Assembly: GCA_038496445.1 (NCBI GenBank)
Contig: JALMLS010000194.1
Coordinates: 62,001-126,000, forward strand
Direction: 5' to 3'
Length of the DNA stretch: 64,000 bases
From: Trichosphaerium sp. ATCC 40318
Taxonomy: Eukaryota; Protista; Tubulinea
Shown here: piece by piece, positions 1 through 64,000 of the stretch
How positions within the stretch are numbered: position 1 is the first letter of the stretch
Layout of the letters: each line of letters opens with the position of its first letter
Position numbers and translations under genes: made by a program
Notes under the pieces: model-generated
Told to the model about the DNA's origin: nothing
Databases searched by the model: none
What the model saw: the letters and a program-made list of their open reading frames with translations, nothing else

Positions 1-151
1 ATTGTTAATGAAGGCCTGAGAATTTACACCTTTTGATGAATTAGCATAGCAAATTAGTCAGAATACTTGTATTGTACACAAAAACCTTTTCAATAAATTC
101 GCTAAGTACAAGCAAATCAATCGTATTATCAAAACAGTTAACAAACAATTT
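1..151 (+). repeat. 3' flank of an RCC1-SAM-like gene copy (tail type Y), implying another copy just upstream of the window
   Basis: Near-identical to 11307-11457 and similar to ~15035-15172, the 3' flanks of copies 2 and 3; identity ends after ...aacagttaacaaacaattt. Confidence 0.85.
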
Positions 152-363
152 CAATGTAGAAAATATTGTTCCATTATCTATTGATGAAAGCTTCTGTCGT
201 TAGTTAGATTTGTTGATTGGTAGATGTGACAACTCGCTATTTCTTACAGAATGCCACCATCTTGATACAGCTAGTACTATATTTTTACTACAAGGTTTAT
301 AATCGAATGACAAACACAGAACAACTTTTTTTTTTTTTTTACTTCATATATGACATCAAATCA

Positions 364-2471
364 TTAGTTTTCTTCCGTTTCTTGCACTTTTTGAGGAGCG
401 ATGGATGCTTTTGGTTTCCATAATTTTACAGTATAATCATCACATCCAGTTGCAAACATTTCTTTTATCGGGTGCCAAGATATTTGGTTTACAAGCTTTT
501 TCATTTCTTGTAAGAAAAAAATTAGAAAACAAAAAAAACAAGCCACACAACATTTTTTGTTACTTACTGTCGTGTTCCATTATAGCCAGCTTTATTCCGC
601 CTCTAGTGAAAATACCCACTTTCCCATGATTATCACCACATAGAATATAATTACCGTCATTGGAGTATGAAGGAAAAATGAAAAACAAATCAGCTCCTCC
701 ACCATGAAGACATTTTGTATTAACAATAGTCGTCATTGATCCATCCTCTAACAACATTTCTACTATATGTAAATCCTCAAGAAGTTTGCCTTCTTCAGTA
801 ATAGCGCGTAAACTGAATAAGAGGTTAAATTGACAAATAAGGACAAAAGAAACAAAGAAATTGAACGAAAGAGCTTCAAAATTGGAGAAAAAAAAATACA
901 GCAAAAAGTGTTGTACAGACATACGTTACTAGCACAGATTTCGAATCAGGTGAACATACTGATCCAACAATAACTCCTGGCACGTATACATGTAAATAAG
1001 CATTATCAAAATTAAGCACATTCATTTCTTCTGAGAAGAGCATGCTTATTTCATAGACAACTATGCTTATCTTATAATCTGAACCACCTTTCTCATCAAA
1101 ACAAGAAGCGACTAAACGTCACCACCAAATTAGTACAAAAAAACTCTTGAAGTCACGTGATATTTTTGTGAAAAAAAAGAAAAAAACGTGAAAGACTTAT
1201 ATTCTGTCACGTGCCAAGATATTTCTGATCATTGGTTACCATCAGACCTGATATTGTATAATACCATTTTTCAGATACATACTTTTGTGGTATCATCTTA
1301 TGAATTGTCATCCCAAAGTCATCCACCTCGTAAGGTAACAAGTTACCATTAGAAATAGTATATATTGAAAAAACTACTTGACGTCTATGAATACAATCTT
1401 TGAAACAACATGAGTAAAAAACAAGATAGATAGCATAAAGAGAAAGGCAGAAAGAAAGACATAACAAAAAGAAGAAAAAAAAAAAAAAAAAAAGGTACCA
1501 AGAAAATCTTACTTGTAAGCAAATAGAGCCTATCTTCTATTGTCACAAACTGCGGCATTATATCAAAAGGTGACGCATCAAACGTTCCAACATACTTTTC
1601 CTCTTTCATGTACCAAATAGTACATACTTCATTGTCCTGTAGTTTGGTTAAATTAAATCACGTGACAAAAAAAAAATGTGCTTGACGTACTTTCATAGCA
1701 TAGACAAGGTAATTACTACATTCAGACCATTTATGTGAAGATACAGCACTTCTACCATCTACCAGGTCAAGCCAAGATACTAGTTCATCATTTTCTAGTT
1801 TAAACAAGCTTATACCATGTGCGCCTGTAACACTAATTAACACGTCTTGTACCTTTCAAGAAATAAAACCTCAACAAACATGACAACATAGTGGTCGCTG
1901 GAGGAGATCATCCATGGTCCTATGGAACGACCACTGTACGTGTCATTGTTGAAGAAGGTTTTAAATAATAAAAAAAAAGCAGGTATTTGTAGACTTGCCT
2001 GAAGCACAAAGATATTCTCCGTTTGGACTCCAACTAACGTTCCATACCTTCAAAAAAATATACGTTAACGCCAAGTGTGTCATTTCATTATTTTGCCCAA
2101 ACGCACTTCGTCAAGCTTTATACGTGTATCAATATAATCCCATGTACTCGTTATATGGTGTTTAATGTACGTCTTGTAATATTGTGAGTTTTAACGCTTG
2201 TTTTTGCCATGTATTACCTCTTTCCATGTTTTAGACGCTAGTCTATGCGATTTTGGAACATCTTCGCTTTGTGGCATCCACCTAGAACGAAATTGGGTCC
2301 TCCAAAGCCGTTCATTACTAAACGTGTCTGACCAGCGTCTGTATACCGTTATTTATCTAATTAAACCAAAATCACGTACTTACAAACCAACGACACTCTA
2401 TTCAACTCGCAAAGCGGCAATTCGGAAAGAATAGATGATAAAATCTCTTTAGGCAGCTGTTCAGTAGTCAT
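364..2471 (-). CDS. F-box/WD40-repeat protein (multi-exon)
   Basis: N-terminal F-box MTTEQLPKEILSSILSELPLCELNRVSLVCK|RW; WD40 fragments VWNVSWSPNGEYL and VNQISWHPIKEMFATGCDDYTVKLWK. Confidence 0.8.
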
Positions 2472-2605
2472 GGCGGCTAATTAACGTGATGAGTTTTATT
2501 TCAAGCGAAAAGAAAAAACGTTGACTTTTTTCTAAAAAAACTGTCGATGCTTCGCTTGGTGCTACTGCCCTTGGACTTCAACCCACTTATTTTTGTACAG
2601 CGATT

Positions 2606-5600
2606 CTATAGTTTATTTAAAGTAGTATCAAGATTATTATTAGATGCTTGATAATCCGACATTTGTGACAAAAAGTCTTTGTTGGTAAGATGTACGTCAT
2701 TGTTGAAATGAGCCTTGTTGTCCCATTATAACTGATGTAGTACTACTCTCTGATGAGGTAAAAAGAGTGCTTCCACCAGCTGCTTTCCATATAGGACAGA
2801 AATAACTAGCGATCAATTGCCGATATGATCTAAAAACAGGTGAAAAGTGATATCATCACAAAAAAAAAAGTTGGAAAATGCAGCAAGTTGTTCTTTTTGA
2901 TTACCTGCCAAACATAAAAGCTATGAACAAAATAATACCATTTCCTAAACCCAGTTAATATTATTATCAAGAACAATAAGCGAGCAAAGAATGTATTCAT
3001 AGAAAATTCTCCACGTGGTCAAAAAAGAACAAGTTTTACTTCTTTAAAAAAAATAAGCGTTGTTCTATGACTATCGCCAGTATTAAACTGGATAAATCAA
3101 CTGACGTTTGATACAAGTAAATTCCTTGTTTCCAAAGTGCAAAGTAACTGCTGCTGCAGGAGTGTTCCAGTCTTTTTGGTTGAGTCCAATATGAGTAAAT
3201 AAAAAAACGTACCACCAATACAAAAGACAAACAGGAGCGTAGCTGGTAAGGATAGGAAATCATCTGTAAAACATATATCTACGTTACCTGTATTTTGTTG
3301 TAAACATGTTACCAACTTGTTAAGTCCAAAGCCCGATAGAGACTCAGTGTAAGCCCTGAACCTAAAAAACAAAAAAAATTAATCAAAAAGCTATTGGCAT
3401 AAAACCACTGGTGGAAAAAAAAACGTGTAGCGTGTACCCTACTATATACATTAACGTGCAAAAATAACAAACAAGATGTGCTATGATAAGATTTCTTGTT
3501 TGCATTTTAGACTTCGAGTCAGCTGCCAAATTTCTTTGCTTTAAAATTCAAAGTTAATTTTTTTCCAATAAAACTTTGACTTTGTATGGTACCTTGTAGA
3601 TATGATAGAGCATATAAACAAGCGAAATAACTCCTACAAATGAAGCTGGTATCAACGGTAATCCAAAGTAAAATATCCATTGAGCCCAGTCATCTCCAAT
3701 TGTAACTTAAAACAAAATAAGAAAACTGAACGACAATCTGGTTTTGTTTGGCAGCATAGTGCTATTGTAGGTACTAGCTGTAACGTAAATGTTTCAAGCA
3801 TAATATCTATGTGTTCATTTTCGGTATCACAGATAGTAAAACAAAATCACGTGACAGTAAACATTTTTTCATCGCTTGCTGAAAAAAAGAAAAAAAAATA
3901 AGAATAAGTTTATCACGTACTGAAACAAAAGGGTAGTCCAGGAACTGCCTCAATATATCCGCCTACCAAAGCAATGAAAGTGAATATTCCTGGTATACCC
4001 CAAAGTATACAATAAACAATCTAAAGACCCATTACTCTCTGTAGAGGCGATGGACAGAGTAAAACGTACAATTCTATAATGTAACGGAAATTTACCACTC
4101 ACAAGCTTGGTACCACGGAAAGTTATATAGCCAAGATTTGTAGCCATTACTGACCACGTAATAATAAGTTGATGTGCAGCAAATATAACAAAAACACCTA
4201 TTTATTGGAATCAGAAATTGCTACTGTTTTAAAATATTTTAACTCACCTTGAATTGTACATGGAGCATGCCATGTATGAGCTAGCCTTGCTTTGTTTTCA
4301 CAAATGAAAAAGTTTGGTGATAGTATAGATACAAATAAGCAGACTCCTGTAGCGAAAGCATCTGCTGTGATGATTGGAAAGAACTGAGTTTGGAATTTCC
4401 GAAACCGGAAAAAAAAAAGTTAGCATAAAAAAGCGATCTATTGATGGTACTTACTTCGGACTTCCTATGAACATCAAGAAGCTTCCTAACGCTAATAAAG
4501 ACCCTAACCCACTTACAATTGCAGTGAATATATTTATTATATTCTGTGATCGGTCTGAGAACGCTGTAGGAGGACAAGAATAACAAGGTCCTTCATCTAA
4601 ACAAAATATTATTTTTGCTTCCAAGTAGCTTTCTTTGGAAGTAAGGAACATACTATATAGGTATTCTGTTGACTCTACGTCCGGTAATAAACGTGGAGGG
4701 AAGCAAGTCAAAGCGCCCACTACAGTATTAAGCATGAGTAGGCGTCGTGTTTGGAAGAAATTAAACCGCGAGAAAAAAATGACAAAAATAGGCTTCAGTC
4801 ACCTGTAGCATTATTGGTTGTGGTGCCATTGCATTCCTGAGACACCACATCACAATCTGGTAAATCCACATCTCCAAGCGATAAGAATGGAGAGCACTGA
4901 AGAGCAATATCATCACAGTCATCTCGACAAGGTAGAGAAAAACCTTCAGGAAACGAATCATTGCATGTTTTAAAAGCACTTTGACACCCGAACAACACAA
5001 CAGATGCCTTGCACGATGCGCCACCAACGAAATCCAAGATATCTAGCTGTTGAAATTGCTTTTCAATCGAGCTAAGCTACTGTAAGCCAACCACGAACAA
5101 AAAAGTAAATAGTTAATAGACAACTGTCTAATCTTTGCTGATTTCGAGCTGTACAGTATTCTAGGTGTTGTTTGTTTGTAATTAAAAGGTCGTACGATTG
5201 TATTGATGCTTGCGTTTCATTTTCGGGAAGGAAGACGATTAATTGATTTACAATTACGCTGTCGCACCTAATAAAACGTAAGAAAGCGTTATAGCAAACA
5301 AAAGACGAGTTCAAATTCTTTTTCTCTCTAAAACTTGTTTTCGAATCAAAAACGTCCACAACGCGTGATGATGGTGTTTTTTTAGTGTACAGATGGTTTA
5401 ACAAAGAATTACTTCTGTTAGCGTAAACAACACTTTGTAAAAACTTTCTTTAAAGTGATTATAAATACTCAATAGCAGTAAAAATGGCGCATAGAAGTGC
5501 ATTGCGAGCAAAAGCGAAGTTTTGATTCGGATTAATCTTTTTGTATTGCGCGTACCTAAACGGGGTTCCTGTAACATTGTGTATATAGGGTGCGCAGTCA

Positions 5601-5659
5601 CACAGTACACACAGAGCCATAGAAAATAAATATACTATTAAAAGCACCTTATGTGCCAT
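2606..5659 (-). CDS. Frizzled/Smoothened-like GPCR (signal peptide, Cys-rich domain, multiple TM helices; multi-exon)
   Basis: Signal peptide MAHKVLLIVYLFSMALCVLC; CRD-like FGCQSAFKTC...LPCRDDCDDIALQC...LPDC; several hydrophobic exons; CTIQG motif; resembles Dictyostelium Fsl receptors. Confidence 0.7.
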
Positions 5660-6057
5660 TATTCAACCTCACAGGCGATTAAACGTTCTTTATATGTCAA
5701 TTACAAGTTTGATGCTTAACTACAAACTGAATAAGTTCAACCGTAATGGTGACTTAGCTTAGTCACTACATTTGAAGCAGTGAGCGTCAAGGATGTATTA
5801 TTTGAGGTTGAAACTGTGTTTTGCAAAGTCAAAAATTTATTCTTATCTAGATTATCGCTCACGTGCGAACCTATCCTGACCTGGCTTGGCACGTGACCTC
5901 CTTGTAAAAAGCGCAAATAAAATATTGGTTATTGTTTGACCAAGGTTTACTACTATCACGTGGCAATAACATACGGTGTCTGAGAATAAACAAGTACGAA
6001 TAGCTGCCCCAAAACCTATTTACATTATTTAGATACAGGCTCTACAATTATAACGTT

Positions 6058-7930
6058 ATGGCAGAACTACAATCTTCGTCAGTTAATTTACAATATGTTA
6101 CCCGTTTGACCACTGGTGAAGACCATTCAATGGTAATCGCAGACGATGGCTTTGTTTACACGTGGGGACGAAACAATTACCACCAATTGGGTAATACAGA
6201 CGAAGGAAAGAGTTCTATCGCAAGACCAATAAAATCAGTCATAAATATCGTCTGTATTGCTGCTGGATGCTTTCATAGCCTTGCAGTTGATTCAAACGGT
6301 ATTGTGTATGCGTGGGGCATTAATTCAGATGGGTCATTGGGTCTGGGTCACTTTGCGTCACCTGTTTCGTCACCAACACGTGTTCCAAATCTCAACAATA
6401 TCACGAAAGTCTCTGCCTATTTTGCGAGTATGGCGTTATCAAAATCAGGTCATGTCTACTCTTGGGGATACAACAGATTTCAAGGATTGGGTCATTCATT
6501 CGACAATTCAATAGTTTCATCACCAGCGGTTATTCCAAATCTTCAAAATGTTCAAAAAATTCAAACTAATTTCCGTGTAAGTGGAGCAATGACGTCAACA
6601 GGTCATGTCTTTCTTTGGGGAACAACACAAGAGAAAGCAAAAGATAAATCATTATTCTTGAATCCAAAGACAATTTCACGTGTTCCAAGTATTGATGATG
6701 CCACTGATATTGCCATTGGTTCTCGTCATGTACTTGTTCTCCTCAAGTCAGGACACAACTACAATGGGTGTCTTGGGTTGGGTATTGATGACAATTATGG
6801 CCAGGGTATCATCAAAGGACTCAATAACATCATATCTGTACATGCTGGTTACTATTCATCATTTGCGATTGATGATGAAGGTTGTTTGTTTGGTTGGGGT
6901 AAAGGGAAATGGATTGATTCGTTCTCATCAAACAAACCATTAAAATTACCTGGAACATATCTTGAGTTTGCCAATAAACAATGGCATTACTTGGCAATAT
7001 CTCATGACTTTCAGTTGGTCACAGGTGGAAATAATGATTATGGTCAATCAACACGACAAAAGTTAACATTCACCAATTATGAAAAGGTACTTTGAAATCT
7101 TATTTGTCTTTCTTTTTGTCTGACAATCTACAAGCACTTTAAACCAGCCAATAAAGTAATCACAAAAGATAAAAACAATGATGCTGTGAAAGCAATGAAT
7201 GCAGAGGTAAAAGAAGACCGAAAAGATAAGTACTTGTCAAAAGCCGTGGTTGAGCCCAATCGTGATTACACCAAGTTTGGAGATGATCCTGATCACCTTG
7301 ATATCATTCAAGATGCCCTTGAAGCCTTTAAAATACACCAAAATCAAGACAACAACTTCCTCAACATAAGTCAAAGCCATAAAGACTACAATAAGGTATG
7401 TTCTAATCAAATAGTATAGCTAATAGTGATAAAGAAGTATGACCAACCAAATGATGATAATCGTTCTGACAACATACAAAATGATCCAAGAGCAATACCT
7501 CAAAATTCATGGATAAATAAACCAAATGTTTCCGTAATTGACAACAAGGTACATCAATATAAAAAATGTTTATTTTGTATTAATTAACTGGTTTTTAGAA
7601 TACCATCAACTTATCTAGTACACCATTTGTTACAACTCATTCAGATGTTGCTAAAGTGAATGTACAAGCTACCGTTTTTTTATTGATTATACTCACTTCT
7701 GTTAGAAGCCGAAACCGTCTGAAAGAACCGTACAATCAAGTGAAAAAATTGAGTGGGTGAGTACTTTGATATCAGCAGGGTTTGACAAATCAAGAGCACA
7801 AAAATTTGGATCCAAACTGAATCGTATGTGCGTTGACTTGAATGATGTCACAGGAAAGGTTATGAAAAGACTTGGATTCACTGTACTTGAGCGTCTTGAC
7901 TTTATTGAGTACCAAGACAAACAATTGTAA
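6058..7930 (+). CDS. RCC1-propeller + linker + SAM-like protein, copy 1 (linker A, tail X; 18-nt in-frame deletion in blade 5)
   Basis: RCC1 repeats (G-xx-HS..., VY.WG.N..G.LG) in exon 6058-7086; intron 7087-7134; further phase-0 exons ending ...RLGFTVLERLDFIEYQDKQL*. Confidence 0.85.
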
Positions 7931-8019
7931 ACGTTCAATAAACCTCCCTTTAGTTAGTATCAAATGTGTAGCTACAGCATTATTGTGGCGTCTAAGTAAC
8001 ATCAAAATATGTAATACAT

Positions 8020-8272
8020 GACATGGAAGTGTTTAAATACATTAAATCACGTAGAGAAGGCATGATAACAAATGACATTAGAACATGGGAAGGATGGTAC
8101 AACAACAATAAAAGCGAAGGTGAGTTTTAGGAGAAAGAGACTCTATTTGTGAATAACTATAAGAACGAGTCTTGATGGTAAATACACGATACATAGAGAT
8201 ATTTGGACATACAGCGAGGAAGAAGTGCTTCAAGGTCAGTACAAGCAAGGCGTTTTAGTATTCAAGCAATAG
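8020..8272 (+). pseudogene. Decayed MORN-variant repeat gene fragment
   Basis: Broken translation WEGWYNNNKSEGEF*...NNYKN/LDGKYT...QGQYKQGVLV with a stop and frameshift. Confidence 0.45.
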
Positions 8273-8362
8273 TATTGCTGTAAAGTTGAATGTTGTGGTT
8301 TGGTTAAGCAAAAGCTATACACATTGAAAACAAGCTTGAAGGTATGTACGAGAATGGAATGT

Positions 8363-9414
8363 TTATTTTTTTTTTTTAAAGCTCGTACTTTGGCTTGTCT
8401 TTCGCTTTTTTTGATTTCTTTGCAGCTTGTTTAGCATCATAATCTTTTGGCTTTTTCTTAACACACGTGCAAGCGTTTTGTTGACTTTCCAAGAATGGAG
8501 TACATCCGAAAATGAGAGTACCACTATAGTACGTTTTGGCCTAAAGAAAAAAAAAATAAGAATAAAAAAAGAAAAAAGTAAAAAAAGCCTATCTCCTCTC
8601 AAGACCGTCAAACAAATCCAGTAATGTATGGAATAGATTTATAAATAGTTGTTTTATAGTAATACAAAGTCCTTTGGGCCTTGGAGTACGTAGGAACACC
8701 ATAAAAAATTGTTTTTTTGAAAAAAAGAGAAAGCGTCACTTTTTGTGAAAACGGAAGTTGAGGTTTAAAAAGCGACTTCGTACCATTCCCAAACATTCAT
8801 TTATGTTGAGAGTCGCTTTGTATTGTTTTCTACAGTGCGTTTGCATGCATTGCTACAGAAAAAAAAGAAGTTAGACAAGAAAAGACAATAAAGAAGCATG
8901 TAATTCGATTTCATGCGTTGTTTGATCAGTTTTGAGCGGTTTTTTGTTCAAATAGCACATGAAACGCGATTGAAGCACAAAAAAATAACCACTGCATCTC
9001 TTAGCGTACGTGGAATGCGTCATCACACTTTTTTTTGTCTTTTCTGCATGTATCGTAACAATAATCATGACGGTTGCAACAGCTTGTAAAATCGAACTTG
9101 GATGATACCTAGAAGGGAATCAGCGCTCTTTAACGCTACTTTACTTGATTATCAATAAACAACGCTTAAAACATCATCTTGACGCTAAAAATGATGCGTT
9201 TACGTACTTGTATGCCCATTGCACCACATCCATTGGCTGTGGGCGTGTGTTTTGTATTTACCATCTTAACGCTGCCTATTCGCTGTTAGAATTACTCAGC
9301 ATTGAGTTTTAGCTTTCCTTTCGGGCAATGATAAAAACAATCCCCTTGAGCATTTATGACACAGGTACATACTGCCAATAGCAATAAAAACGCGTAGAAA
9401 GCAGATGAAGGCAT
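8363..9414 (-). CDS. Secretory phospholipase A2, group XII-like (multi-exon)
   Basis: Spliced MPSSAFYAFLLLLAVC...PTANGCGAMGIQ|VSSKFDFTSCCNRHDYCYDTCRKDKKKCDDAFH|QCMQTHC...FGCTPFLESQQNACTC; the CCxxHDxCY catalytic motif and NGCG loop match PLA2G12; first donor site is atypical. Confidence 0.85.
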
Positions 9415-9482
9415 CTTCGCGAAAAAAAAATTGAAAGAGGTAATTTGTCGCCGAATTTCTTTTGCAGTATTGCGCGGTTATT

Positions 9483-11296
9483 ATGGCAGAACCTCACACT
9501 TCCTCAGTTAATTTACAATATGTTAACCGTTTGGCCACTGGTTCCAACCATTCAATGGTAATCGCAGACGATGGCTTTGTTTACACGTGGGGACTAAACA
9601 ATCACCGCCAATTGGGTACAGACGAAAATGAGAGTTATATCGCAAGACCAATAAAATCACTCGTAAATATCGTCTGTATTGCTGCTGGATACGAACATAG
9701 CCTTGCAGTTGATTCAAACGGTATTGTGTATGTATGGGGCTGTAATTCAGACGGGTCATTGGGTCTGGGTCACTTTGCGTCACCTGTTTCGTCACCAACA
9801 CGTGTTCCAAATCTCAACAATATCACGAACGTCTCTGCCTATTTTGTGAGTATGGCGTTATCAAAATCAGGTCATGTCTACTCTTGGGGAGACAACAGAA
9901 ATCAAGGATTGGGTCATTCATTCAACAAGAAGAAAGTTTCATCACCAGCGGTTATTCCAAATCTTCAAAATGTTCAAAAAATTCAAACTAACGTGTATGT
10001 AAGTGGAGCAATGACGTCAACAGGTCATGTCTTTCTTTGGGGAACAACAGATCATGAAGCAAAAGATAAATCGTTATTCTTGAAACGAAAGACAATTTCA
10101 CGTGTTCCAAGTATTGATGATGCCACTGATATTGCCATTGGTGATTGTCATGTACTTGTTCTCCTCAAGTCAGGACAAGTATTTTCTTTTGGATACAACT
10201 TCAATGGGTGTCTTGGGTTGGGTATTGATGGCGAGTATGGCCAGGGTATCATCAAAGGACTCAATAACATCAAATCTGTACATGCTGGTGTGTGTACATC
10301 ATTTGCGATTGATGATGAAGGTTGTTTGTTTGGTTGGGGTAAAGGGAAATGGATTGATTCGTTCTCATCAAACAAACCATTAAAATTACCTGGAAAATAT
10401 CTTGAGTTTGCCAATAAACGATGGCATTACTTGGCAATATCTCATGACTTGTGGCATTACTTAGCAATATCTCATGACTTTCAGTTGGTCACAGGTGGAG
10501 ATAATGGTTATGGTCAATCAACACCACAAAAGTTAACATTCACCAATTATGAAAAGGTACTTTGAAATCTTATTTGTCTTTCTTTTTGTCTCACAATCTA
10601 CAAGCACTTTAAACCAGCCAATAAAGTAATCGCAAAAGATAAAAACGATGATGCTGTGAAAGCAATGAATGCAGAGGTAAAAGAAGACAGAAAAGATAAG
10701 TACTTGTCAAAAGCTGTGGTTGAGCCCAATCGTGATTACACCAAGTTTGGAGATGCTCCTGATCACCTTGATATCATTCAAGATGCCCTTGAAGCCTTTA
10801 AAATACACCAAAATCGAGATGAATACATCAACAATGTAAGTATCAGAAAATAAGCGATACCTATCTCACATGGTATTTTAGGTTAACAATCCTCGCTTGT
10901 CACTTGATGAACACACCTCAAATGTTCGCCCTGTTTCATCAAACTACAACACGTCACTTTTATCTGAACAATCGTGGAATGACAAGCCTCATGTTTCAGT
11001 CGCTCACACAAAGGTGTCTCGTTTTAATTTTATTTTCTTCACATTTAATTTTGTTCGTTTAGTCGGAGTTCTGTCCACCTCAAGAGAATCAATCAGTCGC
11101 TACTCCCAAATATGATTGGAAGTCAACATTGGCGAGGTTGGGTATTTCAAGTAAAAGAGCACAAGAACTTGGGTCGTTGATGAACAAAGCAGCCATCAAG
11201 AAAAGTGAAATCATTCCTGAAGTGTTAGAAGAGCTTGGATTCAATGTGATTGAGCGTATCAAAGTCATAAAAGCAAAGGAAAACAAAATGCTATAA
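9483..11296 (+). CDS. RCC1-propeller + linker + SAM-like protein, copy 2 (linker A, tail Y; 30-nt duplication WHYLAISHDL)
   Basis: ATG 9483; RCC1 exon ends at the gaaaag|gtact donor; final exon DWKSTLARLGISSKRAQELG...LGFNVIERIKVIKAKENKML*. Confidence 0.85.
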
Positions 11297-11554
11297 ACAG
11301 AACATCATTGTTAATGAAGGCCTGAGAATTTACACCTTTTGATGAATTAGCATAGCAAATTAGTCAGAATACTTGTATTGTACACAAAAACCTTTTCAAT
11401 AAATTTGCTAAGTACAAGCAAATCAATCGTATTATCAAAACAGTTAACAAACAATTTTGGTCACTTATATTACCAGCTGGTTTGCCAACACAAAAAAAAA
11501 ATTTACAATCTTTAGAATAATATTTCGTGGTATCATACAAGCGGCTTTTTAATA

Positions 11555-13033
11555 CGAATACTGTGAGGTTATTAGGATCACTCCTTATTTGATCAGTCTT
11601 GAATACAACTGTAGCACGCCATGTGGCCACAGCAGTATTTCTAGGAGCTGTCCACTATTTCATAAAACAGTCAGACAAAGAAAGAAAAACAACGTTCAAA
11701 AATCGTTTCAGACGTTAATGTTTTGTTGTTCTGTTGGACTTCTTGGTTGTTTTAACATAAGGAGAAACGTACAGTAAACATGCCATCAAAAGCTGGGTAC
11801 GGCTGACCATTTCGTGTCCACGTGATAGTAAGTTCTTCATTGTGATTGTTTTTCTCTTTACGGAACTGAGCCACTTGAACTACTTTAGCTGTAACAGTAA
11901 TATCTGCAGTGCCACAATCAGCTTCGATATCATCAATCAAGTTCACTACAGCAAAGAAACGAAGCCACCTAAATATCATGAACACGTGTCAACAAAATCA
12001 TTAAAGTGACATGGTACTACTTACATATTCTCAACATCAACAGGACAGAAATGTGGAGAACTCATATTGCGCATGAGACAATACTCGTTCATAGGTCTGT
12101 ATCCTGCCAACGTATTTCCAAGGCGGTAAGTCTTGTATGCTCCGATATAATCTTCCCAGTGGAACTGAGGTGCGTCCATGTATTCATGAAGTGTCAGAGA
12201 GCACAGTTGACGTTCAATTGGCCCAGAACCAGGGTACGCTATGAAAGTCATAAAAACGAAAGGAAAGGTTTTTTTAGTGTTTGGTTACCCTGCTTGAATT
12301 CTAAGGTATGTTCACCAGAAGAGAATCCTTCGGATCCCTCATACTGATAAAACGTTCTGTCGTCTTCACCATGTGACTTCCAATCGAGTGGTTCACCATC
12401 AAAGAGCACAATATTAAAAAACAAAAATCAGAAAAAACTTTGAAAGTACAAAAAGGGTTACTTGTTTGAAGTCTCAACTGAGCATCTTGTGCGACTACCG
12501 GAGGTCTATCAGTTAACCAATGACCCATTTGGAGGCTGCTTGAGTAAGAGACGAAGCGTAATTGGCGCCATTGTAGGCAGATCCACCATCATACTCCTCG
12601 CCTATGAAGTGTCATGTTACAACTGCTTTTTGCTCTAAAAGTCCGTACCAACTTTACCAAAGTTGTGACCGAGTTCTAGAAAAAAGTTGAGTTTGTAGGG
12701 TTTTTTTAGTTTTTTACCTTTGCTGGGCGTTTAACAACTTTACACTCCCTGTGAAGTACTCTTGTGGCAATATGCTTTGTCGTAGCATAGAGCTCATACA
12801 CTTTACCTCCATTTACGCCAGTATCATAAGAAATAATTTGAGGTGAAGATTCCAAGTTAAATTTTTTTTCTTCTACGAACCCACGATACTTTGGTACGTA
12901 CTCCTCAACTACTGTCGTGCATTTCTTGGAGTGGGGTATTTGTAACAAATCTGATGTGGTAGCTATCGTTTGGATGCTTCGACAATACTATTACCGCTAT
13001 GTACGCCAACAGAAGAGCAACAAAACGTTTCAT
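11555..13033 (-). pseudogene. Deleted duplicate of the M64 peptidase gene
   Basis: Near-identical to 15380-17704 but lacks ~16239-16419 and ~16683-17345 (the latter removes HE of HELGH) and the C-terminal end; also has small frameshifts. Confidence 0.9.
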
Positions 13034-13136
13034 ATACAAGCGAATATTTTGATGCTGGATTTGCCAAGTAAAACAAGTTGGCAAAACGTTTTGCTACACG
13101 CAGTCTAAACTTCAATATTACGGTTTTACATGAGTT

Positions 13137-13178
13137 ATGGCAGAACCGCTAACTACGTCAGTCAATTTGCATATGTTA
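13137..13178 (+). pseudogene. 5' stub of the RCC1 gene (MAEPLTTSVNL) ~100 bp upstream of copy 3
   Basis: atggcagaaccgctaactacgtcagtcaatttgcatatgtta resembles the start atggcagaaccacaatcttcg.c.gttaatttacaatatgtta. Confidence 0.75.
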
Positions 13179-13234
13179 CAGTTGAGATTTGGCTATCAAA
13201 ATTTTATATCAATTTGAGCTCATTACACGTTTAA

Positions 13235-15024
13235 ATGGCAGAACCACAATCTTCGTTGGTTAATTTACAATATGTTAACCGTTTGGCCACTGGTTGGGAC
13301 CATTCAATGGTAATCGCAGACGATGGCTTTGTTTACACGTGGGGACGAAACAATGAGCGTCAATTGGGTAACACAGACGAATATATGAGTTCTATCGCAA
13401 GACCAATAAAATCAGTCATAAATATCGTCTGTATTGCTGCTGGATGCTATCATAGCCTTGCAGTTGATTCAAACGGTATTGTGTATGTATGGGGCTGTAA
13501 TTCAGACGGGTCATTGGGTCTGGGTCACTTTGCGTCACCTGTTTCGTCACCAACACGTGTTCCAAATCTCAACAATATCACGAAAGTCTCTGCCTATTAT
13601 GCGAGTATGGCGTTATCAAAATCAGGTCATGTCTACTCTTGGGGAAACAACGAATATCAAGGATTGGGTCATTCATTCGACAATTCGAAAGTTTCATCAC
13701 CAGCGGTTATTCCAAATCTTCAAAATGTTCAAAAAATTCAAACTAATTGTGTAAGTGGAGCAATGACATCAACAGGTCATGTCTTTCTTTGGGGAACAAC
13801 AGAAGATGAAGCAATAGATAAATCATTATTCTTGAAACGAAAGACAATTTCACGTGTTCCAAGTATTGATGATGCCACTGATATTGCCATTGGTTTTAGT
13901 CATGTACTTGTTCTCCTCAAGTCAGGACAAGTATTTTCTTTTGGACACAACTGGTATGGGTGTGGGTGTCTTGGGTTGGGTATTGATGACGAGTATGGCC
14001 AGGGTATCATCAAAGGACTCAATAACATCAAATCTGTACATGCTGGTGTGTGGACATCATTTGCGATTGATGATGAAGGTTGTTTGTTTGGTTGGGGTAA
14101 AGGGAAATGGATTGATTCGTTCTCATCAAACAAACCATTAAAATTACCTGGAACATATCTTGAGTTTGCCAATAAACGACTTCATTCATTGGCAATATCT
14201 CATGACTTTCAGTTGGTCACAGGCGGAGATAATGATTATAGTGAATCAACACCACAAAAGTTAACATTCACCAATTATGAAAAGGTACTTTGAAATCTTA
14301 TATGTCTTTCTTTTTGTCTCACAATCTACAAGCACTTTAAACGAGCCAATAAAGTAATCACAAAAGATAAAAACGATGACGCTGTGAAAGCAATGAATGC
14401 AGAGTTAAAAGAAGACAGAAAAGACAAGTACTTGTCAAAAGCTGTGGTTGAGCCCAATCGTGATTACACCAAGTTTGGAGATGCTCCTGATCACCTTGAT
14501 ATCATTCAAGATGCCCTTGAAGCCTTTAAGATACACCAAAATAAAGAAGAACACATTGAAATACAAGTACATCAGAAACAAGCGATACCTATCTCACATG
14601 GTATTTTAGGTTGACAATCCTCGCTTGTCACTTGATGAAGACACCTCAAATGTTCGCCCTGTTTCATCAAACTACAACACGTCACTTTTATCTGAACAAT
14701 CATGGAATGACAAGCCTCATGTTTCAGTTGCTCACACAAAGGTGTCTCGTTTTAATTTTATTTTCTTCACATTTAATTTTGTTCATTTAGTCAGAGTTCT
14801 GTCCACCTCAAGATAATCAATCAGTCGCTACTCCCAAATATGATTGGAAATCAACATTGTTGAGGTTGGGTATTTCAAGTAAAAGAGCACAAGAACTTGG
14901 GTCGTTGATGAACAAAGCAGCCATAAAGAAAAGTGAAATCATTCCTGAAGTGTTAGAAGAGCTTGGATTCAATGTGATTGAGCGTATAAAAGTCATAAAA
15001 GCAAAGGAAAACAAAATGCTATAA
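13235..15024 (+). CDS. RCC1-propeller + linker + SAM-like protein, copy 3 (linker A, tail Y)
   Basis: 352-aa RCC1 ORF; downstream exons nearly identical to copy 2, ending KAKENKML*. Confidence 0.85.
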
Positions 15025-15309
15025 ACAGAACATCATTATTACTGAAGGCCTGACATTTGATGAATTAGCATAGCAAATTAGTCAGAATACTTGTATTGTA
15101 CACAAAAACCTTTTCAATAAATTCGCTAAGTACAAGTAAATCAATCGTATCAAAACAGTTAACAAACAATTTCGGTCGCTTATATTACCAGCTGTTTGCC
15201 AACACAAAAAAAAAATATTCAATCACGTGATATCTTTAGAATAATATTTCGTGGTATCATACAAGCTGTTTTCGTACAATCAAGATGCTTTTTAATACTA
15301 AAATGCAAT

Positions 15310-17704
15310 CTATTTAAACCCTGTAGGCAGCAATGCTATTATTACAATCGTCTGAGAAAGAAACAACTTTTTCCTTTGTGAATACTGTGAGGTTATTAGG
15401 ATCACTCCTTATTTGATCAGTCTTGAATACAACTGTAGCACGCCATGTGGCCACAGCAGTATTTCTAGGAGCTGTCCACTATTTCATAAAGTCAGACAAA
15501 GAAAGGAAAACAACATTCAAAAATCGTTTCAGACGTTAATGTTTTGTTGTTCTGTTGGACTTCTTGGTTGTTTTAACATAAGGAGAAACGTACAGTAAAC
15601 ATGCCATCAAAAGCTGGGTACGGCTGACCATTTCGTGTCCACGTGATAGTAAGTTCTTCATTGTGATTGTTTTTCTCTTTACGGAACTGAGCCACTTGAA
15701 CTACTTTAGCTGTAACAGTAATATCTGCAGTGCCACAATCAGCTTCAATATCATCAATCAAGTTCACTACAGCAAAGAAACGAAGCCACCTAAATATCAT
15801 GAACACGTGTCAACAAAATCATTAAAGTGACATGGTACTACTTACATATTCTCAACATCAACAGGGCAGAAATGTGGAGAACTCATATTGCGCATGAGAC
15901 AATACTCGTTCATAGGTCTGTATCCTGCCAACGTATTTCCAAGGCGGTAAGTCTTGTATGCTCCGATATAATCTTCCCAGTGGAACTGAGGTGCGTCCAT
16001 GTATTCATGAAGTGTCAGAGAGCACAGTTGACGTTCAATTGGCCCAGAACCAGGGTACGCTATGAAAGTCATAAAAACGAAAGTCGAAAGTTTTTTTTTT
16101 ATTGTTCGGTTACCCTGCTTGAATTCTAAGGTATGTTCACCAGAAGAGAATCCTTCGGATCCCTCGTACTGATAAAACGTTCTGTCGTCTTCACCATGTG
16201 ACTTCCAATCGAGTGGTTCACCATCAAAGAGGACAATAAGAGAATCTAGTTTTTGAACCAACTTTAGCCTACAACAAAAAACCAGAAACAAATTAGTGAG
16301 CCTTACCTTCTTCAGGACATCCAGAAATAGTAAAATCTAATAGCCATCGTTTATACTGTCCATTTGATTCAAACTTATAACTTATAGGACCTCCTTTAAG
16401 CAAATACCAAGGGTAAGCCTAAAAAACAAAAATCAGAAAAAACTTTGAAAGTACAAAAAGGGTTACTTGCTTGAAGTCTCAACTGAGCATCTTGTGCGAC
16501 TACTGGAGGTCTATCAGTTAACCAATGACCCCATTTGGAGGCTGCTTGAGTAAGAGACGAAGCGTAATTGGCGCCATTGTAGGCAGATCCACCATCATAC
16601 TCCTCGCCTATGAAGTGTCATGTTACAACTGCTTTTTGCTCTAAAAGTCCGTACCAACTTTACCAAAGTTGTGACCGAGTTCATGGCGAAGTACAATAGT
16701 ACCAGAAGTAGGAGATTCAGTAGATATCGCAAATTCACCACCGAGGCCACCGTAGTAAGGAGAGTTTCCAATCAAAGTAGGGTAATCGCAAGCTTGTGGC
16801 CCTGTCTGCTTACAAGCGTCTCTGGCTGCCTTTTGGTTGATAGAACTATTAGTAACTTCTTCACAATGTCATTTATTAAAACGTACACTAGCTTTGGATG
16901 TGTAAACACCTCTGAGTTCTGTTCCAGATCTATATAATCCAAACGCTGTGTTCAATGGTTTTCCACCTTTTGAGGAAGATTTAGTTAGGTTGTCAAAAGA
17001 GAATCTTTGTTTTAGTTACCAACGCCAATGCCTGACTCAACACTTGGTCTAAATACAACCCAAACATTAAAAAGAGGAAGATAATCGGCGAAAGTAACGC
17101 CATTGAACATATCATCGATCTACAAAATTGTCACGTGACCAACAATTTGAAAAAAAAGACGAAAGTTAATTTTGAAGCGTACAAGACGTTTCATATCATC
17201 TAGCATTTCTTCACGTTCGCTCTGTGTATACCCATCACCCATAAAAACTAAATCTATTCTATTCCACGGCTCTCCAGTTTCAACAATTGGAATAACTTCA
17301 TCTGCATTCTGTTCGAGCGAAACCTAGAGAATACACGTGATTAACAAAAAAAAAAGTTGAGTTTGTAGGTTTTTTTAGTTTTTTACCTTTGCTGGGCGTT
17401 TAACAACTTTACACTCCCTGTGAAGTACTCTTGTGGCAATATGCTTTGTCGTAGCATAGAGCTCATACACTTTACCTCCATTTACGCCAGTATCATGAGA
17501 AATAATTTGAGGTGAAGATTCCAAGTTAAATTTTTTTTCTTTTACGAACCCACGATACTTTGGTACGTACTCCTCAACTACTATCGTGCATTTCTTGGAG
17601 TGTGGGGTATTTGTAACAAATCTGATGTGGTAGCTATCGTTTGGATGCTTCGACAATACTATTACCGCTATGTACGCCAACAGAAGAGCAACAAAACGTT
17701 TCAT
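15310..17704 (-). CDS. Secreted M64-family (IgA peptidase-like) metalloprotease (multi-exon)
   Basis: Signal MKRFVALLLAYIAVIVLS; NRIDLVFMGDGYT; YYGGLGGEFAIST..SGTIVLRHELGHNF; GEEYDGG; YRPMNEYCLMRNMSSPHFCPV. Confidence 0.85.
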
Positions 17705-17807
17705 AAACAAGCGAATATTTTGCTGCTGGATTTGCCAAGCAAAACCAGTTGGCAAAACGTTTTGCTACATACAGTCTAAACTTCAATATTACGATTTTAC
17801 GTGAGTT

Positions 17808-17849
17808 ATGGCAGAACCACTAACTACGTCAGTCAATTTGCATATGTTA
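17808..17849 (+). pseudogene. 5' stub of the RCC1 gene upstream of copy 4
   Basis: Same stub as 13137-13178, part of the duplicated segment. Confidence 0.75.
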
Positions 17850-17904
17850 CAGTTGAGATTTGGCTATCAAAATTTGAAATCAATTTGAACATTACGCACG
17901 TTTA

Positions 17905-19933
17905 ATGGCAGAGCCACAATCTTCGTCAGTTAATTTACAATATGTTAACCGTTTGGCCACTGGTTACTTACATTCAATGGTAATCGCAGATGATGGCTTT
18001 GTTTACACATGGGGACAAAACAATGAGCGTCAATTGGGTAACACAGACGAAGAAAAGAGTTCTATCGCAAGACCAATAAAATCACTCATAAATATCGTCT
18101 GTATTGCTGCTGGACACGAATATAGCCTTGCAGTTGATTCAAACGGTATTGTGTATGTATGGGGCTGTAATTCAAACGGGTCATTGGGTCTAGGTCACTT
18201 TGCGTCACCTGTTTCGTCACCAACACGTGTTCCAAATCTCAACAATATCACGAAAGTCTCTGCCTTTTGGGTGAGTATGGCGTTATCAAAATCAGGTCAT
18301 GTCTACTCTTGGGGATACAACTTCTTTCAAGGATTGGGTCATTCATTCAACAATTTGAAAGTTTCATCACCAGCGGTTATTCCAAATCTTCAAAATGTTC
18401 AAAAAATTCAAACTAATTGGCATGTAAGTGGAGCAATGACGTCAACAGGTCATGTCTTTCTTTGGGGAAAAACAAATAATAAAGCAAGAGATAAATCATT
18501 ATTCTTGAATCCAAAGACAATTTCACGTGTTCCAAGTATTGATGATGCCACTGATATTGCAATTGGTTTTAGTCATGTACTTGTTCTCCTCAAGTCAGGA
18601 CAAGTATTTTCTTTTGGACACAACTACAATGGGCGTCTTGGGTTGGGTATTGATCACGATTATGGCCAGGGTATCATCAAAGGACTCAATAACATCATAT
18701 CTGTACATGCTGGTACATGGACATCATTTGCGATTGATGATGAAGGTTGTTTGTTTGGTTGGGGTAAAGGGAAACTTATTGATTCGTTCAAATCAAACAA
18801 ACCATTAAAATTACCTGGAAAATATCTTGAGTTTGCCAATAAACGACGTCATTACTTGGCAATATCTCATGACTTTCAGTTGGTCACAGGTGGAAATAAT
18901 TATTGTGGTCAATCAACACGACAAAAGTTAACATTCACCAATTATGAAAAGGTACTTTGAAATCTTATTTGTCTTTCTTTTTGTCTCACAATCTACAAGC
19001 ACTTTAAACCAGCCAATAAAGTAACAATAAAAGATAAAAACAATGATGCTGTGAAAGCAATGAATGCAGAGTTAAAAGAAGACCGAAAAGATAAGTACTT
19101 GTCAAAAGCTGTGATTGATCCCAGTCATGACTACACCAAATTTGGAGATACTACTGAACACCTTGACATGATTCAAGATGCACTTGAAGGCTTGAACATA
19201 CAGCAACAAAATAACTCTGTACGTCTCACTATAAGGTGAACAACTTACTGACATTTGTAGGAGTGCAACCAACGCAAGTATAGTCTGATAGTTGATGAAA
19301 CATTATCAAACAACCAAGTGTTAAATCAACAATCCTGGAGCAATAAACCAAATGTATCTGTTGAAGCCAACAATGAGGTACCATTTGCTTTATAAAATTC
19401 CGCACATGCAAGATGAATGTTACAACTAATTGGTTCCTAGTATTATGAATTAGAGGAAAATAGTATGCCACAGCATGACATAGCCAACAACTCTTCATCA
19501 CCAAAGAAATCGTCTTATCAGAGTCCAGCACCTGGTGACGATTTTAGAAGCAGCTCCTCTTCATCTGACAACCTAAGGCGACAATCATGGCTCAATAAAC
19601 CAAATGTTTCTGTTGACATAAAGAATAAGGTACACTTCCACGACTTTGCTTCTTTCTTCTTGTTGTAACACTTAATTGTTATTAATGGCGTTTGTTTAGT
19701 CACATTTCGGTGTACCACATGAGAATCAATCAGTTCTAAATGTTGAAACTGATTGGAAGTCAATATTGATGAAGTTGGGTATCGCAAATCAAAGAGCTCA
19801 AGAACTTGGATCATTGATGAACGATGCAGGCGCAACAATTGATGAAATTGATAAAGATGTGCTGATAGATCTTGGATTCAGCTTGAGGGAACGTATTAAA
19901 ATCATCAAAGCAAAGAACAACAACACTCTTTAA
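17905..19933 (+). CDS. RCC1-propeller + linker + SAM-like protein, copy 4 (linker A, two SWxxKPxVSV exons, tail Z)
   Basis: 351-aa RCC1 ORF; final exon DWKSILMKLGIANQRAQELG...LGFSLRERIKIIKAKNNNTL*. Confidence 0.85.
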
Positions 19934-20789
19934 AACTCAGCACCATTTGATAAAAACCGTTTAACATGAATAGAATGAAGGGAAAAATAAATGAACAAAA
20001 ATTGTAGTGTTGAACAAATAAAACTCAGTTAGAAGCATAATATGTTTTACTATTATTTGGTTCCACCTATAGAAGCTATTGCCCTTGGATAGCTTCCAAC
20101 CACCATATGTGTTCCTTGGTATGTTTCAAACAGTCTGTTTGCTGTTACATGAGCACTGGTTCATGGCCACAGTAACAGTTAAAGGCATATACACTCTTTC
20201 TAAAGTGATCACGTGGAGGTGCACAGCTAGGCAGAGGCATGAACAATGCTTTATTGCACCCAGTGATGATACAAATAAATACAATAAGCTATTTCCAAAA
20301 GACAATATTCGGTGTATGTACGAGCTGCTACCAGCTCATAAAAACACTAAAAATCCTTTGCAGTAAAAAATCCTGTTTTGTTCTTTGTTTAGCAAACTCA
20401 TTCCTAAAAAACACGATTTTCATTACAGCCTTATTGAGTTTATTATTTTCGTCTTTTGGCTTAGCTATTAAGAAGCTAATGGGACTCTATCACTAGGCCT
20501 AATATCAAACTATTGAGCGCAATGAGCGAGTAAACAGGAAAAATGAAGCACAGCTCTAGTTCCTAACACTGTTCTAAGCACTATCAATTATCCAAGTTAA
20601 CCTTTGCCATTACAAATAAATGCTTGACAATCAAATCAAGCTGATACTTTTTATCACATATGTACACTGTCTTCAAAAGAGGCAAATGAATTAGCACTCA
20701 TGAGCTTTGATATTGCTACAACTAAACAGAGAAGTGAGCAGTGAATCCCCAACAAATGTCATGTCAAAGAAAAAAAAAAGCAAACTGGA

Positions 20790-23700
20790 TAGTTGACGAA
20801 AGTCGGTTTGCTCTTCCTACAACGTACTTCCAAAAATCTCCTTCTTTGATTTTTCCGGTATTTCTAATAACGGACTAACATCAGGTTTTGGTAGCTTAAT
20901 ATCTGGTCTAGAAAAAATCCTGTAAGCAGAAAGAGAAAGGGCGGTTTTTGAAAAGCACAAGAAAAAAAAAAACTGAAAAAAAACGAAAATAATAAGAAAA
21001 GCGTGTTTGTTACCTATAATACAAAATTGTTGAAATTAAGCTATCTACATCGCCTGTATCCCACCAAAATGGAATAGGAATAAGTGAAACTCCTGAAAAA
21101 TAAAGTCATTCAAGTCAATACCAGCGTTGAAATTAAAGAAGATGAGAGTGTGAAAAAAAAAAAAACAAGAAACGAACTTGAAGCTTGGTTTGTACCTATT
21201 TTTTTACACTTGTGAACTTTTTCAGCATCTCTAGCTTCTTGTAGGTGTACGTGACCGTACGCACCAATAAATTCAATATAGTGCTGTTCGCCCATGTACT
21301 CCAAAGCGATATTGACATCTGGTACAAATACATCCAACGTAACTGCTCTATCAGCGTCTCCGCGAAGTCCAAGGTAGTATTCTTCTATGATATCCATGTT
21401 TGGAAATATCTTTTTAAGCGTTTGTGCCATTATGCTTTGAAAAAATGTCAGTACCAACGCAAGTAACAGCCATTGAAAGAAAGAAAAAATATGCTTTTTT
21501 TTCGAACAAAAAAAAGACCAAAAACAACAAAAGCCTCGTCTCCCTCACAATAAAGAGCGAGCTCCTCTAAACTTCTAAAAAAATATAGCACACAGGCTTT
21601 AGTTCATAATAAATTAAGTCCAATAGGCCAAGTGCAAGCGGATTTGAATATAATTTAAATTTTCAAAAAAATACCCTTGTGTTGTTCTTCTGTCTCGTGT
21701 AGAAAACTCAACATCTTTCCAAGTGTGTAATGGATATACTTTATGTAAGATCTGCGGCCAGTATGCTATTAGCCCAGAACCTCCATATTTCTTCAAATTG
21801 GTATGAGAAACCCTATACCAATCTGCTGGAGACGTCACTTCAAGAGACTCAGCAATACTTTCTAAAAACTTCTTGACATTGGCTGTATCCCTCCAGTAAT
21901 TCCTCGGTGTATCTTTGAAGGAAAGAAGTCAGTCTTGAAAAGTACATGCTTAAAATATCAGAAACAAAGAATGCACACGTGACAAGCTTTTTTTGAACTT
22001 GTCATAGAGTCAAGAAAATTCGTTCAAAACGAACATCAGAAAAGAAAAAAAAACATTGTCGTAAAGGACAAGCTGCAGTTTTGATAAAGTAACTTGCAAC
22101 CGAAAAGGACAGCAAAAAATCCCTACACAAGCCAAGGGTGTTAATTCGTTTTCAAAGAGATGTTGGCTTTGTTTCGGGATAGGTAAACTTTTGGGAATCA
22201 AGAAGTGGTTGTTTTTTGATTGTTTTAGTTTTTTTTGATCATACCATGAGTTCTAATCCTAAACCTAGACAAGTTCCATTTATAATCAGGATACAAGGAT
22301 TGTAAAATATGTGGTAGCTTTCGGTTAGCTGCCCTGGAATATCATTGTGAGACATAACACAAAAATACTTGCAAAAACGGAAAAAAAAACCCAAAAAAAA
22401 ATTTAACTAATTTTAACTGTACCCTACAATACAACCCCCAGCACGTCTCATATCATTTACAGTAATATCATACCAATCATCTAGATATTTCACATTAAGA
22501 TATTCAGCAGCCTGATAAAGTATTAGAACTCAAAACACGTGGGTAGATAAAGCGATTTTATGTCATTTAATGAAAGAGGAATTTCTCGTTTCTTTTGGCT
22601 TCAAACAAAATGTGTAACACGTGATTGACTTACTGAATGTAAGAAAGCGCGGTGGTGGTTAATATCATTCCAAAAATTTCTTGGCACTTGCTCTAAAAGG
22701 AGTTTTAATGAGACGTCATGAAGAACAGTTTTTTTTTTGAAGAAAAAATAAAATAGGTCCTTACTGAACTTCCAAGGAACCCATTCGTGATCTGGGTACA
22801 TATACTTCACAATCAAGTGTAAAGAAGAACCAAACTGGCTAAGAAATATTAATAAGTACATATAAAAATAGATGAAACCGACAAGAGTAACCAGTAAAAA
22901 AAAACTTGGAACTATTTGCGCACGTTATAACACTTGCACAACCCAATTTTGTTATATCAAAATTATTACAGTTATACCAATCCCTTACGTTTCTTATATC
23001 AAGCAGACGCTCAACCTACAACAAGTCAGTATAGTCAAGCAAAAACGTAAAAATGACAAAGTTTCAAGGTTGGTTTTTTCTTCATAAAGGGATGTTCGCT
23101 TTACTCATCCCACAAACTTCTCATAACACTGAAGATTGGCTAAACAATTAAGAAGGCTTGAATGTGTGTACCTCAATAAAACAATCCAGGACATTATCAA
23201 GGTCTAACCAATAACTCTTAGGAACGCTATGATGAACTACAACAAAAAAATATATTAGAACTCTTGAAGTATCTCACTAACAACAGTAGTACCAAAACGC
23301 CATGGAAACCATTTATAAGAGCGAAATATATCCTCCATACATGATACAAGGTAGAATCTGTACTGTCTAATTGAGTTATAAGTCACAGTTTCAGATAAAA
23401 AGCGTATCCTAAAATTTTCTTATTATGTAATATACGACTCACCTTAACAGCTGTGTACCACCTAGTTTTTTAACTTTCTCTATTGAAAGTTCATAAAATC
23501 TGTCCATTGAACAGTATTCTAGCGTTTCAGCAACCTATAAAACATTCATGTCAGTAAACAACACGTGACGAGTTAACCTAAAAGTCCGTTTTGAACCGAA
23601 AAATTTTCTGGAATGACACAAAAGTTTTGGGTTTTTATAGCATGTGTAAGTGTCGTACATGATTCATAAACGCTATTTTATTATCCTGTGATTCCCAAAA

Positions 23701-24266
23701 GTCCAATGGCACAGCGTCTAACGTAAATTGTTAGCTGCTATGCTTTTTTAACTAACGCATCGTTTTAAGCGTTGGTTAATCATTAAATAGTCTACGGAGC
23801 TGTATACAGGCGTATTTAATCAAACGTACTGAAAAGCCACTTGTTCCATTTAACATTTGGGTATACATCGGTTAATAGCGTACGCAAACATCCTTCGTAC
23901 GTGCTATAATGTAAGTGCCATTTGTAATATTTTACAATAAACGTTGAATAACACTCGTAAAACGATCTAATTTACCTATTTAAAGCCCCCCGCCTAGTTT
24001 TACGATATCTTGCCATGAAACGCTATACCAATCGTTGTGTTTTGTTATACTTAGCCGCTTCTCTACCTGTAGTACGTTAAAACACGTATCACCATAAAAA
24101 AAACTTGATTACATGTCTAACGAACGCTTTTCGTTCAGACCTAAACGACAATGCGCGCATTGCGTAGGTGTTTCATATTCTTGTTTTAGAGTTGTGTCAA
24201 GTATTCCAGAATAAGCTGTCTGTTAGAGTAAGAGTAAAAAAACGTCATAAAGAATGGAATGGTCAT
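20790..24266 (-). CDS. WY..GG..YP..W-repeat protein with C-terminal RAP/PD-(D/E)xK-like domain (many exons; ends approximate)
   Basis: Repeats DWYRVSHTNLKKYGGSGL..VYPLHTW and YPDHEWVPWKFS..VPRNFW; C-terminal LDVFVPDVNIALEYMGEQHY...RDAEKVHKCKKIG|VSLIPIPFWWD. Confidence 0.65.
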
Positions 24267-24583
24267 GCGAGAAAAAAAAAAGCCTGACTTTTTTTGGTCC
24301 ATTTTATACCGTCTAAACATCTTAATGGTGGTTTTTGACCCTTGTATTAGTGCATAAACTATGTGTAAACCTGTTTAGAATATGTAGAACTTCAGACATG
24401 CAAGTGGTGCAGCTGAACAAGCCAAACTTTCTTTTTGTTGTGAAACAATTTTAGAGCTAATGAGCCGTTTATATCCGTCTTTTAGGTCTACAGTCATTTA
24501 GAGCTGAGCCTATAATTGAACCACTAGTCCTCTGTTTCAAAACGGACTTGCTTTGAATTGATGTATTTCAACGCAATACAAGC

Positions 24584-26431
24584 ATGGCAGAACCTCGCAC
24601 TTCGTCGGTTAATTTACAATATGTTAACCGTTTGGCCACTGGTTACGAACATTCAATGGTAATCGCAGACGATGGCTTTGTTTACACGTGGGGACAAAAC
24701 AATGAGCGCCAATTGGGTAACACAGACGAAAGAAAGAGTTCTATCGCAAGACCAATAAAATCACTCATAAATATCGTCTGTATTGCTGCTGGACGGAATC
24801 ATAGCCTTGCCGTTGATTCAAACGGTATTGTGTATTCATGGGGCCGTAATTCAAACGGGTCATTGGGTCTGGGTCACTTTGCGTCACCTGTTTCGTCACC
24901 AACACGTGTTCCAAATCTCAACAATATCACGAAAGTCTCTGCCTATCGTGTGAGTATGGCATTATCAAAATCAGGTCATGTCTACTCTTGGGGAGACAAC
25001 GAATATCAAGGATTGGGTCATTCATTCGACAATTCGAAAGTTTCATCACCAGTGGTTATTCCAAATCTTCAAAATGTTCAAAAAATTCAAACTAACTCGT
25101 ATGTAAGTGGAGCAATGACATCAACAGGTCATGTATTTCTTTGGGGAAAAACAAGAGATGAAGCGATAGATAAATCATTATTCTTGAATCCAAAGACAAT
25201 TTCACGTGTTCCAAGTATTGATGATGCCACTGATATTGCCATTGGTAATTATCATGTACTTGTTCTCCTCAAGTCAGGACAAGTATTTTCTTTTGGATAC
25301 AACTTGTATGGGTGTCTTGGGTTGGGTATTGATGACAATTATGGCCAGGGTATCATCAAAGGACTCAATAACATCATATCTGTACATGCTGGTGTGTGGA
25401 CATCATTTGCGATTGATGATGAAGGTTGTTTGTTTGGATGGGGTAAAGGGAAATGGATTGATTCGTTCACATCAAACAAACCATTAAAATTACCTGGAAA
25501 ATATCTTGAGTTTGCCAATAAATTAAATCATTACTTGGCAATATCTCATGACTTTCAGTTGGTCACAGGTGGAGATAATATTGTGGTGAATCAACACGAC
25601 AAAAGTTAACATTCACCAATTATGAAAAGGTACTTTGAAATCTTATTTGTCTTTCTTTTTGTCTGACAATCTACAAGCACTTTAAACCAGCCAATAAAGT
25701 AATCACAAAAGATAAAAACAATGATGCTGTGAAAGCAATGAATGCAGAGTTAAAAGAAGACAGAAAAGATAAGTACTTATCAAAAGCTGTGGTTGAGCCC
25801 AATCGTGATTACACCAAGTTTGGAGATGCTCCTGATCACCTTGATATCATTCAAGATGCCCTTGAAGCCCTTGAAATACAAAAGCAAGAAGAAAATTTTA
25901 AAGTATGTCTTTACAACTAACAATGCACGTGACAACTGATCATTATTCTAGAATGACGAATCAGATGATAACCCACAGCATGACATTGCCAACAACTTTT
26001 CATCACTAGACAGTCATAGTACATCACTTGATGAAGATGACTCCAGAAGCAGCTCTTCTTCATCGGATAATCTAAACGCTTTAAATCAACAATCGTGGCT
26101 CAATAAACCAAATGTTTCTGTTGACACCAAGAACAAGGTACCACTTTGCTTCTTTCTTCTTGTTGTAACACTTAATTGGTATTAATGGTGTTTTTAGTCA
26201 CATTTCGGTGTACCACACGAGAATCAATCGGTTCTAAATGTTGAAACTGATTGGAAGTCAATATTGATGAAGTTGGGTATCGCAAATCAAAGAGCTCAAG
26301 AACTTGGATCATTGATGAACGATGCAGGCGCAACAATTGATGAAATTGATAAAGATGTGCTGATAGATCTTGGATTCAGCTTGAGGGAACGTATTAAAAT
26401 CATCAAAGCAAAGAACAACAACACTCTTTAA
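24584..26431 (+). CDS. RCC1-propeller + linker + SAM-like protein, copy 5 (linker A, tail Z; 1-nt frameshift near 25580)
   Basis: RCC1 ORF; ggagataatattgt is one base short of copy 4 ggaaataattattgt; tail identical to copy 4. Confidence 0.8.
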
Positions 26432-26703
26432 TGAGTGAAGATAGGTTCTAACACAAAATTTCGCAAAGGAATACATAGCATTTCGGCATTGTATTGATAT
26501 TCACTCCTTGATCAAATTGTTCTAAACTTACAACACTCTTATTGTGGTGCAAAATAAAGCAATATCTTTTTTAGTAACTTGTGTAAGGCAAAGAGTCTTC
26601 GATATAACCTCTTGAAGGCATGCTGAGTGCGAAAGCATGAGAACAAACTTTTTTTTTATTCCTCGCTTCATTGATTATTTTCGCTACAGAATTTCGGTTA
26701 TAT

Positions 26704-28444
26704 TTACACAGTGCAAAAGCATTCGTGTCCCCTGTAAGTCACTCTAAAGGATCCTGAAGGTGGAGCCATTGTTATAAAATAACAATACCACTCATCTGTT
26801 TCACAATGTATATCACTGCCATCTGATGTCCTGAAACAAGGGAATGTCTGACACCTTTAAAATACATTATAAGGGAGAGGTAAAAGAGTTGGGCGTTGAG
26901 ATGTTTGAAAAACGACGTCGTACTGGCACATGCCATCAATGATACGTGGTGAAATACATATTAATCCACTTGGCTCTTCTGTTGGTGATTCAGTTGTCGG
27001 TGTAAGAGTGGTTGGTAGATTGCCTATAGTTACAGTAGATATTACTGGAGGTTCACAAAATTCAGCTGTTCCCTGCCTGAGAAGAAAGTCAACAAAACAA
27101 AAAAGAACAAGACAAAAAAACAACATCAAAAAAAGAAAAATTGTGCTCTTGTATGTTTCGCTCACCTGTTCACATTAGCGTTTGATTTGAACGTAATTTC
27201 AGGTGAAAGCGATAGCTTAATATCAGCGGCAACATCATTAGCAGTACCAACAGCAAACAAATCAACCTCGACCATGCAATTTACAAATTCTTCCTCTATC
27301 AGGCTTGCGTTGAATCTGAGTTCATTCCCGGAACTTGTTGGATTTATTGCCTTAGCAACAGTGTCAGATACATGAAAATTATTTTGACTGAGTGTATTTA
27401 GCGTACTTCTGTTGTACAGTTGATAGTTGTGTTGTCCATACGACCAATAGTCTGAGGGAAACTGAAAAAGACTTCAAACTCTTCAAGCGTTTCTGGTATC
27501 GAAGCGTAGTTCTCGCACGTGATACCCAATTTTATTGCATCTCCAACAAGTGCGCTTTCTACCCTATCACCGTTCAAATTTGTGATAGTGTGCCTAAGGA
27601 GTAGACGTTATAAGAGATTCTGAACGCTTTAAGAAAAAATGAAATGATGCTCTCAAACAAACGTACCAGCACGATAGACTTGGTTGACAGCATGAATATC
27701 CGATGTTAGCGTCAACATTAGGAGCATTACCAATAATACCAATCTCTATACGGTCTACAGAAGCGTACGCAGCGCGATTACCACCGTAAGGAAAACAAAC
27801 GTCTGCGTCAAGAATATCCGTTTCTATTGGTAGTCTGGACACCAAAAGTTCGGATTGAAGAGTACTACGCGCAATGAACTCAAGTACGACATCATTATCT
27901 GTTTCTAAGATATGTAGATTCCAACAATCTTATGAAAAAAAGACAATAAGTTTTTTATCACGTGATAAAAAAATAGGACTTAGAAAAGCTATTCTAAATA
28001 CATGACATTCAGTCAAAGGAATTGTGAGAAAAACGGTAAAAAATCCGTTAAAGTTTTTTGATAGGGACTAAGAACGAAGATGCAAAGATGCTTACCACAA
28101 CCGTTCTGTATGAAGTTCGTAGGAGTGAAACCGTTACCATCTTCACCAGCGTATATGGCTCTACATTCACCTGAAACGGAGACATCTGCACTGTATGAAA
28201 TAAAACTGGTAGCAACGGCACAGTGAAGGCCTAGAACATCTGCTGCTGAGCTAGTACGTGTAGCTCGAAGGATCCTAGTACCACCTATGATTGATGCAGG
28301 GTCTGTTGTTCTCTGTTCAGCAGTTGTAACAATGTCGGGTCCATCAACAGATATGGAGCTGAAAGCAGTAAACAAATCTATCTCCTGAGAACTTGCCAAG
28401 TATAAGAGAGAGCATAATACCAACGAAACATAGAAAACCTTCAT
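26704..28444 (-). CDS. Secreted protein with Thr/Pro linker and Cys-rich C-terminus, function unknown
   Basis: Signal MKVFYVSLVLCSLLYLASS; DPASIIGGTRIL; PTTLTPTTESPTEEP; spliced end ...GHECFCTV*. Confidence 0.65.
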
Positions 28445-28759
28445 TAGTGGTTGTGGAGGTCGTTTTTTGGGAGATTTATTACACTGTGCTTAAAATAAAA
28501 GGAGATTTTTATTGTGAAACGTGATTGGTTTTTTACGTTTCCCGGAATCTTACACAGTGCTTATTTGCGTAACAGCTGTTTATTGACAGGAACAAAAATC
28601 TCTGTCTGTTACCTAAGTAAGGTAACTTAGGAAAAGCTCGAAGAGAACGCTAAGAAACTAATTCGGAACAAAGAGTACGACTTGATGATACCACTTTATT
28701 GTGGGTTTAACAAAGGATACAACAAAAGTGCAATTCCAACCTTGTTGTTTTGTAATACT

Positions 28760-29220
28760 CTTGCAATTTAGTATTGATTTGTTTTGCCACCAGATGTCTT
28801 ATCTTTTTATCTCCTTCTAGTTTACCATGGACATAATTGCATCGCCCTTGTAATTTACCATTTCTTCCTCTTTCCATGTCGTTTACCTGATGTAGTGGCA
28901 GTGCTCATGTAACTGACCATTATCATGCCATTTCTTGTATTACCCTTCTTTTTTACCATTGGCGTTATATAGTAGATTACCATTTCTGTTCCAATACTTG
29001 CATTCCCTTCCATTTTGTCATTAATGTAGGAGTGTTTTGTATTCCAAGTTTTATACACACCCATGCACATAGAAACGGTGTAATGCCAATTGACTACAGT
29101 CATAACACATCTCGAACTCACCACGTGGTTTACAATTGACATAGTACCTTTGTTCTGCTATTGGATGATATATACTCCCTGTCAAGTTCACCTTTTACAT
29201 AAAAATCCTCAATAGCCTGC
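28760..29220 (-). pseudogene. Decayed MORN-variant (YwqK-like) repeat gene
   Basis: Frameshifted ECKYWNRNGNL..NGKKEG*YKKWHDNGQLHEHCHY/GKRHGKRKKW/NGKLQGRCNYVHGKLEG; no introns. Confidence 0.7.
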
Positions 29221-29287
29221 AATAGAATCTCAAGCGGTTACTAAGTAATGTAAGGTACTAATTGGGTACACTTGTAATACAAACTGT

Positions 29288-30675
29288 TTATTGGAGTAAA
29301 ACTACCATAACAAGAATACTTGCAAATAGAACACGTGAAGCAGTACTTTGTTGACCAGTAGGTGCAACAGTAGAAGGAGCAATAGTGCTGTTTGAAGCAT
29401 CAGTTGGTGTTACAGTGGTAGGAGTAGCTGTTGTATTTGAAGAAGACGTTGGCGATACAGTGGTACTATTAATAGAAGAGTATGTTGGCGATAGAGTGGT
29501 GGGAGCCTCAGTTGTAGGTGAGGTAGTTGTAGGAGGCTGAGTACTCGGTGTAGGAACTATACTAGGATTCGGAAACAAGGCCATGTCAAAAGAACCAATA
29601 CTGACACTGTTAGAAACAATGCGTGAAAAATCAAATGATGTGATATTGAATAACACTACTGATCCATTATCGCATACAACTATGAGAGTCTCTACATCCA
29701 AGGTTGACATACCTGAACAATTAATCAATTATAACCAAGAAAAAAACCCGAAAAATCCATTCGAAATAGTTTTGTGAGCGCTCACCTGTTGGATTTTCAC
29801 AAAATATTGGCATAGATACAGTTCTTGTTGTTTCACAATCATTGGTAATATTGACACCTTGAGGGATGGACGCTTCTATCATCATACTTGAGTCACTTGT
29901 TTGATATATTTTATCGCCAATGACAGCAGCTAAACAACACTAGTAAGTATATGTTTTTTGTGATTGTTACTATACCGCTTACCATGTTGTACATCGGGAA
30001 TACTTGTTAGAATTTCTGGACATCTCTTTGTCACAGTACAAGTATCTACATCCAATTCGGCAAGTCCTTTGATCAAATAGGATGACGAAGAAATTGCTCC
30101 CCACATGTATAACTTTCCTGAAATTGGATCAACTGTCAAAGAAGAATAAGCAGTAACGTTACACTCTTTCAACTACATTCTGTGTAAGAAATAACAACAA
30201 TTAAGTACTGAGAATTGTGATGAAATGTAGACCTTTGACCTTGCAGGCAGTTTGGTAAAAATAGCGCAAACCTCTTACCTTGTTACAATTTCTGTCATAA
30301 ACAAATGTTAGATCTCCATCTTCCCCAATATGAGTTTTTGGCCCACGTGAAAGTACGATTCGTTCATCTTGTAGAACAGCAATACCTACTGAATCATCGC
30401 CTGGTCTTGTGGTTACATTTACGCACTCTAGTGAAATTATTAGCGTTAGGCACTAACAAATCAGAAAAAACCTGTTTCTTGAGGTCATTCAGATTGGTTT
30501 GATCTAACTTACCGCCAATTACTTGTGATGGGTCAGACCTGCTTAAAAAACGAATACCAGTAGTTTCATCAACAGTATTTACAAAATCGACAACGTAGCT
30601 GTCGAAAGTTGCTGGAATAGAAGCAATGGTGATAGCGATGCATAGAGAAAATAAAAAACAACAAGATGTTGCCAT
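29288..30675 (-). CDS. Secreted Ser/Thr-rich, probably GPI-anchored surface protein
   Basis: Signal MATSCCFLFSLCIAITIA; mucin-like PTT stalk; hydrophobic end ASRVLFASILVMVVLLQ*. Confidence 0.7.
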
Positions 30676-31341
30676 TTCGAAGTCAGAGATGAGAAATCTA
30701 TGAAAAGGTTTTTGTGTTGTGTCACAACTAGTTTAGCTAAATTACAGAACAACATTGACTTGTGTTCGCTCTCACTAGGCATAAAGGTGTTTGATGGGAG
30801 CAACTATAATCTAAATAAAGCGATATAGAGGCTCGAGTGTCTATTTATAGCCACAACACAAAATCAAAATTAAAACATCACGTGATGTGTAAGGCTCCTG
30901 AGCACAGCGGAATATTCTTGTAGCGACGGTTGCTTTAGATTACCTAACCTTAATAGGGCAGGTAGTCACCAAAACCTCTGTAATTGGTGCTTCTTGAAAG
31001 TCAGCAAATAGTAGTGTTGGGACAAGGTTTGGTGAAAGGCTATTGCTATGATACGAATGAATAGAACTAGTATGTTTATCACTTTGTAAGTGTAACATTG
31101 TCTGTCATTCAAACCAATACTGTTTTTCTATTTCTGTTCACAACTACTGGACAAGTGCGAATACTCTGGCTGATCTTTCGAAGAACTGAAATTTGCACAG
31201 AGGTTTACCTGCGCTAGCACTCACGTCGGTGTCAAATGCTGTTCTAGCTATCACAGGAGCCCTCATGTGCAAGATGAGTTTCCGAGAGTTTTTGACCAGT
31301 TTTGAAGAAGGTTAAACTCCTTACATTTTTTTTACAGTTCC

Positions 31342-31407
31342 TGAGGCTTTTTTTTGGTTCCTCGTCTGGTAAAGTCTACGACAAAAACGACCTTTAACAC
31401 GTGATCT
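31342..31407 (+). promoter_or_regulatory. 5' flank shared by RCC1 copies 6 and 7 (44324-44388), ending CACGTGatct-ATG
   Basis: tgaggcttt...cctcgtctggtaaagtctacgacaaaaacgacctttaa(a)cacgtgatct at both loci; unrelated sequence further upstream. Confidence 0.6.
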
Positions 31408-33245
31408 ATGGCAGTACCTCGCACTTCGTCGGTTAATTTACAATACATTAACCGGTTGGCCACTGGTTGGGCACATTCAATGGTAATCACAGACGATGGC
31501 TTTGTTTACACGTGGGGACGAAACAATGAGCACCAATTGGGTAACACAGACGAAGAAAAGAGTTCTATCGCAAGACCAATAAAATCACTCATAAATATCG
31601 TCTGTATTGCTGTTGGATGCGAACATAGCCTTGCAGTTGATTCAAATGGTATTGTGTATGCATGGGGGAGTAATTCATATGGGTCATTGGGTCTGGGTCA
31701 CTTTGCGTCACGTGTTTCGTCACCAACACGTGTTCCAAATCTCACCCAAATCACTCAAGTCACTGCCTATCATGCGAGTATGGCGTTATCACATTCAGGT
31801 CATGTCTACTCTTGGGGAGACAACAGATGGGATGGATTGGGTCATTCATTCGATAATTCAAAAGTAAACTCACCAAAACGTATTCCAAGTCTTGATCATG
31901 TCAACAAAATTCAAACTAATTGGCATGTAAGTGGAGCAATGACATCAACAGGTCATGTATTTCTTTGGGGAACAACAGAAGATAATGCAATAGATAAATC
32001 GTTATTCTTGAATCCAAAGACAATTTCACGTGTTCCAAGTATTGATGATGCCACTGATATTGCCATTGGTCTTGGGCATTTACTTGTTCTCCTCAAGTCA
32101 GGACAAGTATTTTCTTTTGGACACAACTACAATGGGTGTCTTGGGTTGGGTATTGATGATGAGTATGGCCAGGGTATCATCAAAGACTCAATAACATCAA
32201 ATCTGTACATGCTGGTTACTGTACATCATTTGCAATTGATGATGAAGGTTGTTTGTTTGGCTGGGGTAAAGGGAAACTTATTGATTCGTTCAATTCAAAC
32301 AAACCATTAAAATTACCTGGAAAATATCTTGAGTTTGCTAATAAATTAGATCATTACTTGGCAATATCTCATGACTTCAAGTTGGTCACAGGTGGTCATA
32401 ACTTTTTCGGTGTATCTTCACCACAAAAATTAACATTCAACAACTACAAAAAGGTACTCAATCATTTGATATCAGCATGATATGCATACAATTTGTTTAG
32501 GTAATCCAAACCTCAGTTGACAATTCAGAAAAGATACGCAAAGAGTTGAAACAAGACCCAAAACACAACTTAACATCAATTGATGGTGGTCGAGAATACA
32601 CCAAGTTTGAAGATGCTCCAGAGCATGTTGATAGAATCAAAGATGCCCTTGAAGCCTTTGAAATACAACAAAGCCAGGAAGACACTTTAAATGATGTACC
32701 TTTCTTGATAAACATAAAATACTCTAACAACGATTCATAGGCTAAGAAAGATGATATCAATGAAAAACCATTTCTAACGGATGCATTACTAACATCAAAG
32801 CCATGGATCAATAAACCAGATGTTTCTATTGACGACAACAAGGTGCTCAGATCTTCAATTTTATTTTGTTATTTACATATTAATTCCAAGAGCTTTCCTT
32901 CTGCACTCATTAGACATGGTTTATCAAGTAATGAATCATCTCTACACCGACCATATGTTAGTGATACGATAGGAACTGTATGAATTACAATATTGTATTT
33001 GTTATTGACTGACACTTCACGTCTAGAATCCAATACCAGCCACACCTAAAACATCAAGTACCAAAGTTGAGTGGGTGACTATTTTGATGTCAGCAGGGTT
33101 TGACAAATCAAGAGCACATCAGCTTGGATCCAAAATGAATCGTGCATGTTTTGAATGGAGTGATGTAACAGGTGAGGTTATGAAAAGGCTTGGATTCGAT
33201 CCTTTCGAGCGTCTTGACTTTATCGAGTACCAAGACAAATTGTAA
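31408..33245 (+). CDS. RCC1-propeller + linker + SAM-like protein, copy 6 (linker B, tail X; 1-nt frameshift ~32185)
   Basis: atcaaagactc versus atcaaaggactc in other copies; ends ...LGFDPFERLDFIEYQDKL*. Confidence 0.8.
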
Positions 33246-33650
33246 GTGTCTGCGTCAAAATAAATAGTATTAGTTAGCATTTTAAATATTTGATAATTCA
33301 GGTAATCTTTCTGTTGCTTGCCCAAATGCAACAAGCGTCCAGCTTATGTTATCAGAAAGTGTTTGACAGTAGTAGTTTAGAGTAAACAGCAACCAGTCTA
33401 ATTAAGTATTACTGTTAAAATGAAAACAGACTTGGAAAAGCCAATCATTTTTGATACTTAAAAGTTTCTTCCAGAATAACGCTTGCAAGGCCACAACTCT
33501 CAAAAGGTAGAACAGATTGTGTAAGCTCTGTTAGTTGCGCAAAAACCAAATGACATTTCTGTAACTTCATTGGTCAAGCAATTAAGTTGTGTGGAAGATC
33601 ACTAAAAATTGTGTGCAATTACAAGAAAAGGTGATAACCCCTTATTCAAT

Positions 33651-36600
33651 TTATTTACGGACTTTCCAGTTCTTGCTCATAGTCAATTTTTTTCTTGCTT
33701 CTGGATTTGGTTTCAAAATAACAAAACCTTCAAGAACGGAGCTTAGTGGTATGTGCTCATCATTTGCCATCTCAGCACGTTCTCCATGTTGCAACAAGAC
33801 TGGTGTTTGGTGTGTTTGGAATCCTGTAATCGATTTTGGTTTACCAGCTTGTCCAACGACATCTACGGCTTGTCCAACACGTACAGTAACCTAATACATA
33901 ACGTTAGACACGTTTATCCTGATTAATTTTTTTTTTCCTGTACGCACCTGCAATGGGTTCATTTCTTCATCGAACGTCATAAGGATACGTGGGTACATGG
34001 ATAGAGATATTAAATACAACAAATAATGGGCCTAGAGATCATCAGTAACTTTATCAAATAGCACGTAAAGGTCAAATTGTCTACGCGACAAGAAATTTTT
34101 TCTTTCATCAAAAAAGTGAAGACGCACCTTGCCAAGGATAATGTTTTTAAAGTCAGTACAAGCATACATGACTGAAATCAAACCTGCAACAGCAACAGGG
34201 CTCATTAAGTTGCCCTCACTATGGAACGGCTGCAATCCGATTGTTCCTTTACCCATATACAACAGACCCTAAAAAGCGCGTAAGCACAAATGTAGTTGGA
34301 AAGTAGACGCGTAGAACATCACTTAGTAACTGTTCTCCCTTCTGAGCGTTATAATCGTACCTGCGCAAAGCGGACAAGGAATTTATGATTTGGCTCCTTA
34401 TTATAATACACCGCCAAGTTTCTGAGTAGTTGAGCGATACGAGAGTTATTTGTACCAGCACCAATTAAGCCAAGACCTAGACATTAACGTTAAGTACGAA
34501 CCGACTCAAAAAAACGCAAAAAAAAAAAGTTGAACTCGAAATAAAAAAAACGTACTCAAAATTGCGCCCATGGCTGTTTCTCCATCGTGGTCGTGACTGA
34601 GCTTAGATAGTGTGTCCATTACTGTAATTTCAGGGTTTCCTACGCGCAACAAACCGAGAGCGAGAGGTACAGTACGTCTGATGTTAAGTTCACCATATTG
34701 CAACAAGTGATCAAAAGAACGGATAACCATATCAGCTCCAATCTCTTCACACATTGAAATCAAAGCTATACCCAAAGTTGCAACAGACTAAAAAACACAG
34801 TGAGCACGGTGCAAGCACAAAAAAAAATTCAGTTTTAAAACGAACCTGAAATTCATCATCCTTCTCTAAGTGTTCGCTGCAAGCGTGTAACATTTCTTGT
34901 ACTTTAAGTACGTTACCTGAACCAGCGTATGCCAAGGTATCGACTGTGTAGTACGAGAATTTGAAGAATGGCTTATCTCCCTTTAAGGTCTCCAAGACAA
35001 CTTCAGCAGCCTCTTGTTTGCCCAAATACAACAAACCAAGAGCAAGAGACAAGAATCGCGCCCATGTAGACGAGAGACCTGTTTCGCCTTTATCGAGAAT
35101 AGTAGCAAGCAATGTCTCAGTAATATCTCCATCGCAAGTACCAGCGAATACAAGACCTTTAAAAACGTGTAAACAAAAAACCAGGAAAAAAAAAACACAA
35201 CTACGTGTGTTACGAACGAGTAGCGTACCTAGAGCGAGCGCGTAATGGGCAGTGACTTCCATAGTGTTTGATCCTTCTAGAAGTGGCAAGAGCAATTCTT
35301 TGATATCCTCGTTACCAGAGGAACAGTATGCAATACCCAAACCCAAAGCAGCAGCTGTTTTAACAGTACCGCTTTTGTTTTCTTCTAGAGGTTCACGAAG
35401 CAAACCAAGAGCAGCGCCATAGGCATCACGTACACCAGAGTTTACAATACCGATACCCAATAGAGCTCCAGCCTAATAAAGACGTCAATAAGCTGTAAAA
35501 AACTACAATTTTCGAAAGCATGTCGCATTTGGACGAAAACTCGAATGTAAACGTTACCTTGATGTAATCTTGGTTGGAGTACATGAATTTATCAAGCTTT
35601 TGACAACCGCCCTCGATATCCCATATGTTAATGAGGCCAAGAGACGCTGTTGCGCTCATCATGCCGTGTTCCTTATTTTTAAAAATCCAAGTGTTTGATG
35701 CTATAAAATCATGGTTAGAAAAAGATGTACAAAGGAGAAAGAAATGGAGTAAAACAAAAAACTCTTTTTTTTTTTTTTTTTGATTAGATATCAGTCAACA
35801 TGCATACCTTCACCGGACATTAGAGTGTCGTTGCGGTAACCAGCATTTACAAAACCATTTGTGAATGTAGAAGCGAGATTTTGGCGTGCAGAGTCTACAC
35901 GTGTAGCGTTACGTGTTTGTTCCAAGTGTGTTTTGTAAATATCTTCTGGAGTTTTAGGTTCCATCAAATCCAATTCCTACAAACATTATTAAGGAGAATT
36001 AAAATGTAAAAACGCCAAAAAAAAAAAAATCAAGAAGAGAGAAAATGTTACCTTAGCGAGTTGTAAAAAGTAATCGGATAATTTAGAGTTAGTAACAATG
36101 CCGGTAAGTTCCTCGTTAAGCTCTTCTTGAGCTTCATCAAACTCTTCTTCATCTTCATCGTCCATATCCATATCATCATCATCATTTATTAAATCAAAAT
36201 AATGTTGACGGGCAAGCATAAATGCCAACTGACGTTTCATACTAAGCAGAAAAAAAATCAACAAAAAAAAAAAAAAGAAGAAAATTTGTCTTCTCTTTAC
36301 ACTTCTAGTCACATTCGCTCAAATGCTTACTATTTTGTTTCTCCATACCACAAATACACCCTACGCTTTATTTTGCTCATAAAAGCAGTATAATCGAGGG
36401 CTGTGGGTGGAGAAAAGCGAAGAATTTGAACGACTGTTTTTTAGAAGTGTAAAGAAAGAAAAAAATGGAATCATTTTAACGTACTTTGGGTCTGTGCAAT
36501 TTTCGTAGATTTCTTTAACGTAATCTTTACGATCAAGTTGTAAAGCAACACGCATCTCTCCAGGAATGTTACCCACTTTTTTGTTAATGTTACGGACAAT

Positions 36601-37918
36601 ATCCAATACTTTCTTGTCCTCAGGGCCAGGTAGGTAGTTGGCACATTGGATCAAATATATACAAATACGATGGTAGCTATCCTCATCAATGAACTCTTCA
36701 AAAAAAAACATGTCAGAAAAAAAAAAACACGCTTGAAAAAACAAAACGAATAAAAAAAAAAAGCGAAAGCATACCAAGGATTTTCTCGAGTTGTTCTACT
36801 TCTAGAAGTAAATCACAGGCCTCTGGTCTGGCGTTGTGTGTTACATAGTATGGTACGATTTCTTCAACAAGGGCCATAATCTTTGGTTCAGCACCCTATA
36901 ACAAACAGAGTCAGTAAAAAGAAAAATTAAAAAAAAAAAATAACTTCACACAAAAAACCAACAAAGGCAAACAATTTCAACCAAAAAAAATCAATAAAGA
37001 ATGACTCTATAAGGACGTACTTTATCATCATATTCTGCCGCAATCTCAGCGGATAGATGCCTAAAATATTAATGTCAGAGAATAAAATCAAGAACATTTA
37101 ATAGAGATAGTCTGTAACTCCACAAAAAAATGAAAACAAAAAAAAAAAAACTCAAAACAGTTTTTGGCGTTACAAAATATTTGTCGGCGCAGCCGTTTAG
37201 GCTGTAAACGCTATATAACGTTAACTGAAGCGATACTGTACGCTATAATAATTTTTGAAGCGTTTTGTTATTTTATCTCTTTAAAAGCCGTTTAACGGGG
37301 TATATGAGTTACGTACTGAACGTATTCGTGTCCCCACTCGCCAACGTCGCCACCAAGACCGCTTAGACGATAAGTTAAGCATAAACGTTCTGTGTTTGGT
37401 ATCGTCATAGAGAGTACTGATAGTATATCTGAGAGCATTTTCTAAGGTATGTGAGATTTTGAACGTCTTTCGAAATTAAAACGGCTGAATAAGCGCAAAA
37501 AATACTCCAGTAGTGTTTTCCAAGCGCTTTGTAACCATGTAGGCAGTTATTGATTGTTTTGCCCACGCACCTTATTTTCGCCGTCTGGCATCTCGTTGTG
37601 TGCTTCCTTTAGCGTATCAACGTGTGGGCTCAAAAACTTGAGTGGTTTAGGGACAGAGGTCATTGAGGAAGTGGACTCTCTGATCGCTTTTTTCATCAGT
37701 TTTAACCCATTAGCTGCAATATCGGATGAGTTATCTTGCACTGAGCCAACGAGCGTTTCTAATTCTTCCTTTAAACGCCTATCTTCATCTGTCTACAACA
37801 AATAATTGGCGTTTAATTATTATTTGATGATTTAAACTACCAGGTCATCATCCTCTGTATCTGGCTTCTTTGTGTTGGTTTTTTCTTCTGGTACTGTTTT
37901 CTTTTGCTCTGTTTCCAT
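33651..37918 (-). CDS. RPN1: 26S proteasome regulatory subunit RPN1/PSMD2
   Basis: [18 protein letters not shown]; [20 protein letters not shown]; [20 protein letters not shown]; [25 protein letters not shown]. Confidence 0.95.
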
Positions 37919-38149
37919 TGTTAGGTGACTGCGCGGTACGCCTACTGGATTTTTGTCAACAAATTAAAAGTTGATTCTAAGTCTTAAAAAATGCTCACTT
38001 AAAGTCTAAGCTCAGCCTATGGTGATGTAGTAGTGCTAGAGAGTATAAGCAGTTGTTAAATGGTACATTAGCAATCAATTTAATAATTTGTGAGCTGTTT
38101 GGTTTAAACTTTGGTGTAGGCTTACCTCGTAGTTACCGGAACCGCCCTT

Positions 38150-41100
38150 ATGGTGGGTACCGTTTCGTATGGTACTTTAGCGCTTATTTTTTGTATTTTG
38201 ATACTTACTGCTGTAATAGCGCATATACGCTTGAATCACGGTACCTTTAGGAAATTCGTTACGTTAGTGCAAAACTTTCTTGTATTCGTCCCAAACACTC
38301 ATAATCTCGTAGGGAGAAGGCGACAAAGCATGATATCAAAAGATTCAAGGTGCTATTGGAGCGCCTCGAAGCGTATGAAAAAGTGGCTATGGAACACGCT
38401 AAAGAGCTTAATTATGATCACGACAAAGCTATGAGGCAGGAAGTCGCCAAAGACATGAAGTGCGCACCTTGTTCAGCCCAAAAATGCTTGTTTAGCTCTA
38501 AACCTATTTTAACGCTCATTTTAGAGACAGCGAAGGCAGTAAAAAGAAGGCAAAAAAGGCAAAAAGCAAAGACAGAAATGTTGACATAAAGGATCCCAAA
38601 AACGCTTCTAAGCAACCTATACCAGAAGATTTTTATGATGGATGTACGTGTAACCATTCAGATGGCTTTTAATTAGTAAACTGACAAAAAACCCATTTTC
38701 TCTCTTGTGTCACGCTGCAACTGGCTTTATTTGATCTCTAACCAATTATTTCTTTGTAGCTTTTCAAGGTGACATGACTAAAGAGGAGGCAGCTCTTATT
38801 CTAGCTATGAATCCAGCGTATGTTTAGTTTTCTTTATTATTTTTTTTAACTCTCGCTTATTATTGCTTTTTCACTTTTTCACGTACTTATGACGCTTAGT
38901 GATTGGTCTGATAAGAAGAAAGTGACTACTGCTCATCGTAAACTCATGCTTTTGAATCACCCGGATAACGGAGGATCGAATTTTCTTGCTACAAAGATCA
39001 ATGAAGCGAAAGATATTTTGATAGATGGTATCGAGCGTGGAGACACTGACGACCTCTCTGGTGCAAGTGATGAGCGTAAAGAAGAGATTAGAAAAGAAAA
39101 AGAGGAAGAAAAGGCAAGACAAGCTGCTGAAGAGAAAGGCGAAGATGAAGAAAAGGAAAAAGAAGACGAAGACGATGAAGTAGCAGGTACCTATTCTTCT
39201 TAGTTTTCATCGTTTATAGTACAATATACGTAAAGTTCTGACCTTTTTCGTTTTGTTAAGATGATCTTTCCGCTACTATGGGTATGGGTGATTTAGGAGG
39301 CTCTAGTGAGGCCTCGGAAACTAAAGATACAGATGAAGAAGTAATAAAAATTAAGCAAGAAGCAGATGCCCGTTTAAGAAAAATGAGTGAGCTTTCTATG
39401 GATTTCCCTGATAAAACAGAATTGAAGACGCTGAGCGTAGAGGAACTATTGGGTGAAGTCAAATCAGTAAAACGTCCAACAGTTTATGAATGGTATGAAG
39501 CTTCTAAGGGCGTAATGTATGATTACGGTGTAATGGGTACGTGCAATGATAGTTACTTTGAAAGGGCTGTTTTTTCAATCATTTTTTTTTCTTGTCTACG
39601 CGAGACAACGTGTAGTGCTTGGCTACGTGTTGACTGACTTTTTCATGTAGGCCTTGAAAGAGCCTCAAAATACTTTAAAGACCAACGTAGAGGTGTAAAG
39701 AAAAGCTATAGGAGGATGCGAGGTGTTTCAACGCCTAGAGAAGCAATGCAGATCTTGCAACATTTTTTTGGCACCACGCTTGGCTTAGGATATTACTTTA
39801 GCTATGTTTTACTCCAGAGGAAGCGTATACCTACCCCAAGTCCATACAAGAAAGAAAGACGAGCATTGTATATGTCGCAGTTGATGCGCTCAATTCGCAG
39901 GCTACGTCGTGCAGCAGTTGATCGGTACTGTGTGAGAGTCTTATATAACGATAAAATCGTACAGCTGGATCCTATCCGGGGATTTATCTTCAACCTCTAC
40001 AAAGAGGCACAAGAGGACAACGATAGGTATAGTGACCCGTATATTGAAGCCAGAGATGCTTATAACAGAGAACTGTTCAAACAAGTTTGTATATTAAAAG
40101 AACGCGGTATTGACGTACAAGGCATCATAGACGCAGCGTTGACAGAGGAGAAGCTTGAAAAGCAGTATAGAGATAGTATTGCTAAAATGAACGCAAGAGT
40201 GGAAAGAACACGAGATGCTATAGCCAAAGCGCATGTAGCGCAAAACAATACCGAATCAATTCCCACACAAACACCCGAATCCCCACCCATGCCGGCTTAT
40301 CAAGAAACTCCACTACCAAAGTATGAGGCTGAGATATCGAGGGTGAGGATGGAAATGGAACAAGAAAAGCGAAAGATTGATGCGATGTTTAAAAACATTG
40401 AAGATGATGCTCAGATTGAGTATACTGCTAGACTTGCTTTTGAAGATAAGAGAGATGCTCTTCTTGTTGAGGAAGAGAAGAAGAAGCAGGAAGAAATCAT
40501 CAAAGCAGAGAAGCAAAGAGAAAAGGACATGAAAGACCCTGTTAAGAGGAAGAAGATTGAAAAAGAAGAAGCTGAAGCAATTAGAGAAGATAATGAATTA
40601 AGAGCAAGGTGGGGGTTACCTAAGAATGAGAAGATCCTCAGTGAGAAGGAGAAGGCTATTGTGGAAGCTGAGAAGGCTAAAGAAGCAGCTGAGAATGAAG
40701 GTGAAGAAGAAGGAGAAGAAGAATTATCAAAAGCTGATGGTGAGCGTGCTGATAAGAAAAAGAAGGAAGCAGAAGCTGCTGCTAAAGAGGCTGAGAAAAA
40801 AGCTGCCAAGGAGAAAGAAGAGGAAGAAGAGAGGTTAAAGAAGGTTGAAGAAGAAAATAAGAAGAGAATTGAAGCTACAAGAAAGAAGCTCAAGTCTTTG
40901 GATAAGCAGTATACCATGCAAGCAAAAAAGAAGGTTCATTTTGATCGTATAAAGTTTGAGAAAGAAATGCAAGCTGAGATGAATGATAAGCAAGCAGAGA
41001 CATTAGAAATTCAGATACGTGAATCATTACGTGCTGTTGAACCTCTTCCTATTCCAAAACCAACAAGTGGTGCTTTTGAGAGGTTCTCAGAAGTTCCTGA

Positions 41101-41332
41101 TGATTTCGTCTTGAAAGACAGCGTACTTGGTGAGTATGTTCCTCCTCATAGAACTGTTCGTGGGTTCTTAAAGAGAGCTCTTGTTCCTCCTCCTACTTTA
41201 TCTCAAGCTGAAGAAAAACTCTTCTCTTGGTCTAAGGCTTTGAAGGAGCTTGAAGAAATTGAACAAAATAAATCGGGAGATAACACTGATACTAAGAAAA
41301 ACCAAGAAGAGAAGAAGGAAAATGAGGCATAA
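38150..41332 (+). CDS. PAM18/TIM14-type J-domain protein with N-terminal TM and long charged coiled-coil C-terminus
   Basis: FYDG|SFQGDMTKEEAALIL...AHRKLMLLNHPDNGGSNFLATKINEAKDIL; followed by exons to an E/K-rich 538-aa ORF. Confidence 0.7.
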
Positions 41333-41715
41333 AATTTTTTTTGCGTCATCCATCTTTTTTTTTCCTTTCTGGTTTTCTTTGTAATTGCTTGTGTATACAC
41401 CCCTTTTTGACCAGTATTTAATTGTTGTTATATTGTTTATGGTTATTATGATTGTTACAGGCAGTTTTGAAAGGATTTTAGAGAGGTGTTGGTGAGGTTT
41501 TGTTCAAAGAAAGTAACTGAGACTTTTGGTTGTTTTTTGAGAGTTTGGGTTTTATTCTCTGTTTTTTTTTTGTTTTCTAGTGAACACACGCAACAACGTT
41601 ATCATTAAAAAAAAGGCACGTGTATTATGTGGAAAATAAAGGTGAACACATAAAGGAAATATGGGTACACCCAAAAGAGCCCAAAAGGAAATATTGGGCG
41701 TTGCTGTTCTTTTTT

Positions 41716-43696
41716 TTAATCTTTGTCTTCAATCTCATCGTAATCAGTACGCTTTCCAACTCTGGTTGTCATGAGCACGACAATACCCATAAGTACGAAA
41801 CAAGTAAGTCCACCGATGATGATACCAATAACGAGACCAATTGGTGCCTTTTTCCTTGGAATAATCACCTCTAAAGAAAAAACAAATTAGTCTTGTAATT
41901 TCTTCGTAAGATAGAAAACCAAAAAAAAACTCCCAAAGTCGGGTGACGCCAAAAAAATTCACTTTTTGTCCGTACCAGGTGCCCAATGATAAACTGTTCT
42001 GTTTGCTATTGGTTGTACAGGTCTGAAGTTACCATTCATTACAGGTACAGTAGCCAGAGCGTTGAGTTGTTGTTGAGTGATACCAACAATGTCTTGCATT
42101 ATAAACCATTGTACTTTTTCATCACATTGTGGAGTGGTTAGAGATCCAAAATAATGGAAGTAGCCTTTGCTGCTAACGTGTTTCATGACGTCGCCCATCT
42201 AAAGTAGAATCGTTAAAAAATGCCAATTAACTACGCTTCGAATTAACAAAAAAAAACCAAAAAGCACGTGATTTGTAATGTAAATTTTGTTGACCTAATT
42301 TTGTATCACGTGATTTTTGTAAATGGTAAATAAACACAAGAGCCCGTCTTAGGTCAAATTTATATGAGTTCTGCGCCTGAGGCATTCAACTAGTTCATTT
42401 CTCTAACGTATGAAAATCACGTGATTTTTTTGAAACTGATTTTTTTTTTTTTGCGAACAAAAGCGGAAATTTTTTTGTTTTGAAAATGTACGTTAAACTC
42501 GATAGGCAATGACACGCTAGTGTTGACTTCTTTTAGAAGTGGTGTTTCGTCATCGATCTAAGGAGAAAATGAGGTTGTTTCGGCTTCTAAAAAAGAAGGT
42601 TTTAAAAATTTACCCTTTGGATGAACGGATCAGGTGTTGCGCCGTCTGTAACATTGTACATTACAGCCACTACAGCGTATTCAATACCAGAGATATTCTT
42701 TTGGTGTACCTAAAGAACAAAAGTTAAGCGACTGGTAAAGGGTCCTACTGAGTCTAATAAAACTGTCTGCAGGCTATGTAGTAATTTGTGCGCTCCAAAA
42801 GACGTATGAACGGTATGTTTACGTACAAAATGTACTTCCAAGGCAACTTGTTTTCCGTCAACAGTATGTTCGCTCTTTGAGTGTAAATGAATCTGTACGA
42901 GTTCGTATGCCTCAGTGAGTGGTCCACCTGTTACTTCCATAACACCAGATTGAGATACATTCACTACAAACAAAAAAAAAATTAGAAAAAAACCGAAAGG
43001 TAACCGACTAAAATCTTTGCTTACCAAACAATGTATGACCGTTGTTTTGGATTGTATGTCCAGTATTAACTCGGTAGTTAGCGGTCTAAAACACTGGATT
43101 AGAGCTCAACCACGGAATCTTAAAGGGAGACAAGTAGGAGTTAAAGTGGGTTCGTACAAGCGGTTTTAGAGGCGGCTCCATTGCTGTCGAAACGTTTAAT
43201 TTTAAAATGTTAATAGGTGATTGGCTCGTTCCTCCACACTGGGAATCTAAGGGAGATTGTAAGCGTTTATTGATAGTGGGAAGTAAATAGTCAATTTTAG
43301 GGGACGGTTCGCTAGAACTCACTCGAAACAGCTTTTGTAATACATTGAGAAGTTGAAAGGCACAAAAGAAGAAAAATATCAAAAAAAAAAATGTTGAAAT
43401 CCGAAAAAAAAGTTTTGGTCTATTTCATCAACACGTGACTAGTTATAAATTCAAAACAAAGAAATGGTATTAACAGGTTAAAAAAAACTGTGTTGGCACA
43501 GAACCGCCTTTTTTTGTTGGCAGAAATGGCCGTTAGCCTTTTAATGGGTCTCAACAAGTGTATTCGTACCAGGACATATGTCTGCCCAGTTTTGTGGTGA
43601 AGTAGGTCCTGTGGTGTCGTATGACCAGTCTTCGCATGTTTGAGATAAAGCTACTGTAGCGATAGCAAGGGTGATGAACAAGTGAAGAGCACTCAT
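41716..43696 (-). CDS. Alpha-carbonic anhydrase, signal peptide and C-terminal TM
   Basis: WSYD..GP..W; QSPINI; QIHLHSKSEHTVDGKQVALEVHFVH; YFGSLTTPQCDEKVQW; GNFRPVQP. Confidence 0.92.
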
Positions 43697-44388
43697 TGGG
43701 CAGTCAGAGTTGTTTAGGCAATAGAAAACTAAACTTATTGTTTAGGACTTGTTTCCTTAAGGCATTGTGTACGCTTTTCTTTCCACAGCTTTTTACGTGT
43801 CTTTATGCCGATGAATGAGTGTTAATACACTCTGTTATTATAGTTGCATTGGAAGGTTTCTGTGTCACGTTGAGTATCACGTGAACGATAATGCTGAAAC
43901 TCAAAAAAAAAAAGGTGTCAAAACGCGAAAATGCAAATTACTAACAACCGAACCACGTGTATTATGTATTCTCAGCGCATTTCTCACTATAATTATATTG
44001 TCCTTTTGGCCCTTTATGCTTCTGAAAAGCAATTAAACCAGAAAAGCGTAAAAATCACATACATAGAGCAACACATGAGTACAAAGCGCTTCACGTATAT
44101 TTTACGAAGCTATTTGAGAAAGTGGAACACTTCCCTTTAAAATCCATCCTATTGTTACCAGGCTGCCTTGATTCCCTCGCCAAACCCTGTTTAGTTTATC
44201 AAGGCCTACCGCGCAGATAGACAACAGCCAAGTAGCATATTGTATTCGTTGTCGGCAAAAAAAAGTGTCAAACACAAAGAATACTAATTTTCTAGCTTTC
44301 TGGTAGAATTTTTAATTGTAACTTGAGGCTTTTGTTGGTCCTCGTCTGGTAAAGTCTACGACAAAAACGACCTTTAAACACGTGATCT

Positions 44389-46181
44389 ATGGCAGAACCT
44401 CGCACTTCGTCTGTTAATTTACAATATGTTAACCGTTTGGCCGCTTCGGGCCATTCAATGGTAATCGCAGACGATGGCTTTGTTTACACGTGGGGACTAA
44501 ACAGACACCGTCAATTGGGTAACACAGACGTAAAAAAGAGTTCTATCGCAAGACCAATAAAGTCAGTCACAAATATCGTCTGTATTGCTGCTGGATTCAA
44601 TCATAGCCTTGCAGTTGATTCAAACGGTATTGTGTATGCATGGGGATATAATTCAGGTGGCGTATTGGGTCTGGGTCACTTTGCGTCACCTGTTTCGTCA
44701 CCAACACGTGTTCCAAATCTCAACAATATAACGAAAGTCTCTGCCGATTGTGTGAGTATGGCGTTATCACAAACAGGTCATGTCTACTCTTGGGGATACA
44801 ATGAATATCAGGGATTGGGTCATTCATTCGACAAGTTGAAAGTTTTATCACCAGCGGTTATTCCAAATCTTCAAAATGTTCAAAAAATTCAAACTAACTC
44901 GCATGTAAGTGGAGCAATGACGTCAACAGGTCATGTCTTTCTTTGGGGAACAACAGATAATGAAGCAATAGATAAATTGTTATTCTTGAAACCAAAGACA
45001 ATTTCACGTGTTCCAAGTATTGATGATGCCACTGATATTGTCATTGGTGTTAGTCATGTACTTGTTCTCCTCAAGTCAGGACAAGTATTTTCTTTTGGAG
45101 ACAACTTCAATGGGTGTCTTGGGTTGGGTATTGATCGCGAGTATGGTCAGGGTATCATCAAAGGACTCAATAACATCAAATCTGTACATGCTGGTGTGTG
45201 GACATCATTTGCGATTGATGATGAAGGTTGTTTGTTTGGTTGGGGTAAAGGGAAATGGATTGATTCGTTCTCATCAAACAAACCATTAAAATTATCTGGA
45301 AAATATCTTGAGTTTGCCAATAAACGACATCATTACTTGGCAATATCTCATGACTTCAAGTTGGTTACAGGCGGTAGTAACAATTATAGTGAATCTTCAC
45401 CACAAGCATTGACTTTTAACAACTACAAAAAGGTACTTCAGAATTTGATAATAGATTGTTGTTTAACTGTTTGTTTAGGTAATCCAAACCTCAGTTGACA
45501 CTTTAGAAAAGATACGTAAAGAGCTGAAACAAGACCCAAAACACAATTACACATCAATTGATGGTGGTGGAGAATACACCAAGTTTGGAGATGCTCCAGA
45601 GCACATTGATATGATCAAAGATGCCCTTGAAGCCTTTGAAATACAACAGAATGAAGAAGAATACATCAATGTACGTCAACAAAAAAAAAACGAGAGAAAA
45701 GAGGTAAATGTATGTATCCTAAACCATTCTCATAGCCTCACAATGATCCGAGTGACATCATTCTACCATCACCTGATGAAAGTACAATAACTCCATTGCG
45801 TGATGTGAACATAGCATTACCTGACGAGTCATGGATTGACAAACCCAATGTGTCGGTTGTTAATACCAAGGTACGTATACAGTTTCGTTTGTATGTATCA
45901 CAAACTTTTTTATTTAGCCAACATTTACTCATCCACATGATATCATATCAATCGCTGCTTCAACTACTCCAACTCCTATGCTCCAAAACGTTGAAGTTGA
46001 TTGGGTGCGAGTATTAATGAAGTTGGGTATTCCAAGTAAGCGAGCCCAAGAGCTTGGATCATTGATGAATGATGCAGGCGCAACAATTGATGAAATTGAT
46101 AAAGATATATTGAAAGAACTTGGATTCAGCTTGATGGAACGTATCAAGGTCATAAAAGCAAAGAGAAATAATCTTCTTTAG
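44389..46181 (+). CDS. RCC1-propeller + linker + SAM-like protein, copy 7 (linker B, tail Z-like)
   Basis: RCC1 ORF; last exon DWVRVLMKLGIPSKRAQELG...LGFSLMERIKVIKAKRNNLL*. Confidence 0.85.
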
Positions 46182-46619
46182 TAATACTGTTTGCAATGTT
46201 AGAATAGAAATAGTATAGTTCTTATTTTACCAAGCCTATTGTGTACCTCTCAGGATTTTCTTTTTGTTGTGCTGTTCTAAATGGAGCCCTGTTGTTTAAG
46301 TATGAGGTCGACTGTATATTTTGCTTCTAGAGACAGTAGTACTTTAATTAGCTTTTTGAGTCCTTATACTCTCGTTCATATAAAGTAACAGTCATAGCCC
46401 GAGAGGCATCCATTCATTTGTTAGAAATTATCGCTTGTACAATAAAACTAAACACTTTTTGATATGCAATCCATAACCTGTAGGCGCTACTAAACAAGTT
46501 GGCATACACTACTTTATTGTGGGACGTATGATAATGACTAGGTCGCATTGTTTTTACTAGTGGCAATGAAACTTCAGTTACATTATTTCAATTTTGTGAA
46601 TCGAAACTTAACGCTATCC

Positions 46620-46945
46620 TCATTCTACGATTACGTCAACAACTTTATGAACAAACTGATTTGTAAATGGCTTAAGAGAAGGAAGCCATAAGGTATGGCA
46701 TGCAAATGGTATACCCTTATGGCACATGCACATTACTCCAATAATAAGCTTGAAGGCAAGTATAAGAGCTAGTATGACAGAGGTTCACTGTATGATAGCT
46801 GTGTTCGTAATCAATTTGTATTCCAATAGTGGTGGCTTGGTAAGACAGTATCATTACATTAATGGTAAACGAAATGGAGAATACACAAGCTGGTATAAAA
46901 GGGTAGGGAGTTAAAAGAATGTTGTATTAATGATGATCTAAGTGG
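46620..46945 (+). pseudogene. Decayed MORN-variant repeat gene
   Basis: FVNGLREGSHKVWHANG../HYSNNKLEGKYKS*YD../HYINGKRNGEYTSWY with a stop and frameshifts. Confidence 0.7.
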
Positions 46946-47116
46946 TGTTGGTGAGTTCAGTTGAACGTTTATTGCTTAATTTTAGTCACAGGATTATGGT
47001 TTTTTTCTAGTTCACCACTCAAGGTACATTAACGGGTTTTTACAGTGGGACTAAAATGAATTAAACCTTGTTTCAGGTATTGCCACTACTATTTGTTTGT
47101 GAAACAGATATTATTT

Positions 47117-48754
47117 ACGGCAGAACCTCAAACTGGGTCGGTTAATTTACAATATGTTAACCGTTTGGCCACTGGTTTACACCATTCAATGGTAATCGCA
47201 GACGATGGCTTTGTTTACACGTGGGGACAAAACAAACAGCGCCAATTGGGTAATACAGACAAAGAAAAGAGTTCTATCGCAAGACCAATAAAATCACTCA
47301 TAAATATCGTCTGTATTGCTGCTGGATGGTCTCACAGTCTTGCTGTTGACGCAAATGGTGTTGTATATTCATGGGGCCATAATTCATTCGGCCAATTGGG
47401 TCTGGGTGACTTTGCGTCTGTTTTATCGCCAACACGTGTTCCAAATCTCCCAAAAATCACTCAAGTCACTGCTTCTTGGGCGAGTATGGCGTTATCACAA
47501 ACAGGTCATGTCTACTCATGGGGATACAACTTCTATCATGGATTGGGTCATTCACTCAACACAAAGAAAGTAAACTCACCAAAACGTATTCCAAGCCTAG
47601 ATCATGTCAAGAAAATTCAAACTAATTGGCTTGGTACATGTGGAGCAATGACATCAACAGGACATGTCTTTCTTTGGGGAACAACAAAAGAAGAAGAAAA
47701 AGATAAACCATTATTCTTGAATCCAAAGACAATTTCATGTGTTCTAAGTATTGATGATGCCACTGATATTGCCATTGGCGGCTATCATGTACTTGTTCTC
47801 CTCAAGTCAGGACAAGTATTTTCTTTTGGAAACAACTTCAAAGGGTGTCTTGGGTTGGGTATTGATAACAGTGATGGCCAGGGTATCATCAAAGGACTCA
47901 ATAACATTGTATCTGTGCACGCCGGTCAGTGGTCATCGTTTGCAATTGATGATGAAGGTTGTTTGTTTGGTTGGGGTCATGGGAAATGGATTGATTCGTT
48001 CAAATCAAACAAACCATTAAAATTACCTGGAAAATATCTTGAGTTTGCCAATAAACGATTTCATTACTTGGCAATATCTCGTGACTTCAAGTTGGTTACA
48101 GGTGGCAATAACGATTATGGTGAATCTTCACCACAAGCATTGACTTTTAACAACTACAAAAAGGTACTTCAAAATTTGATAATAGATTGTTGTTTAACTG
48201 TTTGTTTTAGGTAATCCAAACCTCAGTTGACACTTTAGAAAAGATACGTAAAGAGTTGAAACAAGACCCAAAACACAAGTTCACATCAATTGATGCTGGT
48301 CGAGAATACGCCAAGTTTGGAGATGCTCCAGAGCACATTGATATGATCAAAGATGCCCTTGAAGCCTTTGAAATACAACAAAATGAAGAATACATCAATG
48401 TACGTCAACAGAAAAGAGGTAAATACATGTATTCCTAAATCATTCTCATAGCCTCACAATGATCCGAGTGACATCGTTCTACCATCTCCTAATGAAAGTA
48501 CAATAACTCCATTGTGTGATGTGAACATGGTATTACCTGACAAGTCATGGATTGACAAAACGTTTGAACATGATTGGGTGTCAGCATTGACAAGGCTGGG
48601 TATTACAAGCAATAGAGCCCAAGAGCTTGGATCATTGATGAATGAGCTTGGTATTCAACTGAACGAAATTGATCAAGATGTATTGAAAGAACTTGGATTC
48701 AGCTTGATGGAACGTATCAAGGTCACAAAAGCAAAGAGAAATAACCTTTTTTAG
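47117..48754 (+). CDS. RCC1-propeller + linker + SAM-like protein, copy 8 (linker B; ATG changed to ACG; last two exons fused by deletion)
   Basis: tttACGgcagaacct at the family start position; KSWIDK joins directly to TFEHDWVSALTRLGI...KAKRNNLF*. Confidence 0.75.
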
Positions 48755-49091
48755 TAATACTGTTTGCAATGTTAGAATAGAAATAGCACATGTACCAAGT
48801 GTATTGAATGTATTTAACCTACAGCTGTTGATACCTTTAGTGTACTTCTTATTGTACGGTTTAGTTTACCAAGCCTATTTAATGTTCAATAATACCAGAT
48901 GTTAGAGAATGGCGTTTAGCCATTTTAGTTTTTGTAGGTGGTAAACCGAGACCAAAATTTGACCCCCTTAACATGCTAAGGATTATTCTTCAAAGCTAGT
49001 TGGTATGTTTTTAACACAATAACACTTTAGCACAATCGAAGTAAACCAACAATAATGTTACTAAGCTAAGCTATTTTACTCAAAAGCATTT

Positions 49092-50928
49092 TTACAGGAT
49101 ATTTCTGTGCTTTGCTTTGAATACTTTGACCCTTTCAATGGGACTGAATTCTAGTTCTTCTAGTAAGGTTGAAGTTATGTCCTCAGGCTTGATATTAGCA
49201 TCATTCATCAATGATCCAAGTTCTTGTGCTCTTTCATTTGCAATACCCAACTTCATCAATATTATCTTCCAATCAGGTTCAACTTTTGGAGCTGATTGGT
49301 TCTCATATGCTTCTCTGAAATGTGACTAGCACAGCCCGCATTAATAAACGCAAGTACTTTTACAAACTAACGAGATATGTACCTTATTATTGGCGTCAAC
49401 AGAAATGTTGGGTTTATTGAGCCAGGACTTTTGAGATAAAACGCTCAGATCATCATCTGATTCGTCACACTAGAATAATGATCAGTTGTCACGTGGATTG
49501 TTAGTTGTAAAGGCTTACTTTAAAGCGTTCCTCTTGCTTTTGTATTTCAAGGGCTTCAAGGGCATCTTGAATCATATTAAGGTGTTCAGGAGCATCTCCA
49601 AACTTTGTGTATTCTCTATCAGCATCAAAATCACGATTTGGTTCAATAACAGCTTTTGCCAAGTACTTTTCAATTCTGTCTTCCTTCAGAGCCTCACTGC
49701 TTTTGGCTGTAGTGATTTGCTATATTGTCATTTAACTTAAATATTTATGTTTGGTTTTGAGCACCTTTTCACTCATTTGTTTTGTTGGCGGAAGATCTGT
49801 AGAGTTATATTTGGTGTTCTAAAAATATCAACATTAAAGCTCAGAAAGACAACTTGTTATGGTACCTTTTTGTGATAGTTGAATGTCAATTTTTGCAGGT
49901 TTGATTCTCCATAATTATTACGACCATCTGTGTCCAACTTGAGGTCATGAGATATTGCCAAATAATGATATGCTTTATTGGCAAACTCAAGATATTTTCC
50001 AGGTAATTTTAATGGTTTTTTTGATCTGAACAAATCAATCCATTTCCCTTTACCCCACCCAAACAAACAACCTTCATCATCAATCGCAAATGATGTCCAC
50101 ACACCAGCATGTACAGATATGATGTTATTGAGTCCTTTGACCATACTCGCGATCAATACCCAACCCAAGACACCCACGCCAGTTAAGTCCAAAAGAAAAT
50201 ACTTGTCCTGACTTGAGGAGAACAAGTACATGATGAGAACCAATGGCAATATCAGTGGCATCATCAACACTTGGAACACGTGAAATTGTCTTTGGATTCA
50301 AGAATAACGATTTATCTTTTGCTTCATCTTCTGTTGTTCCCCAAAGAAATACATGACCTGTTGATGTCATTGCTCCACTTATGTCATTAGTTTGAATTTT
50401 GTTGACATGATCAAGACTTGGAATACGTTTTGGTGAGTTTACTTTCTTTGTGTCAAATGAATGACCCAATCCATGATATTCATTGTCTCCCCAAGAGTAG
50501 ACATGACCTGCTTGCGATAACGCCATACTCACATGATAGGCAGATACTTGCGTGATATTGTTGAGATTTGGAACACGTGTTGGTGACGAAACAGACTTGA
50601 AGTGACCCAGACCCAACGACCCAGCTGAATTACCGCCCCATGAATACACAATACCATTTGAATCAACTGCAAGGCTATGAAAAAACCCAGCAGCAATACA
50701 GACGATATTTGTGAGTGACTTTATTGGTCTAGCAATAGCTCTCGCTTTGGTTATTAGTTCCTGTAAATATTGAAAAGTAGACTTCTTGGCTGTGCCTAAC
50801 TGGCACCAAGAGTTACCCCCCCACGTGTAAACAAAGCCATCGTCTGCGATTACCATTGAATGTTCGTAACCAGCGGCCAAACGGTTAACATATTGTAAAT
50901 TAACCGACGAAGTTTGAGGTTCTGCCAT
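49092..50928 (-). pseudogene. RCC1-propeller + linker + SAM-like, copy 9 (inverted; 11-nt frameshifting deletion ~50139)
   Basis: tatggtcaaaggactc versus tatggtcagggtatcatcaaaggactc; tail DWKIILMKLGIANERAQELG...LEFSPIERVKVFKAKHRNIL*. Confidence 0.8.
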
Positions 50929-51149
50929 TTGTATTGTTTGTAAATTAAGCAAGTCTTTTTTATAACACGTGACTTCGCTTATGCTGGTACCGAACAAGTT
51001 CTAAAAATTACATTTGTTAACACCCAGGAATTTCCTAACTGTTAACGCTGTATTGTGGAAAAGAAAGCTCTGATGGACCAGATTCGCGATTGAAGTAACT
51101 TTGTACAAAGTTTTTCTGAAATGCATGACACGCAACGCTAAACGCATAA

Positions 51150-51560
51150 TGTGAAACACCTGCAATTGCTACGTGCAATAGTGGGCGTTTTAGTACGTTT
51201 GATACATGCGCCTGTAACCAGCTCCGTAGACTATTTAAAAAGGTTAGTCACCCCTCAAAATGCGGTATTAGACATAGTTAGTAACACTTTAAATGTCGGG
51301 ACCTTAGCACGAGAAAATGTTGTTTTTTTGCTTTCTTCATATTGAAGTGCAAACCCGAGAAGTTTATTTGTACTTTACATAATGTGCAAATATGTGGTTA
51401 TGGTATTTGTAGCGATCAAAGTTCAAATGAAATCATTACTGCCATTTTTGGGCACGTTTTAAAAAAAAACTCTTTCAGCATTTTTGGCTTTTGGTTTCTC
51501 GTTCACAACACTCCTGAAACCCAAAAAGTAACTTGGCTCTCCTGTGCATGTAAAGGCCAT
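51150..51560 (+). pseudogene. Degenerate inverted remnant of the 5' part of the 20.8-24.3 kb repeat/RAP-like gene
   Basis: 51181-51245 reverse complement (aaatagtctacggagctggttacaggcgcatgtatcaaacgtactaaaa) matches 23785-23835; the wider extent is approximate. Confidence 0.55.
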
Positions 51561-51800
51561 ACATATAGAAATGGTTCAGTAATCTACATTAGTGAATGAT
51601 TGTAACTACACCACATAACAAACTCAAAGTCATAGAACTGTGTAGCCTTACTTTCTGCTACAAAATGGTTAACCGTTTAGGGTTTGAAATAGGTTACCTC
51701 GCCTCTTCTTAACGATATAGTAGTACATGAACCTGTTTGAAAGGTTATTCTACATTATCGGTTTATTTTCTAATTAAACAACATATTTTACAGATGTCGG

Positions 51801-53078
51801 CTAGTACGTATTGCTCATGCAAATATGTACTGGTTGTAGTGCTTGGATGCCTTTATACGTAAGATTTCCACCATACTCGTTATTAAAGTAAATAGTATGA
51901 ACTCCTTTTAGTGCTAGAATTCCCTCATCTGTCAAATTGTGACAATGTGACACATTAATAGTATGTACACCTCTCAGCGCTTTGATGCCCTTGTCTGTAA
52001 TGTGTATACAACCTTCAAGGTTAATGGTATGGACGCCCGTTAGTTCTTTAATACCTTCATCTGTCACTATTGTTCCTTCGAGATTAATGTTATGCACACC
52101 TCTGAGCGCCTTGATGCCCTTGTCTGTAATGTATATACAACCTTCAAGGTTAATGGTATGGACGCCCGTTAGTTCTTCAATACCTTCGTCTGTAATTATG
52201 GTTTTAGCAAGGTCAATGTTATGAACGTTTAGCCCTTTGATGCCTTCATTTCCAACGCAAGTGCCTTCAAGACTGATGGTATGAACACCTTTTAGAGCTT
52301 TAATGCCTGCATTTGTTATTTCGATACAATAAGCAAGGTCAATGGTGTGAACGCCCTTCAGTTCTTTGATGGCTTCATCCGTCACATCTAATCCTTCAAG
52401 GTTAATAGTATGTACTCCTCTTAACGCTTTGATACCGTCATCTGAGACATTTGTTCCGATAAGGTGAATAGTGTGTACTCCTTGAAGTGCTTTGAGGCCT
52501 TCATTTGTCACTCTCATACAATAAGAAAGGTCAATAGTGTGAACGCCCTTCAGTTCTTTGATGGCTTCATCTGTCACATCCAATCCTTCAAGGTAAATAG
52601 TATGTACTCCTCTTAACGCTTTGATACCGTCATCTGACACATTTGTATCTTCAAGGTGAATAGTGTGTACTCCTTGGAGCGCCTTGAGACCTTCATCTGT
52701 AATGTGCTCACAACTTTTAAGGTTAACGGTATGAACGCCTTGAAGTTGTTTTAAATCCTTATCTGTTATGCTCTTGAATGAGGTTGCTGAGATTTTACGG
52801 CAGCCTTTTAATAACGAATACACTGTATCCTCCATTTCTTTGAGTGGAATAATTAGCGTGTTAGCCATAACACCGGCATATTCTTTGATCTTCAAAATGT
52901 CCGCTATTGATGATAAATGAACTGTTTTGTAGCCAACGATAACGTGAATGATGTCAGCCATCAAGCTACATGACTGAGCAACAGCGAATCGTGATGGTCC
53001 GTCTGTGTGAGACAGGATATGTGAAATAACCTCGGTAGGAAAATCAAGAATATTTGGAGTATTGTATGTCACGTGCAT
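51801..53078 (-). CDS. Intronless F-box + leucine-rich-repeat protein
   Basis: F-box ILDFPTEVISHILSH...AQSC; ~14 repeats of 21/22 aa LxGVHTIxLxx(C)xxVTDEGIKx. Confidence 0.85.
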   Translation of the reverse strand: MHVTYNTPNILDFPTEVISHILSHTDGPSRFAVAQSCSLMADIIHVIVGYKTVHLSSIADILKIKEYAGVMANTLIIPLKEMEDTVYSLLKGCRKISATSFKSITDKDLKQLQGVHTVNLKSCEHITDEGLKALQGVHTIHLEDTNVSDDGIKALRGVHTIYLEGLDVTDEAIKELKGVHTIDLSYCMRVTNEGLKALQGVHTIHLIGTNVSDDGIKALRGVHTINLEGLDVTDEAIKELKGVHTIDLAYCIEITNAGIKALKGVHTISLEGTCVGNEGIKGLNVHNIDLAKTIITDEGIEELTGVHTINLEGCIYITDKGIKALRGVHNINLEGTIVTDEGIKELTGVHTINLEGCIHITDKGIKALRGVHTINVSHCHNLTDEGILALKGVHTIYFNNEYGGNLTYKGIQALQPVHICMSNTY

Positions 53079-53717
53079 CCTATTTTGGAAAAAACTTAGG
53101 TAAAGGTACTTCCGGTTTTAGTTTTTATTTGGGGTACTTTTGTTTTGATATGCGGTTATTAATTGTTGCCCTTTCAACTCTTTCAATGTTTTTTAGATTG
53201 TTTGAAAGAACAAGGTCTAGTTGTTCTGAGATGCTTGTGTTTATTGTGTCAACGACATCCTCAAGCCGGTTTATGAATTTGGGATATATGGAGGTTACTT
53301 TACCAAAGGATTTGGTATGGTGCTTAGAATAATACAATATAACTTGTTCTAATGAAACAGGGCTGAAATTCATGCTTTCCTTTTGTTTGGACGAATATTT
53401 TGAACAAAAACTATACGCGACTTTTCACGTGCGTTAAACTATGCTCAGTGTTCACGTGCTAAGTCAATTCTAGGGAAATCTGAAGGGTATGTAGCAGAAC
53501 TAAGGTAATTTGCAAAAAAAAAAATTACACGTGCGCATATCGTAATCACAGACAACTTATTAAAAACGTGCGCGTCAGCAGTGTATTATTACAAAATCAT
53601 AGCCGCACAAACAGTTTTTTTCAGTTTTTTTTGGTTTTGGCTTAAGTTTCATTTCTTTTTGTTCTTTTTGCGTACAAGTTGGTTGGCAATAACGCACGAT
53701 CATAAAAAGACCTTGTC

Positions 53718-55558
53718 ATGTTATTTCGCGTCACTAACAGATGCGGTAGCAAAATATACGCTACAAAATCTAATTTACGTAAAGGTTAGTGTATTCCGAG
53801 TCGATTCTGAAGCTTTTAATCGTGTGAAATCAGAAAAGCGTCAAAAAACAGATAAAAATGTTTTAGTACCGCTTTACACGCTTTACACAGTATTATTAAG
53901 CGAACTGGCCACTAATTGGAAATAGAAACACGAGTGGCACAACCAGTACGCTCAATATGGGGTTGGGGAGCGAAATCTAGCCAAAGCGACGTAGTATCGA
54001 AAAACAGAAAGACTCTAGACAGCATACAACAAGAACTTGGTTTAAATAAACCAGAGGACTGGTATAATGTTACCGAAGAGGATGTAGTACTCCACGGTGG
54101 TGTACGCGTTTTGAAAGCGTACGTTCTGACTCTGCAGCGTCAATACTCTTTTAAGCGCCACTGACACGTAACGTAGTAACGAGGGGTCTCTATCAAGGGC
54201 TTTGGCAGCAGAATATCCTGAAACAAAATGGGACAGACTAAAATTCAGGTACACAAGCGCTTTAGAGCTTCATCACAATGTAGTCGTCGTTTTAACGCTT
54301 TGAACAGTAAATCTCTGAGGTTACATTATCAAAACATCAACACTCAGCGTAAAGTATTCGACGCTATTGGCAAAGAGCTTGGCATAGAGAACGTTGACGA
54401 ATGGGATGCAGTTGGCGAAAAAGATTTTAAAAACGCAGGAGGTTTGCGTATACTTGGTCTGTACGCATAGAAGTAACTAGAGGAGGTCAGCTCTTCCGTT
54501 TTTAACAGAAACCAAGCGTATCTTGAATCTTCATCCTAATTCCATTCGTTACCCCTCTATTCGTGTCTTACATCTTCTGTTAGCTATGGAGGGTCAATGC
54601 AAAAGGCACTAGAACGCGTTTACTCCAGATCTGCAACAGCCGCTAAAAAAAAGAAGTGCGTCTCAATTGCAACCCCCTTTATTGACAAGTGGATTGATTA
54701 TATATTGATTGGTTTGATCCTTAGGCAAGGAAGTGTTAGACACTCTAAGAAACAACAAACTCTATCAATTCTTGAACAAAGAAAGATTGTCTCGTTTCTA
54801 GGAGAGCGTCTTAAAGTCCAACATCCTCAAGATTGGTATGAGATACACTTCTTGGAATTGTACAAGCTCCTACCACCAAAGGAGAGAAAGGTTTTACTCA
54901 GACCGTACGCACCTGGAATTTATTTAACCAGGTTCTAAGGCAATTTATTGACAAGATTGTGATTAGGTATGGCGGAGTGTTTTTTGAGCTGTTGAAAGCA
55001 ACAATTCCAAATTTCCCTTGGAAAAAAGAAGACTTTGAGTACGTTCCTTCATGACACACTCTTTATTTCCCCTTTGACTGATCATATCGCCTTTAGTGAT
55101 GTATGTATGGTAAATGCAGAAGATGGTACGCCTTTTTAACCAAAAGCTAGAAATGCATTGTATCTTCAAGTCTTCTAACTAAAAAATCACGTGTCAGTTT
55201 TTTTTATTGACTTGTTTTATGTTTAGAGTTATCTCGCCTTGATCATAAAACTGGTAGTATTAATTACCACACAACCTTGACAAAGCAAGGTGCTATTTCA
55301 AAGAAGCATTGTACCATTTTGGGTATTGATGAGAGAGCAACTGTTAAGCAGATAAAGCAAGCATACAAAGAAAAAATTAAAATATGGCATCCGGGTATGA
55401 ATGGCCGTCAAGTGCATTCTGTATCTTTGTGTGCTAACAATTGTTTAGATAAGGCCAAACCAGATCAAAAAGAGTATGCAGATGGAGTATTTAAGGAAAT
55501 CACTGCAGCTTATGAGCAATTAATGTCAACAAGAGATCCAAAAGCAGAAAAAAGCTAA
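53718..55558 (+). CDS. WY..GG..YP..W-repeat protein with basic N-terminus and C-terminal DnaJ domain (multi-exon)
   Basis: MLFRVTNRCGSKIYATKSNLRK; repeats EDWYNVTEEDVVLHGG..AEYPETKW; J domain ILGIDERATVKQIKQAYKEKIKIWHP|DK...FKEITAAYEQL. Confidence 0.7.
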
Positions 55559-55897
55559 ACACCCAACGTTTTTGTAACATGGATGCTTCATTAAAATTTG
55601 TATAAAATGATGTAACCATATAAGAATTTTACGTGTGCTGCGGCTTGCACCATTTCGCTTGCTGAAATAACGTTATTGCAATTATTGTGGTATAATAACC
55701 AGTCTTCGCTGATAAGCAAAACAGTTTGTGCCTGTTGTGCTTGCAAAACAACAACACAATGAAATGTAGATATAAAACGCAGAAAGTACAAACAAATGTG
55801 TGTAAGTGAGTAAGAGTGCCAACAGAAACAGGTGTGAAAGCAATGTATATTATACAGAATTGGTGGAAGTAATTTGCTTTAACAGGACATCTAATAA

Positions 55898-55970
55898 GCC
55901 AATGTAGCTCAGTCGGTAGAGCGTTAGCCTTTTAAGCTAATGGTCGCGGGTTCGAGCCCCGTCATTGGCT
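55898..55970 (+). tRNA. tRNA-Lys(TTT)
   Basis: Cloverleaf GCCAATG/CATTGGC, anticodon arm TTAGC-CTTTTAA-GCTAA, GGTTCGAGCCC T-arm, oligo-T terminator. Confidence 0.95.
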
Positions 55971-56448
55971 AGTTTTTGCTATACCGCTCTACCGTCCGAG
56001 CGTTTTGCCATTTTGCACTTTGTGGAGTTTATTTCCCTTTTAGTAGTCATTACGGAACTCAGATCTAATTTTTTGAACAGGTCTTGGCTTGCTGTTACCA
56101 TAAAGCTTGAGAGGTTGTACAAAACCCATTTCGTTAACCTGCTAGGACGAACAAGAACAAACGTGGATTGTTGCATTTTACGCTCTCCAGATTTGTGACT
56201 TTCTGTTCTTATGGCCATGTTAAGTACTGCATAAGGATACACTAATGGTATAGCTTGCAGCGTCTCGAAATCAGCCTTAGCGCTAGCATAAAATAGCGTT
56301 TTCAGGTCAAATCCGTTGTAATAGCAAACAAGGTGTCTGGAACACTAATACAGTTTAGATTCAATAAGCTAGTATTCATGCCAGATCTAAAATAGTGCCT
56401 TCGCAACAATAGCAAAACGCTCAGAGGTAGAGCGGTAGAGCAAAAACT

Positions 56449-56521
56449 AGCCAATGACGGGGCTCGAACCCGCGACCATTAGCTTAAAAGGCTAACGCTC
56501 TACCGACTGAGCTACATTGGC
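56449..56521 (-). tRNA. tRNA-Lys(TTT), identical inverted copy
   Basis: Exact reverse complement of 55898-55970. Confidence 0.95.
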
Positions 56522-56828
56522 TTATTAGATGTCCTGTTAAAGCAAATTACTTCCACCAATTCTGTATAATATACATTGCTTTCACACCTGTTTCTGTTGG
56601 CACTCACCTTCCTCGCTTACACACATTTGTTTGTACTTTCTGCGTTTTATATCTACATTTCATTGTGTTGTTGTTTTGCAAGCACAACAGGCACAAACTG
56701 TTTGGCTGATACGCGAGACGAAAGTTTTAGTGTTTATCAGTTGTGTCGTTTATTTGTACATTCACTGTGTGCCATACAACTTTTAAAAATCACCATCAAT
56801 GGTTATTGCAATAGGGTGTAATTATACA

Positions 56829-59800
56829 TTATATGGAGTAGTCAAGTTCCATGACACTCCTTAGGTTTTGCCGGACTTCGAAACAGCCTAAAAGTAAAAC
56901 GTTAACAATTACCACAGAAATAATAATGTGCCACATGCCTGTTCCTATTGCTGTGTCTGCGCCAAACATAATGCTCGATGATGGGTGGTTCATATCATCG
57001 CGTTCACCATGGCTAAGGGGGAAATAAGTCGATGAAAAAAAACAGAAACAAGGGTAAACAAGGGTAAACAAAGAACTTACAAAGAAGCATGTGCGAAAAA
57101 CTTTGACGCCTGCTCGAAAGTAGCACGAGCGGTAGGTGATGATCTGTGTGTTATACCATGACGACTCAGAGGAACAAGTTCACCAGGGAAAGTCTATAAC
57201 AAGCATTATAAGTAAATGATTATACGCTTAAAAATGAATCAAGTCTACAAACGTCTGTAGGTATCGTACCATGTAATCACCAAGTAGTGACAAGTGACGT
57301 GGACTAACTTCAATACCGTAGTGACCGTATACATTTGTTACTTCCTCTGTAAGGACCTTTCGTGCAGCCTTTCGAAAACGTAAGTTATTTGTCCACACTA
57401 TCCAAAAAAATAAAAAACGAAATTGCTGGCGTACCTCAATACCATAGTACTCGTGGATTTTACGAATATCATTTGTGTAAATATTGGTAGTGTCTACGCC
57501 ATACTTTTCTGAAAGCGCCAATATAGCACTCAGGTTAGATCCTTCAGTTTGAACAGTAACCTAAAGCAAAAAGACGATTAAAAAAAAAAGAAGGAACAAA
57601 AGAATGTCACTCTAAACTTGCCTGTTGTGTCTCATCTGTCTTTGATGGTTGTACAACAATAGCACGTGTAACATTACGTATGCCTTTAGCGTTAAAATTC
57701 TCTGCTGTATATTTAACCAAACCAGCAAGATTTGGTAGTTTTTTATCCATCAAATACGTCTAAAAAACACTTAATTAATAAAAAACACTTCTTAACTTAA
57801 TAGACAAAGTAAGGTTACCTGTAGAGTGAACTGCCAAGAACGAGAACTTTCACGCCATTTGGAACTTGTCACTGTGACTTTCTTAATCTTTACAGTCTGC
57901 AACAAAGACGTCAGAAATGGATTTGAAATTGATTTTGAAAAAAAGACGTACCGTCGCAGGCTTCTTTTTCTTGGCCTTGCCAGGTGCTTCATCGTTCATA
58001 TCAATATCAACTGGTTCTTCAGGAGCTTCGGAAGCTTCATCCGCTTCGAAATCAGCATTATTTTTTGCTTCATCAGCATCATCGCTAAAGCTTGGTTCGT
58101 CTTCTTCTACTGCATCTGTCATATTCACATCCACGTCCTGATAGCAATATGTCAATTATAGGATATTTTCTTACATGTACTAGTACCGAATCATCTAATT
58201 CATGAGCGTTGAAAGAGTTAGCAGCAGACTCCCTCGTAGTGACAACTTTATCTAACTTTGCCATCGTATTTTTTTGTATAAAATCATCAATGTATGTCAA
58301 CAATGAGGTAATATAATGGCCACGTTGCGCTCTAGCCCTTAATCCTTGAGCAACAAGTCGGATTTGTTTCCATGTTAAGTATTTTTTGTAATCTACAAGA
58401 CGTTAGCGCTGTGAATTGTGCTGAGAAAACTAAGAGTTACCTTTAACGAATGTAATGTCAACCTTGTATACACGGTGAGGTCGTTTTACACTATAGGAAA
58501 TAGCAATCTTCTGAATGAGTTGACCCATTGTGATTGGGTTAATAGCATTAGCAAGTGCTTTGGCCATTCTTGTGCCACTAAAAAGAGTTGTAAGATAATG
58601 GGTTTTTAAGGATTAAAGGTACATTTTGCCCTTTAGTTTCATTGGGATCCTCATCATTGTTACTTTTGTTGTACAGTTACGAATGATCTCATTAAGACGA
58701 GGTACACCAAGGGTTACGTTAACTCCTCCTTTACCGGCAAGATGGAAAGTGTTCAACGTCATTTGTGTTGAAGGCTCACCAAGAGACTAAAAAAAAATAG
58801 ACAGATTAGATTCGTTATCAACACTCAATGCAATTGAGGTACCTGCGCACAAAGGACACCAACAGACTCTCCAGGTTGTACTACACTTGTAATATATTTC
58901 AAATACATAGCTAGAGTAAACCTAAGTGCAAAAAAAATGTGAGATCATGAAAGTAAAGCAACAGTTTTCGACTTACTTTTTAACAGTTGGTTTGGCTGTT
59001 GTTGCCAAAACATTGCTCTTATCAAAATCAGCAAACTTTTGTTTGTTTTCCTAGATACGTTTACGAGTAAGCAACAGCACCAGACACTCTAAAATAATCA
59101 AAACGTTTTTTCTATTGCATACCGTAGTAAACTTTGTTAGAGCATCTCTGTATGTTTTAGAAGTAGATGCGAAATATTGACCAGGAGGATACCTCGACAG
59201 CATTGGATCTTTTCTAGAGTGTTTAGGTGCTCCGTAAAGTTCCATTACTGCTTCAGAAGGAGGCCATGATTCTCTAGCCTTTGTAATACGTGCTTTCCAC
59301 TTGGCTTGACGTCTCTTGATCGTGTCGCTGTACTGTTTCTCGTATTTTGTAGCCATTTTCAAGGTACCATTCTTCAAGTACTTGATAACCTTGTTCCAAC
59401 CACAAGAGTGTGCCACTTGGTCCAAATTGTTGTAATGGAAGTTGAAATTTGTTAACATGTGACTCTTCGTTACATCAATACCATCCTCGCCATACATGAA
59501 CTGAATAACTGTTCCGTCATGACTACGAATAGTGTTATCGTATCCAACCTGAAAAAGTACGGTTAGACGCAAAATAAAGCCAAAAAAAGAAGCCAACGAT
59601 TGAAATCAAATGATGGGAAAATGTGCTTACAACAAGATCCTCTAGATGCTTTACAATACAACGTTGTAAATATCCAGATGTAGCTGTCTTTAAGGCAGTA
59701 TCTAATAAACCTTCACGACCAGCCATAAGATGGAAAAAGTACTCAGGAGGTCGAAGACCTAAAAAAATATTACAAACAACCTTCTCGACACAATTGTTGT

Positions 59801-62800
59801 GAAAACAAGACGTACCTGTTAAAAATCTGTCCATGACATAACCTGAAGTTCTCGGCGTAGGATCATATGGTTCAAAACAAGGCTACGAAAAAAATAAGAA
59901 TGGAAATGTGGAAGATGAAAAGCTTCGAAGAAAGAGCTGATTCCATCGCTTACCAGAGTTCTTCCTGTTAACATTCTTGGTGTACGTCTTCCTTCAAGTT
60001 CTTGTTGACCAAGCATACAAGAAATTTGAGAGAAATTAACTTGAGAACCTTTAGCGCCAGTGATTGTCATCAAAGACAATTTGTTTTTTGGAAATCTTTT
60101 TACCTGAAAAAAAAAAATTGAATCAGTGAAATGGTTTACGGTAAAACATCTCAGAAAAATAAAAACAGTTTTCCTTGTTTTCTTACTTGTCCACCTGGTA
60201 AACAACTCTTAATTAACGTTGATGTCCGTGTACTGAGTTGACCAATCATGTAGGAATCCCATTTATCCGACTCATGTTTGTCATACAATAAATGTTGTAA
60301 TTTCGCCATGATACGCTCTCGCTTATCCAAAAGAGCATCAGTTACTTCTTCATCTGGTCCAATAATGCCAGTAAACTTTCCAGCGCTCAGTAAAGCGTTT
60401 GCTCTATCATTAGACACCTCAAGGATCTTATTACGAGCATTTTCAGTCTAGAAACAGAAAAGTTATTACATTGAACTTTTAAAAACAATTTCAAGTTTGT
60501 GTGGTCTGAAGTAGTACCTCATCAGTAAGCAACAGGTCGTCCATACCACAAGTGTGGCCAGCAAATTGCATATAAGCTGTAAATAGACGTCCCAAAACAG
60601 TCAATAGATCACCAGCAATTTCAGCACCGTACAATTCATATACTGCGTGAACAATACCTAAAGTCCATTAGATTACCTGTACGTGCTTTTCTGCTTTGAG
60701 TTATAAGCGTACCATCTGGTTTTCCCATTTGAGACTTTGCCAATACACCAAGAAGCAACTCGCCTTCACGAATCACAACCTTACCTTCCATAGAATCTAA
60801 AGTAGAAAACAAACATGAGACAAACGGCAAGAATATGACTCATTTAATTATTGTACCTTTTCCCCACATTCCTTCTGGAACCTTACACTTAGAATCCAAA
60901 TGAAGAGGAACTTGTCCCAAGGTTAAGTGCCTAAAAAATTAATCCATTAATAAAAACAACTCAGAACAAGGTCAGAAATGGTATAGGTACCTGAGAATAG
61001 CAGAAATAAGCTGTTTTCCTGTCCACAACACTTGAGGTTTAAGAATAGTAGGATGACCAAGCTCAATGCGGTTAATATCGTCAGAGTGCTGGAAAAGACA
61101 AGCGTATAGCAATTGATGACACATCTCTTGTGTCAAAAAAGTGTCGCGCTTTGTTAGAAGAACAGAAGCTACCACGTGATCTTGGATTAACCCACGGATA
61201 GGCGTACCATCCTATTGAAATTAATACAACAGCAAAAGACGATTCCTTGTTTTACCTTTGGCACAATATATTGGCGATCAGCTACTGCCAATAGTTTAGC
61301 CTCTGTTTGACTGAGTACATCCTTGATTTAATAATTTAGTATAGAGTAATAAAAAGAGTCAAAGTTGAGTGTACTTGAGGAAAGTGAATATTCATTTCGT
61401 CACCATCAAAATCAGCATTGTAAGCATTACAATTCGCGTAATGGAGACGGAGTACAGTATCGTTTTTGAGAATGTACGCCTTATGTGCCATGATACTCGG
61501 TCTGTGAAGTGTTGGTTGCCTGTTTACAAGGAGCATATCTCCTGGTAAGAGATGCCGAAGTACTTGTTTACAAACATCTTCACCAGCTGCGAAGAAAGAG
61601 TTAATCTAAAGAAAAAAATAAGAAAGTTGATATGTACCTGAATTCTTTCCAGGAAGGAGAAGTGTAGCAGCTTGTGTTTTACAATTCTTCTCATCTATAC
61701 GAAGTCTCTTTTTACCATCGAAAATATGTGTTGCACCAGGGTATACATCAGGACCGTTACGGACCATTTGACGAAGTTTCTTCAAGTTGAATTGATTAAC
61801 ACTTTCCGGAAAAGTCAATGTTTTTGCAAACACTTCCGGAACCTTTTTAACTCGTTAGATCTACCAAAACTGACAATATTTCGTTATAACGTACACCAAT
61901 TTCATTCTGTGCGATATATGGATCACAAGAAATGACAGTTCGTCCTGTAAAGTTGCAACGTTTGCCCATAAAATTTTTTCTGATCAATCCATGTTTTTTA
62001 TCCAAGATTTGAATGATACCAGTGTTATTGCCATCATCATCAAGTAAATTATTTACACGGTCTTGCAGCGTCGTCCAAGCAGACAGAGGATCTTCATCCT
62101 ACAATCATATATTAGTTTGAGAGGCAACCAAAAAAGATAAGATTCCGTACCTTTATAGCTGTAAAATTTTCAATTGCTGTAAGAACACCTTCGTAGTTCT
62201 TTGTTGTTCCATGAGAACTAAACATACCACCGACTGTAGCAGGTGGAGCAAAACGCGGAGGTAATACTGGAATATTCTTCATAATAAAGAGAGATAAAAA
62301 GGATTCCAGGGTGACTTAAAAAAAATTAATCAAAAAAAATACGATTGGGATTTTTTCTCAAAAATAAATCTAGCTGTGACACGTACAAACATTGAATATT
62401 GGCATCCATAATTCTTTAGAAATATACCAAACGCACTTGAGGTACGCTTCAAGTTCTCCAGTATGAACAAACCTCTGCTTGGCAGCACGATTTTCTGAGG
62501 GAGAAAATAAGCGTGTTTTCACAGAAGTTGAAAACATTGCAATGTTTTGTATTTCTGTTTGGACGTACTCTTTTGTACTTGATCCTTCTCCAAGTTTGTT
62601 AATGTTTTATAATCTCTACCACCAGTCGAAGTTTTTTGACCAAAAAGCCATTTTGCAACAGCATCAATAGGTTCAGAAAATGTTTCTTGAGCATCATCCG
62701 GATTAAAGCTTTTTGTTTCTCCATCATTCTTTTTCTTTGATCTCTTTGACGCTGGACGTGACTCCTAGATAAGTATTTAATACCTTAATCCATAACGACA

Positions 62801-64000
62801 CAATGTGGAAGTGTTGTAAAGGCCACAATAAAAATAATTTGGTGGTAAGAGAATTTTTAGGAGAACTTACCGATACAAGTGTTGCTAAATCATATTCTCC
62901 ATTTAATATATGACTATAACTGACAAGTGGATATGTAATACCATCAGCGAGCATAAGATCTTTTTCTCTTCGACGAAGAGTGTCAAGCATGACAAGTCCT
63001 GTAGAAGTTGAATTTTTTTGGAATTTTAACACTTTCCTAAAACAAAACACTTAGTACTCGATGTCACAGCCATGAATATAATTAAACAGTGCGCAAATAT
63101 TCATTTTGTGAGATAAAAACGGTATTACATAGGCAAGAACACCAAAAAAGAGGAAAAGTTTTTCTAAAAAAATGAACGTACGCTCCACAATGTGGACATT
63201 TCTTTGAACGGCCAAGGTAAGCATAAAGTTTCTTTTTCAAGTAAACTAATGCATCAGATGTAGTTGCAAAATAAGGATCATTCTTTTCAGTTGCATTTGT
63301 ATTTTGAGCATGGTCAGCTAATTTCCTTATAATTTTTGTATAACTCCCCTTGTACAATTCTATAAAATCAGGAACTGTTTGTGACTGTTCACTACGTTCT
63401 GCAGCATCAGATATTTTACTAATACCAGATTGGATAGCAGCTCTAAAAACAAGTAATTAGGAGTACTCTAGTGGCGTTTCCAAGTCAATTTTTTTCGAAA
63501 CATTTTTTTTTTTTTGACACATTTCGATTTTTTTCTTATTCCCTCTTAGGGTGTACGTACTGCATTTCTTTAGGTGAGGCAATGCCAGTGTGTATTAAAT
63601 TAGCAAAATATGCATCAATGTCACCCTTCCTAGCTGCTTTTGCGATTTCGATAAATTCGCGTAACTAAACAATACAGGGTCAGATCTTTACGCTTCACTT
63701 TTAAACTTTTTTTTTTGTTGTAACGTGTTTTTGAAATAATTTTTTTTCAACAAGGAAAGAAGCGAAATTTTGGATTTTTTTGAAGGGGAAAATAGTATCA
63801 TTCCGCTTGTTTTCGTGTGTACACATAATTTTCTTGATGAGAAATGGATTTGGAGAAGATGTTTTCTCACTTGAGAAACATTGGTTAATTCGGTTTTTCG
63901 ACGTACCTCAGTCACAGACAGGCGTATTTTATGGCAATTGGTGCAACAAGCGCTCACGACTTTGAGAATGTCGCCGTAGCGTAATGCGATTGGGTTTATA
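56829..64000 (-). CDS. RPA1: RNA polymerase I largest subunit (5' end beyond window)
   Basis: [23 protein letters not shown]; [25 protein letters not shown]; [29 protein letters not shown]; [15 protein letters not shown] (Pol I-type variants). Confidence 0.93.

Follow-up and report, generated by a model that had tools for sequence, protein, structure and literature searches.

The window, that is, the whole 64,000-nt stretch of DNA analysed here, contained nine paralogs of one gene family, indicating that the organism has nine or more gene copies that are nearly identical. In each gene, a seven-bladed RCC1-like propeller encoded by a single exon was followed by a linker of about 130-150 amino acids and a SAM-fold tail. 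A 43-nt framework string occurred nine times (seven exact, one with one mismatch and one with two mismatches), eight times on the forward strand and once on the reverse strand. Automatic gene models over-spliced the SAM exon and were used solely as evidence of open frames. The features were as follows.

1..151, forward strand: 3' flank fragment, 99% identical to 11307-11457 and 89% identical to 15035-15173
6058..7930, forward strand: copy 1; propeller exon 6058-7086, linker exons, SAM exon about 7706-7930, tail type A
9483..11296, forward strand: copy 2; exons 9483-10556, 10605-10835, 10882-11013 and 11063-11296, about 556 amino acids, tail type B
13235..15024, forward strand: copy 3; exons 13235-14284, 14333-14566, 14610-14741 and 14791-15024, tail type B
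17905..19933, forward strand: copy 4; propeller exon 17905-18951 (structure modelled), linker exons, SAM exon 19700-19933, tail type C
24584..26431, forward strand: copy 5; propeller exon 24584-25629, SAM exon 26198-26431
31408..33245, forward strand: copy 6; propeller exon 31408-32453, SAM exon about 33027-33245, tail type A as in copy 1
44389..46181, forward strand: copy 7; mosaic propeller exon 44389-45432, SAM exon 45918-46181 (tail modelled)
47117..48754, forward strand: copy 8; propeller exon 47117-48163, tail end at 48754, ACG at the start position
49092..50928, reverse strand: copy 9, inverted; propeller exon 50928-49866, SAM exon 49325-49092

Copy 9 was extended to 49092 because its downstream exons encode the SAM-like tail. 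The propeller exons carried an 18-nt in-frame deletion in copy 1 (codons 233-238), a 30-nt in-frame duplication in copy 2 (exon 9483-10556) and a 3-nt deletion at blade 1 in copy 7. The window self-comparison and ORF scan revealed that each copy has its own flanks and is set among ordinary genes. Furthermore, the interval matched by 1..151 (11307-11457) lies immediately past the copy 2 stop, and this 3' flank makes a tenth copy directly left of the window likely.

The RCC1 propeller proposed in the earlier note was supported by both profile and structure. Copies 3 and 4 matched the Pfam family WD40_RLD at 196 and 214 bits (cut-off 150) and RCC1 and RCC1_2 at more than 100 bits, and the AF2 model of the copy 4 propeller had seven blades (pLDDT 86, pTM 0.87), the fold of UVR8, HERC RLDs, RPGR, RCC1 and BLIP-II. 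This model aligned with UVR8 at TM 0.86 and with RCC1-like domain proteins at TM 0.6-0.87, and its structural identity to RCC1 was 18-22%. A word-seeded protein search with copy 4 recovered 26 RCC1 proteins of generic type (22-37% identity) but not P0027 (see below), and no propeller relatives were found in viral contigs. The suggested cytosolic location agreed with three propeller exons checked, in which neither a signal peptide nor a clear TM segment was found. The linker and tail exons scanned matched no NTPase family, and no effector domain was recognisable in the genes.

The tail, called SAM-like from the beginning, was predicted to adopt a SAM fold. In the model of the copy 7 tail, pLDDT was 83-90 over the core, and the top VIA match was Sla1 SHD2 (3idw; rmsd 1.7, 61 residues aligned) with a Z of 10.1; the domain is small and helical, and VIA itself advises caution below about 13. 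SAMs also made up most of the 40 rows that followed in the VIA list. Identity to SHD2 was 18% and the Foldseek E was 0.05; the top ESM match was also a SAM (0.88), which served as a lead only. None of the nine tail exons in the window matched a Pfam SAM family at the gathering score, the tail had no match below E 0.7 among PDB sequences, and no tail relatives were found in metagenome contigs. A transcriptome protein, P0027, showed the same propeller and SAM architecture, while a Trichosphaerium protein, P0028, had the tail without the propeller; its linker match was weak and pairwise, and its tail matched SAM_4 (Pfam) at E 0.003, below the cut-off. P0029-P0033 were dropped as relatives, their matches being driven by repeats. 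An RPN1 fragment found at most 59% identity among the 120 of 481 hits listed, and P0028 together with an ESM cluster (0.90) gives a weak hint of Amoebozoa. In fold, the tail resembles Sla1 SHD2 (Pfam SAM_4) and other polymerising SAMs such as those of tankyrase and SARM1. SHD2 self-associates at high local concentration, and its head-to-tail polymerisation has been described. However, the present tail is fused to a propeller and is only 18% identical to SHD2.

In the codon alignment of the nine copies, 29 of 348 codons had at least four amino-acid states. The earlier note had listed the residues at five motifs (G-xx-H in blades 1 and 2, SA-xxx, IG-xx-H and ANK-xx-H), and all five lists were confirmed; it had counted about 14 variable windows, which are indeed variable, though we found about 17. 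Its description of a framework nearly invariant even at synonymous sites was correct for copies 1-5 alone, in which framework identity was 97-98% and pS outside the motif sites was 0.044; for pairs that included any of copies 6-9 identity fell to 89-95%, and pS over all nine copies was 0.121. Substitutions were often whole-codon and enriched in W/Y/F/H/R, as had been noticed: two or three bases differed in 467 of 1214 pairwise codon comparisons at 35 motif x-positions, and these five residues made up 68 of 152 distinct states there vs 63 of 438 elsewhere. All 29 hypervariable codons fell on one face of the propeller, as had been supposed, the face being assigned by strand topology, not coordinates, with some manual setting of the strand boundaries in blades 4, 6 and 7. 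Twenty-six of them lay in a-b turns or c-d loops and the remaining three were the last residue of strand c, whereas none of the 59 codons in loops of the opposite face (b-c turns and d-a linkers) was hypervariable. The variable face corresponds to the UVR8 dimer surface: in the alignment, codons 21/22, 71/72 and 122 fall at the three GWRHT motifs of UVR8, the Trps of which are located on that surface. The three motifs as defined for UVR8 (PMC5108777) were present in none of the nine copies, and those positions vary. At the level of sequence, the hypervariability of G-xx-H argues against a fixed host partner, such as that of the Ran-exchange RCC1.

Codon models detected strong positive selection. 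With all copies, omega was 8.8 at 11.4% of sites (M1a/M2a LRT 268); with the five intact copies it was 11.5, and with seven segment trees and double and triple changes allowed it was 7.9 (LRT 127). Null simulations with heavy recombination gave LRTs of 0-27 in 8/8, vs the observed 268. Because multi-hit codons inflate the NG86 pS and the Fisher p values count pairs as independent, we relied on simulations as controls: at motif sites, only 5 of 318 same-residue pairs differed synonymously, vs 28-41% in 12/12 hotspot simulations. A neutral mutation hotspot was ruled out by these few synonymous differences together with a near-identical intron 1, in which 0-2 of 48 bases differed among copies 1-5. 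The signal thus persists once recombination, multi-nucleotide changes and neutral hotspots are controlled for, and dN/dS exceeded 1 at the variable sites with recombination controlled (omega about 8-9 for about 11% of sites). This selection shows that the binding partner has been changing, not which partner it is.

The copies read as gene-conversion mosaics. Framework sites alone gave evidence of recombination (PHI p=0.0002), and loop codons were common to distant copies: at least two identical codon states recurred in different framework clades at 10 of 33 variable codons vs 10 of 133 other polymorphic codons. The tails appear to assort independently of the propellers and to fall into at least four types. 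For example, copies 1-5 were 97-98% alike in framework and 50-100% alike in tail DNA, the core of the copy 5 SAM exon was identical to that of copy 4, and the tail DNA of copy 1 was 83% like that of copy 6 and about 50% like the other copies compared. Near-identical internal repeats of variable number were absent, all nine copies having seven divergent blades, and the window self-BLAST listed no within-exon repeats of 80 bases or more.

Transcript contigs with GT..AG joints indicated that copies are transcribed and spliced. Three of four runs contained such joints, and the fourth showed a loose end at an exon junction; the runs carried no RNA label on record, and their RNA status was taken from the splice joints. 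The 48-nt intron 1 of copy 1 was skipped in X1, the 49-nt last intron of copy 2 was skipped in X1, X2 and X3, the SAM exon of copy 1 was matched in X7 with 0 differences, and the exon1-exon2 junction of copy 4 was present as a loose end in X7. The contigs also revealed one further paralog outside the window; among the matches listed, the letters of X1 at codon 88 of this paralog were missing from its X7 contig. Of 11 residue changes listed for two transcript contigs from outside the window, 7 were at hypervariable codons, and the same non-window variant recurred in three studies among the matches listed.

The likeness to the fungal HET-E WD40 pattern that the earlier note had drawn was well founded. 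Excerpts of the Podospora study describe, for the HNWD genes (HET-E, HET-D, HET-R), a few selected codons per blade at the interaction face and concerted evolution within and between loci (PMC2873952). As in those HNWD/NWD STAND receptors, we found a beta-propeller as putative sensor, positively selected face codons and concerted evolution. However, the blades here are RCC1 and not WD40, the C-terminal domain is a predicted SAM, NACHT and HET domains are lacking, and exchange occurs between paralogs at the same blade whereas HNWD genes shuffle near-identical repeats. Because the propeller is different and there is no NTPase, this HNWD-type strategy probably arose independently on the RCC1 propeller. 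HERC5/6 RLDs also show antiviral positive selection and conversion in the excerpts consulted, with an omega of 3-5 for the HERC6 RLD across species (PMC7775381) vs about 9 here; in contrast to HERC, the present genes have no HECT domain and vary over the whole face among paralogs of one genome. Partial sources also report 189 RCC1 genes in the dinoflagellate Symbiodinium minutum (PMC4083563) and many F-box/RCC1 proteins in pithoviruses and their relatives; the dinoflagellate and giant-virus matches were 13-27% identical, and those excerpts mention neither a SAM tail nor a hypervariable face. In a literature search covering few subscription papers, we found no description of such a propeller-SAM family.

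Lamprey VLRs and plant NLR LRR repertoires likewise combine an unvarying repeat scaffold with a binding face that is variable and rich in aromatic residues. Unlike these, the present family uses a propeller instead of LRRs, is predicted to be cytosolic and shows no sign of somatic assembly. We consider it somewhat better than even (roughly 55%) that the genes form an inherited repertoire of cytosolic sensors for fast-evolving foreign proteins, which would cluster via the SAM tail. The sequence patterns suggest that point mutations create new loop residues that selection retains, that gene conversion homogenises the scaffold, transfers short loop tracts and brings propellers into new combinations with tails of at least four types, and that copies are born and then decay. 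By analogy, the ligands could be proteins of intracellular bacteria or viruses. Binding of a multivalent target would raise the local SAM concentration and might trigger head-to-tail polymerisation as in Sla1 SHD2, and the polymer may then signal or sequester the target. A more specific form of this proposal, which we offer tentatively, is that the proteins are a new, NTPase-free class of protist innate immune receptors. They would form a combinatorial repertoire in which gene conversion reshuffles the RCC1 faces loop by loop and interchangeable SAM tails polymerise once pathogen proteins are bound, comparable to a SARM1-like switch with a swappable head. Counting against the sensor reading are the lack of an NTPase or recognisable effector domain, the missing Pfam SAM match and modest fold scores of the tail, the assignment of the face by topology and the lesions in four copies; moreover, the best match of the modelled tail belongs to an endocytic adaptor and not to an immune protein. 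For the detection of intracellular bacteria and giant viruses by free-living protists, a largely open problem, the family provides concrete candidates. The selected codons outline a predicted binding surface, so that ligands are reachable by pull-downs and loop swaps. As a by-product, they represent a natural library of 25-30 freely changeable RCC1-scaffold positions, useful for binder design.

The proteins could instead be BLIP-II-like neutralising binders or decoys for toxins or effectors of prey or parasites; should the organism be parasitic, they could be effectors that target host proteins. In both cases the SAM would add avidity only. BLIP-II, an RCC1-group propeller, is a pure inhibitor, the variable face is aromatic-rich, and there is no catalytic or death domain. 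However, the lack of a signal peptide in the three copies checked means that they are not secreted by the usual route, and retention of the tail in all nine copies and a distant relative suggests more than avidity; we regard the two variants together as unlikely. Allorecognition, in which, once cells had fused, the propellers would recognise a polymorphic self protein and the SAM tail would trigger rejection, also seems rather improbable. It has the precedent of the HNWD genes, which share the evolutionary signature and whose shown role is allorecognition (HET-E and HET-D read HET-C), and it fits the cytosolic location and the hint of between-sample variation at codon 88 of the extra paralog. 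However, the diversity is mostly between paralogs of one assembly, and a scan of 141 of the 285 ORFs in the window revealed no partner gene that varies with them.

The match to Sla1 SHD2 and the propeller-less tail of P0028 would fit endocytic or phagosomal adaptors, in which a Sla1-like SAM switch is joined to propellers diversified for cargo sorting or vacuole marking. We hold this to be quite improbable, for host cargo does not usually drive an omega of about 9, the genes contain no SH3 or other Sla1 domain, and the identity of the tail to SHD2 is low. Compared with the preferred inherited repertoire, somatic or programmed diversification (VLR- or DGR-like), in which a mutator or templated copying would rewrite loop codons within a lineage, is very improbable. 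The many multi-base codon changes, the frequent T or C at third positions and the short tracts common to distant copies could point to such a process. However, synonymous change is lower at loop codons than elsewhere, codons for Trp, Glu and Lys occur frequently, the non-window variant recurs across studies, and the window self-comparison revealed no bank of partial cassettes. A DGR in particular seems very improbable, as no reverse transcriptase was found in the scanned ORFs (141/285) and the variable codons include TGG and GAA. The antibody-like diversification that the earlier note had entertained was not supported; the data fit germline selection and gene conversion.

Four of the nine copies carried lesions: a 1-nt deletion in copy 5 (codon 333) and in copy 6 (codon 260), a start ATG replaced by ACG in copy 8, and a 33-nt insertion and an 11-nt frameshifting deletion in copy 9. 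Each of the 1-nt losses shortens a two-base run, and these two could be assembly errors. The lesions, like the apparently independent assortment of the tails, the likely tenth copy and the SHD2-like tail, had been missed by the earlier note. An artefact of collapsed or erroneous assembly, or neutral decay of relaxed surface loops, might be read from the four lesions, two of them typical of long-read errors, but it is already largely refuted by the separate flanks of the copies among ordinary genes, the spliced transcripts that match them, an omega far above 1 and the conserved loops of the opposite face.

We observed transcribed genes in which a homogenised propeller scaffold bore an arms-race signature confined to one face. 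The window was eukaryotic DNA of 37% GC with many short GT-AG introns, and many of its splice donors read GTAC instead of GTAA. Among 285 stop-to-stop frames of at least 62 aa, a Pfam scan covered 141 and found ordinary genes (carbonic anhydrase, DnaJ, peptidase M64, RPN1 and a largest subunit of RNA polymerase). The framework string quoted in the earlier note was present in nine copies of the propeller gene. Each copy started with a single long exon of about 349 codons; after an intron of 46-48 nt came the linker exons, two to four in number, and then a final exon with the helical tail. Frameshifts occurred in copies 5, 6 and 9, and the start codon of copy 8 was ACG; the 1-nt losses in copies 5 and 6 shortened two-base runs and may be sequence errors. 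The 3' flank of copy 2 recurred with 99% identity at bases 1-151 of the window, so there is probably a tenth copy just beyond the window edge. A degenerate repeat of the gene's first codons, possibly a relic of an earlier duplication, was seen at 13137-13180, about 100 nt upstream of the start of copy 3, with a counterpart before copy 4. The linker exons (e.g. 19300-19630) carried a conserved SWxNKPxVSV block that terminated at an exon edge, with two in copy 4, and a second conserved block, YTKFGD...DALEA; similar words were also found in P0028, a database protein.

The five residue lists of the earlier note were correct against the nine copies, and at least four amino-acid states occurred at 29 of 348 codons (codon 1 excluded; codons 44-55, the site of an insertion in copy 9, masked in that copy here and in the segment-tree selection and recombination analyses). 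The near-invariant framework it had described held for copies 1-5 (97-98% identity) but not for the other pairs (89-95%), and at 46 variable codons, picked post hoc, identity fell to 14-47%. The RCC1-like domain scored above the Pfam cut-off in both copies tested, and an AF2 model of copy 4 (29-sequence alignment) had seven four-stranded blades, with UVR8, RPGR and HERC RLDs as the nearest structures. The loops of an up-and-down blade point two ways, a-b turns and c-d loops to one side, b-c turns and d-a linkers to the opposite side; BLIP-II uses the first of these faces for binding. The proposed clustering of variable sites on one face was supported on this model, since 26 of the 29 hypervariable codons fell in a-b turns or c-d loops, the other three were final residues of strand c, and none occurred among 59 opposite-face codons, with faces assigned from strand topology rather than coordinates and, in blades 4, 6 and 7, with strand limits partly set manually. 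In copies 1-5, pN was 0.415 in a-b turns versus 0.000 in b-c turns. Furthermore, codons 21/22, 71/72 and 122 aligned with the GWRHT motifs of UVR8, whose Trps are described on the dimer surface (PMC9546227; PMC5108777).

Selection was tested with custom codon-model code. Across the nine copies, M2a put 11.4% of sites in a class with omega 8.8 (LRT 268), and 27 sites had posteriors above 0.95. When the data were restricted to the five intact copies, omega was 11.5 (LRT 119). Omega was still 7.9 (LRT 127) when the model used seven segment trees and permitted double and triple changes, so the expected dN/dS above 1 at variable sites persisted under recombination control. Recombination does inflate the test, yet far too little to explain the signal, since null simulations (n=8; a fresh tree per 10 or 30 codons) reached LRTs of 0-27 and omega of at most 3.9. 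A neutral mutation hotspot was excluded because same-residue pairs at motif sites rarely differed synonymously (5/318, versus 790/9481 elsewhere and 28-41% in 12 hotspot simulations). Among copies 1-5, the 48 bases of intron 1 showed 0-2 differences.

Recombination itself was evident (PHI, 72 informative framework columns, p=0.0002). For example, copy 7 was a mosaic: over codons 113-166 most columns agreed with copies 1-5, and codons 324-348 resembled copies 6, 8 and 9. The two framework clades had at least two identical codon states in common at 10 of 33 variable codons. The same was true of 10 out of 133 other polymorphic codons, and most of these ten adjoined variable loops. The shared states include the tract at codons 138-140 in copies 4 and 8 and, in copies 4 and 6, a three-base change at codon 291. 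Propellers 97-98% alike carried tails just 50-73% alike, because the tails split into at least four types:

Copies 1 and 6: one tail type
Copies 2 and 3: one tail type
Copies 4 and 5: one tail type, identical
Copies 7, 8 and 9: tails of larger spread

The tail had no match in Pfam or among PDB sequences. Its model matched Sla1 SHD2 best (Foldseek E 0.05; in VIA, Z 10.1 and rmsd 1.7 over 61 residues, with many other SAMs trailing at Z 5-7), though helical domains may score so high through arrangement alone. SHD2 is reported to hide a motif of its own chain and to self-associate once its local concentration is high (PMC9499636). When 1.84 billion representatives were searched with a profile, seven matches were returned, and two of these were confirmed as real relatives. 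P0027 (596 aa, from a eukaryote transcriptome) was 39% identical to the window propeller, and P0028, from Trichosphaerium, had the tail and no propeller. Since P0027 has the whole propeller-linker-tail order, and P0028 the tail with a weak linker match (E 7e-4), the architecture predates the window expansion.

For transcription, contigs, which indicate presence rather than levels, were taken from four of 14 listed runs, none recorded as RNA, and compared with window 5000-20100 (copies 1-4). Transcription of copies, on which the earlier reading depended, was supported by GT..AG skips, which coincided in run X1 with intron 1 of copy 1 and in X1, X2 and X3 with the last intron of copy 2. Run X7 supported it too: the SAM exon of copy 1 was matched without differences, and the exon 1-2 junction appeared as a loose end. 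One contig type was unlike any window copy; because 10 of its listed letters recurred in X1, X3 and X7, from three studies, we regard it as a stable further paralog. Of 11 residue changes listed for this paralog and a second variant, 7 hit hypervariable codons, a partial count.

The family is real, strongly selected and apparently undescribed, and its sensor function is predicted by analogy; no description of an RCC1-SAM repertoire was found in the literature searched. Mutation and selection would generate new loops, conversion would spread and recombine them, and copies would turn over. The targets would be foreign proteins in the cytosol, whose binding would cluster the SAM tails; no obvious signal peptide was seen in three copies examined. 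We give this inherited sensor a probability of roughly 0.55. That the proteins neutralise what they bind is a lesser possibility, and a role in allorecognition is very nearly as plausible as that. A trafficking adaptor is improbable, a somatic mechanism more so, and an artefact the least probable of all. Selection on few face codons and concerted evolution are likewise reported for the HNWD WD40 sensor of Podospora (PMC2873952; PMC10197012). However, the window family lacks NACHT and near-identical internal repeats and therefore falls outside the HNWD class. RCC1 domains under antiviral selection are reported in HERC5/6 (PMC7775381), a large RCC1 family in Symbiodinium (PMC4083563) and large RCC1 families in giant viruses; PMC9218822 gives an overview of repetitive RCC1/BLIP-II propellers.

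Other features were observed around the copies:

11556-12676 and 15380-17350 (-): peptidase M64-like multi-exon gene, partially duplicated (98-99% identical) together with copies 2-4; Pfam matches at 16644-17323; all four runs show it spliced, and their contigs include a diverged second paralog
21113-23100 (-) and 53500-55560 (+): intron-rich genes with repeated DWY-type motifs, which had no family match; one ends with a DnaJ domain
28710-29157 (-) and 46660-46950 (+): broken repeat fragments, which we take to be MORN-like, each flanked by family copies (copies 7 and 8 in the case of the second); no Pfam match
51801-53078 (-), adjoining copy 9: intronless LRR gene (425 aa, GVHTI-type repeats; Pfam, LRR only), whose start we read as F-box-like and whose repeats seem to vary at fixed positions too
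55706-56016 and 56403-56716: inverted duplication (315 nt, 96% identical) with a tRNA-Lys(TTT) gene in each arm
4798-5076 (-), shortly upstream of copy 1: exon whose Frizzled-type cysteine-rich (Fz) domain scored above the Pfam cut-off

Follow-up and report, generated by a model that had tools for sequence, protein, structure and literature searches.

Why should a gene in a young tandem duplication, with flanks shared with its two neighbors, carry variable codons unlike those of either? This question is raised by an array of paralogues encoding RCC1-like propellers in Trichosphaerium sp. ATCC 40318, of which we analyzed a window of 64,000 nucleotides (contig JALMLS010000194.1). A tblastn search found only nine gene copies in the window (c1–c9), with c6–c9 forming a divergent group. 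An earlier note had described c3, situated between c2 and c4, as a crossover hybrid of c4 and c2 with loop codons changing much faster than the neutral DNA beside them, and had named donor-pool conversion, selection and targeted mutagenesis as possible mechanisms.

Pairwise homology of the intervals gave the order already noted, c2 – M64-like pseudogene – c3 – M64-like gene – c4 (Table 1). Two tandem duplicate units were recognized, 9483-13234 headed by c2 and 13235-17904 headed by c3, the duplicated unit reaching from one ATG to the next. Positions 9483-11548 correspond to 13235-15272, 11556-12676 to 15380-16682 (the first unit lacking 16239-16419), and 12680-13234 to 17350-17904 (the first unit lacking 16683-17349). 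As the earlier note had stated, c3 and c4 have the 5′ flank, including the stub, in common, and what c3 has in common with c2 is the linker, the tail and the 3′ flank; the DNA upstream of c2 is unrelated. Judged from these homologies, the flanks fit an unequal exchange for which exon 1 served as the anchor.

Table 1. Features of the two duplicated units and of the start of c4 (positions in the window).
Feature	Positions	Strand	Basis or remark
c2 exon 1, RCC1-like propeller	9483-10556	+	ORF, alignment
c2 intron 1, linker exon (10605-10835), intron 2, exon 3, intron 3, tail exon	10557-11296	+	
Variable patch, linker-exon end and donor site of c2	10813-10850	+	counterpart in c3: 14541-14578
Truncated M64-like twin (pseudogene)	11556-13084	-	without DNA matching 16239-16419 and 16683-17349
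Stub, relic of exon-1 start, ~45 nt	13138-13182	+	~55 nt upstream of c3 ATG
c3 exon 1, 350 codons, RCC1-like seven-blade propeller	13235-14284	+	Pfam PF25390, alignment, AF2 model
c3 intron 1	14285-14332	+	
c3 linker exon	14333-14566	+	
c3 intron 2	14567-14609	+	predicted from c2 joint
c3 exon 3	14610-14741	+	
c3 intron 3	14742-14790	+	
c3 tail exon	14791-15024	+	
Peptidase-M64-like gene, ~11-12 exons, introns 47-115 nt	15229-17755	-	spliced contigs, Pfam
Stub twin	17809-17853	+	upstream of c4
c4 exon 1	17905-18951	+	ORF, alignment

The 5′ flank of c4 consists of the first exon and promoter of the M64-like gene, and that of c3 of their twin. This gene is expressed, with spliced contigs showing CT..AC joints in four runs, and its label held: when single exons were searched one by one, three consecutive minus-strand exons were collinear with Pfam Peptidase_M64 (PF09471). 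Exon 17183-17320 matched profile positions 1-36 (26.5 bits against a cut-off of 26, the best exon), 17018-17116 positions 41-69, and 16656-16826, which contains HELGH, a zinc motif of the HExxH form, positions 109-155. Several exons are absent from the twin in the first unit.

Transcript evidence came from Logan contigs of RNA-like runs, in which rare variants are dropped; they also contained further paralogues that are absent from the window. Introns 1 and 3 of c3 were placed by GT..AG joints in these contigs and intron 2 from the c2 joint, with frames checked against the ORFs. The donor GT of c2 exon 1 at 10557 was placed by homology to the c3 joint, and c2-specific spliced transcript ends joined 10809-10835 to the next exon. 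Tail type A was found only in c2 and c3, and c4 has type B (to 19933); a Pfam search detected no SAM domain in the tail exons.

To read the loops against a clock, the age of the duplication has to be set by neutral DNA. The count of about 3 substitutions in 11690-12240, on which the earlier note had based its clock, was exact (3/551, 0.54%), but this stretch is not neutral: it comprises exons of the expressed, spliced M64-like gene, and we dropped it as being under purifying selection. Non-coding DNA of the two units differed at 25 of 724 positions (3.45%), and M64 introns had diverged by 3.40% compared to 1.21% for M64 exons (p = 0.016). The neutral clock thus stands at about 3.5% rather than 0.5%, and the earlier one was about 6 times too slow. 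Synonymous divergence of exon 1 outside the loops was 4.1% for c2-c3 and 4.5% for c3-c4, and pS at non-loop codons ranged from 2.8 to 7.4% over all ten pairs of c1–c5. The young duplication offers a rare internal calibration, as a single unit allows direct comparison of its loop codons with its flanks, introns and synonymous sites. It may be that the flank event does not date the loops in any way.

Surface-loop codons account for most of what separates c3 from its two neighbors, and the loop differences quoted in the earlier note are present in the alignment (TGGGAC vs. TCCAAC/TACTTA; TGCTAT vs. TACGAA/CACGAA; HNWY vs. YNFN/HNYN). At 28 hypervariable codons, pN was 37-51%. Set against the 3.45% of duplicated non-coding DNA, these most variable loop codons differed by 37-44% per non-synonymous site. 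By Nei-Gojobori proportions, a counting method only, pN was 0.46 at the hypervariable codons against a pS of 0.047 at the other codons, a non-synonymous excess at the variable positions, and pN/pS of the whole exon was 1.28. The loop codons are therefore about ten times more diverged than any flank, which supports the contrast drawn in the earlier note.

Both c3 (196 bits) and c4 (214 bits) scored above the cut-off of 150 for an RCC1-like propeller (PF25390 WD40_RLD; PF00415 RCC1). The nearest database relatives in a word search were 28-34% identical, the paralogues of this genome not being in that database. An AF2 model of c3 (pLDDT 87.5, pTM 0.88) contained 25 strands in a meander, and all 28 hypervariable codons were located in or beside alternate inter-strand loops, none in the intervening ones. 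From this meander topology we infer that the hypervariable codons lie on one face of the modeled propeller. Tyr, Asn, Asp, Glu and Arg are frequent at these codons, which form about 17 slots in c3 exon 1, where the indels are also located. In c3, a 6-nt tandem duplication occurs at 13958-13969 and the slot near 13748 is one codon short; in c2 exon 1, 3 nt are deleted and a tandem duplication of 30 nt lies at about 10421-10480.

While the flanks of c3 fit a hybrid of c4 and c2, the interior of exon 1 showed no two-parent pattern. A test for a single breakpoint between c4-like and c2-like sequence inside exon 1 gave no signal (maximum chi-square, p = 0.39), and we reject the simple hybrid for the exon interior; 36 c2-like, 26 c4-like and 12 "neither" sites were interleaved. 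c3 was c4-like only in the first ~50 nt and c2-like in the last ~50-100 nt, and its distance to these neighbors was no smaller than that to c1 or c5, all c1–c5 pairs being about equally distant. One could conclude that the clock is not applicable to the loops, because an exchange or a long spacer conversion, anchored in the exons, replaced exon 1 at its ends only. Internally, c3 would then be an older gene with old loop variants kept by selection, comparable to MHC peptide-binding codons beside homogenized introns, and nothing fast would have happened after the event. The confinement of neighbor-like sequence to the exon ends agrees with this, as do the painting described below, in which c3 was as mosaic as copies with old flanks, and the identical codons it shares with the divergent c6–c9. 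However, a plain unequal crossover yields the observed ATG-to-ATG unit in one step, and predicts a hybrid. Moreover, the 4.1% framework and synonymous divergence between c2 and c3 equals the flank clock, so the exon need not be older. We regard an older interior as rather unlikely, though it is the most serious competitor.

Where, then, do the c3 loop states come from? c3 differed from both neighbors at 34 sites, and 28 of these 34 states were seen in other copies in the window, while 14.7 ± 2.5 would be expected. Similarly, 22 of 30 codons unlike both neighbors were shared with other copies, compared to 3.5 expected for random one-step mutants. Even the disrupted copies c5, c6 and c9 have loop states in common with intact ones. 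Only 6 sites (0.57%) were private to c3. With a neutral per-lineage expectation of ~1.7%, such private changes are no more frequent than neutral ones, and there is therefore no sequence sign of faster mutation. This low number, and the presence of most deviant states in other copies, speak against targeted or programmed mutagenesis of loop codons by a dedicated enzyme or templated hypermutation, for which only the loop/flank contrast, the indels at slots and the near-independent assortment of slots can be cited. No reverse transcriptase, deaminase or nuclease domain was found in window ORFs of at least 100 aa, a search that intron-split genes would escape, and the window held no promoter-less cassette bank, the tblastn hits being the nine copies only. 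With neither enzyme nor template bank seen in the window, and private changes of c3 not above neutral, we find programmed mutagenesis scarcely credible.

Painting c3 with the other copies required 7 donors in 19 segments and left 16 mismatches, compared to 59 with the best single donor; 3 of 500 site permutations were as good. Donor identity was spatially clustered in each of c1–c5 (at most 15 of 500 permutations as good). c3 and c7 were identical over 147 nt (14000-14146), against 91.7% overall; probabilities of longest exact runs from an independent-sites model are indicative only, as conserved framework inflates runs, and pairwise run tests involving c3 (p = 0.0025) lost significance after correction for 36 pairs. 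A PHI-like test was significant for the nine copies (p < 0.0005). For c1–c5 alone, four-gamete incompatibility was 0.576 for near and 0.599 for distant sites (p = 0.13), which implies very short tracts, donors elsewhere, or that part of the sharing is recurrent mutation in a small allowed alphabet. Painting, the nine-copy test and pool sharing consequently indicate exchange of segments between members, weakly so within c1–c5.

The framework adds to this. Framework codons and intron 1 were 2-7% apart for every c1–c5 pair, whatever the age of the flanks (intron 1 alone 0-4%), while tails had diverged by 13-28% or were unalignable. The scaffolds of the paralogues are thus homogenized irrespective of flank age. 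In c4, exon 1 and intron 1 were 2-5% from the others, though its linker exon has diverged by ~11% from every other copy and its tail by 13%; exon 1 has accordingly been homogenized since the flanks diverged.

Could point mutation in place, under very strong positive selection (omega ~10) and with shared states arising by convergence, produce the same picture without exchange? pN at hypervariable codons was indeed ~10 times pS, and private changes of c1–c5 were 2.7-fold enriched there (21/47, p = 5e-6), so some new variation arises, or is imported, preferentially at loops. All five private hypervariable codons of c3 were one step from a state at the same slot, sites in c1–c5 are near linkage equilibrium, and only 5 of 17 whole c3 slots had an exact donor in the window. 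The same amino acid was encoded by the same codon in 62 of 64 cases; we set this aside as proof of identity by descent, because between two-fold codons a one-step change leaves the third base as it was, and convergence would look alike. Nevertheless, a homogenized framework and intron 1 beside tails that differ by 11-28% require exchange, and clustered donor identity in c1–c5, the nine-copy result, the excess of shared codons and the exact tract with c7 all oppose mutation in place. We consider this explanation improbable.

It seems probable to us, instead, that gene conversion between paralogues re-sorts loop states from an old pool, which is kept varied by diversifying selection. Of the mechanisms put forward previously, donor-pool conversion combined with selection gives the best fit, and targeted mutagenesis is not needed. 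Some 3.5% back on the neutral clock, the propeller gene, tail, M64 gene and promoter would have been duplicated by an unequal exchange, for which ~1.3 kb of homology in exon 1 and the linker provided the anchor. This would have placed c3 between c2 and c4, and one M64 copy would then have decayed. Exon 1 of c1–c5 would preserve no history of this duplication because the copies continually swap short stretches. Such conversion may homogenize framework and intron 1 and re-assort the standing loop states among copies, whereas selection for differing binding faces would prevent homogenization of the loops and favor some new states. c3 would thus have loops unlike both neighbors because its states are those also present in c1, c5, c6, c7 and c9 and, probably, in further copies beyond the window. 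The duplication, the classes of divergence, the mosaic structure, the states shared with the pool and the non-synonymous excess are seen directly in the sequences; we infer the direction and timing of the exchanges, the selection and a binding function. In practice, conversion with selection differs from an older c3 interior only in timing. Loop states turn over ~10 times faster than neutral divergence, nearly all of them re-used family variants, and a higher mutation rate of loop codons does not appear. Rough but mutually consistent estimates suggest a conversion rate ~10-30 times the mutation rate.

The near-independent assortment of slots could also stem from a dedicated, templated exchange of very short tracts that targets loop codons: 60% of site pairs in c1–c5 were incompatible, linkage barely decayed, and 12 of 17 c3 slots lacked a whole-slot donor in the window. 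We think this very unlikely; if true, an array of RCC1-propeller receptors would be under active germ-line diversification in a protist, at a rate exceeding that of point mutation more than tenfold.

A close parallel is found in the HNWD/NWD WD40-repeat genes (het-d, het-e) of Podospora anserina (Paoletti et al., 2007, PMC1805685; Chevanne et al., 2010, PMC2873952). There too, a beta-propeller scaffold is kept near-identical by concerted evolution within and between loci, diversifying selection acts on a few interaction-face positions per blade, and members of the family exchange units. However, the exchanged HNWD unit is a WD40 repeat in NLR-type genes with a variable number of repeats, and mutations may be added by RIP, whereas here whole-gene RCC1-type paralogues with seven fixed blades, a linker and a small tail exchange, without a NACHT domain. 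Vertebrate MHC and plant NLR clusters, e.g., RPP8 (10.1101/694240), likewise combine interlocus exchange with diversifying or balancing selection. In age or divergence, their binding-site codons appear to exceed by far the introns and flanks beside them, so that flank and binding-site clocks disagree, as they do here; the folds differ (MHC groove, LRR), and the evidence there is from populations, here from paralogues of one assembly. Dictyostelium tgrB1/tgrC1 (PMC12745789) form an amoebozoan recognition locus with repeated intralocus recombination, duplication and gene turnover, but encode Ig-like surface proteins with structural variation between isolates, while in the RCC1 propeller proteins no signal peptide was detected. 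Short templated tracts, by which variable segments are copied into a recipient gene, also create mosaics in chicken Ig conversion and lamprey VLR assembly (review PMC3924843). Those systems are somatic, driven by enzymes (AID/CDA) and fed by promoter-less cassette banks, of which nothing is indicated here.

Swapping and keeping old loop variants would be the ordinary evolution of recognition gene families, with no special mutation machine indicated, and would give this array of RCC1 propellers an evolutionary regime in common with MHC genes, plant NLR clusters and the HNWD propellers of fungi. The RCC1-like domains of HERC5 and HERC6 reportedly evolve rapidly in a defence-related setting (PMC7775381); the comparison there is reportedly between mammalian orthologues, whereas here a tandem array with fixed hypervariable slots is seen. 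Our literature searches found no earlier report of such a regime on an RCC1-propeller scaffold. The array is a putative model for a unicellular eukaryote keeping a germline repertoire of binding surfaces diverse.

A further variable patch was observed at the end of the linker exon, where 20 of 38 aligned bases differed between c2 and c3, and the c2 version resembled that of c7 and c8.

The window is eukaryotic in character (GC ~37%, introns of 43-115 nt) and contains nine copies, c1-c9, of an RCC1-like propeller exon (exon 1 of its gene), three of which, c5, c6 and c9, have a disrupted reading frame. The propeller scored 196 bits in c3 and 214 bits in c4 against Pfam PF25390, and the closest relatives among 5.8 billion proteins were merely 28-34% identical. 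Housekeeping genes lie among the array members. A 139-152-nt piece of c3 3' UTR/intergenic DNA (15035-15173) is repeated at the window start (1-152, 88.8% identity), suggesting a further array member or tail immediately upstream of the window.

Propeller exon copies, duplicated units and other genes of the window
Feature	Position	Strand	Matching interval	Remark
c1	6058	+		propeller exon copy
c2	9483	+		propeller exon copy
c3	13235	+		propeller exon copy
c4	17905	+		propeller exon copy
c5	24584	+		propeller exon copy; 1-nt deletion at 25580
c6	31408	+		propeller exon copy; 1-nt deletion at 32185
c7	44389	+		propeller exon copy
c8	47117	+		propeller exon copy
c9	~49860-50930	-		propeller exon copy; 11-nt deletion
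U2	9483-13234			tandem unit headed by c2
U3	13235-17904			tandem unit headed by c3
Gene + tail	9483-11548		13235-15272	U2 against U3
Minus-strand gene	11556-12676	-	15380-16682	U2 against U3; no counterpart of 16239-16419 in U2
5' flank	12680-13234		17350-17904	U2 against U3; no counterpart of 16683-17349 in U2
M64 gene	15229-17755	-		limits approximate
Proteasome RPN1/RPN2-type subunit	34747-36777	-
Carbonic anhydrase fragment	42710-43024	-
RNA polymerase largest-subunit fragment	59051-60205	-

Self-comparison of the window delimited two tandem units, U2 and U3, which are 97-99% identical. The DNA upstream of c2 is unrelated to that upstream of c3 and c4, and together with the limits of homology this shows that the duplicated unit extends from ATG to ATG, the outcome expected of unequal exchange between exon 1 of two array members. 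Both c3 and c4 are preceded, ~55 nt upstream, by the stub, a relic (~45 nt) of an exon-1 start.

Four public RNA-like runs supplied contigs that align, spliced with canonical introns of 47-115 nt, to the minus-strand gene of U3. When the spliced gene was searched exon by exon, three consecutive exons, translated singly, gave collinear matches to Pfam Peptidase_M64, one of them with HELGH. The interval 11690-12240, taken as neutral DNA in the earlier note, thus consists mostly of M64 exons; the count of ~3 substitutions made there was exact (3/551). Where the first M64 exon differs between the units, the RNA-like contigs carry the U3 letters, and the twin in U2, which lacks several exons, is a truncated pseudogene. 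The M64 gene's first exon and promoter thus make up what had been called the 5' flank of c3 and c4. A 149-nt divergent promoter region is common to the M64 gene and c4, and likewise to the truncated twin and c3.

Between U2 and U3, M64 exons differed at 13/1073 positions (1.21%) and M64 introns at 12/353 (3.40%; p=0.016 against the exons, with five of the 12 intron mismatches in one cluster). Non-coding DNA of the c2/c3 genes, taken together with the 3' regions, differed at 13/371 (3.50%), giving 25/724 (3.45%) for pooled non-coding DNA, and the tail coding exons at 17/574 (2.96%). Outside exons, the unit was most diverged in the 149-nt intergenic stretch from the M64 ATG to the c3/c4 ATG (14/149, 9.4%, a value that counts an 8-nt patch resembling small indels). 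A single duplication age of ~3.5% pairwise divergence fits all DNA classes, given purifying selection on the M64 exons. Outside the propeller, the end of the linker exon, its last dozen or so codons beside the splice donor, is also hypervariable and differs in every copy: c2 (10813-10850) and c3 (14541-14578) disagree at 20 of 38 bases, and the c2 patch is similar to c7/c8.

A first set of 51 hypervariable (HV) loop codons was drawn exclusively from the six copies other than c2, c3 and c4. With this set, divergence between c2 and c3 was 23.5% at HV sites and 2.6% elsewhere, and that between c3 and c4 was 27.5% and 3.0%. Counting by Nei-Gojobori, with the 28 most variable codons as HV set, gave a pS outside these codons of 4.1% (c2-c3) and 4.5% (c3-c4), which equals the flank clock, while pN at the HV codons reached 36.6% and 44.3%. 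As HV pN lies far above both pS and the flank clock of ~3.5%, the order-of-magnitude contrast between loops and flanks claimed in the earlier note is therefore real, and the c3 loop differences quoted there were found in the alignment. All ten pairs among c1-c5 were alike (pS 2.8-7.4%, HV pN 37-51%), including pairs with tails 13-28% diverged or unalignable; c4 is ~11% from all other copies in its linker exon but only 2-5% in exon 1 and intron 1. Exon 1 and intron 1 have thus been homogenised among c1-c5 whatever the age of the flanks, a case of concerted evolution.

The view of c3 as a recent c4/c2 crossover hybrid did not hold for the exon interior. Among the sites that distinguish c2 from c4, c3 was c2-like at 36, c4-like at 26 and like neither at 12; these types were interleaved, and the best single breakpoint was not significant (p=0.39). 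Only the first ~50 nt are c4-like and only the last 50-100 nt c2-like. Moreover, whichever two of c1, c2, c4 and c5 are taken, c3 departs from both at 29-34 sites, so c2 and c4 hold no special position. A close rival to conversion after the duplication is that the interior of c3 was never reset by the flank event and that its loops are simply old.

At 28 of the 34 sites where c3 deviates from both c2 and c4, its state was found in another window copy (14.7 +/- 2.5 expected for random base choice, P<1e-5), and 22 of 30 deviant codons were shared with other copies, whereas 3.5 would be expected if the codons were random one-step mutants. Only six sites (0.57% of the exon) are private to c3, fewer than the neutral per-lineage expectation of ~1.7%, and private HV codons are fewer in c3 (5/28) than in any other of the nine copies, each being a single step away from a state that occurs at the same slot (loop site). 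Mutation in place under very strong selection is less likely, even though HV codons hold 21 of the 47 private changes of c1-c5, a 2.7-fold enrichment (p=5e-6); this enrichment is consistent with positive selection on newly arisen variants or with donors that were not seen. Targeted mutagenesis is likewise less likely; neither reverse transcriptase, deaminase or nuclease domains nor a cassette bank were found in the window.

A copying model composed c3 of 19 segments from seven donors, which left 16 mismatches where the best single donor left 59; of 500 site-order permutations, only 3 equalled this painting, and c1, c2, c4 and c5 behaved similarly. c3 is identical to c7 over 147 nt (14000-14146; 91.7% overall), and a PHI-like test on the nine copies gave p<0.0005. 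The disrupted c5, c6 and c9 have loop states in common with intact copies and are the best donors for several c3 segments, which makes them possible pseudogene donors. Of the 17 c3 slots, only 5 had an exact whole-slot donor within the window. The four-gamete test failed for 60% of the informative site pairs within c1-c5, with compatibility of neighbouring sites barely above that of distant ones (p=0.13). The few whole-slot donors and the weak decay with distance thus indicate very short tracts, donors elsewhere, or partly recurrent change within a small alphabet; transcript contigs hold paralogue sequences not present in the window, which bears on the second option. Indels are located at variable slots: at or adjoining a slot, c2 carries an in-frame 30-nt tandem duplication (10421-10480) doubling a ten-residue stretch, and c3 one of 6 nt (13958-13969) doubling Gly-Cys; at the slot near 13748, c3 is one codon short.

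The best reading is an account in three steps. The unit would have been duplicated through unequal exchange, steady interparalog conversion would afterwards have erased exon-1 parentage and re-assorted the loop states, and diversifying selection would have guarded the pool of loop states from homogenisation. As parentage was lost within the 3.5% clock and framework pS is near 4-5%, per-site conversion may be ~10-30 times the mutation rate, by simple, unfitted equilibrium reasoning.

AlphaFold2 predicted c3 with confidence (pLDDT 87.5, pTM 0.88). In this model all 28 HV codons fall in or adjoin alternate inter-strand loops and none falls in the intervening loops; judged by beta-meander topology rather than by model coordinates, they would lie on one face of the propeller. 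HV residues are rich in Tyr (13% vs 3% elsewhere) and also in Asn, Asp, Glu, Arg, Phe, His and Trp. The array resembles the Podospora HNWD WD40 genes, in which concerted evolution goes together with reshuffling and each repeat has four positions under selection on the interaction face (PMC1805685). It is also similar to MHC and NLR clusters in evolutionary regime, and to the recombination-driven Dictyostelium tgrB1/C1 locus (PMC12745789). Unlike in these systems, the scaffold here is an RCC1 propeller with seven fixed blades, the exchange units are parts of whole-gene paralogues, and the RCC1 array has no known function. No report of such an RCC1 family was found in the literature searched.

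Between c6 and c7, a Lys/Glu-rich 538-aa ORF without Pfam family (39716-41332, +) follows an ORF that matches DnaJ weakly (38889-39200). Adjoining the broken c9, a 425-aa ORF (51801-53078, -) has a weak F-box match and, after it, about a dozen very regular leucine-rich repeats.
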